Below the pieces are notes generated by a model. That model was not told the origin of the DNA. It worked only from the letters and a program-made list of their open reading frames with translations, and did not search any database. A stretch of 33,339 bases of DNA from an uncultured Candidatus Saccharibacteria bacterium (GTDB lineage Bacteria; Patescibacteriota; Minisyncoccia; Phycocordibacterales; WO2-35-19): positions 1 to 33,339 of the forward strand of contig CAZLFM010000003.1 of assembly GCA_964558845.1 (NCBI GenBank), given 5' to 3'. Every line of letters begins with the position of its first letter. The first letter of the stretch is position 1. Below are positions 1 through 33,339 of this stretch, piece after piece. The position numbers were made by a program, and so were the translations under genes.

Positions 1-75
1 AAATACCCCCTTCTAGCCTCCACCCTCTCCCAAAACCAAATCCATTTGGAGTAACGATGGGTTTTAATATTTTAG

Positions 76-148
76 TGCACGCGGTAGGACTCGAACCTAC
101 GGCCACCGAGGTATAAGCTCGGCGCTCTACCAACTGAGCTACGCGTGC
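76..148 (-). tRNA. tRNA-Ile with anticodon UAU (TAT)
   Basis: The reverse complement folds as a cloverleaf. Acceptor GCACGCG/CGCGTGC, D-stem GCTC/GAGC, anticodon stem CCGAG/CTCGG with loop CTTATAC (anticodon TAT), T-arm GTAGG-TTCGAGT-CCTAC, discriminator A. No CCA is encoded. Confidence 0.85.
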
Positions 149-204
149 AATAGCTTGATATTAAGGGTTTGTAGGAGAAAATTCAACTCAAAAATTTAGA
201 GGGG

Positions 205-627
205 TTAGTCGCAGATAGCGTCGCCAGCAGTCAATGCAGAGTTTATAGCACGAGAGTGGCCGGTCGAATCAACACACCAATGATTGGCTCCCGAAGACTG
301 AACCAAAAGAGGTATTGATACCGCATATTCAGAACCAATAGAAACACAAGAAGGGCTTCCATTCGCCAAACCAGAGAGCAATTGTGATATCGAATTGTCG
401 GCAAACATCCCACTACTACAACTGTTGGTCGAAACGCCATAATTGTCATTGTTTTCAAAATAAAGCTGAGAGGCTGTCATTAACTGCCTAAACTGAGATT
501 TCACTTTTGCATCATTTCCTTTTTTTCTACTTATATTTAGCGAACTCAAAACTAACGAGGATAGAATTCCAATTATGGCAATCACCACCAAAAGCTCAAT
601 CAGTGTAAAACCTCTTTTTTTATTCAT
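205..627 (-). CDS. Type IV pilin (major-pilin-like), 140 aa
   Basis: Class III signal MNKKRG/FTLIELLVVIAIIGIL (G-1, F+1, E+5), with a Cys-containing C-terminal globular part. I chose the internal ATG at 627. The longer ORF to 738 would overlap the ftsH 3' end. Confidence 0.85.
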   Translation of the reverse strand: MNKKRGFTLIELLVVIAIIGILSSLVLSSLNISRKKGNDAKVKSQFRQLMTASQLYFENNDNYGVSTNSCSSGMFADNSISQLLSGLANGSPSCVSIGSEYAVSIPLLVQSSGANHWCVDSTGHSRAINSALTAGDAICD

Positions 628-682
628 AAATTTAATTTTATGTTTTTTTAAAAAAACAAACAAGAACACTATGTTAACAAGT

Positions 683-2596
683 TTAGGCCTCGGGCTTTTT
701 CTTTGGTGCAATGGCGTGGGCGACGAGTATCGAATCAAACTCTTCTCTTTCTATTGTCTCTGTTTCCATCAGCCTTTTGGCAATCGCATCGAGCAAAGGC
801 CTGTGTTCGGTGATAATCTTTTCCGCTCGAGATAGAGCTTCCTTCATTATTTTGGAAACTTCTTCGTCGATATGCGCTCCCACCTTCTCGGAATATTCTT
901 TTTCGTTCGTGCCCCTACCGCCAAAGATGACCTTGCCCCCGTTTGATTCAAGAGCCACCGGCCCCAAGCTTTCGGACATACCGTATTTCGTTACCATATC
1001 TCTGGCCATAGCAGTCGAAACCTGCAAATCATTTGAGGGGCCAGTCGTCAAATCACCAAAAATCATTTTTTCGGTCACATAACCACCAAGCGACATTGCA
1101 ATATCGTCTAAAAATTCATTTTTGGATTGGATTCTGCGATCTTCAATCGGCAATTTCAAAGTATAACCAGCAGCTCGACCACGCGAAATTATAGAAATTT
1201 TGTGCACCGGATCGGCAAAAGGCAAGACGCTCGCCACCACCGCGTGCCCCGCTTCGTGATAAGCTGTAATTTCTTTTTCTTTTTTGGAAAGGATGTGACT
1301 GCGCCTTTCGGGCCCGAGCATCACCTTTTCGATTGAACGAATGAGATCGTATTGAGAAATCTTGGTTCGATTTTCCCGTGCAGCCAAGATTGCTCCCTCA
1401 TTCATCAGCGAATACAGATCGGCGCCAGAGAACCCAGGCGTGCGCTCGGCAATCAAGGCCAAATTTACATCTTCGGCAAAAGGTTTTTGCTTCGAATGAA
1501 TTTTCAAAATTTCCTCACGGTCACTCCTGTCTGGCAAATCAATTGTCACTCTTCTATCAAACCTGCCTGGGCGCAAAAGCGCTGGGTCAAGCACGTCTGG
1601 CCTATTTGTTGCCGCCATCATTATGACTTTTTCGGTCGGCTCGAAGCCATCCATCTCGACCAAAATCTGATTTAGGGTTTGCTCGCGTTCGTCATTGCCT
1701 CCACCAAGTCCGCCCCCACGCACCCGACCCACAGCATCTATCTCGTCCATAAAAATAATTGCCGGTGCTGCCTTTTTGGCCATGGTAAAGAGGTCTCTCA
1801 CCCTTGAAGCACCGACCCCCACAAACATCTCGACGAATTCCGAACCCGAAATAGCAAAGAAGGATACACCCGCCTCGCCAGCGACCGCCCGAGCAAGCAA
1901 AGTCTTACCGGTACCCGGCGCACCCATAAGCAAAATGCCTTTGGGGATACGCGCCCCGATTTCAAAAAACTTTTTGGGATTTTTTAGAAAGTCGACAATT
2001 TCACTCAGTTCTTCTTTGGCTTCTTTGCAACCCGCCACATCTTTGAAGGTGACTTTTTGTTTCTGATCATCCGGCGAAGTAATGCGTGCTCTCGACTGCC
2101 CAAAAGAAAAAGCCTGCATCCCCGCACCCTTCATCTGTCTAGTCATCAGCCAAATAAAGACGGCGATAAATAAAATAGGGAACAAAATCGGCGAAAGACT
2201 CAAAATCCAGTAGAAGGCCCCACCTCTCTCATCAACACTAACTTTTATAGCACTCATTTGTTCTGGGGTAACACCATAGACCGACAAAGACTCGCCGATA
2301 CTGGCTTGTTCTTCTTTTTTTGCCACCTTGATTTCTCCATTCTGCAAAACGGCTTCAACGCTGCCCGCTCTTACAGACAAACTTTGCACTTCCGAAGCCT
2401 TAACCGCCTCGGCCAATTCTGAAATAGTCATCTCGCCCTTTTTGTCGCCTTGTGCCAATAGAGAATAGGCCGAGACCAAGAGTATCAATATAAGAACCCC
2501 AGAAACGAAACTGCTAAAAAACGAACCCCTGAAGTTGTTGTTTGGTTTTTTGACCAAAATCTGCTTTTTATTTTCTTTTTTGCTCTCCTTAGTCAT
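683..2596 (-). CDS. ftsH: ATP-dependent zinc metalloprotease FtsH
   Basis: 637 aa. N-terminal TM segments, Walker [12 protein letters not shown] second region of homology, and zinc motif HEAGHA. Confidence 0.97.
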
Positions 2597-2665
2597 TGGT
2601 GCCAGTCATTTTAACACAAAAATGCTATTATCTATAGAGTCGCGCCAAGAGCCGACGTCAATCAA

Positions 2666-3106
2666 ATGAGTCTGATACAAAACAAAAAAGCCCACTTCAA
2701 TTACGAAATTCTTGAAAAATACGAAGCCGGTATTGAGCTTTTGGGCTTCGAAGTCAAATCGGTGAGAAGCTCACAGGGCTCACTCGAAGGCGCACATATA
2801 ACAATCAGGGGCGAAGAAGCCTTTGTTACTGGTATGAATATTCCGCCCTACCAACCCAAAAACACGCCCAAAGAATACGAGCCCGAGCGTCCGCGCAAAC
2901 TCCTTTTAACCAAAAAAGAAATTGCCAAACTCGGCGAAGCCGAAGCCCAAAAAGGTTTGACAATCGTGCCACTTTCGGTGTATAATAAGGGGAGTAAGCT
3001 CAAAATAGAGATCGCCATCGTCAAAGGCAAAAAGAAATTCGACAAAAGAGAGACGATAAAAAAACGCGATACCGACAGAGAGATCAGAAGAGAAATAAAA
3101 GGCTAG
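2666..3106 (+). CDS. smpB: SsrA-binding protein SmpB
   Basis: 146 aa. Typical SmpB N-terminus (NKKAHFNYEILEKYEAGIEL.G.EVKS) and basic C-terminal tail. It lies directly upstream of the tmRNA. Confidence 0.95.
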   Translation: MSLIQNKKAHFNYEILEKYEAGIELLGFEVKSVRSSQGSLEGAHITIRGEEAFVTGMNIPPYQPKNTPKEYEPERPRKLLLTKKEIAKLGEAEAQKGLTIVPLSVYNKGSKLKIEIAIVKGKKKFDKRETIKKRDTDREIRREIKG

Positions 3107-3148
3107 TCGTTCGCTTAGAGAACATTTTATAAATAAAGTGTGTTCCAA

Positions 3149-3559
3149 GGGAACGATCGGTTTAGACGAATTTGTACTTTGAAAAGTGTTGTGTGGTAGA
3201 GCACCGTTAACTCTTTAATCTGACGGAAAGCATAAGTGCAAAAAACACTCTTGCAAAAGCAAAATCTGTTGTTTCTCCATTTTTTGGAGTCAACGATTTT
3301 GACTTCGCTTTCGTTCGCGCTTAATTTTAAGTAGAACCTAAGTGACGATCATCTTTCTTTCGTCCGTAGGAAAGCCTGATTGTAATAAACCGGACTAGAC
3401 TACAGTTGCTGTCTCGCAATTGTAGCGACAAATTGAGGCTTGGCTTCTCTTTATTTTGTCAGGTTCGAGAAGAAAAGCTGAAACAAACAAATCTGACTAG
3501 ACCACATAGAAATACTTTCAAAACTCTTTCGGACGGGAGTTCGATTCTCCCCGTTTCCA
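3149..3559 (+). ncRNA. ssrA: tmRNA (SsrA)
   Basis: The 5' GGGAACG pairs with the 3' CGTTTCC, including a G3:U70 pair (alanine identity). T-arm GGGAG-TTCGATT-CTCCC, discriminator A. The 5' GGTTTAGACG resembles the conserved GGAUUCGACG. An internal tag frame ends ...GVNDFDFAFVRA-TAA at 3322-3324. The resume codon is uncertain, with GCA candidates at 3238, 3253 and 3259. No CCA is encoded. Confidence 0.85.
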
Positions 3560-3619
3560 CAAAAAGTCCTTATTTTCCAACATATTTTTATACCCAAACA
3601 TTACAAAATCAAAAAATAC

Positions 3620-3647
3620 TTGACAGATTTTGTATATGTGCTATGAT
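3620..3647 (+). promoter_or_regulatory. Sigma70-type promoter with extended -10
   Basis: TTGACA (3620-3625), a 16-nt spacer, then TGcTATGAT (-10 hexamer 3642-3647). The predicted start is near 3654. Confidence 0.55.
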
Positions 3648-3653
3648 TGATAG

Positions 3654-3793
3654 TGGAAGGGTTGTGGAGAGCAAAGGGCTCTCGACAAAGACTTTCGAGC
3701 CAGGTGTACCAGGATGGCCACAATGCCACTAGTACACGAAGTAAGGTTCGCGGTTCAACCCTTCCTATTCAACCACCCCCCAAGGGTGGTTTT
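3654..3793 (+). ncRNA. Candidate structured small RNA of unknown class
   Basis: Closing helix GGAAGGGTTG (3655-3664) / CAACCCTTCC (3756-3765). Internal hairpin GAGAGC-AAAGG-GCTCTC. A nested arm runs CGAGCC...GGTTCG > GTGTAC...GTACAC > TGGC...GCCA. It is bounded by its own promoter and terminator. No credible ORF is present; ORF 3406-3732 overlaps the tmRNA. Confidence 0.5.
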
Positions 3794-3801
3794 CTCATTT
3801 T
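3772..3801 (+). terminator. Intrinsic terminator, plus-strand specific
   Basis: ACCACCC-cccaa-GGGTGGT followed by TTTCTCATTTT. Read on the minus strand there is no U-tract, so it does not serve pcrA. Confidence 0.6.
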
Positions 3802-3817
3802 AAAATTCTAAAGTTTC

Positions 3818-5782
3818 TCAAAACTCTATATCCAGTAGCGGCCTACGCTTGGGTTTGTAGTCGGAGAATTCGCGCTCCAGGTATTCATCGGGGATTTCGA
3901 GCACAAATTCGGAGGGAATGTTTACTCCCCGACTGCCAAAGATGGTTCGGGTTTGGGCGTAAGTTAGGAAAAGCTTTTTCTTGGCGCGAGTCAGAGCCAC
4001 ATAGAAGAGTCGGCGTTCTTCTTCGGCCTCTTCTTGACTGACATTCTCATCACCGTCGCGATCGTGGGGGAAGAGGCCTTCTTCGAGCCCGGTAATAAAG
4101 ACATAAGCAAATTCCAAACCCTTAGAGGCATGCACGGTCATCAGGCGGACGGCTTCTTTTTCTTCTTTATCGCTATCTTGGTCGCTCGCCAGGCTCACAT
4201 CTTCCAAAAATTTCAGAGCGCCATCTTCGGGCGGCATGGCATCGTAGCGCGAAGCCAGCACAAAAAGCTCTTTCAGGTTTTCTTTGCGTTCCACATCCTC
4301 TTCGGATTTAGAAAGTTCACTCAAAATTCCAGCCTCTTGAATAATAAAATTGACGGTCTTGGAAATTGGATTGGCCAAAGAAAAACCTTTGATGCGTTTT
4401 AGGAGATTGCGAAAATTATTTAGATTTATTTTCATCTTGACCGGCAAAGTCTCTTCTTTGCCTTCGACGATTTTGAGCAGAGTCGTCTTGCCTATCCCGC
4501 GCGGCGGCACATTGATAATTCTTTTTAGATCAGAAATATTTTCCGGATTGAGTGCGTAGCGCAAAAAGGCCATCACATCTTTGATTTCTTTTCTTTCAAA
4601 AAATCTGGTGCCGAGCACGTGGTAAGGCACGCCGCGAGCCAAAAATTCTTCTTCCAGCACGCGCGACTGAAAGTTGGCCCGATAAAGCACCGCCATTTCT
4701 GAATACGGAATTCCGCGTTCGTGAAGTTCTTTGGCCTTCTCGGCTACAAACTGGGCTTCGTGATTTTCGGTCAAAGCTTCGAAGACCCCAGCCTTCTCGC
4801 CCAAACTATTACGTGTAACCAACCTCTTTTCTTGGCGCAATTTATTTCTCTCGATAATCCGATTGGCAATCGCCAAAATAGTTTGGGTCGAGCGATAGTT
4901 TTCTTCCAGAAGCACCAGCTTGGCACCAGGGAAATCTTTTTCAAAATTCAAAATGTTTTTGATATTGGCCCCACGCCAGCTGTAGATATTTTGGTCCACG
5001 TCTCCCACCACACAGAGGTTGCGCTGTTCGCCGACCAAAGAGAGGGCGATTTTGTATTGCACTTTGTTGGTGTCTTGATATTCGTCGATATGAATATACT
5101 GCCACCTCTTAGCATAAACTTTTCTTATCTCTTCCCGCTCCAAAAGTTTGGCCGCAACCAAAAGCAGGTCATCAAAGTCGAGAGCATTTTCTTTGCGCAA
5201 AGCCTTTTCGTATTCAAGCCAAACTTCACCAACCACTCCGGCCAAATAGCCTGTGCGAGAACGCGAGGCCTCGCTACTTACCTGCTCTGAATAACTTTCG
5301 GCCGAAACAAAATTACCCTTCTCTCTCGAAATAATGCCGAGGATTTTGCTCGGGTCAAAATCTTTGGGATTAAACCCAAGCTTTTCGAGCGCTTCCTTGA
5401 CCAACCTTTTGGAATCGGCTCGGTCATAAATACTGAAGTATTTACTTACCCCAACCGCTCTATAATTTTCTTTGATAATAAAAGCTCCGAGTCCGTGAAA
5501 GGTCGCGACAAAAGGCTTGCCGGTCATCGAAACAGGTGTATTGACACTCACCTCTTTGGCTAGGAGGGCGGTAATACGTTCTTGCATTTCGCGCGCCGCT
5601 TTGTTGGTAAATGTGACAGCCAAAATATTTTCTGGCGCCACCCCTTTATTGATCAAATGCAAAATTCTGTGAGTGACGGTTTTGGTCTTGCCCGCTCCCG
5701 CTCCAGCCAGCACCAAAAGAGGTCCTTCAGTCGCTTCCACTGCTTTTCTTTGGGCATCATTTAGTTCTTCCAAGTAACGCAT
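3818..5782 (-). CDS. pcrA: UvrD/PcrA-family ATP-dependent DNA helicase
   Basis: 654 aa. Motifs LNDAQRKAV, Walker A AGAGAGKT, DEYQDTN, TVHASKGLEF, and YVALTRAKKKL near the C-terminus. Confidence 0.93.
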   Translation of the reverse strand: MRYLEELNDAQRKAVEATEGPLLVLAGAGAGKTKTVTHRILHLINKGVAPENILAVTFTNKAAREMQERITALLAKEVSVNTPVSMTGKPFVATFHGLGAFIIKENYRAVGVSKYFSIYDRADSKRLVKEALEKLGFNPKDFDPSKILGIISREKGNFVSAESYSEQVSSEASRSRTGYLAGVVGEVWLEYEKALRKENALDFDDLLLVAAKLLEREEIRKVYAKRWQYIHIDEYQDTNKVQYKIALSLVGEQRNLCVVGDVDQNIYSWRGANIKNILNFEKDFPGAKLVLLEENYRSTQTILAIANRIIERNKLRQEKRLVTRNSLGEKAGVFEALTENHEAQFVAEKAKELHERGIPYSEMAVLYRANFQSRVLEEEFLARGVPYHVLGTRFFERKEIKDVMAFLRYALNPENISDLKRIINVPPRGIGKTTLLKIVEGKEETLPVKMKINLNNFRNLLKRIKGFSLANPISKTVNFIIQEAGILSELSKSEEDVERKENLKELFVLASRYDAMPPEDGALKFLEDVSLASDQDSDKEEKEAVRLMTVHASKGLEFAYVFITGLEEGLFPHDRDGDENVSQEEAEEERRLFYVALTRAKKKLFLTYAQTRTIFGSRGVNIPSEFVLEIPDEYLEREFSDYKPKRRPLLDIEF

Positions 5783-6073
5783 CAGCTTATGATAACAGAT
5801 AATCCAATATTGTTGCCCTGTGGATTAAAAGTTGCGCAAAGGTCCAGAATTGATAGACTTAAGAGCGTCCGAGAATTTTAATTTCAAGCAAGCAAATGGC
5901 TCAACAAAGCCATAAAATGACAGAAAAGCAGAATTAACATTAATCCTAGGCTTATTTTAAAAGACCCCTTTAATCCTGATTTCCAAAATCGTTATTTTCC
6001 AAGGCTAATCAGGAAATATAGAGCACTTTGGCAAAACAACCTCCTAAGAAGGCTGTTTGCCTTTGGTATCATT

Positions 6074-7027
6074 TTGCTCTTGCCAATTTCGGTTTCTGCT
6101 GGTCTATTGACAGGACTTTTCAACAAAAATTCAGTGGAAACAAACCCATCTTTGAGTAAAAATCGGCTCGAACATATGGCGCTCGTGGCCGTGGCTTCTC
6201 CGGCTCCAGAAAATTTGGGTTACGAAAATATTCTCGACGACAATGCCCTTTTGCCGATGTCGGGTCCTTCCGGTAGCGTCGCCGACATCTCGCACCAAAA
6301 GCCGACCAGCGACCAGATTAGTGTTTATGTCGTGCGCGAAGGCGACACCCTTTCTCAAATCGCCGAAATGTTCAACGTCACCGCCAACACCATCAAATGG
6401 GGCAACGACCTTACTTCAAATACTCTCAAAGTCGGTGAGACCCTGGTAATTCTGCCAATTTCTGGGGTCAAATACACCACGGTCAAGGGCGACACCCTTG
6501 CTTCAATAGCCAAAAAGTTCAAAGGTGATAGTGAAGAAATTGCTGCCTACAACAATATCGAAGTTGGTAGCAGTTTGGCCGTCGGCACAAATATAATTAT
6601 CCCCGACGGTGAAATACTTAGCGCACCATCGACGAGTGGAGCGAGGAGCTCTGGCGGATCAACTTCTGGCCTAAAGCAATACGATGGTTATTACTTGAGG
6701 CCAATAGTCGGCGGCAGAAGAAGCCAAGGTATACACGGCTACAACGCTGTCGATATTGCAGCCCCTGTTGGCACCCCAATTTATGCTTCGGCTAGTGGCG
6801 AAGTCATCATTGCCAGGTCGGGCGGTTGGAACGGCGGCTACGGCACCTATATCGTCATCAAGCACGAAAATGGCACTCAAACTCTCTACGCCCACAACCA
6901 AAGCAACGTCGTCTCGAGCGGTGACACAGTCTCTCAAGGCGACCTCATCGGCTATGTTGGTAGTACAGGCAAAGTCACCGGCGCCCACCTCCACTTCGAA
7001 ATCCGAGGTGCCAAAAATCCTTTTTAA
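6074..7027 (+). CDS. Secreted or membrane-anchored LysM(x2)-M23 peptidoglycan endopeptidase
   Basis: Two LysM repeats (YVVREGDTLSQIAEMF..., YTTVKGDTLASIAKKF...). M23 motifs HGYNAVDIAAP...GTPIYA and GSTGKVTGAHLHFEIR. The start is uncertain: the frame is open from 5921 and encodes the basic and TM part of the anchor upstream of the TTG at 6074. Confidence 0.85.
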   Translation: MLLPISVSAGLLTGLFNKNSVETNPSLSKNRLEHMALVAVASPAPENLGYENILDDNALLPMSGPSGSVADISHQKPTSDQISVYVVREGDTLSQIAEMFNVTANTIKWGNDLTSNTLKVGETLVILPISGVKYTTVKGDTLASIAKKFKGDSEEIAAYNNIEVGSSLAVGTNIIIPDGEILSAPSTSGARSSGGSTSGLKQYDGYYLRPIVGGRRSQGIHGYNAVDIAAPVGTPIYASASGEVIIARSGGWNGGYGTYIVIKHENGTQTLYAHNQSNVVSSGDTVSQGDLIGYVGSTGKVTGAHLHFEIRGAKNPF

Positions 7028-7066
7028 TGTTATTATCTATAATATAGAAAATAATTTCGTAATTTT

Positions 7067-7579
7067 TTGGCTACCCAACACCGAATCAACAATCAAATCA
7101 GAGCTAGCGAAGTCAGACTGCTAGGACCAGAGGGCGAGAATTTTGGCGTTCTCAAAATAGCCGAGGCTCTAGCCAAGGCCAAAGAGCTCGGGCTTGACCT
7201 TGTCGAAATTTCCCCAAATGCTGTGCCGCCGATTGCAAGGGTTATAGATTATGGAAAGTTTCTATACATGGAGAACAAGAAACAAAAGGCCATAAAGGCC
7301 AGGGTGCAAACGGTAGAAATAAAGAACATTCAAGTAAAGGTGGGTACCGGAGAACACGACCTCAACCTCAAAGCCAAGAAGGCTTCGGAGTGGCTCAAAG
7401 AAGGTCACCGTATAAAAATCGACCTCTTTCTACCAGGTAGGACAAAATATATGAATGAAAGCTTTCTCAAAGAGAGAATGGATAGAGTTTTGAAGCTTAT
7501 TTCTGAAGATTTTAGGATTGCCGAAGAGCCCAAAAAGAGCCCCAAGGGCTTGACAGCTCTAATAGAACGTGCAAAATAG
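7067..7579 (+). CDS. infC: Translation initiation factor IF-3
   Basis: 170 aa with the N-terminal motif INNQIRASEVRLLGPEGE. The first possible start in frame is TTG at 7067, with a stop at 7052-7054. A non-AUG start is typical of autoregulated infC. Confidence 0.93.
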   Translation: MATQHRINNQIRASEVRLLGPEGENFGVLKIAEALAKAKELGLDLVEISPNAVPPIARVIDYGKFLYMENKKQKAIKARVQTVEIKNIQVKVGTGEHDLNLKAKKASEWLKEGHRIKIDLFLPGRTKYMNESFLKERMDRVLKLISEDFRIAEEPKKSPKGLTALIERAK

Positions 7580-7601
7580 CAAGACACCAATACACGAAAT
7601 T

Positions 7602-7632
7602 GGGCGGACCCGTCCGAACGAATCTGGGCGGA
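7602..7632. repeat. GC-rich hairpin (family copy D) in the infC-rpmI spacer
   Basis: GGGCGG-ac-CCGTCCG-aacgaatc-TGGGCGG. The middle CCGTCCG (7610-7616) can pair with either flanking GGGCGG. The element ends 14 nt before the rpmI ATG. Confidence 0.75.
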
Positions 7633-7645
7633 TAACACAAATATT

Positions 7646-7831
7646 ATGAAGTCGAACAAATCATTTCTAAAACGCATCAAGGTGACCAAAAACGGCAAGC
7701 TTGTTACTCGCAAGATTGGCCAAAACCACTTTAATGCCAAAAACAGAACTCGCACCACTCTTCGCAAAAGAGCTACTGTTTTGATAGAAATGACCAACAA
7801 AAATCGTGGCAGATATCTTAATAACGCGTAA
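7646..7831 (+). CDS. rpmI: 50S ribosomal protein L35
   Basis: 61 aa, basic, with KSNKSFLKRIKVTKNGKL. Canonical infC-rpmI-rplT order. Confidence 0.93.
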   Translation: MKSNKSFLKRIKVTKNGKLVTRKIGQNHFNAKNRTRTTLRKRATVLIEMTNKNRGRYLNNA

Positions 7832-7924
7832 AATACGAAATCCGAAGCATCAAATCCGAAATAAATAAGAATCCATAATTTATTTCGAATTTCGGATTTA
7901 GAATTTAGAATTTTAATTTAAAAT

Positions 7925-8269
7925 ATGGCTAGAGTAAAAAAAGGACAGAACGCGCTAAAAACAAGGCGCAACATACTAAAGCAGGTCAAAGGCTATCGCT
8001 TCGGCCGATCAAAGAAAGAGAAGCAAGCTTATGAGGCTATTTCTCACGCTGGCACTTATGCCTTTGCCCACAGACGCGACAAAAAAACCGACTTTCGTCA
8101 ACTTTGGAACGTTCGCCTCAATTCTGTTTTGAATCAAAACGGTCTTTCCTATTCCAAATTCATCGGCTCTCTCAAAAAAGCCAACGTTGCCCTCAATCGC
8201 AAGATGCTGAGCGAAATTGCTGCGGCTAATCCTTCAACCTTCAAACACATTTTGACCAAGGTCGCCTAA
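7925..8269 (+). CDS. rplT: 50S ribosomal protein L20
   Basis: 114 aa with MARVKKGQNALKTRRNILKQVKGYRFGRSK. Confidence 0.95.
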   Translation: MARVKKGQNALKTRRNILKQVKGYRFGRSKKEKQAYEAISHAGTYAFAHRRDKKTDFRQLWNVRLNSVLNQNGLSYSKFIGSLKKANVALNRKMLSEIAAANPSTFKHILTKVA

Positions 8270-8429
8270 TGAGGCGTATCCCGTAGTAGATTTTGGCTAT
8301 GATTCCTGTGTCATCGTGCTTTAGCACTTAGCCCAAATTCACTACGGGACGTATCCACAGCTCCCCTGTCAAGGTATTGCACTAAAAAATCCTTAAATAT
8401 ATACTTGGCAGTAGGAGGAATTAAAAGGG

Positions 8430-8465
8430 CCCGCCCGCCTCGCAAGCGAGAGCGTTGCGGGCGGG
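8430..8465. repeat. GC-rich hairpin (family copy A) in the hup leader
   Basis: CCCGCCCGC (8430-8438) pairs with GCGGGCGGG (8457-8465), 9 bp. It encloses the mini-hairpin CTCG-caag-CGAG. Confidence 0.8.
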
Positions 8466-8509
8466 AGGAAATTTATAAGCTAATTTACTTGCGAAAGCAG
8501 GTTAAAAAT

Positions 8510-8782
8510 ATGAATAAAGCAGATTTGGCAAATGCAGTCCACGGCCTAATCGGTGGCACCAAGGTGCAAGCCGAAGAAGTTGTAGAGACAATTATTAGAG
8601 AAATCACCAAAACTCTCAAGAGTGGTGGCGAAGTATCAGTAGCCGGCCTTGGTATCTTTTCAACCAAGACAAGGGCCGCTAGAACAGCTCGCAACCCAAG
8701 AACTGGTGAGAGCGTTCAGGTCCCTGCTATGAAGGTGCCTAAGTTCAGAGCTGCAAAGGCTTTGAAAGACGCCGTTAAATAG
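8510..8782 (+). CDS. hup: HU/IHF-family DNA-binding protein
   Basis: 90 aa with MNKADLANAV...GFGIFS-like core, RTARNPRTGESVQVPA arm and PKFRAAKALKDAV. The ORF-track start at 8405 (TTG) merely reads through a GC-rich hairpin. Confidence 0.9.
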   Translation: MNKADLANAVHGLIGGTKVQAEEVVETIIREITKTLKSGGEVSVAGLGIFSTKTRAARTARNPRTGESVQVPAMKVPKFRAAKALKDAVK

Positions 8783-8822
8783 CTTCAGGCTTTTAGCTAA
8801 AAGTTTAAAGTTTTCCACTTAT

Positions 8823-8850
8823 CAAAACACTCCCCTACGGGAGTGTTTTG
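8823..8850. terminator. Bidirectional hairpin between convergent genes
   Basis: CAAAACACTCCC-ctac-GGGAGTGTTTTG with A/T runs on both sides. It sits between the hup (+) and nucleotidyltransferase (-) stops. Confidence 0.6.
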
Positions 8851-8867
8851 ATTTATAAAATCTAAGG

Positions 8868-9614
8868 TTAAGATTCAAAAGTCATTGCCCACTTATCTTT
8901 ACCCTGCCAGCCGTCAAACATATGTCCGTGCCCATTTTCTCTGCCCATTTTTTCAATACCCATAAGCAACTCCTGTTGGGTTTTTAAGTCGGCTGTAGCC
9001 AATACTTGTTCTATTTTTCGCACAAAATCAGTAGGAGACCAAGGTAGATTTTGCAGAGGATACATTTCAAGTTCTTTTTGGACATAGCCAAGGAAAGGTC
9101 GGTGCCTGCCATTGAAACCAAATACCAAAGTCAGGAGGTCCAGCATTGAGTTTACAGCCTCCAAGTGCGCCCCAAAAGGATTGTTGTTGCGAATACATTT
9201 TATTGAACGAAATACTCCATTCACATAACCATCAATCCAATAATCAATAAATTTATTTAGTTTATCGGCCGGAATATACCCCTTTTCTTGAATGAGTTGG
9301 GGCAAATTATCAGTCTTGTCTACTAGTATTTTGCAATGTGTATAGTTATATCTGTCCCAAGTTTCTGGACTATCCCATTCGGCATATTTTTTGAAATCTG
9401 TTAAAGATTGAACGGAGAGGTCTACATTATCAAAACTTCTTTGCTTATACTTTTCGCTTAACACGCTCACCACCTCATCTTTTACAATCATAACCGCATC
9501 ATAGTCAGAATATTCATTGTCAAAACCTTTCCCTCGTGAGCCAACAAGAATGAGCCCGAGAATGTCATCCTGTTCTTTTGCTTCTTTTAATATTTCTTCA
9601 AAATTCTTCTCCAT
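8868..9614 (-). CDS. Nucleotidyltransferase-fold protein (aminoglycoside adenylyltransferase-like architecture)
   Basis: 248 aa. N-terminal NTase signature LVGSRGKG...SDYDAVMIV (GS-x-DxD) followed by a helical C-terminal domain. The substrate is unknown. Confidence 0.55.
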   Translation of the reverse strand: MEKNFEEILKEAKEQDDILGLILVGSRGKGFDNEYSDYDAVMIVKDEVVSVLSEKYKQRSFDNVDLSVQSLTDFKKYAEWDSPETWDRYNYTHCKILVDKTDNLPQLIQEKGYIPADKLNKFIDYWIDGYVNGVFRSIKCIRNNNPFGAHLEAVNSMLDLLTLVFGFNGRHRPFLGYVQKELEMYPLQNLPWSPTDFVRKIEQVLATADLKTQQELLMGIEKMGRENGHGHMFDGWQGKDKWAMTFES

Positions 9615-9707
9615 AAAGTCAGTTTAATCCAAAACCAGCTAAAAATGAAGCTTTGATGTTTTAATTAATTTTAATAGGTTGTATGTGTCCTGAAGAAATC
9701 GAAGTAG

Positions 9708-9778
9708 TGCGGGTAGGGAGAGTCGAACTCCCGTCTGGACATTGGAAGTGTCCCATCCTACCGCTGAACGATACCCGC
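9708..9778 (-). tRNA. tRNA-Gly (UCC)
   Basis: Reverse complement: GCGGGTA-TC-GTTC-AGCGGTA-GGAT-G-GGACA-CTTCCAA-TGTCC-AGAC-GGGAG-TTCGACT-CTCCC-TACCCGC-A. No CCA is encoded. Confidence 0.9.
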
Positions 9779-9791
9779 AAAAACCAGTCTA

Positions 9792-10454
9792 TCATAAAAC
9801 TCTATCAATCCAAGCCAAAATTAACCTATGCAAGTTAACACCAAATCTCTTATCTCTAAAACCTACCAAGGACAGATGGGCAGTCCCAAAAGGAAGTTTG
9901 CCCCTTTTATTAACTTTTTTATTATTTCTACGATCTACTATAGACTTAAGAAACTGACTAATCGGTATACCAGTTTCTTTTGACCAAAAATTCACGCATT
10001 TTTCTTCGTCATTATCCGGATATAGATGGATACGGATTCTTAGGTTTTTTGTTTCGAGCCCACATATCTCCTTCAACCATCTTATGGAAAACTTTATTAT
10101 TTTGGGATCCGCATTGGTAATTCTTGTTGAATCGAAAGATTTTGTACCTTCCCCAATATACACCCCCAAACCAAGCATGAATAAATCTCTTTTTGATAAC
10201 TTACCTATATCTTTTTCGGCTCGTATCTTAGCACTATCAAGACTCTTAACTTTTATCAAGTGTTTCTTGAGCCCAGACGCTGTTCTTGCTTTTCCAATCG
10301 TATCTAGAGTATATTTGTTTGGACTGTAATCTATGTTGGTCAACCACTCACTCAACGTACTTTTTGGAATTTGTGTTAATTTAGAAATATAACTATAAGA
10401 ATAACCCTCTTTTCTCAAGCCCAGAGCCTTTTGTTTTACTTCGTAAACATACAT
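9792..10454 (-). CDS. HTH plus LAGLIDADG-like (single-motif) endonuclease-like protein
   Basis: 220 aa. N-terminal HTH (YSYISKLTQIPKSTLSEW) and a LAGLIDADG-like block LFMLGLGVYIGEGTK. It ends 14 nt upstream of tRNA-Gly(UCC) on the same strand. The call rests on motif recognition only. Confidence 0.5.
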   Translation of the reverse strand: MYVYEVKQKALGLRKEGYSYSYISKLTQIPKSTLSEWLTNIDYSPNKYTLDTIGKARTASGLKKHLIKVKSLDSAKIRAEKDIGKLSKRDLFMLGLGVYIGEGTKSFDSTRITNADPKIIKFSIRWLKEICGLETKNLRIRIHLYPDNDEEKCVNFWSKETGIPISQFLKSIVDRRNNKKVNKRGKLPFGTAHLSLVGFRDKRFGVNLHRLILAWIDRVL

Positions 10455-10524
10455 AAATCGTATACTGGTATTGTACCACTACAGCATGAATTGGATATAC
10501 AAAATATGTGGATAAATAACACAA

Positions 10525-10827
10525 CTACTTAAAGCTGTGGACTCTTTGGGAAACTTTTACCAGAGTTTGAAAATCATCTTCATGGAGAATTTTGTTTTTG
10601 CGTTCAAAGCCACACACCTGGCACTTTTGAAGGATGGACCATTCTCCCCCACTCTCTGAAGCTCCAATCGGCGCCATCATGCCACCACAACTTGAAGCCC
10701 TATCACCCGGATCAATATCCACGTGTTTACTCCAGAGGCACTTTGGGCAGTGATTGGTGTAACCGCGTCCAATTACTATGGTTCCACATTTCTCACAAGT
10801 AAAGTTTTCTACTCTTTTCTTAAACAT
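10525..10827 (-). CDS. RNHCP-domain zinc-ribbon protein
   Basis: 100 aa with CEKCG...YTNHCPKCLWSKHVD...CGGMM...CQVCG, the RNHCP motif plus Cys pairs. Confidence 0.7.
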   Translation of the reverse strand: MFKKRVENFTCEKCGTIVIGRGYTNHCPKCLWSKHVDIDPGDRASSCGGMMAPIGASESGGEWSILQKCQVCGFERKNKILHEDDFQTLVKVSQRVHSFK

Positions 10828-10879
10828 GGCTTATGGTGACAGTAGAATTGGAATTTTCAATTTTTAATTTAAAATTTTC

Positions 10880-10922
10880 AAATTGAAACATTGGAAATTA
10901 AATGAAAATTGAAAATTGTAAA
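10880..10922 (+). repeat. AT-rich 43-nt copy of the pseudopilin gene leader/start region
   Basis: 40 of 43 positions are identical to 23184-23226, including the ATG (10902 versus 23206). It is built of TTGAAAA-like heptads. Confidence 0.8.
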
Positions 10923-10950
10923 CCTGCCCGATGGCAAGGCGGGCTGAAAA

Positions 10951-11400
10951 TTATTTCTGGTGCCGATGCAAATGCGCGGCAATCCCCATCGCCAATCCGA
11001 TAATTGCCAAATTTTTGATTATATATTGACCTTCAAGTGTCGGTATCCAATTTGATTGCCAAGTAACATCAGGCAACATAATGAGTGGCAAAAAGGTGGT
11101 GACCATATGGATTGCCAAGAGAAAGATGGCCACTCTTTCGAATTTTGGCAAAATAAAAGTTATACCAATAACCATCTCAAAAATTCCAAAGAACAGAATA
11201 AATTGTTCAAAAGTCAGAAACGGCAAAGTGCTTTCCATCAAATCTTTGACCAAAGGATTGGCCGGGCTCTCCCCTATCACCTTTAGCAAACCGAACCAAA
11301 AGAAGATAACAAAAACAGCCAGCTTGGCAAAAGGTATGCTAGTAGCCCGAAAAAAGGCAATTATCCAAGAATCAAGTTTGTGAAATAAAGTTCCAATCAT
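10951..11400 (-). CDS. Small polytopic membrane protein (DoxX/YkgB-like)
   Basis: 149 aa with four predicted hydrophobic helices. The family assignment is tentative. Confidence 0.45.
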   Translation of the reverse strand: MIGTLFHKLDSWIIAFFRATSIPFAKLAVFVIFFWFGLLKVIGESPANPLVKDLMESTLPFLTFEQFILFFGIFEMVIGITFILPKFERVAIFLLAIHMVTTFLPLIMLPDVTWQSNWIPTLEGQYIIKNLAIIGLAMGIAAHLHRHQK

Positions 11401-11457
11401 AAAACAATTATACCAAATTTTATTAAAATTATGTTCTATGCTATAGTGGCAAAATTA

Positions 11458-11497
11458 CGGAGCGTAGTACAGTGGTAGTATTGAGTGGTTTACAGGA
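11458..11497 (+). pseudogene. 5' half-copy of tRNA-Pro (no 3' half)
   Basis: CGGAGCGTAGTACAGTGGTAGTAT matches the first 24 nt of the intact tRNA-Pro (CGGGGCGTAGTATAGTGGCAGTAT) with 3 mismatches. No complementary anticodon-stem strand, T-arm or acceptor 3' strand follows. Confidence 0.6.
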
Positions 11498-11526
11498 AAG
11501 AAAATTTAAAACAAAATAGTGATACA

Positions 11527-11597
11527 CGGGGCGTAGTATAGTGGCAGTATATATGGTTTGGGACCATAAGGTCCGAGTTCGATTCTCGGCGCCCCGA
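11527..11597 (+). tRNA. tRNA-Pro (UGG)
   Basis: CGGGGCG-TA-GTAT-AGTGGCA-GTAT-A-TATGG-TTTGGGA-CCATA-AGGT-CCGAG-TTCGATT-CTCGG-CGCCCCG-A. The C1:G72 pair is typical of bacterial tRNA-Pro. Confidence 0.9.
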
Positions 11598-11609
11598 CAA
11601 AGGTAGAAA

Positions 11610-12029
11610 TTACAAAACTAAATTTTCAATTAGCCTAACTTTGGCTATACGTTTTTCCATATCCAAAAAGACACAGACAAGGTCGAACTGCCATTCTGGC
11701 TCTGATTTCCGATATTTTTCCAATAGATAAGTCTGAATGATTCTCGATAGTCTTTTAAGTTTAGAGGGGTGGACGTTGTCCTCGGGCCTATAATTGTTTA
11801 CTTCCTGTTCAAAATGGCCACCAAAACTTCTTCGACTAACAGTCTTCACTTCCACAAAATAAACTTTGCCGTTTTTCTCTGCGACAATGTCCAATTCGCC
11901 CCATTTTTTGCGATAATTCCTATTGACAACAAAAAAGCCTTTCCTCTCAAGATATTTTGCCGCTATGTCTTCTCCCTTCTTCCCTATTTCGTTATTCTTA
12001 GCCATTTTGTCTTTGACTTTTACCCACAT
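11610..12029 (-). CDS. yraN: YraN-family (UPF0102) endonuclease-like protein
   Basis: GKKGEDIAAKYLERKGFFVVNRNYRKKWGELDIVAEKNGKVYFVEVKT. An alternative start is the ATG at 12005. Confidence 0.85.
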   Translation of the reverse strand: MWVKVKDKMAKNNEIGKKGEDIAAKYLERKGFFVVNRNYRKKWGELDIVAEKNGKVYFVEVKTVSRRSFGGHFEQEVNNYRPEDNVHPSKLKRLSRIIQTYLLEKYRKSEPEWQFDLVCVFLDMEKRIAKVRLIENLVL

Positions 12030-12182
12030 TCCACAGAGTTATCCACACTTATCAACAATTCTTTTGCAAAATAAGGCCAATTAGACAACAAAACAATTCT
12101 ACAACTTTTATAAAGGAAAATATATCCCAATGTTTATAAAAGAATTTGTTTATTAAAATAAATATGTTAAATTTAAACGAAT

Positions 12183-12253
12183 GCGGCCATGGTTTAGTGG
12201 TAGAACATATCCTTGCCAAGGATAAGACGGGAGTTCGATTCTCCCTGGCCGCA
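12183..12253 (+). tRNA. tRNA-Gly (GCC)
   Basis: GCGGCCA-TG-GTTT-AGTGGTA-GAAC-A-TATCC-TTGCCAA-GGATA-AGAC-GGGAG-TTCGATT-CTCCC-TGGCCGC-A. Confidence 0.92.
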
Positions 12254-12286
12254 CAGCAAAAAATCGCCGCCGTAGTTCAATGGATA

Positions 12287-12305
12287 CCCGCCCGACTCGC
12301 CTGAC
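12287..12305. repeat. GC-rich arm (left) of hairpin family copy B
   Basis: CCCGCCCGACTCGCCTGAC. CCCGCCC pairs with GGGCGGG (12393-12399) and GCCTGAC pairs with GTCAGGC (12386-12392). Confidence 0.8.
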
Positions 12306-12377
12306 GCCTTTATAGTTCAATGGATAGAACAATCCCGTCCTAAGGGATAGATGTAGGTTCGATTCCTACTAAAGGCG
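12306..12377 (+). tRNA. tRNA-Arg (CCU)
   Basis: GCCTTTA-TA-GTTC-AATGGATA-GAAC-A-ATCCC-GTCCTAA-GGGAT-AGAT-GTAGG-TTCGATT-CCTAC-TAAAGGC-G. All stems are fully paired. Confidence 0.88.
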
Positions 12378-12380
12378 CAA

Positions 12381-12399
12381 GACGAGTCAGGCGGGCGGG
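12381..12399. repeat. GC-rich arm (right) of hairpin family copy B
   Basis: GACGAGTCAGGCGGGCGGG, complementary to 12287-12305 with a 5-nt bulge on the left arm. Confidence 0.8.
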
Positions 12400-12494
12400 G
12401 AACAATCCCGTCCTAACGTCTAGATACAGGTCCGATTCCTGTCGGTGGCACAATATTTATGCACCAAATTTTTGGTGTGTTATTATGGCAATAT

Positions 12495-12566
12495 GCTCCC
12501 GTGGTGAAATGGATATCATGCGTGCCTTCGAAGCACTTGTTGGGGGTTCGAATCCCTCCGGGAGCG
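12495..12566 (+). tRNA. tRNA-Arg (UCG)
   Basis: GCTCCCG-TG-GTGA-AATGGATA-TCAT-G-CGTGC-CTTCGAA-GCACT-TGTT-GGGGG-TTCGAAT-CCCTC-CGGGAGC-G. There is one C:U mismatch at 27:43. Confidence 0.85.
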
Positions 12567-12571
12567 CAAAG

Positions 12572-12604
12572 CGTAAAAATCTTAACTGCTTAAGATTTTT
12601 GAGA
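12572..12604 (+). terminator. Hairpin with U-tract after the tRNA array (possible attenuator before cca)
   Basis: AAAAATCTTAA-ctgc-TTAAGATTTTT, nested inside GCGCAAAG...CTTTGCGC. Further hairpins follow: TGTTTTTTC-agca-GAAAAAACA, and GTCAGG...CCTGAC enclosing AATTTGC...GCAAATT. Confidence 0.4.
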
Positions 12605-12715
12605 CTTTGCGCTGGACGGAAGCATGTTTTTTCAGCAGAAAAAACAGCTGAGTCAGGGTCGGGAAAATTTGCGAGTGGCGACGAGCAAATTATTCCTGAC
12701 CACAAAGCGAAATCC

Positions 12716-14203
12716 ATGAAAAACAACGCTCAAATAGAAAAATTTAATATACCAGAAGAGGTTTCTCGTGTAACAAAGGCGCTAAAAGATGCTAATTTTG
12801 AAGCATTTCTTGTTGGTGGCTGTGTCCGTGACCTATTTATGGGCAGAAAACCAAAGGATTGGGACATAACAACCAATGCCACCCCCGAACAAATAATCCC
12901 CTTATTTTCAAAGACTTTTTACGAAAACAACTTTGGCACCGTAGCGGTTGTCAATGAAGAAACAAAAGACGAGAGTTTGAAGATAATAGAAATAACACCA
13001 TATAGGCTTGAAAGCTCGTATTCTGACCACAGACGACCGAACGAGGTGTCTTTCAGCACAGACATCCTTGATGACCTCAAAAGACGTGATTTTACAATAA
13101 ACGCAATCGCTTACGAACCAGACACAGCCGAAATCATAGATCCATTCTTTGGAGTTGCCGATCTTGCCAGAAGAACCATAAAAGCCGTGGGTAATCCAAA
13201 AGATAGGTTTTTTGAGGATGGACTACGTATTTTAAGAGCTGTTAGGTTACACGTGGAACTAGACTTCCCTATTGATCCAGAAACAGAAAGGGCGATTGCC
13301 GATAATAGCCATATAATAAAGGAGATTTCAAAAGAAAGAGTTCGAGACGAGCTAATCAAAATAATCATGTCGGATAGACCAATGAATGGCTTTCTAATTC
13401 TCAAAAAACTCGGCCTATTGCAATACATAATACCAAAACTCGAAGAAGCCATTGGAATAGAACAAAAAGGTGTTCATATTTTTGATGTTTGGACGCATCT
13501 TTTAAAGAGTTTGCAACATTCCGCAGACAAGAAATATCCGTTACACGTGAGACTTTCTGCCCTATTTCACGATATAGCAAAGCCAGAAACAAGGAGATTT
13601 GACCAAAATACCAAAGAATATAGCTTTTATGGACACGAAGTGGTGGGTTCACGTGTAACAAAGAAGATATTGGAGGATCTAAAGTTTTCACGTGAAACAA
13701 TTGATAAGGTGGTCAAGCTGGTTAGGTGGCATATGTTCTTCTCTGACACAGAGCAAATAACCCTTTCGGCTGTAAGGAGGCTTTTGGTAAACGTCGGGAA
13801 AGAGAATATCTGGGATTTGATAGATGTAAGGATGTGCGACCGAATTGGCACAGGAAGACCAAAGGAAAACCCTTATCGCTTGCGCAAATATCAGGCAATG
13901 ATAGACGAGGCTATGAGAGATCCTATATCAGTAGCGATGTTGAAAACAAATGGCCAACGAATAATGGACGTACTAAAAACAACCCCTGGACCACAAATAG
14001 GCTACATATTGAATGCCCTCCTTGAAGAAGTTTTGGAGGATCCGTCCTTGAACACCGAGGAGTATTTGGATAAAAGGACACTTGAATTATCAAAAATGTC
14101 TCTTAATGAACTTAGGGTTTTAGCCGAAAAAGGTAAGTCAAAAAAAGAAGAATTAGAGGAAGGGGAGATAAAGAAAATCAGAAGCAAACACCACGTGGAA
14201 TAG
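12716..14203 (+). CDS. cca: CCA-adding tRNA nucleotidyltransferase with HD domain
   Basis: 495 aa. Head-domain motif LVGGCVRDLFMGRKPKDWDITT and RRDFTINA, with C-terminal HD (LFHDIAKP). I chose the ATG at 12716. The ORF-track start at 12485 reads through tRNA-Arg(UCG). Confidence 0.9.
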   Translation: MKNNAQIEKFNIPEEVSRVTKALKDANFEAFLVGGCVRDLFMGRKPKDWDITTNATPEQIIPLFSKTFYENNFGTVAVVNEETKDESLKIIEITPYRLESSYSDHRRPNEVSFSTDILDDLKRRDFTINAIAYEPDTAEIIDPFFGVADLARRTIKAVGNPKDRFFEDGLRILRAVRLHVELDFPIDPETERAIADNSHIIKEISKERVRDELIKIIMSDRPMNGFLILKKLGLLQYIIPKLEEAIGIEQKGVHIFDVWTHLLKSLQHSADKKYPLHVRLSALFHDIAKPETRRFDQNTKEYSFYGHEVVGSRVTKKILEDLKFSRETIDKVVKLVRWHMFFSDTEQITLSAVRRLLVNVGKENIWDLIDVRMCDRIGTGRPKENPYRLRKYQAMIDEAMRDPISVAMLKTNGQRIMDVLKTTPGPQIGYILNALLEEVLEDPSLNTEEYLDKRTLELSKMSLNELRVLAEKGKSKKEELEEGEIKKIRSKHHVE

Positions 14204-14451
14204 GGGAGCGACCAGAGATATCCACATAATGTCCTTTACATATTTTATAAAAGACATAAAATGTTTTCAGACGCCGATAATTTTTTACAAAACAATCGGC
14301 AATTGGTTATTTGGAAATTAGACGTCTATCGAAAGAAATTTTGGTTAGACAAGAGAGAAAAGTTATATATATCTTCACTCATAAATTTTATAATTGAGAT
14401 ATCGAGCTTGTCTCTTGGGTACACCGGCTTCTAACTGAAATTTGCTTTTAT

Positions 14452-14589
14452 CCCGGCTCCGCTTTTGCTCGTAAACACTTGTGCGCAAAAGAGGGGCTGG
14501 GAACTCAAGTTCTTTTTTGCCCTCTCTTGTTTGAGGGTCTAAAACCCCCTCTGTCTCGCGAATTCCTCCACCGCGTCTCTGGGGGTTTT
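14452..14589 (+). other. Block of four consecutive stem-loops in a 460-nt intergenic region
   Basis: (I) CCCGGCTCCGCTTTTGC (14452-14468) pairs with GCAAAAGAGGGGCTGGG (14485-14501): 16 of 17 pairs including two G:U. (II) GAACT-ca-AGTTC plus TTTTTT (14501-14518). (III) GCCCTC...GAGGGT (14519-14538). (IV) AAAACCCCC (14541-14549) pairs with GGGGGTTTT (14581-14589). Confidence 0.5.
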
Positions 14590-14663
14590 GTTATACACAA
14601 AATTTATTTCTATTTTCACCATTTCAAACTAGAATAGGATTATTATTTATAATTTTTAAAAAT

Positions 14664-14882
14664 ATGAAAGTACTTCATACAATAACTTGGGTTCTGCTTG
14701 TTATCGGCGGTCTTAATTGGGGACTAGAAGGAGCAATCAATTGGGGAGTTGGCAGTTTCTTGCCAGCCGGCGTTGCTCAGATTGTTTATATCCTTGTAGG
14801 TATTTCTGCACTTGTAGAAATATTCAGCCACAAGGGCAACTGCAAATGCTGCGAAGCAAAGGCTCCTATGCAGACTATGTAA
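14664..14882 (+). CDS. DUF378-like small membrane protein
   Basis: 72 aa with VLLVIGGLNWGLEGAINWGV, characteristic of the DUF378 family, and a C-terminal CKCC. Confidence 0.7.
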   Translation: MKVLHTITWVLLVIGGLNWGLEGAINWGVGSFLPAGVAQIVYILVGISALVEIFSHKGNCKCCEAKAPMQTM

Positions 14883-14900
14883 CAAATAAAATCTATTAAA

Positions 14901-15329
14901 ATGAATCGAGTTATAAAGTTTGGTTGCATTGTGTTGGTTTCGTTTTTGTTTGTAAGTCAGACGGCTTTTGCTGCGACGTGTAGCGACAAAGCCAGAGCTT
15001 CAGCAGCCAAAGCGATTGCAAACCGCGACAAGGCTTACGTACAACTCCAGATTGCCAGCTCGAGTGAGCAAATAGAAAAAACCTATCAAGATCAACTAAC
15101 GGCAGCACTTGAAGCAAAATACGCCATTTCGCTGCCGGCCACTTCTTATGTTCTGTCGATACGCCCAACGATTAGTGCTGAATTGCAAAAAGAATTAGAA
15201 AAGGCTAGGAAAACTCGAACCAAAGACAAAGAACGCGCCCTTAAAAGCCGTGGGCGGGCAGTAGAATCGGCACAAAAAAGATTTGATAGTGCTTACAAAA
15301 GAACCCCGGTTCTAAACTGCACTCTCTAA
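14901..15329 (+). CDS. Secreted hypothetical protein (signal peptide, Lys/Ala-rich helical)
   Basis: 142 aa. N-terminal signal MNRVIKFGCIVLVSFLFVSQTAFA followed by AT. No recognisable domain. Confidence 0.55.
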   Translation: MNRVIKFGCIVLVSFLFVSQTAFAATCSDKARASAAKAIANRDKAYVQLQIASSSEQIEKTYQDQLTAALEAKYAISLPATSYVLSIRPTISAELQKELEKARKTRTKDKERALKSRGRAVESAQKRFDSAYKRTPVLNCTL

Positions 15330-15356
15330 AATCTAGCCTGCCGATGAGATAGGGGA

Positions 15357-16157
15357 CTAACGACTAATATCTAGTAAGACAGGGCAGTGGTCCGAACCCA
15401 AAACATCCGAAAGAATTTCGGATGTTTTGATTTGTGGCAAAAGTCTTTGACTGGCAAAGAAGTAGTCGATGCGCCAACCCACATTTCTTTCGCGTGAATT
15501 TCTCCACGGCGTCCACCAAGTATAAAAGCCTTTGCCTATGGGAGTGAAGTGGCGAAAGGTATCGATAAATCCGCTAGAAACCATTTTGTCCATGCCTACG
15601 CGTTCTTCTATGGTAAAGCCGTGTTCGCCTTCGTTTTCTTTTGGATTAGCCAAATCGTTTTCGGTATGAGCCACATTGAGGTCGCCACAAAAAATTACTG
15701 GCTTCACTCTGTCTAAATTTTTTACATATTCAAGAAAGGCTGGGTCCCACTGTCTGTAGCGCAAGGGTAGACGAGAGAGGTCGCCTTTAGAATTTGGAGT
15801 ATAAACACAGACAACATAAAATTCGGCAAATTCGGCCATAATTACTCGGCCCTCTTTGTTTGGGTCGCCATAACCGTCTTCAGCAAGTTTATATTTTGCA
15901 ACAAGCTCCTCGGGCAATCCTAGTTCTACTCTGAGAGGCTTCTGTTTGCAAAAAATCGCCGTCCCGCTATAACCGGCCTTTTCGGCACTGTTCCAATATT
16001 CTTCATATTCGGGCAAATCTACCTCGCTTTGATGCTCTTTGGCTTTGGTTTCTTGCAAACAAATAACATCCGGCTGATACTTCTCCATAAATGGTACAAA
16101 AAGCCCCTTATTGTGCACCGCCCTTATACCGTTTACGTTCCAGGATATGATTTTCAT
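15357..16157 (-). CDS. xth: Exodeoxyribonuclease III (AP endonuclease)
   Basis: 266 aa with MKIISWNVNGIRA, LQETK, GDLNVAH and SDHCPV. Confidence 0.95.
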   Translation of the reverse strand: MKIISWNVNGIRAVHNKGLFVPFMEKYQPDVICLQETKAKEHQSEVDLPEYEEYWNSAEKAGYSGTAIFCKQKPLRVELGLPEELVAKYKLAEDGYGDPNKEGRVIMAEFAEFYVVCVYTPNSKGDLSRLPLRYRQWDPAFLEYVKNLDRVKPVIFCGDLNVAHTENDLANPKENEGEHGFTIEERVGMDKMVSSGFIDTFRHFTPIGKGFYTWWTPWRNSRERNVGWRIDYFFASQRLLPQIKTSEILSDVLGSDHCPVLLDISR

Positions 16158-16177
16158 TTGTTTATTTTTTGTGGAGA

Positions 16178-16444
16178 TTATTTATACATATCATGGTCAT
16201 CGATGGTAAGGATTATGGCATGATCTTTTGATTTTGAAACCCACTTAAACATAATCCGTATTTTGTAAGTTATGGAAAAAGCGTATTTGTCTTTATATTT
16301 ACCTTTGAGTTTGTGAACTTTCAGAAATTGGTGATTCTTGGCATCTCTAAAAAGCTCGATTCTTTCAAAAGCTTCTTCTTGGATGTCAGGGTGCAATCGT
16401 CTAAGTTTGCGGAAAAATTCTCCTGTAAATCCAACCTTAATCAT
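16178..16444 (-). CDS. Type II toxin, RelE/ParE superfamily
   Basis: 88 aa from the ATG at 16444; the TTG at 16453 is the alternative. Pattern KVHKLKGKYKDKYAFSITYKIRIMF...ILTIDDHD. It overlaps the upstream antitoxin stop by 8 nt. Confidence 0.75.
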   Translation of the reverse strand: MIKVGFTGEFFRKLRRLHPDIQEEAFERIELFRDAKNHQFLKVHKLKGKYKDKYAFSITYKIRIMFKWVSKSKDHAIILTIDDHDMYK

Positions 16445-16667
16445 ATTTAGCAAACTTTTTTAACAACTTCCTTGGGTCACCATAAAGCACTTTTCCCTCG
16501 GCGATTTCTCTTTCTGCTCTTAATACAGAGGCGAATAATTCGTCTTCGGCAAGTAGATCAATAGCCTTACGAATAACCTCCGCTTTATTTGAAGCAAACC
16601 TTTGTTTAACCATGGAGTTTATAAACTCCTCTTGGCCAGCTTTTACTGGAACTGATATCGTAGTCAT
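16437..16667 (-). CDS. RHH (CopG/ParD-like) antitoxin
   Basis: 76 aa from the ATG at 16667. Beta-strand MTTISVPVKAGQEEFIN followed by the helices of a ribbon-helix-helix fold. Translationally coupled to the toxin. Confidence 0.7.
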   Translation of the reverse strand: MTTISVPVKAGQEEFINSMVKQRFASNKAEVIRKAIDLLAEDELFASVLRAEREIAEGKVLYGDPRKLLKKFAKYD

Positions 16668-16725
16668 GTTTGTATGATAAATTAATATTATAATATCATA
16701 CATTAACCAGATAATTATGCAAGCA

Positions 16726-17652
16726 CTAACCTCGTTTGTTATGGAATTTTTTGTGGATGTCGCGGAGGTGGCGGTCGGTCACGTGGGTGTAGATTTGAGT
16801 GGTGCCGATGTTGGCATGACCAAGGAGGGCTTGCACACTACGCAGGTCGGCGCCGTTGCCTAAAAGGTCGGTGGCGAAACAATGCCGGATAACGTGCGGA
16901 GTAACTTTTTTGGAAATACCGGCCTTGATAGCGTAGTGTTTGACGATTCTTTCGATTGAGCGCTTGGTCAGCGGGCCGATTTTGCCACGATTGGATTTGT
17001 TTTCGACATCGAGCTGGACAAAGAGCGCGTCGTCCAGGTCCTTTCTTTTATCTAAATATTCTTTAACCATCTTTTTGGCCGTGTCGGAAAGAAAAACCAC
17101 TCGCACCTTGCCACCCTTACCCCTGACCGAAAGTTCATCGGCTCGCAAATTTATATCGCGAGTCAGGGCACAGAGCTCGGAAACACGCAAACCAGTAGAG
17201 AAGAGTAGGTGGAGTATGGCCCTGTCGCGCATCGCTTTGAGCTCACCCCCCTTAGGTGCATCGAGCAGAGCCTCTAATTCTTCGGTCGTAATCAAATCCA
17301 GCGAGCGTTCGGGAGTTTTGGCTAGTTCTATTCTTTCGGCCGGCAGAGTTTTGACTTCTTGCCGAGTCATATACTTTAGAAAGGCTCGCAAGGCTATAAG
17401 ATAGTAGTTTTGGGTTTTGCGCGAGAGCGATGCGCCTGTCTTTTTGTTGTTGCCCGAGACTTGGCGGTTGAGCCAGAGGCGATACTCCCTCACACTCGTA
17501 TCAGTAATCGCTTCGGGGCTTTGGTCTTTCAAAAACACCAGAAAGCGCGTCAAATAACGGTCATAATTCTCTATCGTGTTGAGAGAACGACCTTTTTCGA
17601 TCTCTACATATTCCAAAAACTGGCGTTTGAGCTGATCTAGGGTTTGCGACAT
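16726..17652 (-). CDS. xerC: Tyrosine site-specific recombinase (XerC/XerD family)
   Basis: 308 aa. SAM-like N-domain, catalytic TGLRVSE, HVIRHCFAT and LLGHANIGTTQIYTHV. Confidence 0.9.
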   Translation of the reverse strand: MSQTLDQLKRQFLEYVEIEKGRSLNTIENYDRYLTRFLVFLKDQSPEAITDTSVREYRLWLNRQVSGNNKKTGASLSRKTQNYYLIALRAFLKYMTRQEVKTLPAERIELAKTPERSLDLITTEELEALLDAPKGGELKAMRDRAILHLLFSTGLRVSELCALTRDINLRADELSVRGKGGKVRVVFLSDTAKKMVKEYLDKRKDLDDALFVQLDVENKSNRGKIGPLTKRSIERIVKHYAIKAGISKKVTPHVIRHCFATDLLGNGADLRSVQALLGHANIGTTQIYTHVTDRHLRDIHKKFHNKRG

Positions 17653-17749
17653 AAAAATACCTCACCATTGTACCATATTGTGCGACACGGGGGGTTAATT
17701 AAAGGTTTTGTGTCTTTCTTTTTGTGGAAATTTTGAGTAATATGCATTT

Positions 17750-18277
17750 ATGAAGGAGGTTAATAACGTCGCATACATTGACGGAGCAAACTTGCACAGA
17801 GGCGTCAAAAGCATGGGTTGGAAATTAGATTACACAAGGTTTCGCGTTTGGCTTAAAGATAAATACAAAATAGAAAGAGCTTATATTTTTATAGGCCTAA
17901 TTCCAGCTTACAAAGACCTGTACAAGTATCTTCAAGAGTCTGGTTTTATCCTAGTTTATAAAGAAGTCATTTATGATGACTCGGGAAAACCGAAAGGAAA
18001 TTGCGATGCAGATTTGGTATTACAGGTTGTGGTAGATTCCTATGAGAATAAATTTGATAAAGCCATTATAGTCGCGAGTGACGGAGATTATGCAGGGCTA
18101 GTTAAATTTTTGCTAGAGAAAAATAAATTTGAAGTAATTTTATCACCACATCCAAAGGATAAGTGTTCGGTCTTACTTAAAAGAATTGGGACAAAAATAT
18201 CTTACATAAATGATCAACGGTCCTTACTAGAACTTAGTATAAAAGAAAAAGCCCCCGATGGAGACAGAACTCCATAA
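17750..18277 (+). CDS. LabA/NYN-domain protein (putative RNase), paralog 1
   Basis: 175 aa with AYIDGANL, CDADLVLQ and ASDGDYAGLV acidic motifs of the NYN/DUF88 fold. The gene is visibly AT-rich. Confidence 0.75.
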   Translation: MKEVNNVAYIDGANLHRGVKSMGWKLDYTRFRVWLKDKYKIERAYIFIGLIPAYKDLYKYLQESGFILVYKEVIYDDSGKPKGNCDADLVLQVVVDSYENKFDKAIIVASDGDYAGLVKFLLEKNKFEVILSPHPKDKCSVLLKRIGTKISYINDQRSLLELSIKEKAPDGDRTP

Positions 18278-18336
18278 GGGTCTTTTTCGTGGGTATTAAG
18301 ACCAGTATAGCAAAATTAGAATTAAAAATCAATAAC

Positions 18337-18585
18337 TCAAGTGGGGATATAAAATAACATGTCTTTACCAATTTTATACATAATGTGCGGAGTTGGATTT
18401 TGAGCTCGCGAACAAGCCCGCCACTCTGAGTTCCAAACATAGGAAAGTTGTATGTTTTTCTGATCCAACATGTTTATCCCCCAATGAATAAATTTTTTCC
18501 AGAATCTCAATCCGCAATCAAACTTCGATTGCAATCTGAGAACTGGAGCCCATCTTACGATGAGCCCGCTTGCCATACCGGACAA
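18337..18585 (-). CDS. Hypothetical Trp-rich small protein (doubtful)
   Basis: Open frame only, with a TTG start (ATG at codon 4) and no recognisable motif. It lies downstream of 18630-18998 on the same strand. Confidence 0.2.
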   Translation of the reverse strand: MSGMASGLIVRWAPVLRLQSKFDCGLRFWKKFIHWGINMLDQKNIQLSYVWNSEWRACSRAQNPTPHIMYKIGKDMLFYIPT

Positions 18586-18629
18586 GCTCGGTTGAACTGA
18601 CCCAAAAATTAAATGGAGCTTAGAGATCC

Positions 18630-18998
18630 TTAGAGATCACGGCCGATTATCATACCCGCCCGAACGAGCTGCTCGGGATGATTAACGAGCCACCGCTTTA
18701 CCCACGGGTGAAAGAAGATCTTCCGATCTTCGAACCATGATTCCTTTATGCTCCCATGCTCATCGATATATCGGGTAAGTACAGCTAGCCGTACCTCGCC
18801 AAGATTTCTCTCGAGAGCCAGAGCAAAGAAGCATGGTTCAATTGCTTTTCGAGGGGAGGTCGCCAGAGCAACTACTCGAAAAAGTCTCTGGGTGCGGTAA
18901 GTTAGAACCTTTTGCACCTCATCCAACATCGTAAATTCCAAGGGCTTCATACCCTTATAATCAGAGATGTATCTTTCAAAGGTCATTTCGACCTCCAT
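18630..18998 (-). CDS. Hypothetical protein, 122 aa
   Basis: Clean ORF with an ATG start. I recognise no domain. Confidence 0.5.
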   Translation of the reverse strand: MEVEMTFERYISDYKGMKPLEFTMLDEVQKVLTYRTQRLFRVVALATSPRKAIEPCFFALALERNLGEVRLAVLTRYIDEHGSIKESWFEDRKIFFHPWVKRWLVNHPEQLVRAGMIIGRDL

Positions 18999-19124
18999 GT
19001 CTCACCGGTTTGTTTTTGCCCATCCAGCAAGCGAAACAAGGGCGTGTTATTTCTAGGCACAGAATAGCAAATTACACATCAAAAGTCAAGGGGTGTAAAG
19101 TGAGGAGTGGCCTTACGCGGTTTG

Positions 19125-19153
19125 TTGCAAAAGATGAGGGTTTGTGCTAGTAT
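19125..19153 (+). promoter_or_regulatory. Candidate rpsO promoter (extended -10)
   Basis: TTGCAA (19125-19130), a 17-nt spacer, then TGcTAGTAT (-10 at 19148-19153). The rpsO ATG is at 19160, only 6 nt past the -10. Confidence 0.4.
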
Positions 19154-19159
19154 TGCCGT

Positions 19160-19426
19160 ATGCTTACCAAGAATAAAAAGCAAAGAATTATAAAGGAAGT
19201 GAAGATTCACGACACCGATACCGGCAGCCCCGAGGTTCAGGTGGCCGTTTTGTCGCGCCGAATAGACGATTTGGCCGAACATTTGAAAAAGAACAAGAAA
19301 GACAAGCACTCGCGCCGAGGCCTTTTGGGTCTGGTGGCCGATAGAAAAGCTCATCTTAAGTATTTGGAAAAGAAAGACACGAAGAGATACAACGCTCTTA
19401 TAAAAAAGCTCGGGCTCAAAAAATAG
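19160..19426 (+). CDS. rpsO: 30S ribosomal protein S15
   Basis: 88 aa with DTGSPEVQVAVLSRRIDDLAEHLKKNKKDKHSRRGLL.LV..R...L.YL. Confidence 0.95.
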   Translation: MLTKNKKQRIIKEVKIHDTDTGSPEVQVAVLSRRIDDLAEHLKKNKKDKHSRRGLLGLVADRKAHLKYLEKKDTKRYNALIKKLGLKK

Positions 19427-19531
19427 CCAACTCCTACTATTTTATAAATTTGGCATTTCTTTTTTTGCTTTTATTGTTTTAGAATGAATAACAGAGTTTC
19501 TTGGATTAAGTTTTAATATTAATTTTTTATC

Positions 19532-20062
19532 ATGTCAGTAATAAAGCACTCCGAACAAAGAGTCGGAATTTTTATAGATACACAAAATCTCTATCACAGC
19601 GCAAAAAATATTTACAAAGCCCGAGTCAATTTTGGCAGTGTCCTCAAAGAGGCGCTCGGCAACAGAGTTTTGATTAGAGCCATAGCCTACGTCATCACCA
19701 CAGAGAGTGGGGAAGAGCGAGGGTTTTTCGACGCCCTAAATAAACTAGGTATAGAAACAAAAACCAAGGACCTACAAATTTTTGCCGGTGGCGCCAAGAA
19801 AGGAGATTGGGATGTTGGGCTGGCCGTAGACGCAATCAAATTTGCCCCGAAGCTCGATGTTGCAGTTATTGTAGCCGGAGACGGCGACTTTGTGCCATTA
19901 GTCGAATATCTAAAATCAGAAGGTTGCCAAGTTGAAGTAGTATCGTTTGGTAAATCAACTTCCGCAAGATTAATTGAAGTGGCCGACGATTTTCTCGACC
20001 TCGACCAAAACCCACGTAAATATTTGCTCGGTAATTCTAGAACAAGGAACAATTCTTTATAA
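19532..20062 (+). CDS. LabA/NYN-domain protein (putative RNase), paralog 2
   Basis: 176 aa with GIFIDTQNL, GDWDVGLAVD and AGDGDFVPLVEYL. Confidence 0.8.
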   Translation: MSVIKHSEQRVGIFIDTQNLYHSAKNIYKARVNFGSVLKEALGNRVLIRAIAYVITTESGEERGFFDALNKLGIETKTKDLQIFAGGAKKGDWDVGLAVDAIKFAPKLDVAVIVAGDGDFVPLVEYLKSEGCQVEVVSFGKSTSARLIEVADDFLDLDQNPRKYLLGNSRTRNNSL

Positions 20063-20106
20063 TTTTTTATTTTTATTTGCTATAATAAATCTTCAACTGC
20101 AAATTT

Positions 20107-21861
20107 ATGCACGTAGAAGATTCACAAATTAGAGATTTTATTATCGACGCTGGGCTAGCTTCGCGCGCCGAAATAGAAGAAGCCGAAAAAGAGGCGAGCC
20201 AAAAAAAGCGCCCGCTCGGCGAAACACTTGTATCCAAGGGCAAGTTTTCTGAAGACGATTTGCGCCGAATGCAGGCCTATATACTTGGTATTCCTTTTGT
20301 CAATTTGAAAGGCCAAAAGCTCAACCACGATATTTTGACATTGATTCCAGAGCCAATCGCCCGCAAACACAACATCATTGCCTTTGAAAAAAAGGATGAT
20401 TCGCTCGAAGTTGCAATGCTCGACACCGACGACCTGCAAGCCTTGAACTCAATAAAGAAAAAGGTCGGGGGCAAGATTTTGCCGAGACTGACTGATTCAG
20501 AATCGATGCGTTATGCCCTGCTTCAGTATCAGAAAAATTTGCAAGATGAATTCGGCGACCTAATCAAGACCGATTCGGCAGAAATAAAAGCCATCGCCGA
20601 AAAGATGCCCGGGGAAGAAGAAGCTTCCGAAAGCGATCTCAAAAAATTAGCCGAAGAATTGCCTGTGGTTAGAATTGTCGACACGCTTTTGAAGCACGCG
20701 ATTATTCAAAATGCTTCTGATATTCACATCGAGCCTCTGGAAGAACAAATCGTGGTCAGATACCGCGTGGACGGGCTTTTGCACGATGCGATGGTTTTGC
20801 CCAAACACATTGGACCATCGCTGACCGCTAGAATAAAAGTGCTTTCGAGTCTGAAGCTCGATGAAAAGCGCTTGCCCCAAGACGGCCGTTTCAAAATCGA
20901 TATGAATGGAGAAAGGGTTTCTTTTCGTGTTTCTACCTTGCCGGTCTACTATGGCGAGAAGACCGTGATGCGTCTTTTGCGCGAATCGGTTTCCGGTTTT
21001 ACCCTCGAATCGCTTGGTTTTCATGGAGCGGGTTTGGACATTTTGCACAAAGCTTTGCAACACACAACTGGTATGGTGCTCACAACCGGTCCGACTGGTA
21101 GCGGTAAATCCACCACTCTTTACACTATGCTAGATATTCTAAACACGCCCGATGTCAACATTTCTACAATCGAAGATCCGGTCGAATACCAAATGAAGCG
21201 AGTCAACCAAACTCAGGTCAAACCCGAAATTGGTCTAACTTTTGCCAACGGTCTTCGCACTCTTGTGCGCCAAGACCCAGACATAATAATGGTCGGTGAA
21301 ATTCGCGATGGCGAAACAGCTTCTCTCGCCATCAACGCCTCACTGACCGGACACTTGGTGCTGTCGACCCTGCACACCAATTCAGCAGCCGGAGCAATAC
21401 CACGTCTGATTGATATGAAAGTCGAACCATTTCTACTTATCTCTACTCTCGACGCCATCATCGGCCAAAGATTGGTGCGCAAACTTTCCGACAAAAGAGA
21501 AAAATACAAACTTTCAAAGCCCGAGATAGAATCAATCTCTAAGGCGGTAAATATGGATGTGGTGCTAAATGCGCTCCGAGAAGAAAAGATAATCGGCAAG
21601 GGGGACGGTTGGGAAGACATCGAATTTTGCAGACCACAAAAAGATGCCGGCGAAGAGGGTTTCAAAGGCCGAATCGGAATTTATGAAGTATTGAATGTCT
21701 CTTCGACAATAAAAGATATAATTATAAAGGGTGGGACAACCGAAGACATCGAACTCCAGGCCAAAAAAGAGGGCATGCTTACAATGCTCGAGGATGGACT
21801 TTTCAAGGCGGCTCAAGGTATGACCACAATCGAAGAAGTTTTGCGCGTCGTCTCGGAATAA
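20107..21861 (+). CDS. pilB: Type IV pilus assembly ATPase PilB (GspE family)
   Basis: 584 aa. N-terminal T2SSE_N-like domain, Walker A GPTGSGKST, Asp box, Walker B IIMVGEIRD and His box LVLSTLHTN. Confidence 0.93.
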   Translation: MHVEDSQIRDFIIDAGLASRAEIEEAEKEASQKKRPLGETLVSKGKFSEDDLRRMQAYILGIPFVNLKGQKLNHDILTLIPEPIARKHNIIAFEKKDDSLEVAMLDTDDLQALNSIKKKVGGKILPRLTDSESMRYALLQYQKNLQDEFGDLIKTDSAEIKAIAEKMPGEEEASESDLKKLAEELPVVRIVDTLLKHAIIQNASDIHIEPLEEQIVVRYRVDGLLHDAMVLPKHIGPSLTARIKVLSSLKLDEKRLPQDGRFKIDMNGERVSFRVSTLPVYYGEKTVMRLLRESVSGFTLESLGFHGAGLDILHKALQHTTGMVLTTGPTGSGKSTTLYTMLDILNTPDVNISTIEDPVEYQMKRVNQTQVKPEIGLTFANGLRTLVRQDPDIIMVGEIRDGETASLAINASLTGHLVLSTLHTNSAAGAIPRLIDMKVEPFLLISTLDAIIGQRLVRKLSDKREKYKLSKPEIESISKAVNMDVVLNALREEKIIGKGDGWEDIEFCRPQKDAGEEGFKGRIGIYEVLNVSSTIKDIIIKGGTTEDIELQAKKEGMLTMLEDGLFKAAQGMTTIEEVLRVVSE

Positions 21862-21956
21862 TTCTATTTTATAAACATTTTTTATAAATATTTTTTTTGT
21901 AGCTGATATAATTAGTAGGCGGAGTTTTTTGTTTTATACTTGAAAATTTTATTGAG

Positions 21957-23165
21957 ATGCCACTTTATAAATTCAAAACCATAAATAGCGAGGGCAAGGA
22001 GATTGAAGATACAAAAGAATTTCCCGACAAAGGCTCTTTGTATGCCTTTGTGCGCCGAACCGGCGACACCATAGTCTCTGCCGAAGAGACGAGTGGCAAG
22101 AAGAGTAAAATAAAATTCTTCTCATTAGCAAGAAAAATCAAACCAACCGAGCTGATAACCTTCGCCAACAATTTGGCGGTAATGACCGAGGCCGGACTTG
22201 CGGTCTCAAGAGCTCTGGCCATAATGATCAAGCAGGCCAAAAACAAACGCTTTATTGCTATTTTGGAAGACATAAGCGCTTCGATCAACCAAGGCGAGAC
22301 TCTCTCGCGAGCCCTCGAAAAACACAGCGACGTATTTTCAAACATCTTTATTTCTATGGTGGCCGCTGGCGAAGAATCGGGCAAATTGGCTTATTCGTTA
22401 CGAACAATTGCCGCCCAACTTGAAAAATCCAACACTCTAACCAAAAAGATAAAGGGCGCGATGATTTATCCTTCGGTTATTATTTCTTTGATGGTCGTAA
22501 TCGGCATTGTCCTTATGGTTTATATGGTGCCGACCCTGACTGCAACTTTTCTCGGGCTCAATATAGAATTACCACTACCAACCAGGATTATTATCGCGAT
22601 CAGCGACTTTATGCGAGAAAATATTATTTTGGTTATTCTCGGACTCGCCGCTTTAATATTTGGAATAATTACTTTCTTAAAAACACAGCGAGGCGCTCGT
22701 CTTTCTGATTGGGCCGTGCTTCATATGCCAATCTTCGGCACCATGTCTAAAGAACTAAACGCCGCCAGAACCACGCGCACCCTGGCTTCGTTGGTTTCAT
22801 CTGGAGTGGATATAGTCGAGGCCTTATCAATAACCAGCAACGTCTTACAAAATTCTTATTTCAAAGAGGTTGTGAACGAATCAGCAAAAAAAGTCGAAGT
22901 CGGAGAACTACTTTCGACGACTCTGAGCAACAATCTCTATCCAATATTTGTGAGCGAAATGCTTTCGGTTGGTGAAGAGACGGGCAAAATGACCGATATG
23001 CTAAACAATGTCGCCACTTATTACGAAGGCGAAATCGACCAAAAAACCAAAGACCTCTCTACCATCATAGAACCATTCTTGATGATTCTAATCGGTATTG
23101 CTGTTGGTGCCTTTGCAATAGCAATGCTTCTGCCTACATATTCTTTGGTTGATGCAATACAATAA
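21957..23165 (+). CDS. pilC: Type IV pilus platform protein PilC (GspF family)
   Basis: 402 aa with two GspF repeats and three TM segments. Conserved ...GE.SG.L...L blocks are present (AAGEESGKLAYSL, VGEETGKMTDML). Confidence 0.92.
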   Translation: MPLYKFKTINSEGKEIEDTKEFPDKGSLYAFVRRTGDTIVSAEETSGKKSKIKFFSLARKIKPTELITFANNLAVMTEAGLAVSRALAIMIKQAKNKRFIAILEDISASINQGETLSRALEKHSDVFSNIFISMVAAGEESGKLAYSLRTIAAQLEKSNTLTKKIKGAMIYPSVIISLMVVIGIVLMVYMVPTLTATFLGLNIELPLPTRIIIAISDFMRENIILVILGLAALIFGIITFLKTQRGARLSDWAVLHMPIFGTMSKELNAARTTRTLASLVSSGVDIVEALSITSNVLQNSYFKEVVNESAKKVEVGELLSTTLSNNLYPIFVSEMLSVGEETGKMTDMLNNVATYYEGEIDQKTKDLSTIIEPFLMILIGIAVGAFAIAMLLPTYSLVDAIQ

Positions 23166-23183
23166 AGACGTCAGGGGTTTTGA

Positions 23184-23226
23184 AAATTGAAACATTGAAA
23201 ATTTAATGAAAATTGAAAATTATAAA
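23184..23226 (+). repeat. AT-rich 43-nt heptad-like repeat spanning the pseudopilin start codon
   Basis: Partner of 10880-10922 (40 of 43 identical). Locally it is a run of TTGAAAA-like units from about 23180 to 23236. Confidence 0.8.
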
Positions 23227-25017
23227 TTGAAAATTGCATCTCGGGGTTTTTCTTTGGTTGAAGTTATATTTAGCGCGGCCATCTTTGCAATTATTGCCGT
23301 ATCGGTTTATAGCGGATACGCAAATTTGACTAGACTGATTTCGGCTTCAAGAGACAAGGTGATTGGAGCCGACTTACTAAACGAACAATTCGAAATTGTT
23401 CGCAACCTGCCATACCAAAATATTGGTCTCTTACAAGGCATTCCCTCAGGTGTGCTTTCTGCGACTTCGACAATAACAAGAGATGGTAGAAGCTTTTTTG
23501 TAACCAGAACAGTGCGCAACATCGACAATCCTTTTGACGGCACACTTGGGGGCAACCCAAACGATTTGTCTCCGGCCGACTACAAATTAGTAGAAGTATC
23601 GATTGTTTGCGATTCTTGTAGAAATTTCTCCGAAATGAACGCCTCTTCTTATTTTGCACCCAAAAACCTCGAAACAGCCTCGACCAACGGCGCCCTCTTC
23701 ATAAGAGTTTTCGACGCCAACGGTATACCAGTTCCTCAAGCCGAAATCGAAATTACCAACAGTAGCGCCGGTATTTATATCGAAGAAACAACCGACAACA
23801 ACGGCAGTCTACAAATAGTCGACGCTCCGCCTGGTATCAATGCCTATCGCATAATAGCGAGCAAACCAGGGTATACAACCGATCGCACATATCCAGCTTC
23901 GGTATCAAACCCAAACCCAGTCAAACCCGACGCCACCGTACTACTACAACAAGTGACCCAAATATCTTTTATTATCGATAAAGTTAGCACCATAAATGTA
24001 TTTTCTAAAAATTTACAATGCGGCATAGTTGGAAATACACCATTCAATATAGCTGGGGCAAAACTTATTGGCACCAATCCAAATGTAATAAAGTACAGTG
24101 GAAGCTTTAGCACCGATGCTGCTGGCCAGAAAACTTTGAACAATATCGAGTGGGACACATTTGTACTGACTCCGGGCGGCACCGAAAATTTGATTGGTAT
24201 AAATCCAGCTTCTCCATTTTCGGTTTTGCCCGATTCGGTCCAAAACGTGGATATGATTTTTGGCGCTGGTGCTCCAAACAACTTGCTCGTTACGGTCAAA
24301 GACGGGGCAACTGGTCTACCTCTATCCGAAGTTCAGCTGACCTTAACCCAGGGATCATTTGTAGCAAACCAGGTTACCGGCAGGGGATATATGGAACAAA
24401 CGGACTGGTCGGGCGGGGCCGGACAGACAAATTATACGAACGACACAATGTATTATTCAGATGATGGCAACATCGACACCTTGTCACCAGATGGAGAATT
24501 AAAACTCAAAAAAATACTCGGGGATTATGCATTATCTGGGTCTCTAACCTCATCAATTTTTGACACCGGCACATCCTCAAATTTCACCAACATCGTCTGG
24601 TCTCCAACCGACCAACCTCCACAGACTGGGAGCAACAGCGTCCGATTCCAGATTGCAACGTCCCCAGACAACACCGCAACCACGACTTGGCAATACTTTG
24701 GTCCAGATGGAACCTCAAGCACCTTCTTTGATGTATCCAACAACAACATAAACCCGATTCATAACGGTCATAGATATTTTAGATACAAGATATTTTTGAG
24801 CACTCTAGCAACCAACAAAACACCAAACATCGCCAGTGTCGCTGCGACTTACACATCGGATTGTATTCCTTCTGGGCAATCCTTATTCTCGACCCTTTCA
24901 CACGGCAACCACCGTTTGTTATTGCAGAAGACCGGATACCAGACGCAAGAATTTGATGTAAACATAATCACCAACGACGAATGGCAGAGTGTGGACGCAA
25001 ATATGTTGCCCGAATAA
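23206..25017 (+). CDS. Large prepilin-like protein (603 aa) with carboxypeptidase-regulatory-like beta-sandwich domain(s)
   Basis: Leader MKIENYKLKIASRG/FSLVEVIFSAAIFAIIAV (G-1, F+1, E+5). Internal IRVFDANGIPV...ETTDNNGSLQI...YRIIASKPGYTT resembles CarboxypepD_reg. The C-terminal LLLQKTGYQTQEFDV suggests a second copy. Confidence 0.75.
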   Translation: MKIENYKLKIASRGFSLVEVIFSAAIFAIIAVSVYSGYANLTRLISASRDKVIGADLLNEQFEIVRNLPYQNIGLLQGIPSGVLSATSTITRDGRSFFVTRTVRNIDNPFDGTLGGNPNDLSPADYKLVEVSIVCDSCRNFSEMNASSYFAPKNLETASTNGALFIRVFDANGIPVPQAEIEITNSSAGIYIEETTDNNGSLQIVDAPPGINAYRIIASKPGYTTDRTYPASVSNPNPVKPDATVLLQQVTQISFIIDKVSTINVFSKNLQCGIVGNTPFNIAGAKLIGTNPNVIKYSGSFSTDAAGQKTLNNIEWDTFVLTPGGTENLIGINPASPFSVLPDSVQNVDMIFGAGAPNNLLVTVKDGATGLPLSEVQLTLTQGSFVANQVTGRGYMEQTDWSGGAGQTNYTNDTMYYSDDGNIDTLSPDGELKLKKILGDYALSGSLTSSIFDTGTSSNFTNIVWSPTDQPPQTGSNSVRFQIATSPDNTATTTWQYFGPDGTSSTFFDVSNNNINPIHNGHRYFRYKIFLSTLATNKTPNIASVAATYTSDCIPSGQSLFSTLSHGNHRLLLQKTGYQTQEFDVNIITNDEWQSVDANMLPE

Positions 25018-25021
25018 TCTT

Positions 25022-25639
25022 ATGCACAAAAAAAATAATCAGATAAATAAAGGGGTTAGCTTGGCAGAGATGGTGGTAGTCATAGCGATTTTCGGCATAA
25101 TTTCTGTTGCTGTGGCTAATTTCGGAAGCGAGATATTCAATTTCAATTCTACCGCTGGATCCAATTTGACCGCCCAATCAGAGGGCCGAAGAGTGCTCAA
25201 AACAATGGTCAAAGAACTGCGCAGTGTTTCGCCGTCTAGTGTTGGATCTTATGCCTTGAACCAAGTTGCTACGTCTAGCATTATTTTTTATAGCGACATC
25301 GATGATGACGGACTCAAAGAAAGAATTCGTTATTTTTTGCAAGACACAAACTTAAAAAGGGGGGTGGTCAAACCCTCCGGCAACCCATTGAGTTACAATT
25401 TAGCAAATGAAAATCTAATCACTCTTGCAACTGGCGTAGCAAATGGCGCCACCCCAATATTTGAATACTTTGACCAAAATTACACCGGTAGTTCTTCGGC
25501 GCTTCTAGAACCCGTTCAAGCAACTTCTGTCAGATTGGTTAAAATAAATCTTATTTTAGACAAAGATCCAAACAAAGCTGGCGGGATAATAAACGTAACC
25601 AGTCAAGTGACACTCCGAAATTTGAAAGACAATCTATAA
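25022..25639 (+). CDS. Prepilin-like minor pilin (205 aa)
   Basis: MHKKNNQINKG/VSLAEMVVVIAIFGIISVAV (G-1, E+5). I chose the ATG at 25022, 4 nt after the preceding stop. Confidence 0.75.
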   Translation: MHKKNNQINKGVSLAEMVVVIAIFGIISVAVANFGSEIFNFNSTAGSNLTAQSEGRRVLKTMVKELRSVSPSSVGSYALNQVATSSIIFYSDIDDDGLKERIRYFLQDTNLKRGVVKPSGNPLSYNLANENLITLATGVANGATPIFEYFDQNYTGSSSALLEPVQATSVRLVKINLILDKDPNKAGGIINVTSQVTLRNLKDNL

Positions 25640-25643
25640 AATA

Positions 25644-27107
25644 ATGCTTAAGATTTTAAAAAACAAAAAAGGTCAGCTTTTGATACCAATCATTATGTTT
25701 TCGGCTATTGCCCTGGTCATAACCGGCGGGATAATGAATTGGACCAAAATAACCATCGAGGCCAACAGACAAATGCTTACCAGAGAGCGGGCGATTTATC
25801 TCGCCGAATCAGGGATAGACTATTATAGATGGCACCTCGCTCACGCCCAAGCTGATTACCAAGATGGCACTGGAGCAGACGGGCCATACATCCACAATGT
25901 TTTCGATAAAGATGGCAACATCGCTGGTCAGTTTAGACTAAACATAACTCCGCCACCAATTGGCTCAACCAAGGTGATTATCGAATCAACTGGGATACCG
26001 GCAAGCACAACCATCGAGAGAACTATCCGTGTCGAGATGGCCATACCTTCACTTGCCAAATACGCAGTCGCCGCCAATGATGTAATGCGTTTTGGTGAAG
26101 GCACAGAGGTTTTTGGTCCGATACACTCTAATTTGGGCATCCGTTTTGATGGTCTAGCCCACAACATAGTCACAAGTGCAGTTGCAAGCTATAACGACCC
26201 TGATTCAGACGATTGCAACAACAACAATTCTTTTGGCGTACACACTTGTAAAAATCCGGCCGACCCATCTCCGCCTGCACAAGTGCCAAGCAGGCCAGAC
26301 GTTTTTGAAGTTGGTCGACAATTCCCAGTTCCACAAATAGACTTCTTGGGATTAACCAACGATTTGGCCACAATAAAATCCGAAGCCCAGAGTTCTGGCA
26401 GATACTTTGCACAATCAGGTAGACAAGGCTATCAAATAATTTTTCAAACCAATAATACTTTCAATTTATATCGAGTAAACTCACAAACAAACCCGGGCCT
26501 TTTCTGTTTCAACTCTCAAAATCAAAGTGGTTGGGCTACGTGGAGCATCAACAGCAAAACACTGCTTGGTAATTATGAAATACCAGAAAACGGACTTATT
26601 TTTGTAGAAGACAACCTTTGGGTTGAGGGCCAAATCGATGGTTCGAGAGCTACTGTGGTAGCTGGCCGCTTTCCAGATAATCCGCAAAATAGACCTGGCA
26701 TTGTGGTCAACAACAATTTACTGTACTCAAACTATGACGGCAGCGATGTGCTTGCCCTAATTTCTCAGGGTAACATAAATATCGGCTTAAATTCTTCAAA
26801 CACCCTAAGAATTGATTCTGCCCTCATCGCCCAAAACGGTAGGGTTGGCAGACACTATTATAGTTCTTCGTGTGGATCAAATTATACTCGTTCTTCTATA
26901 ACACTCTACGGAATGATTGCCACCTATCAGCGCTACGGATTTGCTTACACGGGCAATAATTTCAATTGTGGTGGTAGTATTGGTAATATCGGAAGCGGTT
27001 ATTGCTCTCGTGTTTTGAATTATGACGCCAATTTGCTCTATGGCCCACCGCCAAGTTTCCCTCTGACATCGGATCAGTACGAGATCCTTTCCTGGCAGGA
27101 AATATAG
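25644..27107 (+). CDS. PilX-like or pilus-associated protein with N-terminal anchor (487 aa)
   Basis: KKG/QLLIPIIMFSAIALVITGG hydrophobic N-terminus without E+5. Large Asn/Gly/Ser-rich extracellular part. Last gene of the pilus block. Confidence 0.6.
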   Translation: MLKILKNKKGQLLIPIIMFSAIALVITGGIMNWTKITIEANRQMLTRERAIYLAESGIDYYRWHLAHAQADYQDGTGADGPYIHNVFDKDGNIAGQFRLNITPPPIGSTKVIIESTGIPASTTIERTIRVEMAIPSLAKYAVAANDVMRFGEGTEVFGPIHSNLGIRFDGLAHNIVTSAVASYNDPDSDDCNNNNSFGVHTCKNPADPSPPAQVPSRPDVFEVGRQFPVPQIDFLGLTNDLATIKSEAQSSGRYFAQSGRQGYQIIFQTNNTFNLYRVNSQTNPGLFCFNSQNQSGWATWSINSKTLLGNYEIPENGLIFVEDNLWVEGQIDGSRATVVAGRFPDNPQNRPGIVVNNNLLYSNYDGSDVLALISQGNINIGLNSSNTLRIDSALIAQNGRVGRHYYSSSCGSNYTRSSITLYGMIATYQRYGFAYTGNNFNCGGSIGNIGSGYCSRVLNYDANLLYGPPPSFPLTSDQYEILSWQEI

Positions 27108-27113
27108 GATATA

Positions 27114-27902
27114 ATGGTAGGAATGAAAAAGCGCAACTTAATTGTGGCAAATTGGAAGATGAACCCAAGCTCGCTTTTGGAAGCCAAGGGTCTGTTTTCT
27201 ACTACGAAGAAAGTTGCGAGCACCCTCAAGAATACCGACGTGGTAATTTGTCCACCTTTTGTCTTTTTGGAAAGCTTGGCTAAAACCACAAGGCCCAAAA
27301 ATCTAACCCTTGGTGCCCAAAACATATCAAGCGAAAGAAAAGGGGCTTTTACCGGAGAAATTAGCGGTGAAATGGTAAGAAAGCTCGAAGGGCGCTACGT
27401 TATAATTGGCCACTCGGAAAGAAGAAGCTCTGTTTTTGGCGTTGGCGAAACAGACAAAATTGTAAACGCAAAAATGTTGGTGGCTTTGGAGTCTGGCTTA
27501 ATACCAATACTTTGTGTTGGGGAGAAAGAGAGAGACGGCGATGCTTCTTATCTTTCATTTATCAAAGAACAATTGAGAGCTGGCCTTTTAAACCTATCCA
27601 AGAAAGACCTAGTAGGAATAATAGTCGCCTACGAGCCAATTTGGTCAATCGGTAAATCATACAAAGAAACGATGAGCCCGACCGATATCCACGAAATGAG
27701 TTTGTTTATAAAAAAATCTATTGGCGAAATTTATGGCAGAGATATTGGTAATAGTGCCAAAGTGCTTTATGGTGGCTCGGTAGAAAAAGAGAACACCGAA
27801 AACATAATGCGCTACGGCGACGTTTATGGACTCCTTGTAGGACATTCTTCTTTGATAGCCGAGGAATTTGCCAATATTCTAAAATTAGCCGATATAAAAT
27901 AA
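27114..27902 (+). CDS. tpiA: Triosephosphate isomerase
   Basis: 262 aa with VANWKMN, IIGHSERR, VAYEPIWSIG and YGGSV. An alternative start is the ATG at 27123. Confidence 0.93.
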   Translation: MVGMKKRNLIVANWKMNPSSLLEAKGLFSTTKKVASTLKNTDVVICPPFVFLESLAKTTRPKNLTLGAQNISSERKGAFTGEISGEMVRKLEGRYVIIGHSERRSSVFGVGETDKIVNAKMLVALESGLIPILCVGEKERDGDASYLSFIKEQLRAGLLNLSKKDLVGIIVAYEPIWSIGKSYKETMSPTDIHEMSLFIKKSIGEIYGRDIGNSAKVLYGGSVEKENTENIMRYGDVYGLLVGHSSLIAEEFANILKLADIK

Positions 27903-27916
27903 TTCAAAAAACTTCA

Positions 27917-28939
27917 ATGAGATCGATAAGAGAAGCCGAGATAATAAAAGGAACCAAGGTACTAATCAGAGTCGACTGGAATGTCCCCATACAAGACTGC
28001 CAAGTTTTGGATACATCAAGAATCGAAGCTTCATTAGAAACAATAAATTTTGTCTTAGAGAGGGAAGGGAAAGTTATACTGATGAGCCACCTCGGCGATG
28101 GCACTGATTCTCTTGGCATTGTGGCCGAAGAAGCAAGAAAATTTTTCCCAAATATCAGTTTCAAATTTGTAAGCGACCCTTGGAATTCAAGCTCCGATAG
28201 TGGCAAAAATGGCCTCGACTATTTGGAAAGTGGCGGCATTGCCTTGATTGAAAACCTAAGATTTTGGGCCGAAAAAGAAAATGATCCAAAATTTGCTGAG
28301 CAACTGGCAATGTTTGGCGATATTTATGTCAATGAAGCCTTTTCGGTTTCGCACCGAGCCCACACTTCAATTGTTGGTGTGCCCAAACTTCTACCAAGTT
28401 TTGCTGGATTTCACTTTTTAGAAGAATATGAGAATCTTTCCAAAGCCTTTGACCCAAAACATCCATTCCTTTTTATTTTGGGTGGGGCCAAGCTTGAAAC
28501 AAAGTTGCCTTTGGTCAATGAATTTTTGAATATCGCTGACAATATTTTTATCGGCGGAGCGCTTGCTAAACCCGCTTCAGAAACCGACCTCGCCCAAAAT
28601 CCAAAAATTATTCTGCCCAAAGGTAATTTGTGCGCTTTGGACACCAACCCCGAAACTCTTGAGATGTTGCAGGAGAAAATAAATGGGGCCAAGTTTATTT
28701 TGTGGAACGGCCCGCTTGGCAAATACGAAGACGGTTATGACCAGGGCACAAAAGCTCTAGCCAAAATACTGAGCGAGTGCGAGGCTGAAGTAATAGTCGG
28801 CGGGGGCGACACAGAAGAGGTGATTGACGTTTTAGATATCGAAGATAAATTCAATTGGGTCTCGCTTGCCGGTGGCGCCATGCTCGACTTTTTGGCCAAG
28901 CGCACCCTGCCAGGGATTGAAGCGTTGGACGAAAGCTAA
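27917..28939 (+). CDS. pgk: Phosphoglycerate kinase (short form, 340 aa)
   Basis: IRVDWNVP, SRIEASL.TI, VILMSHLG, ENLRFW..E, YVNEAFSVSHRAHTS, LWNGPLG, GGGDT and GGGAMLDFL. Confidence 0.9.
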   Translation: MRSIREAEIIKGTKVLIRVDWNVPIQDCQVLDTSRIEASLETINFVLEREGKVILMSHLGDGTDSLGIVAEEARKFFPNISFKFVSDPWNSSSDSGKNGLDYLESGGIALIENLRFWAEKENDPKFAEQLAMFGDIYVNEAFSVSHRAHTSIVGVPKLLPSFAGFHFLEEYENLSKAFDPKHPFLFILGGAKLETKLPLVNEFLNIADNIFIGGALAKPASETDLAQNPKIILPKGNLCALDTNPETLEMLQEKINGAKFILWNGPLGKYEDGYDQGTKALAKILSECEAEVIVGGGDTEEVIDVLDIEDKFNWVSLAGGAMLDFLAKRTLPGIEALDES

Positions 28940-29301
28940 GAGCTTAGAGCTTCTAAAATTTTATTTTGGTTAGTTTCAAAATCTTTTTTAACTCCTTTGA
29001 CTTTGTGATCGGGTATGAGCCAGATGTGAGCGTGGGGGACTTCTTCGCCGACAATTTTAGATATAATCCAATCGGTTTCAAAAGCTTTCATCTGCGCTTT
29101 GGCAACCTTTTGTGCAACTTCAAAATACTCTCCGGCATTTGGCACGTCCCAAACCCATCTATAGTGAGTCTTTGGCACAACCAGTGTATGGCCAGGCGAT
29201 TCGGGATTGATGTCCAAAAAGGCCAAGAAGTTTTCGTCCTCATAGACTTTGTAACTTGGTATTTCGCCATTCACTATTTTGCAAAAGATGCAGTTTTCCA
29301 T
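28936..29301 (-). CDS. HIT-family nucleotide hydrolase
   Basis: 121 aa with CIFCKIV.GEIP and the histidine triad HAHIWLIP. Its stop overlaps the pgk stop by 4 nt (convergent). Confidence 0.88.
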   Translation of the reverse strand: MENCIFCKIVNGEIPSYKVYEDENFLAFLDINPESPGHTLVVPKTHYRWVWDVPNAGEYFEVAQKVAKAQMKAFETDWIISKIVGEEVPHAHIWLIPDHKVKGVKKDFETNQNKILEALSS

Positions 29302-29323
29302 CGCTCTATTATATCACCCCCCG

Positions 29324-29350
29324 CCCCCTCTTACATTAAGAGGGGGTTTT
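29324..29350 (+). terminator. Terminator-like hairpin in the recJ leader
   Basis: CCCCCTCTT-acatt-AAGAGGGGG followed by TTTT. No plus-strand gene ends immediately upstream. Confidence 0.4.
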
Positions 29351-29355
29351 CGGCT

Positions 29356-29407
29356 CCCTTCCCCTTCGCAACCCGTCCGACTGGGTCATCCGGGCGGAGG
29401 GGAAGGG
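29356..29407. repeat. GC-rich nested hairpin (family copy C)
   Basis: Outer helix CCCTTCCCCT (29356-29365) / AGGGGAAGGG (29398-29407). Inner helix CCGTCCG (29373-29379) / CGGGCGG (29391-29397). The 10-mer ACCCGTCCGA is identical to 7608-7617. Confidence 0.8.
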
Positions 29408-29443
29408 TTGGGGATGAGGTCGAGAGAGTGGTATCATACCCCT

Positions 29444-31165
29444 ATGTCCAAAAAATATTCTGCAAAACCCAAAGTTTCCGATAATCTGGTAGAACAGCTT
29501 TTACACAACAGGGGTATCAAGACCGAGGAGGAAAAACTGAATTTCCTAAACCCCAATTTTGAAGCTCATTTGCACGACCCATTTCTTTTGCCTGATATGA
29601 AAAAAGCGGTCGAAAGAATTCTGGCCGCTATAGAAAAAAATCAGAAAATCGGCATTTGGAGCGATTATGATGCCGACGGTATCCCTGGCGGGGCGCTCCT
29701 TCATGACTTTTTTAAGCTCATTGGCTATAACAATTTTGTAAATTATATACCCGACCGACACGATGAGGGGTATGGACTAAACATAGAGGGTATAAAAGAA
29801 TTGAAAGAAGAGAATTTAGAACTTTTGATAACGATAGACTGTGGCATTAGAGACAATGAGGCAATAGATTATGCAAACTCACAAAATATAGAGACTATAA
29901 TTACTGACCACCATGAACCTGCCGAAAAATTACCAAAAGCCTTTGCTATAGTTAATCCAAAACTAAAAAATTCGAAATACCCAGAACAGATACTCTGTGG
30001 TACGGGTGTGGTGTGGAAATTGATTGAAGCGATTCTAAAAACCAAAAGAGATTTTATAAAGGAAGGCCAACCCTTCGAGTTACCTCAAGGTCAAGAAAAG
30101 TGGTTGCTCGACCTGGTAGGACTTGCCACTCTTTCAGATATGGTGCCGCTCGTGGGGGAGAACAGAGCGCTCGCGCATTATGGTTTGCAAGTTTTGCGCA
30201 AAACTCGTAGGCCAGGCTTGCGCAAACTCTACAAGATGCTCCGGATCGTGCCCGAAACTTTGAGCGAGGACGATATTGGTTTCCTTATTTCACCCCGAAT
30301 CAACGCCGCTTCTAGAATGGGTTGCCCGAGAGACGCGTTTGATTTGCTGGTAGCCAAAAACGAAGCCGAGGCTGAAGTGGTAGCCAAACACCTCGACGCA
30401 ATCAATAACGAAAGAAAGGGCATGGTCGCCTCTATAGTCAAAGAAGCCAAAAAACATATAAAGGAGAAGTTTCAGAATACTGGAGAAAAGCCAGTCATTG
30501 TAACCGGGGATACCAAATGGCGCCCGTCGCTCCTCGGGCTTGCGGCCAACTCGATTGCCGAGGAGTATGGACGGCCGGTATTCTTGTGGGGCGGTGCTTC
30601 GGTCAGAAATTCTACCGACAAAAATACCGAATTGCTCAAGGGTTCTTGTCGATCAGACGGCTCGACTGACTTGGTCGCTATCATGGAACGAGCCAAAGAT
30701 GCCTTTATCGAATTTGGTGGACACAAATTTTCTGGTGGTTTCTCGGTTTCTTACGAAAAGATTCACTCGCTCGAAGAAGCTCTGATCGATGCGTGCACTC
30801 ATACTGTAAAGGCGGATTCAGAAACCTTGACTGACACCGAACTTGAAATAAATAGTGTGAGCGAAAGTATAGCCAACCAAATTTTACAACTCGCACCATT
30901 TGGCGTTGGTAACGAAAAGCCCCTCTTTATTTTCCGCGATGTCTTGCCAAGCAAAGTCGCTCGCTTTGGCAAAGAGAGCAATCATTTGGAAGTGGTATTT
31001 GCGGATTCACAGCGAAAAGTCCGTGCGATTGGCTTTTTCAAATCACCTGATGATTGGGGCGATAATTTGAAAGAGGGCATCAAGACCAACTTGGTCGCCC
31101 ATATCGAAAAATCAGGCTGGAACGGCCGAACCGAAATCCGCCTCCGCATCGTCGATTTCTTTTGA
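29444..31165 (+). CDS. recJ: Single-stranded-DNA-specific exonuclease RecJ
   Basis: 573 aa from the ATG at 29444. DHH motifs (IWSDYDADGI, ITIDCG, ITDHH) and DHHA1 (GGHKFSGG). The ORF-track start at 29279 reads through the GC-rich leader and overlaps the HIT gene. Confidence 0.92.
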   Translation: MSKKYSAKPKVSDNLVEQLLHNRGIKTEEEKLNFLNPNFEAHLHDPFLLPDMKKAVERILAAIEKNQKIGIWSDYDADGIPGGALLHDFFKLIGYNNFVNYIPDRHDEGYGLNIEGIKELKEENLELLITIDCGIRDNEAIDYANSQNIETIITDHHEPAEKLPKAFAIVNPKLKNSKYPEQILCGTGVVWKLIEAILKTKRDFIKEGQPFELPQGQEKWLLDLVGLATLSDMVPLVGENRALAHYGLQVLRKTRRPGLRKLYKMLRIVPETLSEDDIGFLISPRINAASRMGCPRDAFDLLVAKNEAEAEVVAKHLDAINNERKGMVASIVKEAKKHIKEKFQNTGEKPVIVTGDTKWRPSLLGLAANSIAEEYGRPVFLWGGASVRNSTDKNTELLKGSCRSDGSTDLVAIMERAKDAFIEFGGHKFSGGFSVSYEKIHSLEEALIDACTHTVKADSETLTDTELEINSVSESIANQILQLAPFGVGNEKPLFIFRDVLPSKVARFGKESNHLEVVFADSQRKVRAIGFFKSPDDWGDNLKEGIKTNLVAHIEKSGWNGRTEIRLRIVDFF

Positions 31166-31170
31166 TTTTT

Positions 31171-31195
31171 CCCTCCTCTTGATGTAAGGGGAGGG
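31171..31195. repeat. C/T-rich hairpin downstream of recJ, related to 29324-29346
   Basis: CCCTCCTCTT-gatgt-AAGGGGAGGG. Its reverse complement contains CTTACATCAAGAGG, compared with CTTACATTAAGAGG at 29328-29343. Confidence 0.6.
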
Positions 31196-31231
31196 CAGGG
31201 TGGGGTTATTTAAATATGCTAAAATCATTTT

Positions 31232-31720
31232 ATGAGTTTCATTATTTACACCGATGGATCATCGCGCGGCAACCCGGGACCTGGGGGGTGGGCCGCCATC
31301 ATTGAAGAACGAGATACGAGTAAAGAGTTACGAATAAAAGAAATCGGGGGCAGGGAAGAGATGACGACCAATAATAGAATGGAGATGCGGGCGGTGATAG
31401 AGGGTCTCAAAAATACACCAGAAAGGAGTCGGGTCGAGATTCACGCTGATTCAGAATATGTAATAAAGGGTGCGACGGAGTGGATTCACAACTGGCAAAA
31501 AAATAATTGGCGCACCAAGGCCAAAAAAGATGTGCTCAACAAAGATCTCTGGCTCGCCTTGCTTGCCGAAATGGAAAAAAGGGAAGTTGCTTGGAAGAAG
31601 GTGGCAGGACACTCGGGGCATTCTTACAATGATCGTTGTGACGAAATAGCCACAAGTATGGCCGACAACTTAAATATAAAATTATATGAGGGTCCAAAGT
31701 CGGGCTATGGCGTAAGTTAA
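31232..31720 (+). CDS. rnhA: Ribonuclease HI
   Basis: 162 aa with IYTDGSSRGNPGPGGWAAI, TNNRMEM, and HADSEY...W...W...H.GH..N..CDE.A. Confidence 0.93.
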   Translation: MSFIIYTDGSSRGNPGPGGWAAIIEERDTSKELRIKEIGGREEMTTNNRMEMRAVIEGLKNTPERSRVEIHADSEYVIKGATEWIHNWQKNNWRTKAKKDVLNKDLWLALLAEMEKREVAWKKVAGHSGHSYNDRCDEIATSMADNLNIKLYEGPKSGYGVS

Positions 31721-31722
31721 AA

Positions 31723-33207
31723 ATGATTTACCTGGCGACAATTTCTTTCGCTCTAGGAATTTTGATAGCAGAATTTGGACAGCTCGGGATAAGCCTCGCG
31801 CTTTTTGTTTTTATTGTCGGCGGACTAGTTGCTCTTATAATCCAAAAAGAAAATCAATATATTGCTAAAATAATTTTGCTTAGCTGTCTTTTTCTTGCTA
31901 TTGGCATTTTACGCATGAGCTGGGCTGAGCCAAAAATTGATAAAGAGTTATTAACTCATGTCGGAGAAAAGGTAACGGTGCTTGGAAAAATAGCCGATGA
32001 ACCCGATTGGCGCGACAGCGGTGTGCGTTATGTGGCGCAACCGGAAAACAGTGCGTCAAAAATTTTGCTCGTTGTAAATAATTTTTCGGATATCGAATAT
32101 GGCGACAAAATAAAATTTAGCGGCCGACTTGATCGACCTAAAAATTTTGTTGCATCCGCCGATGAGGCGGATAAAGATAACAATGTGGAGTTCGACTATG
32201 TATCTTTTTTAGCCAAAGATCAGATTCATTTTACAATTTGGAATCCAGAAATAGAAATTGTGGCAGTGGGGCAGGGGAGTTTGATCAGCAAACTTTATGA
32301 TTTGAAAAATGTGTTTGTCAGCAAAATTGCCACGGTTGTGCCCGAACCCAACTCTTCGCTCCTCGCCGGACTAATCTTCGGAGTGAAGCAATCTTTGGGC
32401 AGTGAACTTTTGGAAAAGTTTCGCCAAGTTGGTCTGATCCACATCGTCGTCCTCTCGGGTTACAACCTTGGCATCATCGCTTATGCCGTGCTTCTTGCCA
32501 CTTCATATTTTGGCAAAAGAAACGCCGGACTTTTGGCGAGTGGCATTTTTATAATTTTGTTTGCGTTTATGGTCGGGCTCGGAGCGACAGTCGTGCGCGC
32601 TGGGATTATGGCACTCCTCGCTATCTTGGCTCGATTTTTGGGCCGGCCGGCGAAGGCTTTACGTTGGCTTTTTATCGCCGGAGCATTGATGCTTCTTTGG
32701 AACCCGCTTTCACTATCGAGTGATCCATCTTTCCAACTTTCTTTTATGGCCACACTCGGACTGATTCTTTTTTCGCCATTTTTTTATTCGCTCATTGCAC
32801 ACAAATTTTCTTTTATTCCAGAGAAGTTTGCCTTGCGTGAAATCATCGCCGCAACTTTCGCGGTGCAAATTTTTATTCTACCTCTGCTCATCAAAATGTC
32901 GGGTGAGATCTCACTCGTTTCTTTTTTGGTCAATCCTCTGGTGCTACCCGTCGTGCCGATTGTGATGGCGCTCGGCGCACTTACCGGCTTTGCGGGCGCT
33001 CTGCCTTTTATCGGTAAAATTATTTCTTGGCCGTTTGGTGCGCTCGCGTTTATAGCAAGTGAATTTATTATCCGCGTCGTAGAAATATTTTCAGCCCTCT
33101 CTTTTGCCGTGGTCCCAATCGGCACGTTGCCGCTTTATGTGATTATCATCTGGTATGCCTTCTACGCTTACGTCTATTACAAGCTCAAGAATTTATGGGT
33201 TTCATAG
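31723..33207 (+). CDS. comEC: ComEC/Rec2 DNA internalisation channel (no C-terminal metallo-beta-lactamase domain)
   Basis: 494 aa. N-terminal TM plus OB-like (DUF4131-like) region, then a polytopic Competence domain (GLIHIVVLSGYNLG...). The ORF ends right after the membrane domain. Confidence 0.85.
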   Translation: MIYLATISFALGILIAEFGQLGISLALFVFIVGGLVALIIQKENQYIAKIILLSCLFLAIGILRMSWAEPKIDKELLTHVGEKVTVLGKIADEPDWRDSGVRYVAQPENSASKILLVVNNFSDIEYGDKIKFSGRLDRPKNFVASADEADKDNNVEFDYVSFLAKDQIHFTIWNPEIEIVAVGQGSLISKLYDLKNVFVSKIATVVPEPNSSLLAGLIFGVKQSLGSELLEKFRQVGLIHIVVLSGYNLGIIAYAVLLATSYFGKRNAGLLASGIFIILFAFMVGLGATVVRAGIMALLAILARFLGRPAKALRWLFIAGALMLLWNPLSLSSDPSFQLSFMATLGLILFSPFFYSLIAHKFSFIPEKFALREIIAATFAVQIFILPLLIKMSGEISLVSFLVNPLVLPVVPIVMALGALTGFAGALPFIGKIISWPFGALAFIASEFIIRVVEIFSALSFAVVPIGTLPLYVIIIWYAFYAYVYYKLKNLWVS

Positions 33208-33240
33208 CCTTAGCCTCCAAAAAACCATTTATTAGTTTCA

Positions 33241-33339
33241 TTATTTGGTTGCTTCGAGGAAATTGTTTTCAATCACGCTCCAATTGAGATTGGCGAAAAA
33301 ATCTTCGACGTATTGTTTTTTGCCACTGGGCTGATAGTC
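33241..33339 (-). CDS. C-terminal fragment of an unidentified protein (gene continues past the window edge)
   Basis: The minus-strand frame is open from the window edge to the TAA at 33243-33241: ...DYQPSGKKQYVEDFFANLNWSVIENNFLEATK*. I read this by hand; it is not in the ORF track. Confidence 0.35.
   Translation of the reverse strand, partial: DYQPSGKKQYVEDFFANLNWSVIENNFLEATK

Follow-up and report, generated by a model that had tools for sequence, protein, structure and literature searches.

The 242 bp which follow the tmRNA gene in this genome probably constitute a genuine, independently transcribed, structured and accessory RNA gene. On the basis of promoter and terminator scans, folding and comparison with a second copy we rate the probability of this reading at roughly 0.7. 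The window, i.e. the whole stretch of 33,339 nucleotides which was analysed, is contig 3 of the source genome (G000; 614 kb, 55 contigs, 93% complete, 43% G+C). A strain nearly identical to G000 occurs in run SRR33452760. The best named matches to its PcrA, SmpB and FtsH proteins were from Candidatus Zambryskibacteria and other Parcubacteria/Patescibacteria. The small structured RNA encoded in window 3560-3801 is called RNA-A here. It appears to be a new small RNA outside Rfam and, at the same time, of a familiar kind, an island-borne stand-alone sRNA gene. The unit has its own promoter and intrinsic terminator, which share a strand, and it lacks a coding frame, as is generally expected of a stand-alone sRNA gene. 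A sequence-only reading of this DNA had proposed a stand-alone small RNA of unknown class, and the missing Rfam match, the same-strand promoter and terminator and the conserved helices all agreed with that. The coordinates are collected in Table 1.

Table 1. Features at the 3' flank of the tmRNA gene (positions in the window).
Feature	Position	Strand	Basis or remark
tmRNA gene (ssrA)	3149..3562	+	Rfam RF00023, 123.6 bits; ARAGORN tmRNA with tag peptide
Whole cassette, 242 bp, indel versus same-genus G002	3560..3801	+	alignment with G002 and L052
AT-rich stretch 5' of the promoter	3560..3619	+	kept in L052 and L059
Predicted sigma-70-type promoter	3620..3647	+	TTGACA 3620-3625, TATGAT 3642-3647, 16-nt spacer
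P1 5' strand (GGAAGGGU)	3655..3662	+	pairs with 3758-3765; folds; invariant in L052
P2 hairpin, UGU-G-GAGAGC, loop AAAGG, GCUCUC-G-ACA	3663..3687	+	fold
P3 arm	3690..3755	+	P3 = 3690-3693 with 3752-3755; P3a = 3696-3701 with 3745-3750
P3b in the P3 arm	3704-3709 with 3732-3737	+	fold
Distal tier of the P3 arm, hexaloop CACAAU	3710..3731	+	absent from L052, which has a 5-nt loop instead
P1 3' strand (ACCCUUCC)	3758..3765	+	folds, L052 alignment
Predicted intrinsic terminator, 8-bp stem, loop CCCAA, U-rich tail	3771..3801	+	terminator scan
Right-hand junction AAAATTCTAAAG	3802..3813	+	common to G000, G002, L052 and L059
pcrA/uvrD helicase gene, convergent, outside the unit	3818..5782	-	ORF list and homology

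The cassette begins immediately 3' of the tmRNA gene, and its ends are uncertain by several A residues (CCAC/AAAA at the left, TTTT/AAAATTCTAAAG at the right). The next gene had been taken for a convergent pcrA, and both its identity as a UvrD/PcrA helicase and its orientation were borne out. The promoter elements were near consensus, as had been claimed: the consensus scan agreed at 11 of 12 positions, and a TG extension at 3639-3640 precedes the -10 hexamer. The notation of the spacing had to be corrected because the 16 nt lie between the two hexamers and not between TTGACA and TG; it should read TTGACA-N13-TGc-TATGAT. Transcription would start near 3652-3655. Downstream, the terminator hairpin at 3771-3791 consists of AACCACCC-CCCAA-GGGTGGTT, followed by TTCTCATTTT. 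The scan listed it for the plus strand alone, in line with the earlier claim, and promoter and terminator thus share a strand. The predicted transcript has about 145 nt; the first 110 nt or so would form a three-way junction and its end would lie at the intrinsic terminator. Between 3562 and 3771 the scan found no terminator, i.e. that of the unit is the first one downstream of the tmRNA. The RNA of the unit may therefore also arise as a 3' trailer of the tmRNA.

Could the unit code for a small protein instead? Open frames exist in the source genome, a 54-codon TTG frame at 3647-3811 and a 29-codon ATG frame starting at 3714. However, no Shine-Dalgarno sequence is present, and the ATG falls into the distal tier of the P3 arm, which the second copy of the cassette (L052, see below) lacks. 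A reading frame common to the two copies was not found: one open frame of L052 meets a stop in G000, and another stops within the RNA body of L052 where G000 continues in a shifted frame. In addition, the substitutions between the copies are compensatory in stems and not synonymous. A small protein-coding gene is hardly credible, and the earlier judgement that no protein frame is plausible was upheld.

The fold of RNA-A was predicted to be unusually stable. The 116-nt core reached -48 kcal/mol versus -31.3 +/- 3.3 kcal/mol for 200 dinucleotide shuffles (z = -5.1), and no shuffle was as good; for core plus terminator z was -4.5. The reverse strand folded nearly as well (z = -5.05), and the P3 arm was missing from the minus-strand fold. 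The Y shape proposed earlier was recovered with one short hairpin and a three-tier arm. The proposed 10-bp closing helix was correct as far as the complementarity of GGAAGGGTTG (3655-3664) and CAACCCTTCC (3756-3765) is concerned; not all ten pairs close the junction. The minimum-free-energy fold had only eight closing pairs at the junction, and U3663-U3665 lengthened the first hairpin instead. The P3 arm has an asymmetric internal loop with AG opposite GAAGUAA. Altogether RNA-A was almost wholly paired in the fold and no long single strand was exposed. The unpaired segments which are conserved between the two copies are short: the loop of P2 (AAAGG/AAAAG), a junction segment (ACAAAG/ACAAAA) and the internal loop GA(A/G)GUAA.

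Evidence for an RNA gene also came from the second copy. It is located in L052 and L053, Logan contigs of ERR10655369 and ERR10655372, which were reached via the closest SmpB relatives. The cassette is situated there at the same junction, directly after the tmRNA; the L053 copy is identical to that in L052. With a covariance model built from the single RNA-A sequence (R1), L052:1876-1982 scored 89.9 bits (E = 4e-20). In the alignment of G000 and L052 (A3, fitted to the model) all 39 pairs were paired in both sequences. Between the two, five pairs changed on both sides and three on one side, and none was broken. In P2 two pairs were altered on both sides (A-U to G-C and G-C to C-G), converting GGAGAGC/GCUCUC into GGGCAGC/GCUGCC; in P3b three pairs were altered on both sides, and P3 together with P3a contained three one-sided A-U/G-U swaps. 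Read from the minus strand, the swaps would amount to C-A mismatches, which points to the plus strand as functional. No information came from P1 and most of P3a, in which the copies do not differ. L052 has a loop of 5 nt in place of the distal tier of P3, and this tier is therefore dispensable. As a control, the 3' partners were shifted by one to three columns; then 30-43% of the cells paired with zero or one two-sided change. When columns were shuffled, 17 of 500 shuffles equalled the observed values, a figure which has to be read with only two distinct sequences and a model-fitted alignment in mind.

The expression signals were retained as well. The promoter hexamers are conserved in L052 (-10 element TATCAT) and in L059 (TAAGAT), a contig which is introduced below. 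In L052 the terminator hairpin persists on a longer stem of other sequence (CAGCUCACCC / GGGUGAGCUG), i.e. compensatory base changes rebuilt the hairpin and the stem was maintained. We take the compensatory and G-U-compatible changes in this one second copy as support, not proof, that selection maintains the RNA fold. The notion of a structured RNA gene was strengthened accordingly, as a copy in another lineage keeps its helices through compensatory changes. It was also observed that P3b differs as a block beside an indel; this may be the replacement of a palindrome and not stepwise covariation.

The sequence-only reading had considered the unit a feature of the smpB-ssrA neighbourhood. As a fixed feature it could not be sustained; it is a presence/absence cassette. 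In G002, a genome of the same genus, the tmRNA end ...TCTCCAC joins AAAATTCTAAAG and the 3' end of pcrA directly, and the equivalent of window 3560-3801 is missing. The tmRNA of G002 is 99.5% identical to that of L052, and only L052 carries the cassette. L052 and G000 are far more distant from each other, with 67% identity in tmRNA and 84% in smpB, and beyond the shared AAAATTCTAAAG L052 continues with a hicA/hicB-like gene pair, not with pcrA. The 5' region of the cassette including the promoter is 90% identical between G000 and L052. Because this noncoding part is more alike between the lineages than the flanking tmRNA and smpB, recombination or horizontal transfer has probably carried the cassette from one lineage to another. 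Recent transfer without any selection might be enough to explain why the noncoding 5' part is so similar.

A third allele was present in the same tmRNA background in L059 (ERR4450735). Up to the -10 element its 5' region and promoter are the same as in the RNA-A cassette, as is its 3' trailer TTTCCTTTTATATAAATTCAAAAATTCTAAAG; the body is a different one. This body, RNA-B, is about 340 nt long and is predicted to fold as a string of hairpins (z = -6.0); against Rfam it gave no match. RNA-B was also found in G020, a genome of another genus and the only one of 38 other family genomes to have it, with a homologous promoter region, the trailer and compensatory changes. The idea that RNA-A is a shortened RNA-B was rejected, as local alignments were no better than those with shuffled sequence (p = 0.2-0.7). 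One hairpin looks similar in RNA-A and RNA-B; we do not claim homology for it.

The DNA after the tmRNA was highly diverse in 27 relatives and comprised terminators, GIY-YIG genes, tRNA-like repeats and ends of serine-recombinase genes; a further relative has a large serine recombinase gene immediately adjoining the 3' end of the tmRNA. The tmRNA 3' flank is a hyper-variable recombination hotspot. In the closest PcrA relative the contig ends 4 nt past the pcrA stop, and the contigs of the closest FtsH relatives end within smpB. That these assemblies break in smpB and at the pcrA stop fits population heterogeneity at the site. In other SmpB relatives different DNA follows the tmRNA.

At such a site the insert might also be a non-functional scar left by an integrative element or by recombination, in which promoter-like and terminator-like sequences and GC-rich palindromes have come together by chance. 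The very varied content of the hotspot, the absence of the insert from G002 without a visible consequence and its rarity across family, order and class genomes would all suit a scar, and so would the equally good folding of the two strands and a block replacement in P3b. Yet the tmRNAs of the two lineages are only 67% identical and, nevertheless, eight of eight varying pairs stayed paired. Further, the G-U/A-U swaps act at the RNA level and are strand-specific. A scar would hardly have maintained promoter hexamers, TG extension and terminator hairpin, the latter by compensation, nor a scaffold which is intact across three alleles. We consider a scar unlikely.

How widespread is RNA-A? With covariance model R1 no copy was detected at other places in G002, in the two remaining congeners or in 38 family genomes, nor did models R1/R2 detect one in the order or the class (150 genomes each). 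Within G000 no second copy was found; nhmmer retrieved only the promoter at other places. Likewise, a BLAST search with the unit against 40 relatives returned the promoter part only, at unrelated loci at which no known RNA family is located. BLAST searches of phages and plasmids yielded chance matches only. Two exact-pattern scans of viral contigs had 0 matches. The sole match among metagenome contigs was in a high-GC contig and the sole match among genome contigs in a metagenome-assembled Lewinella genome; both were judged to be due to chance. A covariance match of 19.8 bits in L051 was rejected because it lies inside a coding region and has neither promoter nor terminator. The cassette is accessory, dispensable and rare, and it is not a housekeeping element.

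These searches bear on a further alternative, a palindromic mobile element acting at the DNA level (MITE- or REP-like) whose inverted repeats would produce the fold incidentally. At 51-59% G+C the core is richer than the genome (43%), and presence/absence polymorphism of the unit is what such an element would produce. However, it occurs once in G000 and no copies were seen in the relatives searched. The three-way junction, the G-U pairs and the asymmetric loops are unlike a simple inverted repeat. Moreover, the unit has its own promoter and terminator, and apart from the A-run no clear target-site duplication was discernible. A mobile element of this type is very unlikely, and the accessory RNA gene continues to be the preferred reading.

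Next, RNA-A was compared with known RNA classes. No Rfam match reached the gathering score, and the novelty stands. When Rfam 15 was searched with the 301-nt region at E <= 10, only Gut-1 and sroH appeared, at E = 8 on the minus strand over the terminator, i.e. at chance level. Covariance models of known riboswitches and ribozymes from Rfam 15 had no credible match to the RNA-A region. The earlier statements that the unit is not SRP RNA, 6S RNA or RNase P RNA were all confirmed. For SRP RNA there was no covariance match in the region and helix 8 motifs were absent; RF00169 and RF01854 (small and large SRP RNA) had no match anywhere in the G000 genome. Ffh and FtsY are not encoded: PF02978 and PF00448 gave no match in G000, an SRP-type P-loop and a DTAGR motif were absent from all six frames, and the two proteins were also not found in 24 relatives and 80 class genomes. 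SRP RNA is thereby excluded more firmly than by motifs. The absence agrees with Nelson and Stegen (2015; PMC4508563), according to whom ffh and ffs are undetectable in Parcubacteria. RF00013 (6S RNA) and RF00010 (RNase P RNA) matched neither in the region nor elsewhere in the genome, and RNA-A has a third of the size expected of RNase P RNA. 6S RNA is rod-shaped, measures about 180 nt and has a large bubble at its centre; the fold of RNA-A is a three-way junction of about 110 nt. The Ro60 (TROVE) protein is usually encoded beside a Y RNA gene. In G000 the Ro/TROVE domain (PF05731) had no match, and a Y RNA was ruled out on this ground. Hfq was not found in the G000 genome either, and for CsrA the search gave just one CsrA-like stretch, below threshold and within a frame of 377 aa. 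An Hfq-dependent sRNA and a CsrA sponge were discarded as candidates since G000 encodes neither Hfq nor CsrA.

RNA-A could in principle be a divergent housekeeping RNA (SRP 4.5S, 6S, RNase P or Y RNA) which the Rfam models missed. Its size and strong promoter would suit a 4.5S RNA, and with no Rfam match for SRP, 6S and RNase P RNA in G000 these slots look empty. Against this, RNA-A is missing from the same-genus genomes, whose completeness is 92-98%, and from each of the 38 other genomes of the family. A partner for SRP RNA is lacking in genome, relatives and class, a loss which is published, and one for Y RNA is not encoded. No helix 8 has a GNRA cap, the Y shape does not resemble the 6S rod, and the P4 motifs of RNase P RNA are missing. 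A missed housekeeping RNA is thus highly improbable.

We also considered an orphan riboswitch or attenuator in which a ligand decides on antisense read-through into the convergent pcrA. The succession of a P1-closed junction, a 7-nt linker and a terminator resembles the layout of an OFF-switch, and TTCAACC occurs both in the 3' strand of P1 and in the 5' arm of the terminator. However, no known aptamer family matched, even at E <= 10. By inspection no convincing antiterminator was visible, as only four pairs are possible between the 3' strand of P1 and the 3' arm of the terminator. The downstream gene is pcrA in G000 and hicA in L052, convergent in both, and such rarity is unexpected for a ligand sensor. 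We give this alternative a slim chance only.

With an RNA gene as the preferred reading the following sequence of events is suggested. The extended -10 promoter would drive plus-strand transcription of RNA-A, which the intrinsic terminator would end. The RNA would fold into P1, the hairpin P2 and the long arm P3. The cassette would move between lineages by recombination or horizontal transfer at the tmRNA 3' flank. RNA-A may be recognised by a protein through its structure and serve that protein as ligand, decoy or scaffold; such a role might belong to conflicts of mobile elements with their host. A protein-binding role is favoured over base-pairing with an antisense target because RNA-A is nearly fully paired, its unpaired segments are short, Hfq and CsrA are absent and it has no constant neighbour: a protein-coding gene is not constantly associated with it, and the tmRNA is the sole constant neighbouring gene. 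We offer this role as a tentative, weakly founded guess.

Comparable known systems include island sRNAs such as those of the Isr group in Salmonella. They are encoded by stand-alone genes at tRNA/tmRNA integration hotspots. RNA-A shares with them a promoter of its own, a Rho-independent terminator, a length of roughly 100-150 nt, a strain-variable presence beside ssrA and toxin-antitoxin and recombinase genes among the neighbours. Unlike them, it resides in an insert of only 242 bp to which no integrase or island is attached, it is nearly all paired without an obvious seed in a host which has no Hfq, and close relatives have alternative RNA bodies between this same promoter and trailer. The resemblance to 4.5S SRP RNA (RF00169) extends to about 110 nt of highly paired RNA, a strong promoter and a stand-alone gene; it ends at the missing cmscan match and helix 8 motifs, the lack of conservation among relatives and the absence of Ffh/FtsY from G000 and the class genomes searched. 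With 6S RNA (RF00013) RNA-A has in common that it is stand-alone, structured, non-essential and abundant-looking; 6S RNA acts by binding a protein, for RNA-A this is only the favoured mode, and rod and junction differ in size and shape. Orphan structured-RNA motifs were reportedly collected from comparative genomics by Weinberg and colleagues in 2017. Like these, RNA-A is defined by promoter, terminator and compensatory changes in metagenome-derived genomes; unlike these, with n = 2 sequences, far fewer than serve to define motifs of this sort, it is not yet a family with statistical support. Finally, RNA-A and RNA-B have the same 5' region, promoter, trailer and insertion point after the tmRNA, and both are rare and not in Rfam, whereas the RNA-A body has no significant sequence similarity to the longer hairpin string of RNA-B.

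The shared promoter and trailer around alternative RNA bodies are the unusual aspect of this locus. Possibly the site after the tmRNA is a swappable slot for RNA expression in which a common scaffold receives alternative structured RNA cargoes, a proposal which we regard as rather doubtful at present. The scaffold would consist of the 5' region of about 85 nt with its strong promoter and of the U-rich 3' trailer. It would be exchanged horizontally among Zambryskibacteria-like Parcubacteria with RNA-A, RNA-B or no cargo, and the swap points would be the transcription start and a position just past the terminator stem. If this were true, the cargoes would represent mobile RNA genes of a new, protein-free kind which might play a part in conflicts with phages or hosts.

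The genomes of Parcubacteria and other CPR bacteria are tiny and contain hardly any noncoding DNA. To our knowledge almost nothing is known of the regulatory RNAs of these bacteria. Presently RNA-A is of value as a well-defined lead from a two-sequence family and not as a discovery. As such it is a clean candidate for an RNA gene: the expression signals are strong, the fold appears to be under selection, and the gene is dispensable and was probably exchanged. With an empty, an RNA-A and an RNA-B allele in backgrounds which are nearly identical, the site after the tmRNA constitutes a natural experiment which bears on the role of such RNAs and on the movement of RNA genes without protein-coding cargo.

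The site just 3' of the tmRNA gene, held in the window by the predicted structured RNA gene RNA-A, was filled in one Logan contig (L059) by RNA-B, an alternative structured RNA with the same promoter and 3' trailer and an unrelated body. From promoter to terminator RNA-B is a string of GC-rich hairpins of ~340 nt, within which a core of ~100 nt is strongly conserved (CUAUGGA..GUGGYGAAGUAGGGARAGCGAUCCGAGAGAUCUGCU.GUCCGCCC.AAAA.CCAGCGCAAACUU). An Rfam search gave no match. RNA-B was also present in G020, a family member from a different genus, where a tRNA gene is close to it; among the 38 family genomes searched, no other yielded a copy. Directly upstream of RNA-B in G020 (L062:1135-1285) we observed a second unit of ~140 nt, closed by the terminator GGCCAAGT..ACTTGGCC TTTT and likewise without a match in Rfam. 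In the nearest relatives the assembled contigs are interrupted within smpB, precisely where pcrA stops, or immediately past RNA-B. These positions fit strain heterogeneity at the RNA-A/RNA-B cassettes.

An intein was encountered in the ftsH gene of one strain (contig L064). Its FtsH is 100% identical to that of the window across the aligned part, yet is 1072 aa long with the intein versus 637 aa in the window, where the ftsH copy has no intein.

The perfect sigma-70 promoter within smpB of the window is conserved in a same-genus genome without the RNA-A cassette (G002) and in L052, a Logan contig with a second RNA-A copy after tmRNA; presumably it is the tmRNA promoter. The hicA-like and hicB-like genes of L052 were so named by sequence inspection alone. 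A further promoter is family-wide, and even its spacer is conserved (AAATACTTGACAGATTTTGTnnnTGTGCTATACT). It is followed by varied short units, each with a terminator at its end. Some of them look like structured RNAs, e.g. L011 and L012; in others (L004, L006) there are ORFs of 16-23 codons that have a Shine-Dalgarno sequence. No unit matched Rfam. Ffh, FtsY and SRP RNA were not detectable in the whole genome that carries the window, in 24 relatives or in 80 genomes of the class; Nelson and Stegen (2015; PMC4508563) had already reported SRP loss in Parcubacteria.

Locations of features at the tmRNA site and elsewhere in the family
Feature	Location	Source	Remarks
RNA-B	L059:3612-3955	Logan ERR4450735	
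RNA-B	L062:1378-1715	G020:C22	
Large serine recombinase gene	L066:1784-3484	Logan SRR6488410	gene end abuts tmRNA 3' end
hicA-like (76 aa) and hicB-like (93 aa) genes	L052:2033-2549		minus strand; directly after RNA-A cassette
Assembly breaks	L049 end; L064 and L065 starts; G020:C22 end		
GTGGAGA...TCTCCAC element	L015; L020; L028; L036; L018; L030; L031	G005; G011; G012; G025; G029; G033; G035	3' of tmRNA
GACTATA(A/T)TTTTGTAGGACCCTGAGT(T/C)TATCGAAGGG motif	L054/L055	G004, G007, G016, L054/L055	downstream of tmRNA
ftsH with intein	L064:391-3609; also P0341, P0352	Logan SRR33452760	LAGLIDADG domain
Sigma-70 promoter TTGACA-18-TATAAT	2957-2986	window	perfect, 12/12; within 3' part of smpB coding sequence
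Family-wide promoter	L002-L013	relatives G003, G005, G010, G013-G016, G021, G024	
Family-wide promoter	G000:C12:14867	genome of the window	

In other relatives the tmRNA is followed by a conserved element of ~150-190 nt with GTGGAGA at its start, GGGAATCGAA inside and TCTCCAC at its end, which is duplicated in tandem in G011 and G025. Its two ends resemble a closing stem of the acceptor type, 7 bp long, and its final 7 nt repeat those at the 3' end of the tmRNA. Rfam was searched and no match was returned. The element may be the scar of an integration event, or else an RNA of tRNA-like character. In several genera the GACTATA motif is conserved 3' of the tmRNA terminator. Finally, the serine recombinase in L066 has Resolvase, Recombinase and Zn_ribbon_recom domains, and gene ends like that of this recombinase follow the tmRNA in G014, G018, G027 and G034. 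The direct junction of the recombinase gene with the 3' end of tmRNA suggests that in this family the tmRNA gene is an attachment site for integrative elements.

Follow-up and report, generated by a model that had tools for sequence, protein, structure and literature searches.

According to the summaries in PMC10969869 and PMC1779305, Rickettsia palindromic elements (RPEs; Ogata et al. 2000) are palindromic repeats of about 100–150 bp in a reduced genome; they occur in frame in unrelated housekeeping genes, where they are read as an extra peptide, and also in non-coding DNA and RNA genes, and their transposase is given as unknown. The REP/BIME and RAYT (Y1/HUH) systems comprise extragenic REPs with a GTAG or CGTC tag (PMC3733652). 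Yeast mitochondrial GC clusters and the ‘byp’ elements of Magnusiomyces are short mobile GC-rich palindromes in lower-GC genomes; they are mostly intergenic, are also found in frame in var1, serve as recombination hot spots and can nest (PMC8811140).

Four copies (A–D) of a GC-rich hairpin are present in the window, the whole analysed stretch of 33,339 nucleotides from an uncultured, ultra-small member of the Patescibacteria. The hairpins are probably copies of very small (about 24–45 nt) GC-rich palindromic insertion elements scattered patchily through this phylum, which would recently have entered spacers, tRNA genes and, in frame, essential protein genes of this bacterium, and selfish DNA resembling RPEs is the best reading of them. 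No description of these elements was found in the literature. The window contains the following features:

7608..7631, + strand: core of copy D, ACCCGTCCGAACGAATCTGGGCGG, short subfamily, in a composite repeat of ~64 nt at about 7580-7643
8430..8465, + strand: copy A, CCCGCCCGCCTCGCAAGCGAGAGCGTTGCGGGCGGG, 36 nt long, within the 5′ leader of hup, whose ATG is at 8510
12266..12286, + strand: 5′ piece of the outer, resident tRNA-Arg(CCT); acceptor strand and D arm up to GGATA
12287..12305, + strand: left arm of copy B, CCCGCCCGACTCGCCTGAC, its first 14 nt being those of the 30-nt solo element CCCGCCCGACTCGCAGTCGTTGCGGGCGGG
12306..12378, + strand: cargo of copy B, a complete tRNA-Arg(CCT) (ARAGORN; Rfam tRNA, 67.3 bits)
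12379..12399, + strand: right arm of copy B, (CA)AGACGAGTCAGGCGGGCGGG; on metagenome contigs its conservation extends past the search pattern
12400..12450, + strand: 3′ piece of the outer tRNA-Arg(CCT), acceptor and T stems intact (comparison with genomes G001 and G003)
29313..29350, + strand: copy of another palindromic family, CCCCCTCTTAnnTTAAGAGGGGG, flanked by a GC-rich box; fold z −4.85
29349..29420, + strand: outer C/T-rich hairpin CTCCCTTCCCCT...AGGGGAAGGG, a second palindromic family, with copy C in its apical loop
29371..29397, + strand: core of copy C, ACCCGTCCGACTGGGTCATCCGGGCGG, short subfamily; identical 27-mer in genome G023

Reading the sequence in the window confirmed the hairpin positions of the original prediction (D, 7602-7632; A, 8430-8465; C, 29356-29407), the copy B arms at 12287-12305 and 12381-12399 around the tRNA-Arg(CCT) at 12306-12378, the 10-mer ACCCGTCCGA common to C and D, the arms CCCGCCCG/CGGGCGGG common to A and B, and the position of copy C inside a second, C/T-rich helix, the outer hairpin at 29349..29420. 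The four had been taken as a single family; a dispersed family is real, but it is not uniform, A and B being of a 30–45-nt type and C and D of a subfamily of ~24–28 nt.

The source genome (G000) is 614 kb in size, with 43% GC, and is 93% complete; all genomes compared are metagenome-assembled drafts. A whole-genome pattern search found 11 exact CCCGCCCG-N-CGGGCGGG pairs in G000, whereas control arms, permutations of the same composition, gave no pairs in 23 of 27 cases and 1–3 in the remaining four, which are taken to be the same elements read with a shift. The genome-wide search with a composition control that had been proposed for the family thus returned a count far above expectation. The reversed pattern gave no matches in G000 and one among 61 relatives; the C/D pattern occurs four times in G000 and also in seven other relatives, with no control matches. 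There are about 21 element copies in G000 and up to nine in relatives, and the distribution across Patescibacteria is patchy. The shared words are short (6–10 nt), and the window copies vary in their length and interior, which would suit GC-rich inverted repeats arising by chance at a genomic GC content of 43%; the excess of exact pairs and the identical 30-, 36- and 45-mers recurring within and between genomes nevertheless make the probability of this explanation vanishingly small, and a chance origin of the matches was already refuted by the arm, reversed-pattern and C/D controls. The termini, CCCGCCCG/CGGGCGGG, are perfect inverted repeats of 8–9 nt, terminal inverted repeats being a feature of MITEs, although no long parent insertion sequence with these ends and a transposase gene was noticed in G000; the flanks have no fixed tag, and the GTAG/CGTC tetranucleotide of REPs was not found.

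The hairpins had been described as non-coding and confined to intergenic leaders. This is true only of the four window copies; throughout G000, nine of 21 copies lie in long ORFs. Eight main-type coding copies are located in the genes of SecA, LeuRS (twice), GAPDH, EF-P, TatD, GyrA and a PEP-utilising enzyme (hosts Pfam-checked). Their lengths are 30, 36, 36, 36, 39, 45, 45 and 45 nt, all eight multiples of three, and all eight are read in one frame, CCC GCC CG. (PAR), so that each adds a peptide PAR...GG of 10–15 residues. Long ORFs also contain 27 of the 33 sites in other genomes, 19 of the 27 in the same frame, and a 38-nt variant still leaves one frame open for hundreds of codons on either side. 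The preserved frames suggest that the inserts are translated. An AlphaFold model of GAPDH (mean pLDDT 85) places the insert in the only long low-confidence coil, residues 206–233.

The GAPDH insert is exactly 36 nt long and stands between codons, AAG AAG preceding and GAT TGG following CCCGCCCG...CGGGCGGG; 29 relatives and another 80 orthologues lack it. The EF-P site is empty in five relatives and the TatD site in three, with a different short insert at the latter site in two others. Empty sites with exact boundaries and no target duplication are found within the same genus for GAPDH, EF-P, TatD, tRNA-Arg, the infC–rpmI spacer and the recJ leader. Filled and empty GAPDH and tRNA-Arg sites show no target-site duplication, with at most one ambiguous G shared. 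In this the elements differ from MITEs and from the organellar GC clusters, many of which have AG/TAG terminal repeats taken as target duplications; they also differ from byps, which the ribosome skips, in keeping the frame. Dispersed palindromes inserted in frame in unrelated genes (eight in G000, with empty orthologous sites) are the likeness to RPEs, which were compared by description, together with a reduced host genome and further copies in non-coding DNA and RNA genes; the elements differ from RPEs in their size of 24–45 nt, in their apparent lack of sequence relation, in belonging to another phylum, Patescibacteria, in also having a form that clamps a tRNA cargo, and in nesting in each other’s loops.

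Nesting is apparent around copy C. The C/T-rich hairpin with a nested element recurs in the same arrangement at C30:6740-6810, and near-identical copy C cores are present in G006, G022, G049 and G033. The adjoining CCCCCTCTTAnnTTAAGAGGGGG family has copies at C8, C17, C32, C40 and C55, and two of its copies are in frame in LeuRS (peptide PPLNLRGGAE.SEAGV). The composite repeat of copy D has a second copy at C25:4758-4818, inside an ORF, and is also found in G001. Landing sites include spacers, apical loops of other palindromic elements, tRNA-gene loops and housekeeping protein genes.

All four window copies lie upstream of plus-strand genes or RNAs, which could indicate cis-regulatory RNAs in 5′ leaders (attenuators, ribosomal-protein operators, translational control elements or mRNA-stabilising stem-loops). 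The copy D composite, however, is absent from the orthologous infC–rpmI spacers of 22 relatives; these spacers range from 11 to 178 nt, with unrelated sequences, and that of the same-genus G002 is 13 nt long. Copy C and its outer C/T-rich hairpin are likewise absent from the recJ leaders of the congeners G001, G002 and G003. The leader, attenuator and translational-control readings of the original prediction find no support in these hairpin-free spacers and leaders or in the location of nearly half of the copies within coding sequences, where they are read through. The attenuator-like alternative pairing proposed for copy D would leave a loop of just 1–2 nt. The fold of copy D is no better than that of shuffled sequence (z −0.9) and that of copy C is modest (z −1.65). 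A covariance search of Rfam gave only tRNA and tmRNA at gathering score, and chance miRNA and snoRNA hairpin models at E<=1, with no matching family.

The predicted fold of copy A is stable (−27.7 kcal/mol, z −3.1); this copy sits between two GGAGG boxes of the conserved hup leader, and it is the only window copy at a position filled by some hairpin in many genera. The same element is found at this site in G004 and in degenerate form in G001, whereas G002, G003 and G006 lack it. The identical 36-mer is present in at least seven other genomes, mostly within ORFs; across at least five further genera it is found in numerous distinct genes and is always read as PARLASESVAGG, a peptide seen in 10 different ORFs. 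Identity across genera could stem from strong constraint and not from recent spread, and in the hup leader copy A may have been put to secondary use as a 5′ stem-loop. As a general explanation, regulation is very unlikely, since nine of the 21 copies in G000 lie inside ORFs, as do most of those in other genomes; for copies B, C and D it is largely refuted. The elements appear to be selfish DNA and not regulatory signals, and the option of REP- or MITE-like repeats, which the original prediction had also offered, is upheld by their dispersed, palindromic character, their presence or absence between congeners and their patchiness across the phylum.

Some copies do lie at gene ends, namely on C9 (10 nt past tRNA-Glu), at C4:27123 (after a gene) and on C30 (between convergent genes), and the stems are GC-rich, as would be expected of intrinsic or bidirectional terminator-like stem-loops. 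This explanation is highly improbable: a T-run is absent (the sequences directly after A, C and D are AGGAAATTT, TTGGGGATG and TAACACAA, respectively), copies are found upstream of genes and within essential ORFs, and separate ordinary terminator hairpins with T-runs adjoin some copies.

Integrative elements and homing endonuclease genes disrupt a tRNA or other host gene and carry a replacement for the disrupted part. Copy B resembles them in breaking a tRNA-Arg while supplying a predicted working tRNA-Arg with the same anticodon. No intact tRNA-Arg(CCT) besides its cargo was found in G000, and the cargo matches the un-nested tRNA-Arg(CCT) of the same-genus G003; the outer gene is uninterrupted in the same-genus G001. 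The anticodon stem of the outer tRNA is broken (ATCCC versus CGTCT, pairing at two of five positions) because its 5′ strand now carries inner-tRNA sequence, and ARAGORN did not call the outer tRNA of the window after in-silico excision. The resident tRNA-Arg(CCT) is a relic, and the complete cargo is clamped in the D-loop of the resident gene. The outer 3′ flank has been converted to inner sequence, much as in the co-conversion of homing. Unlike integrative and homing elements, the copy B unit is only about 113 nt long and has neither an integrase nor a nuclease gene. What it carries is a whole gene and not a 3′ fragment, and the cargo form enters a D-loop or an anticodon loop, whereas such elements usually insert at a 3′ attachment region.

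The cargo form is also found at 35 sites on 34 metagenome contigs and in G281, G085 and G023. All cargos called by ARAGORN are tRNA-Arg, except for a tRNA-Thr in G023, and the hosts are tRNA-Arg genes or tRNA-like remnants; no neighbouring gene recurs strongly beside this form. Wherever these arms were found they enclosed a cargo, and a search of 401 genomes gave none in solo form; the link between solo and cargo forms therefore rests on the termini that they have in common, 14 nt at the left end and 9 nt at the right. It is possible, though somewhat less than an even chance, that the CCCGCCCG...CGGGCGGG termini define one hairpin-ended mobile system, with solo hairpins of 30–45 nt and a loaded, tRNA-carrying form that kills and replaces a resident gene in one step. 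In the loaded form, the clamp would bring a complete tRNA gene into the D or anticodon loop of a gene for the same tRNA.

After in-silico excision, about eight of 37 outer tRNA-Arg genes are intact according to ARAGORN, at least eight outer tRNAs, each of different sequence, have a perfectly paired acceptor stem, and some have further small hairpins at about position 37/38. These observations, together with arms that are highly conserved around differing cargos, would fit a hairpin-defined bacterial intron or intervening sequence removed at the RNA level, leaving proteins without the insert and both outer and inner tRNA-Arg mature. Removal would not, however, require the preserved lengths and frames of the coding inserts, including the compensated 38-nt variant. 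In the window the anticodon stem of the outer tRNA is broken, and elsewhere many outer tRNAs are truncated or contain numerous insertions. A search for an EndA-type splicing endonuclease and RtcB ligase (PF01974, PF01139), to which control genomes responded, found neither in G000 (93% complete). Archaeal-type bulge-helix-bulge tRNA introns accordingly differ from copy B both in these enzymes and in a functional outer tRNA after excision, and RNA-level removal is an unlikely explanation.

The lack of target duplication and the nesting in hairpin loops point to a single-strand hairpin mechanism for the insertion elements. They would move as DNA, probably as single-stranded hairpins, cut and joined by an enzyme supplied in trans; selection would then retain harmless insertions in spacers, in surface loops in one tolerated frame, or as a cargo-replaced tRNA gene. 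With REPs they share 20–40-nt GC-rich imperfect palindromes in many copies, a probable action as hairpin-forming single strands and the absence of target-site duplication (PMC3733652); they differ in beginning with CCCG and in being often intragenic (9/21 in G000, 27/33 sites elsewhere). No mobilising enzyme was identified. The only Y1-like ORF in G000 is a RAYT-like ORF, C6:8954-9643, scoring 21.7 bits, below the Pfam cut-off. It has flanking hairpins, a likeness to REP systems, but the hairpin is a different one, TCCTAAGGTCTCGCCTTAGGA, and a cognate RAYT gene flanked by its own REP was not found; among relatives, the number of Y1-like ORFs does not follow the number of elements.

The genomes of Patescibacteria rank among the smallest in bacteria and are commonly called streamlined. 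The essential genes of the present bacterium (GAPDH, EF-P, SecA, LeuRS, GyrA) would nonetheless tolerate fresh insertions of selfish DNA of 10–15 residues, which would alter how insertions in the proteins of this phylum ought to be interpreted, and many ‘lineage-specific loops’ of Patescibacteria may be repeat insertions and not adaptations. Split tRNAs, spurious leaders and spurious small ORFs are the consequences for annotation. Few mobile-looking units known are smaller than these elements, and the cargo form ties the family to tRNA-gene replacement from within. If the single-system reading is true, this would be a self-rescuing, gene-replacing element without a known bacterial counterpart, and the converted outer 3′ flank would be a trace left by homing through double-strand-break repair; replacement of a tRNA gene by the cargo form would represent a new route by which a selfish element becomes indispensable.

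The four GC-rich hairpins of the window lie where the original prediction had placed them; their positions and shared words were confirmed by reading the sequence:

Copy A, 8430-8465: GC stem of 9 bp, perfectly paired, with a small hairpin inside; the hup ATG is 44 nt downstream
Copy B, arms 12287-12305 and 12381-12399: a complete tRNA-Arg(CCT) is enclosed by the arms
Copy C, 29371-29397: occupies the apical loop of another helix, rich in C/T; flanked by a HIT gene on the minus strand and by recJ
Copy D, 7608-7631: in the infC-rpmI spacer

Copy A has a predicted fold of -27.7 kcal/mol (z -3.1); copy D folds at the level of shuffled sequences (z -0.9). The alternative pairing suggested for copy D, with the upstream GGGCGG, was not confirmed and would leave a loop of just 1-2 nt.

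The source genome, G000, in which the window is C3:1-33339, is a 614 kb draft of 55 contigs with 43% GC and 93% completeness, and all genomes compared are MAGs. Exact CCCGCCCG-N(6-140)-CGGGCGGG pairs occur 11 times in G000. Among 27 control arrangements of the same eight letters, 23 give no pairs in this genome and the remaining four give 1-3, which we read as the same elements in a shifted reading; the reversed pattern gives none in G000 and one match in 61 relatives. Set against these composition controls, the genome-wide pattern search proposed with the original prediction returns a family far above chance. The main type, including copies A and B, is represented in G000 by 17 copies of 30, 36, 39, 43-45 or 113 nt, a count that permits up to two mismatches in one arm. 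The short type, ACCCGTCCGA...GGGCGG, has four copies, C and D among them.

The family is not confined to intergenic leaders, as had been thought: eight main-type copies and one short-type copy of G000 sit in ORFs. The main-type copies are listed below; C followed by a number denotes a contig, of G000 unless another genome is named.

Main-type copies within long ORFs of G000 (host, position, length, inserted peptide)
SecA, C1:17639, 45 nt, PARNDSLDSSSVSGG
TatD, C4:17671, 45 nt, PARNASLGSASVAGG
EF-P, C4:19846-19890, 45 nt, PARNASLGSASVAGG
LeuRS, C17:11070, 30 nt, PARLAVVAGG
LeuRS, C32:233, 36 nt, PARLDGESDSGG
PEP-utilising enzyme, C24:4581, 39 nt, PARHASGEAMADG
GAPDH, C41:2390-2425, 36 nt, PARPNESGHSGG
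GyrA C-terminal domain, C49:335, 36 nt, PARDASQREAGG

The TatD, EF-P, GyrA and C17 LeuRS hosts were verified by Pfam, as was the host of the short-type copy, which lies in frame within a TraD/TrwB-like gene at C25; the SecA, C32 LeuRS, PEP-utilising enzyme and GAPDH hosts were identified from translations by inspection. The insert regions read ...VKKPARPNESGHSGGDWK... in GAPDH and ...AKPARNASLGSASVAGGGEYW... in EF-P. Since the coding density of G000 is ~89% (crude ORF map), its copies are enriched in non-coding DNA, albeit far from confined there. Long ORFs contain 27 of the 33 sites found in five other genomes.

All eight coding inserts are divisible by three in length and share one reading phase, CCC GCC CG., which encodes Pro-Ala-Arg ... 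Gly-Gly; under random phase, the probability of a single phase in all eight is ~5e-4. The 36-mer of copy A occupies different ORFs in other genomes, always on the coding strand and in one phase, where it is read PARLASESVAGG. It contains no stop codon in any of six frames, so the strand and phase bias points to selection on the peptide or to a strand and phase preference at insertion. A 38-nt variant is read as RPPRIRESVAGG, with 70-500 codons of open host frame on either side, which indicates that the inserts are constrained to be translated and counts against their removal at the RNA level. We infer that the inserts are translated. The AlphaFold model of the G000 GAPDH (mean pLDDT 85) places the insert in the sole long low-confidence coil, residues 206-233, which we take to be the S-loop.

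Other insertions are found in the same proteins. A second variable site of GAPDH, at residues ~70-80 (C41), has low model confidence and is filled in several lineages (SPHSALATR, SKSHFAEASR, ERQFSASPNNGIER and others; orthologues at loci L044, L046, L047, L052, L058 and L060). LeuRS carries four palindromic insertions in total, two of the CCCGCCCG family; C17:11256-11313 and C32:359-416 belong to a CACCCCCGCC...CCCCCTCTTAAnTTAAGAGGGGG family read as PPL(N/T)(L/V)RGGAE.SEAGV. The GAPDH genes nearest to that of G000 come from Candidatus Zambryskibacteria and other Paceibacterota/Parcubacteria MAGs, which places the organism in the Patescibacteria (CPR).

Comparison with orthologous sites shows that the elements are insertions. 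The 12-residue GAPDH insert is missing in each of the 29 relatives searched (three of them congeners, 76-88% identical) and in 80 further orthologues. At the DNA level, the filled site of G000 (AAG AAG, 36 nt, GAT TGG) corresponds to AAG AAG GAT TGG in the congener G001; the boundaries are exact, lie between codons and show no target duplication. The 15-residue EF-P insert is missing in five relatives and the TatD insert in three, a different short insert being present at the TatD site in two others. The outer tRNA-Arg(CCT) gene at copy B is uninterrupted in G001, and the insert is exactly 113 nt, from CCCGCCCG to CGGGCGGG. The sole sign of a target-site motif is that GA weakly tends to follow the element in coding orientation.

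The infC-rpmI spacer is 13 nt long in the congener G002 and 36 nt in G001, and in 22 relatives it holds unrelated sequence of 11-178 nt; an L20 operator or attenuator in this spacer was rejected because the spacer lacks any conservation among relatives. The recJ leaders of G001, G002 and G003 (also a congener) have other palindromes and no copy C. In that of G002 (C17 ~6925-7457, locus L186) there is an inserted small ORF, a putative DUF559-type endonuclease by eye, with flanking C/T-rich palindromes. A conserved promoter-like core is present in the hup leader together with two GGAGG boxes, between which the hairpin differs by genus. The site of copy A holds the same element in G004, a degenerate look-alike in G001 and none in G002, G003 and G006; the position of copy A is partly shared among relatives.

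Elements are also found inside one another and in tRNA genes. Longer variants resemble short ones whose apical loop has gained a further hairpin. Copy C occupies the loop of another palindromic element, a pair repeated at C30, and copy D lies within an AT-rich repeat also present at C25 and in G001. At C4:3029-3072 and C29:6429-6471, an element is situated in the D-loop (GCTC^AGTTGGTAG) of truncated 5′ fragments of tRNA-Val, with intact tRNA-Val(TAC) and tRNA-Val(GAC) genes 15-86 nt downstream; the C9 copy is 10 nt downstream of tRNA-Glu. Further dispersed palindromes were noted in the window. A long imperfect one, CCCGTAGTAGATTTTGGCT...AGCCCAAATTCACTACGGG, lies just after rplT (8275-8362), and its family occupies the infC-rpmI spacer of G003 and G004. 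The rpmI-rplT spacer (7832-7924) contains an AT-rich palindromic repeat, AAATCCGAAAT...ATTTCGGATTT, with copies at C5, C6, C7, C12, C21, C22 and C27; G011 has about a dozen.

Copy B is a cargo form of the element. The outer gene in the window is a G001-type tRNA-Arg(CCT) (acceptor GCCGCCG/CGGTGGC) interrupted after GGATA, followed by the left arm, a complete G003-type tRNA-Arg(CCT) and the right arm. The first 14 nt of the left arm are identical to those of a 30-nt solo element (one without cargo), and the solo in-frame elements of G000 and the tRNA clamp have common termini. At the start of the outer 3′ piece, 17 nt (GAACAATCCCGTCCTAA) are inner-type sequence and, consequently, the outer anticodon stem is unpaired. 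From the sequence, we read this as a probable gene conversion, which would fit co-conversion during homing. Neither RtcB nor EndA, the RNA-splicing machinery sought, was found in G000 (93% complete), which makes it unlikely that known enzymes splice the outer tRNA. The outer tRNA-Arg(CCT) gene of the window is a relic.

Similar arrangements exist elsewhere. In G023, from another genus, related arms clamp tRNA-Thr(CGT) at a D-loop-like site of a degenerate tRNA-like sequence. In G281 and G085, from other families, near-copy-B arms enclose one tRNA-Arg(TCT) within the anticodon loop (CTTC^TAA) of a second tRNA-Arg(TCT), the two allele types being nested in opposite order. A metagenome scan with the copy-B arms yielded 35 sites on 34 contigs. 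ARAGORN calls a cargo at 34 of the 35, always tRNA-Arg (CCT, TCT, CCG, TCG or GCG); inspection of the flanks showed the host to be a further tRNA-Arg or what remains of one, and the anticodons of host and cargo nearly always agree. After in-silico excision, ~8 of 37 outer genes (the 35 metagenome sites, G000 and G281) are intact, the others being truncated or having further hairpins. No cargo-less copy-B arms were found in the loci analysed or in 401 genomes of the order.

Other features of the window's tRNA genes were noted. A UPF0102 nuclease gene (11610-12029) adjoins the tRNA cluster. tRNA-Arg(TCG), 12495-12567, is overlapped by a long ORF, 12485-14203, so the CCA-adding-enzyme gene must start later than 12485; the Pfam match starts within the portion from 12725 onwards. 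A tRNA-Ile with the genomic anticodon TAT is located at 75-148.

The distribution of the family is patchy. Exact-arm copies are present in 23 of 61 relatives (none in G001 or G002, two in G003, nine in G024) and in 32 of 301 genomes of a phylum-wide sample, where the reversed control matches about a dozen genomes, mostly once. At least seven other genomes, from at least five genera, contain the exact 36-mer of copy A, with up to five copies each; the 36-mer was not found in viral_contigs, and a phage vehicle was rejected for this reason. A 39-41-nt variant, CCCGCCCGCATTCCTCCCCAGACCCCTCCTGCGGGCGGG, has the same sequence across many genomes and is found as inverted pairs 1.8-5.9 kb apart (G018 C25:1309 and 3146; G011 C1:85879 and 91780) or at contig ends (G497, G621); it may bound a larger repeated unit.

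Rfam matches at the gathering level were restricted to tRNA and tmRNA, and E ≤ 1 added only hairpin models matching by chance, so a known RNA family was rejected, as was a terminator, since T-runs are absent. The closest analogues are the Rickettsia palindromic elements, which likewise lie in frame in housekeeping genes but are ~150 bp long (PMC10969869, PMC1779305), compared with 30-45 nt for main-type solo elements here. REP/RAYT sequences are alike in size and in the lack of target duplication; however, they lie outside genes and bear a GTAG/CGTC tag (PMC3733652). Similarity is also seen to the GC clusters of yeast mitochondria (PMC8811140). Neither these elements nor nested tRNAs in CPR/Patescibacteria were described in the literature searched.

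A RAYT-like Y1 (IS200-like) ORF of 229 aa (21.7 bits) is encoded at C6:8954-9643, with a hairpin, TCCTAAGGTCTCGCCTTAGGA, on both sides; this is the classical REP-RAYT layout with a different repeat family. Similar Y1-like ORFs of 215-250 aa number up to 10 per genome in relatives. A RAYT/Y1 transposase was rejected as the mobiliser: the single ORF is weak, its flanking hairpins belong to another family, and Y1 and element counts do not track each other in the 61 relatives. Clustering of ORFs neighbouring the cargo form (~38 loci) revealed no dominant family; 10 loci have an RmuC-like gene and six a small GIY-YIG protein. A small GIY-YIG nuclease ORF (59.7 bits) is also found in G000 at C35:183-389, ~60 nt from tRNA-Thr(TGT). 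Candidate mobilising enzymes would include small GIY-YIG nucleases beside tRNA genes and the UPF0102 nuclease of the window.

The elements insert with exact ends and without duplication, have hairpin loops and tRNA genes among their targets, and survive in proteins by preserving the frame. We infer that they would move as hairpin-forming single-stranded DNA by means of a trans-acting enzyme.

Follow-up and report, generated by a model that had tools for sequence, protein, structure and literature searches.

A tRNA-Arg gene between palindromic arms, nested in the D-loop of a second tRNA-Arg gene in Patescibacteria: a candidate tRNA-carrying insertion

Introduction

Within the 33,339-nucleotide stretch of Patescibacteria DNA analysed here (the window), positions 12266-12450 hold a tRNA-Arg(CCU) gene and two GC-rich arms lodged inside the D-loop of a second tRNA-Arg(CCU) gene. 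How did one tRNA gene come to interrupt another, and what has become of the gene that was interrupted? A preliminary description offered three readings, namely a miniature tRNA-carrying insertion in a paralogous tRNA, a processing stem that leaves a split outer tRNA, and a rearrangement scar, and its author knew of no described bacterial locus with this architecture. Our full-text literature search, the coverage of which was incomplete, agrees on the last point, having uncovered no account of either nested tRNA genes or the palindrome family in CPR bacteria, and the nested layout seems not to have been described before.

Results

The outer gene is split between its nucleotides 21 and 22 by a 113-nt insert made up of a 109-nt cassette and a 4-nt duplication, and all parts of the nest lie on the forward strand. 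The 5′ piece of the outer tRNA-Arg(CCU) (12266-12286) comprises the acceptor 5′ strand GCCGCCG, nucleotides 8-9, the D-stem strand GTTC and the D-loop AATGGATA as far as nucleotide 21. Arm 1 follows (12287-12305, 19 nt, CCCGCCCGACTCGCCTGAC), the left half of a GC-rich palindromic element, and pairs without gaps with arm 2 (12378-12395, 18 nt, CAAGACGAGTCAGGCGGG), the right half of that element; the intact inner tRNA-Arg(CCU) occupies 12306-12377 between them. Comparison of the arms with those of relatives identifies the next four nucleotides, CGGG (12396-12399), as a tandem duplication of the arm 2 end. The outer tRNA then resumes with nucleotides 22-38 (12400-12416), which read as inner-type sequence, GAACAATCCCGTCCTAA, and concludes with nucleotides 39-73 (12417-12450), identical to positions 1676-1709 of the related locus L002 and consisting of the anticodon-stem 3′ strand CGTCT, the variable loop, the T-arm ACAGG-TCCGATT-CCTGT, the acceptor strand CGGTGGC and the discriminator A. 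Two direct repeats that had been noted between the inner and outer genes are exact, one of 14 nt (12273-12286 and 12313-12326) and one of 17 nt (12327-12343 and 12400-12416).

ARAGORN and Rfam (RF00005) agreed on one tRNA-Arg(CCU) at 12306-12377/8, scoring 67.3 bits against a threshold of 29 bits. This inner tRNA has the canonical features of a bacterial tRNA, with four perfect stems, a 7-nt anticodon loop and no encoded CCA, and is by its sequence predicted to be a working gene. The sequence-level statements of the preliminary description all held, two details discussed below apart. In the healed outer sequence (12266-12286 joined to 12400-12450), the acceptor, D and T stems form perfectly and two of the five anticodon-stem pairs remain. 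ARAGORN, run on the region and on the insert-deleted sequence, called the inner gene in the former and accepted no tRNA gene in the latter; the uninterrupted outer orthologue in L002 scores 61.7 bits. The tract at 12400-12416 stands in place of that gene's own GAACAAGACACTCCTAA, and this replacement by inner-type sequence has destroyed the outer anticodon stem, the true partner of CGTCT being the AGACA still present in L002. We take the tract to be a putative conversion or co-conversion tract, and the idea of a rearrangement scar holds for this one local detail only. The outer shell had been called decayed for its anticodon stem, which is indeed broken, and also for its T-loop, TCCGATT, which is a lineage trait: it occurs in intact genes, including the L002 gene, the inner genes of L003 and L086 and the outer gene of L082, and is no sign of decay. 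The AGACG at 12380-12384, previously singled out as the lost complement of CGTCT, matches it by coincidence; it is arm 2 sequence, and its homologue in L093, AGGCG, pairs with arm 1.

Across relatives, the arms keep one gapless register, common to all nests, that joins 12287-12304 to 12378-12395 with 14 of 18 positions paired, continues the acceptor stem of the inner tRNA coaxially, with CGGG left over as one more tandem copy. The arms had been described as about 14 bp with one bulge; their complementarity stands, and the bulged pairing is an alternative register that the CGGG duplication makes available. Folding of the 185-nt region gave -78.8 kcal/mol, compared with -55.1 +/- 4.4 kcal/mol for shuffled sequences (z = -5.4, 0/200), and the leader/trailer duplex of the nest (-28.2 kcal/mol) ranked among the top few of 273 tRNAs from the window and 97 related loci, all of those ranked above or level with it being homologous nests. 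L084 and L091 have exactly the arm 1 of the window, and 16/19 of its positions recur in L093, which reads CGGA-CGGA where the window has the CGGG duplication; the type-ii arms of L081, L082, L086, L089 and L096 have no terminal tandem duplication. The arm helix of the family comprises 18 pairs, with 81% of cells paired and six pairs altered on both sides in compensatory fashion; pairing across the whole nest structure reaches 90% of cells, where shuffles reach 77% (0/500) and slid controls 36-47%. A C.A mismatch (12293 with 12389) is conserved within the arms, and the 10-nt termini of the element, CCYGCCYGMC...GKCRGGCRGG, are conserved in nests and in the tRNA-less copies described below, forming inverted repeats of the kind that define a MITE.

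Both junctions of the insert are flush with the foot of a single uninterrupted 18-bp helix, with the 8-nt D-loop preceding its 5′ side, and the fold of the region has no 3-4-3 motif of two 3-nt bulges around a 4-bp helix, so that an archaeal-type intron was ruled out for want of a bulge-helix-bulge at either junction. A group I intron, which would exceed 200 nt, carry a P1-P9 core and usually lie in an anticodon loop, was likewise dismissed, the insert being 113 nt long, located in a D-loop and free of Rfam intron matches even at E <= 5. A split tRNA of the Nanoarchaeum type, with halves from separate loci under their own promoters joined through a bulge-helix-bulge of complementary leaders, does not fit two pieces that share one transcription unit, lie 113 nt apart and show no bulge-helix-bulge. 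Neither a matching core site nor an adjacent integrase was found, which excludes an integron attC or integrase att site, and an integrase-mediated tRNA-targeting element is excluded by the 113-nt insert and by the distance of 4 kb to an integrase-family ORF. A retro-copy of a mature tRNA was suggested by the CCA that follows the discriminator in L084, L091 and L092, and was rejected because other nests have CAA, CAG, TAG or CAT at that position and because ordinary tRNA genes of the window also precede CA(A/G).

The nest lies in a tRNA cluster that begins with tRNA-Gly(GCC) (12183-12254) and ends with tRNA-Arg(UCG) (12495-12567), both forward-strand genes called by ARAGORN and Rfam. Downstream on the same strand is cca (12716-14203), encoding the CCA-adding enzyme (Pfam PolyA_pol, PolyA_pol_RNAbd, HD and tRNA_NucTran2_2), which is required because none of these cluster tRNA genes encodes CCA. 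The L001-L080 loci keep the order Gly(GCC), [Arg(CCU)], Arg(UCG), cca. The host DNA is a Patescibacteria chromosome, Zambryskibacteria-like in affinity. Its tmRNA and many tRNAs had suggested a huge phage, an origin that the chromosomal housekeeping genes of the window rule out (ftsH, uvrD, infC, rplT, hup, tpiA, pgk, recJ and comEC); tmRNA, SmpB and FtsH mark the host as bacterial, phage database matches to the window were generic tRNA only, and two scans of viral contigs found no nest architecture. Within the 33-kb window no splicing endonuclease (EndA) or RNA ligase is encoded, and none of its ORFs gave a Pfam match to Y1_Tnp, a Y1 transposase or RAYT. The nearest integrase-family ORF to the nest, XerC/D-like (16726-17652), is 4 kb off and outside the repeats. 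The window also contains a LAGLIDADG-like ORF (9792-10454). The databases contain no close strain of the source genome, which is represented by a single MAG contig; the window's cca protein is a singleton, its next relative being 82% identical, and the context of P0002 comprises only 175 nt upstream.

Among relatives, L002 (cca 80% identical) carries the uninterrupted outer gene at the syntenic site between tRNA-Gly(GCC) and tRNA-Arg(UCG). There, 11 nt (GAACAAGACAC) take the place of 124 nt in the window. The window's outer exons, nucleotides 1-21 and 39-72, match this gene at 55/55 positions, and the outer 5′ piece together with the 8 nucleotides upstream is 100% identical between the two loci, whereas the tRNA-Arg(UCG) beside the nest differs from that of L002 in 14/75 aligned columns. 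This disparity requires a very recent insertion or exchange, or else selection on the outer gene. L003 carries at the same syntenic site an inner-type gene that is 71/72 identical to the inner gene of the window, preceded by a 48-nt leader homologous to the outer 5′ piece plus arm 1 (score 30 versus 15 +/- 3.5, 0/2000 shuffles); nothing is left of arm 2 or of the 3′ portion of the outer gene, and L003 probably represents the decayed end state of a nest.

Scanning metagenomes with a pattern that demanded only two D-arm copies 16-40 nt apart, and left the arms unspecified, yielded 16 contigs of the same architecture from 14 datasets. All 14 of the D-loop matches contained the arm 1 motif. Among the unique D-loop nests, 12 in number with the window included, the break is always at 21/22 and arm 1 always 19 nt long (12/12), while L087 and L088 carry the cassette in the anticodon loop (35/36). 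The cargo may be oriented oppositely with respect to the asymmetric arm termini in D-loop and anticodon-loop nests, the element being too symmetric for a secure assignment; if it is, two separate cargo captures are required. No target-site duplication was seen at the 12 D-loop sites, at the anticodon 35/36 site or at a T-loop 56/57 site, the outer loop being exactly restored, and no transposase, recombinase or homing endonuclease adjoins any nest.

The inner and outer genes have fared differently. All inner genes are intact (12/12 nests, Rfam 57-74 bits), a count subject to ascertainment bias in that the scan pattern itself demanded an intact inner D-arm, and ARAGORN accepted the outer gene in 4/12, the others being point-broken, shortened or deleted (Fisher p = 0.0013). 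L082, L083 and L095 are population variants with one identical core that differ by damage to the outer gene. Well-formed outer genes occur in L086, L082/L094, L089 and, roughly, L081, though their cassettes have diverged from one another. Arm and inner-gene identity generally move in step: L089 and L082, whose outer genes are Arg-CCU and Arg-UCU, respectively, share 84% of their arms and 90% of their inner genes, the corresponding values being 89% and 92% for L081 and L096 and 84% and 96% for the window and L093. With the outer genes unrelated, this pattern suggests that the cassette is a heritable unit. L086 and L089 depart from it, having arms 95% identical and inner genes only 79% identical, so that either arms and cargo sometimes have separate inheritance or gene conversion occasionally overwrites the cargo. 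In every nest with a readable outer anticodon loop, the inner and outer anticodons agree.

The palindrome also occurs without a tRNA. Of the two family copies within the 33-kb window, one is a solo copy, unstranded, between rplT and hup (8430-8465). L017 6925-6960 is its exact reverse complement, and in ORF 8405-8782 the Pfam HU domain begins only at residue 36. Other solo copies interrupt cca in-frame and at different positions in L030 (+13 aa) and L004 (+9 aa), and aligned cca genes of the window, L002, L003 and L021 have no such insertion, a presence/absence pattern among orthologues characteristic of RPE-like palindromic selfish DNA. A 7-aa insertion in the L017 cca was considered as a further copy and discarded, its GC-rich sequence being different. 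In L087, the outer tRNA has another solo palindrome in its T-loop (56/57). Copy number is low, at about 7 solo copies in 745 kb from about 97 genomes. At 4 of about 9 independent sites, (G/C)TTC adjoins the CCCGCCTGCC terminus of an element too symmetric to orient securely; these are the D-loop, T-loop and anticodon-loop sites and L021, the motif is absent from 5 other sites, and a target preference is weakly hinted at.

Discussion

We consider it on balance probable, if far from certain, that the nest began as the insertion of a palindromic element with a tRNA aboard, which makes good the function lost from its target and leaves the outer gene to decay. Of the readings first proposed, this is the one favoured by the empty site in L002, the 16 metagenome contigs and the solo palindromes in ORFs and in a T-loop. 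The GC-rich imperfect palindrome would be a small mobile element of Patescibacteria genomes, and the cassette would insert or recombine into tRNA-Arg genes, destroying its target while its cargo brings a tRNA of the same anticodon. Such an insertion would be ‘self-rescuing’, tolerated because the cargo supplies the same-anticodon tRNA, and the outer gene would then be free to decay; in the window this decay would have begun, with the 17-nt inner-type tract overwriting outer nucleotides 22-38. Gly(GCC), the nest and Arg(UCG) would be transcribed as a single precursor, in which the arms form an 18-bp helix stacked beneath the inner acceptor stem. RNase P and 3′ processing would free the inner tRNA, the enzyme encoded directly downstream would add CCA, and the outer pieces would be by-products. 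As neither an enzyme nor a target-site duplication accompanies the nests, we infer the mobility of the tRNA-bearing form from its distribution. Several observations count against a mobile cassette: the lack of an enzyme, the low copy number, the well-kept outer genes, the disagreement between arms and cargo, the cargo orientation that may differ between nests, the ascertainment bias of the scan, and the single MAG contig on which the window lies.

It is possible, but in our judgement unlikely, that the nest instead goes back to a single rearrangement, or to very few, with arms that are a processing stem (e.g. for RNase III) kept by RNA-level selection around an immobile tRNA-bearing unit, and with differences between loci that reflect divergence and gene conversion among tRNA-Arg paralogues. 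The compensatory changes in the arm helix speak for this account; tRNA-Arg genes are visibly mosaic, the window and L003 hold the nest at one syntenic site, lepA lies 2-3 kb upstream in both L081 and L093 despite their different arm subtypes, and in relatives tRNA-Pro(UGG) is commonly flanked by a leader and a trailer that pair into a long helix coaxial with the acceptor stem. However, the nests have the same 10-nt termini as solo palindromes, which, lying at differing cca positions and in a T-loop, can only be insertions, and a stem kept for processing alone would need neither unvarying termini nor the conservation of C.A and U.G mismatches in them. Immobility is also hard to reconcile with the use of two tRNA positions (21/22 and 35/36), perhaps with differing cargo orientation, with related cassettes in unrelated outer genes, and with an empty site in L002, the locus nearer to the window by cca identity. 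An artefact is very improbable. A MAG contig could have merged reads of a strain that has the outer-type gene with those of a strain that has the inner-type gene, and the window is a MAG contig, a second copy of it is absent from databases, and genes of the two types do occupy one site in different relatives. Yet the stretches shared at the would-be joins, of 14 nt and 6 nt, are too short for k-mer assemblers, the arms occur in neither simple allele, and the architecture was assembled independently in the 16 contigs from 14 metagenome datasets.

We regard as quite improbable, too, a tRNA within a tRNA in which both are functional, the cassette serving as an intron: RNase P and RNase Z would free the inner tRNA, and the outer pieces, held together by the arms, would either act in two pieces or be trimmed and ligated, giving two working tRNAs. 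The insertions are flush within loops (D 21/22, anticodon 35/36 and T 56/57), with no tRNA nucleotides lost or gained and the arm base abutting both junctions; four outer genes keep every tRNA feature, their stems differing from one another by compensated changes; and the window's outer exons equal those of a functional orthologue at 55/55 positions while the neighbouring tRNA has diverged. The outer anticodon stem of the window is nonetheless destroyed, outer genes are broken or shortened in 8/12 nests with inner genes intact in 12/12, and the intact form occurs alongside variants that have lost the outer 3′ portion (L082, L083, L095). The machinery fits no better, there being no bulge-helix-bulge or group I intron and no ligase or splicing endonuclease encoded in the window. 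RNase P and RNase Z leave 5′-phosphate and 3′-OH ends, which RtcB does not join. The in-frame solo copies within ORFs, moreover, suggest that the palindrome is translated rather than spliced.

If the tRNA-carrying insertion is the true reading, a 109-nt cassette with a spare tRNA would be a new route for the replacement of tRNA genes and their shuffling between lineages, and Patescibacteria would harbour an undescribed family of GC-rich palindromic insertions that enter proteins in-frame and tRNA loops. The loci can be arranged as a series of stages, from the empty site of L002 through fresh nests in which the outer gene is still intact (L086, L082 and L089) and the partly disabled outer gene of the window to the shortened outer genes of L083, L095 and L096 and the nearly erased remnant in L003. 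The series bears on the old question of whether interrupted and split tRNA genes come from mobile insertions. Were the outer tRNAs processed into working molecules, theirs would be the first bacterial tRNA intron of such a kind, and one nested gene would yield two tRNAs, a bacterial counterpart of archaeal split and intron-containing tRNAs made by a mobile palindrome. For annotation of CPR (Patescibacteria) genomes, the nests carry a warning that predictors of the ARAGORN type report the inner gene only.

Rickettsia palindromic elements (RPEs) lie in-frame inside conserved protein-coding genes and also in RNA genes, and are tolerated by their hosts. They are short palindromic selfish DNA of about 100-150 nt, said to have been described by Ogata et al. 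in 2000. The present family is likewise palindromic and has entered both cca, in-frame (L030 and L004), and the T-loop of a tRNA; by description, it differs in being 36-43 nt long, GC-rich in an AT-rich genome and low in copy number, and in having a subfamily that bears a whole tRNA gene at its apex. REP/BIME and IS200/IS605-type elements are GC-rich imperfect palindromes with stem mismatches, served by RAYT or TnpA Y1 transposases and leaving no target-site duplication, and REPs are extragenic. The family shares with them the GC-rich imperfect palindrome, the conserved stem mismatches and the lack of a target-site duplication, and possibly also insertion beside a short specific target, (G/C)TTC at 4 of about 9 sites. 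Unlike them, it has no Y1 transposase or RAYT gene in the window, and its copies are also intragenic. We know of no REP or PATE with a tRNA gene as cargo.

Bacterial 23S rRNA intervening sequences are excised by RNase III without religation, and the fragmented rRNA stays functional. The nest, too, is a helix-forming insert in a bacterial structural RNA gene, and an analogous cut in the arm helix is conceivable, but fragmented rRNA works and a tRNA split at 21/22 is not known to. Archaeal non-canonical tRNA introns transpose between tRNAs, and split and tri-split tRNAs have GC-rich complementary leaders (Fujishima 2009, 2010; Randau 2005; summarised in PMC10714607). The nests resemble these introns in placing intervening sequences in the D-, anticodon and T-loops, with related ones in different tRNAs, and resemble both the split and the intron-containing tRNAs in the GC-rich complementary segments beside their break points. 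They differ in being bacterial, in having no bulge-helix-bulge and in an insert that holds a whole tRNA, and the decay of most interrupted outer genes suggests that the insert, unlike archaeal introns, is not removed. The integrative elements with tRNA genes as their targets are kilobases long, encode their own integrase, hit the 3′ end and copy only part of the tRNA as their att site, whereas the cassette described here is 109 nt long, has no enzyme gene and brings a whole tRNA into a D-loop. In both, the insertion is neutralised by an element-borne replacement of what it disrupts.

Architecture of the nested tRNA locus

The preliminary description of the window had placed an intact tRNA-Arg(CCU) inside a second, degenerate tRNA, and ARAGORN and Rfam (67.3 bits) recovered the inner gene as a single tRNA-Arg(CCU) at 12306-12377. 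It is flanked upstream by an outer 5′ piece (12266-12286, GCCGCCGTAGTTCAATGGATA) and downstream by an outer 3′ piece (12400-12450), which once joined, as had been proposed, yield a 72-nt tRNA-like sequence whose acceptor, D and T stems are all perfect; the direct repeats of 14 nt and 17 nt said to tie the two copies together are both exact. This healed outer gene forms only 2 of 5 anticodon-stem pairs and is rejected by ARAGORN. The stem is broken because, at outer nucleotides 22-38 (12400-12416), the outer gene’s own sequence has been replaced by an exact copy of the inner gene. That stretch probably arose either by conversion from the inner copy, which lies 73 nt upstream, or by co-conversion of donor exon sequence as the cassette (the inner tRNA with its two arms) recombined in.

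The reported complementarity of the GC-rich arms is also real, with strong pairing of 12287-12304 to 12378-12395. This gapless register, with a C.A mismatch at 12293/12389, is common to relatives, and the adjoining CGGG (12396-12399) is a tandem slip copy, the same place reading CGGA-CGGA in the metagenome contig L093. For the 185-nt region the folding energy is -78.8 kcal/mol (z = -5.4 relative to shuffles), and among 273 tRNAs examined only homologous nests equalled the energy of the inner tRNA’s leader/trailer duplex.

The same site in related genomes

The window is a bacterial chromosome bearing ftsH, smpB with tmRNA, uvrD, infC, rplT, hup, yraN, cca, xth, an xerC-like gene, type IV pilus genes, tpiA, pgk, recJ, rnhA and comEC. 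Its cca homologues place it among Zambryskibacteria/Paceibacterota (Patescibacteria). In the protein collection the genome stands as a singleton, the next cca being 82% identical. The gene order Pro(UGG) - yraN - Gly(GCC) - [Arg(CCU)] - Arg(UCG) - cca recurs in 80 related loci.

One of these, L002 (cca 80% identical), has one outer-type gene, uninterrupted and scoring 61.7 bits: GCCGCCG TA GTTC AATGGATA GAAC A AGACA CTCCTAA CGTCT AGAT ACAGG TCCGATT CCTGT CGGTGGC A. Here AGACA, the former partner of CGTCT, is still seen. Window positions 12258-12286 and 12411-12451 are 100% identical to L002 and exons 1-21 and 39-72 match at 55 of 55 positions; in the neighbouring genes, 3 of 72 positions differ in tRNA-Gly and 14 of 75 aligned columns in tRNA-Arg(UCG). 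L002 is thus an empty site. That the remaining outer exons show no divergence from it at all suggests a recent date for the insertion event or for an exchange by recombination. The outer T-loop TCCGATT, previously counted as a sign of decay, also occurs in the uninterrupted L002 gene and is a lineage trait. While U55 (pseudouridine 55) is near-universal in tRNA T-loops, this loop has C55 instead (window 12430-12436; genes at L002 1638-1710 and L003 3804-3876), and it is present in intact tRNA-Arg(CCU) genes of several lineages.

A second relative, L003 (75% identical), carries an inner-type gene behind a 48-nt AT-rich leader that has significant homology to the window’s outer 5′ piece plus arm 1 and differs from it mostly by GC-to-AT transitions; neither arm 2 nor the outer 3′ part is present at that site, which represents the erased end state. 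The gene (3804-3875) matches the inner tRNA (12306-12377) at 71 of 72 positions, against 58 of 72 for the flanking tRNA-Gly(GCC) and 62 of 75 for tRNA-Arg(UCG). Because these flanking tRNAs are far less identical, the inner tRNA appears to be either under unusually strong constraint or recently exchanged.

Other features of the window include the remnant of a tRNA-Pro-like gene, a degenerate 5′ fragment (11457-11500, CGGAGCGTAGTACAGTGGTAGTAT...) just upstream of tRNA-Pro(UGG) (11527-11598), which in relatives is adjoined by tRNA-Pro(GGG). A 220-aa ORF (9792-10454, minus strand; best PDB match I-DmoI, E = 0.44) combines a weak HTH at the N-terminus with a LAGLIDADG-like motif (LGLGVYIGEGTK). 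It adjoins tRNA-Gly(UCC), and the relatives L006, L008 and L017 have tRNA-Arg(CCU) at the corresponding place. The RNHCP-domain protein encoded at 10525-10827 has a homologue that lies ~450 nt away from the nest in L081 and also in L090, and two NYN-domain proteins (predicted RNase) lie near each other at 17750-18277 and 19532-20062. The tRNA-Ile at 75-148 (minus strand) has the anticodon UAU, unusual for bacteria, and the tmRNA (3149-3560, plus strand) encodes a tag peptide ending ...FAFVRA, the usual ending being ...LAA.

Recurrence in metagenomes

A metagenome scan for the D-arm 5′ sequence occurring twice, 16-40 nt apart, with the arms unspecified, returned 16 contigs from 14 datasets, and the arm 1 motif was present in 14 of 14 D-loop matches. 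Across the unique D-loop nests (n = 12, window included), arm 1 is 19 nt without exception and begins directly after nucleotide 21, and arm 2, where present, is 18 nt and stops directly before nucleotide 22; the arm termini read CCYGCCYGMC and GKCRGGCRGG. Two further contigs, L087 and L088, have the cassette at anticodon nucleotides 35/36. In the seven complete cassettes 81% of arm-helix cells are paired and 6 of 18 pairs are altered on both sides, and the whole nest structure is 90% paired, compared with 77% for shuffled sequences (0/500) and 36-47% for slid controls. Gene contexts are bacterial (lepA, rnpA, yidC, nusG, ruvX-like) and vary from contig to contig.

Stems are perfect or nearly so in each of the 12 inner genes, which score 57-74 bits, whereas only four healed outer genes pass ARAGORN (L086, L082/L094, L089, L081), a difference of 12/12 versus 4/12 (Fisher p = 0.0013) that is partly built in because the scan demanded an intact inner D-arm. 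Decay is seen in the outer genes of L093 and L096. In L083 and L095, whose core is identical to that of L082, the outer 3′ part has been lost by deletion or replacement, and in L084, L091 and L092 arm 2 is missing together with the outer 3′ part.

Arms as ends of a mobile palindrome and the cassette as a unit

Nest-arm termini with similar interiors recur without a tRNA. A solo 36-nt GC-rich palindrome (CCCGCCCGCCTCGCAAGCGAGAGCGTTGCGGGCGGG) lies between rplT and hup at 8430-8465 and is the reverse complement of L017 6925-6960, others are intergenic in L021 and L004, and one occupies the T-loop (56/57) of the already interrupted outer tRNA of L087. Two more lie in frame within cca, which encodes the CCA-adding enzyme, adding 13 aa (ARLPVPEHSDGGQ) in L030 (4364-4402) and 9 aa (ARPNAAGGQ) in L004 (2592-2620), at different positions; the other aligned cca genes have no insert. 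Since presence varies inside a conserved ORF, these can only be insertions, and the nest arms are therefore the two ends of a small, mobile palindromic element. Solo copies consist of arm 1 and arm 2 with 1-3 nt between them, which places the tRNA precisely at the palindrome apex. None of the tRNA insertion sites shows a visible target-site duplication; at four sites (G/C)TTC adjoins the CCCGCCTGCC terminus, no more than a hint of a target preference. L087, a contig of 1219 nt in all, has a doubly interrupted outer tRNA-Arg(UCU), with the cassette at 35/36 and a 43-nt solo palindrome at 56/57, and L087 and L088 both carry a 7-nt direct repeat, AAAGCG(G/C), around the inner tRNA within the palindrome that resembles a target-site duplication.

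Arm identity and inner-gene identity mostly run parallel (84% and 96% for window/L093, 89% and 92% for L081/L096, 84% and 90% for L089/L082), with the outer genes unrelated within each pair; the interrupted gene is tRNA-Arg(CCU) in L089 and tRNA-Arg(UCU) in L082. The exception is L086 versus L089, whose arms are 95% identical and inner genes only 79%. These comparisons suggest that the cassette mostly travels as a unit. Inner and outer anticodons agree in every nest with a readable outer anticodon loop, the simplest reading being that survival is limited to insertions whose cargo replaces the disrupted function.

A model for the nest and its alternatives

With slightly better than even confidence, we propose that a palindromic cassette with tRNA cargo inserts into a tRNA-Arg gene and is tolerated because its cargo shares the anticodon of the disrupted gene. 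The cargo, which has no CCA of its own, would be transcribed from the host tRNA cluster, the arms would form an 18-bp helix beneath its acceptor stem, and maturation would proceed by RNase P, 3′ processing and the adjacent CCA-adding enzyme, with the outer gene decaying after insertion.

That the nests instead descend from one or a few ancient events, their arms being ordinary processing stems, seems unlikely to us, and a functional tRNA within a tRNA is more doubtful still. Misassembly is highly improbable: overlaps at the putative joins are just 14 nt and 6 nt, the arms are found in neither simple allele, and the layout is repeated in 16 independent assemblies. As a separate observation, the tRNA-Pro(UGG) of L024 (2752-2825) is enclosed by a leader/trailer helix that is AT-rich, ~20 bp long and coaxial with the acceptor stem. 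The same gene has this helix in L044, L049, L055, L021, L033 and L051, which suggests that tRNAs flanked by long processing stems occur widely in the window’s group of relatives.

The nest locus belongs to none of the classes BHB intron, group I intron, split tRNA or integrase-type element, and we found no description in the literature of a palindrome that has a whole tRNA gene as its cargo and lies inside a tRNA with a matching anticodon. The in-frame cca insertions of L030 and L004 behave like Rickettsia palindromic elements (RPE), and the nest cassette likewise behaves similarly to RPE-, REP- and MITE-type palindromic DNA, but goes beyond these in that its cargo is a whole tRNA gene, carried within a tRNA of the same anticodon.
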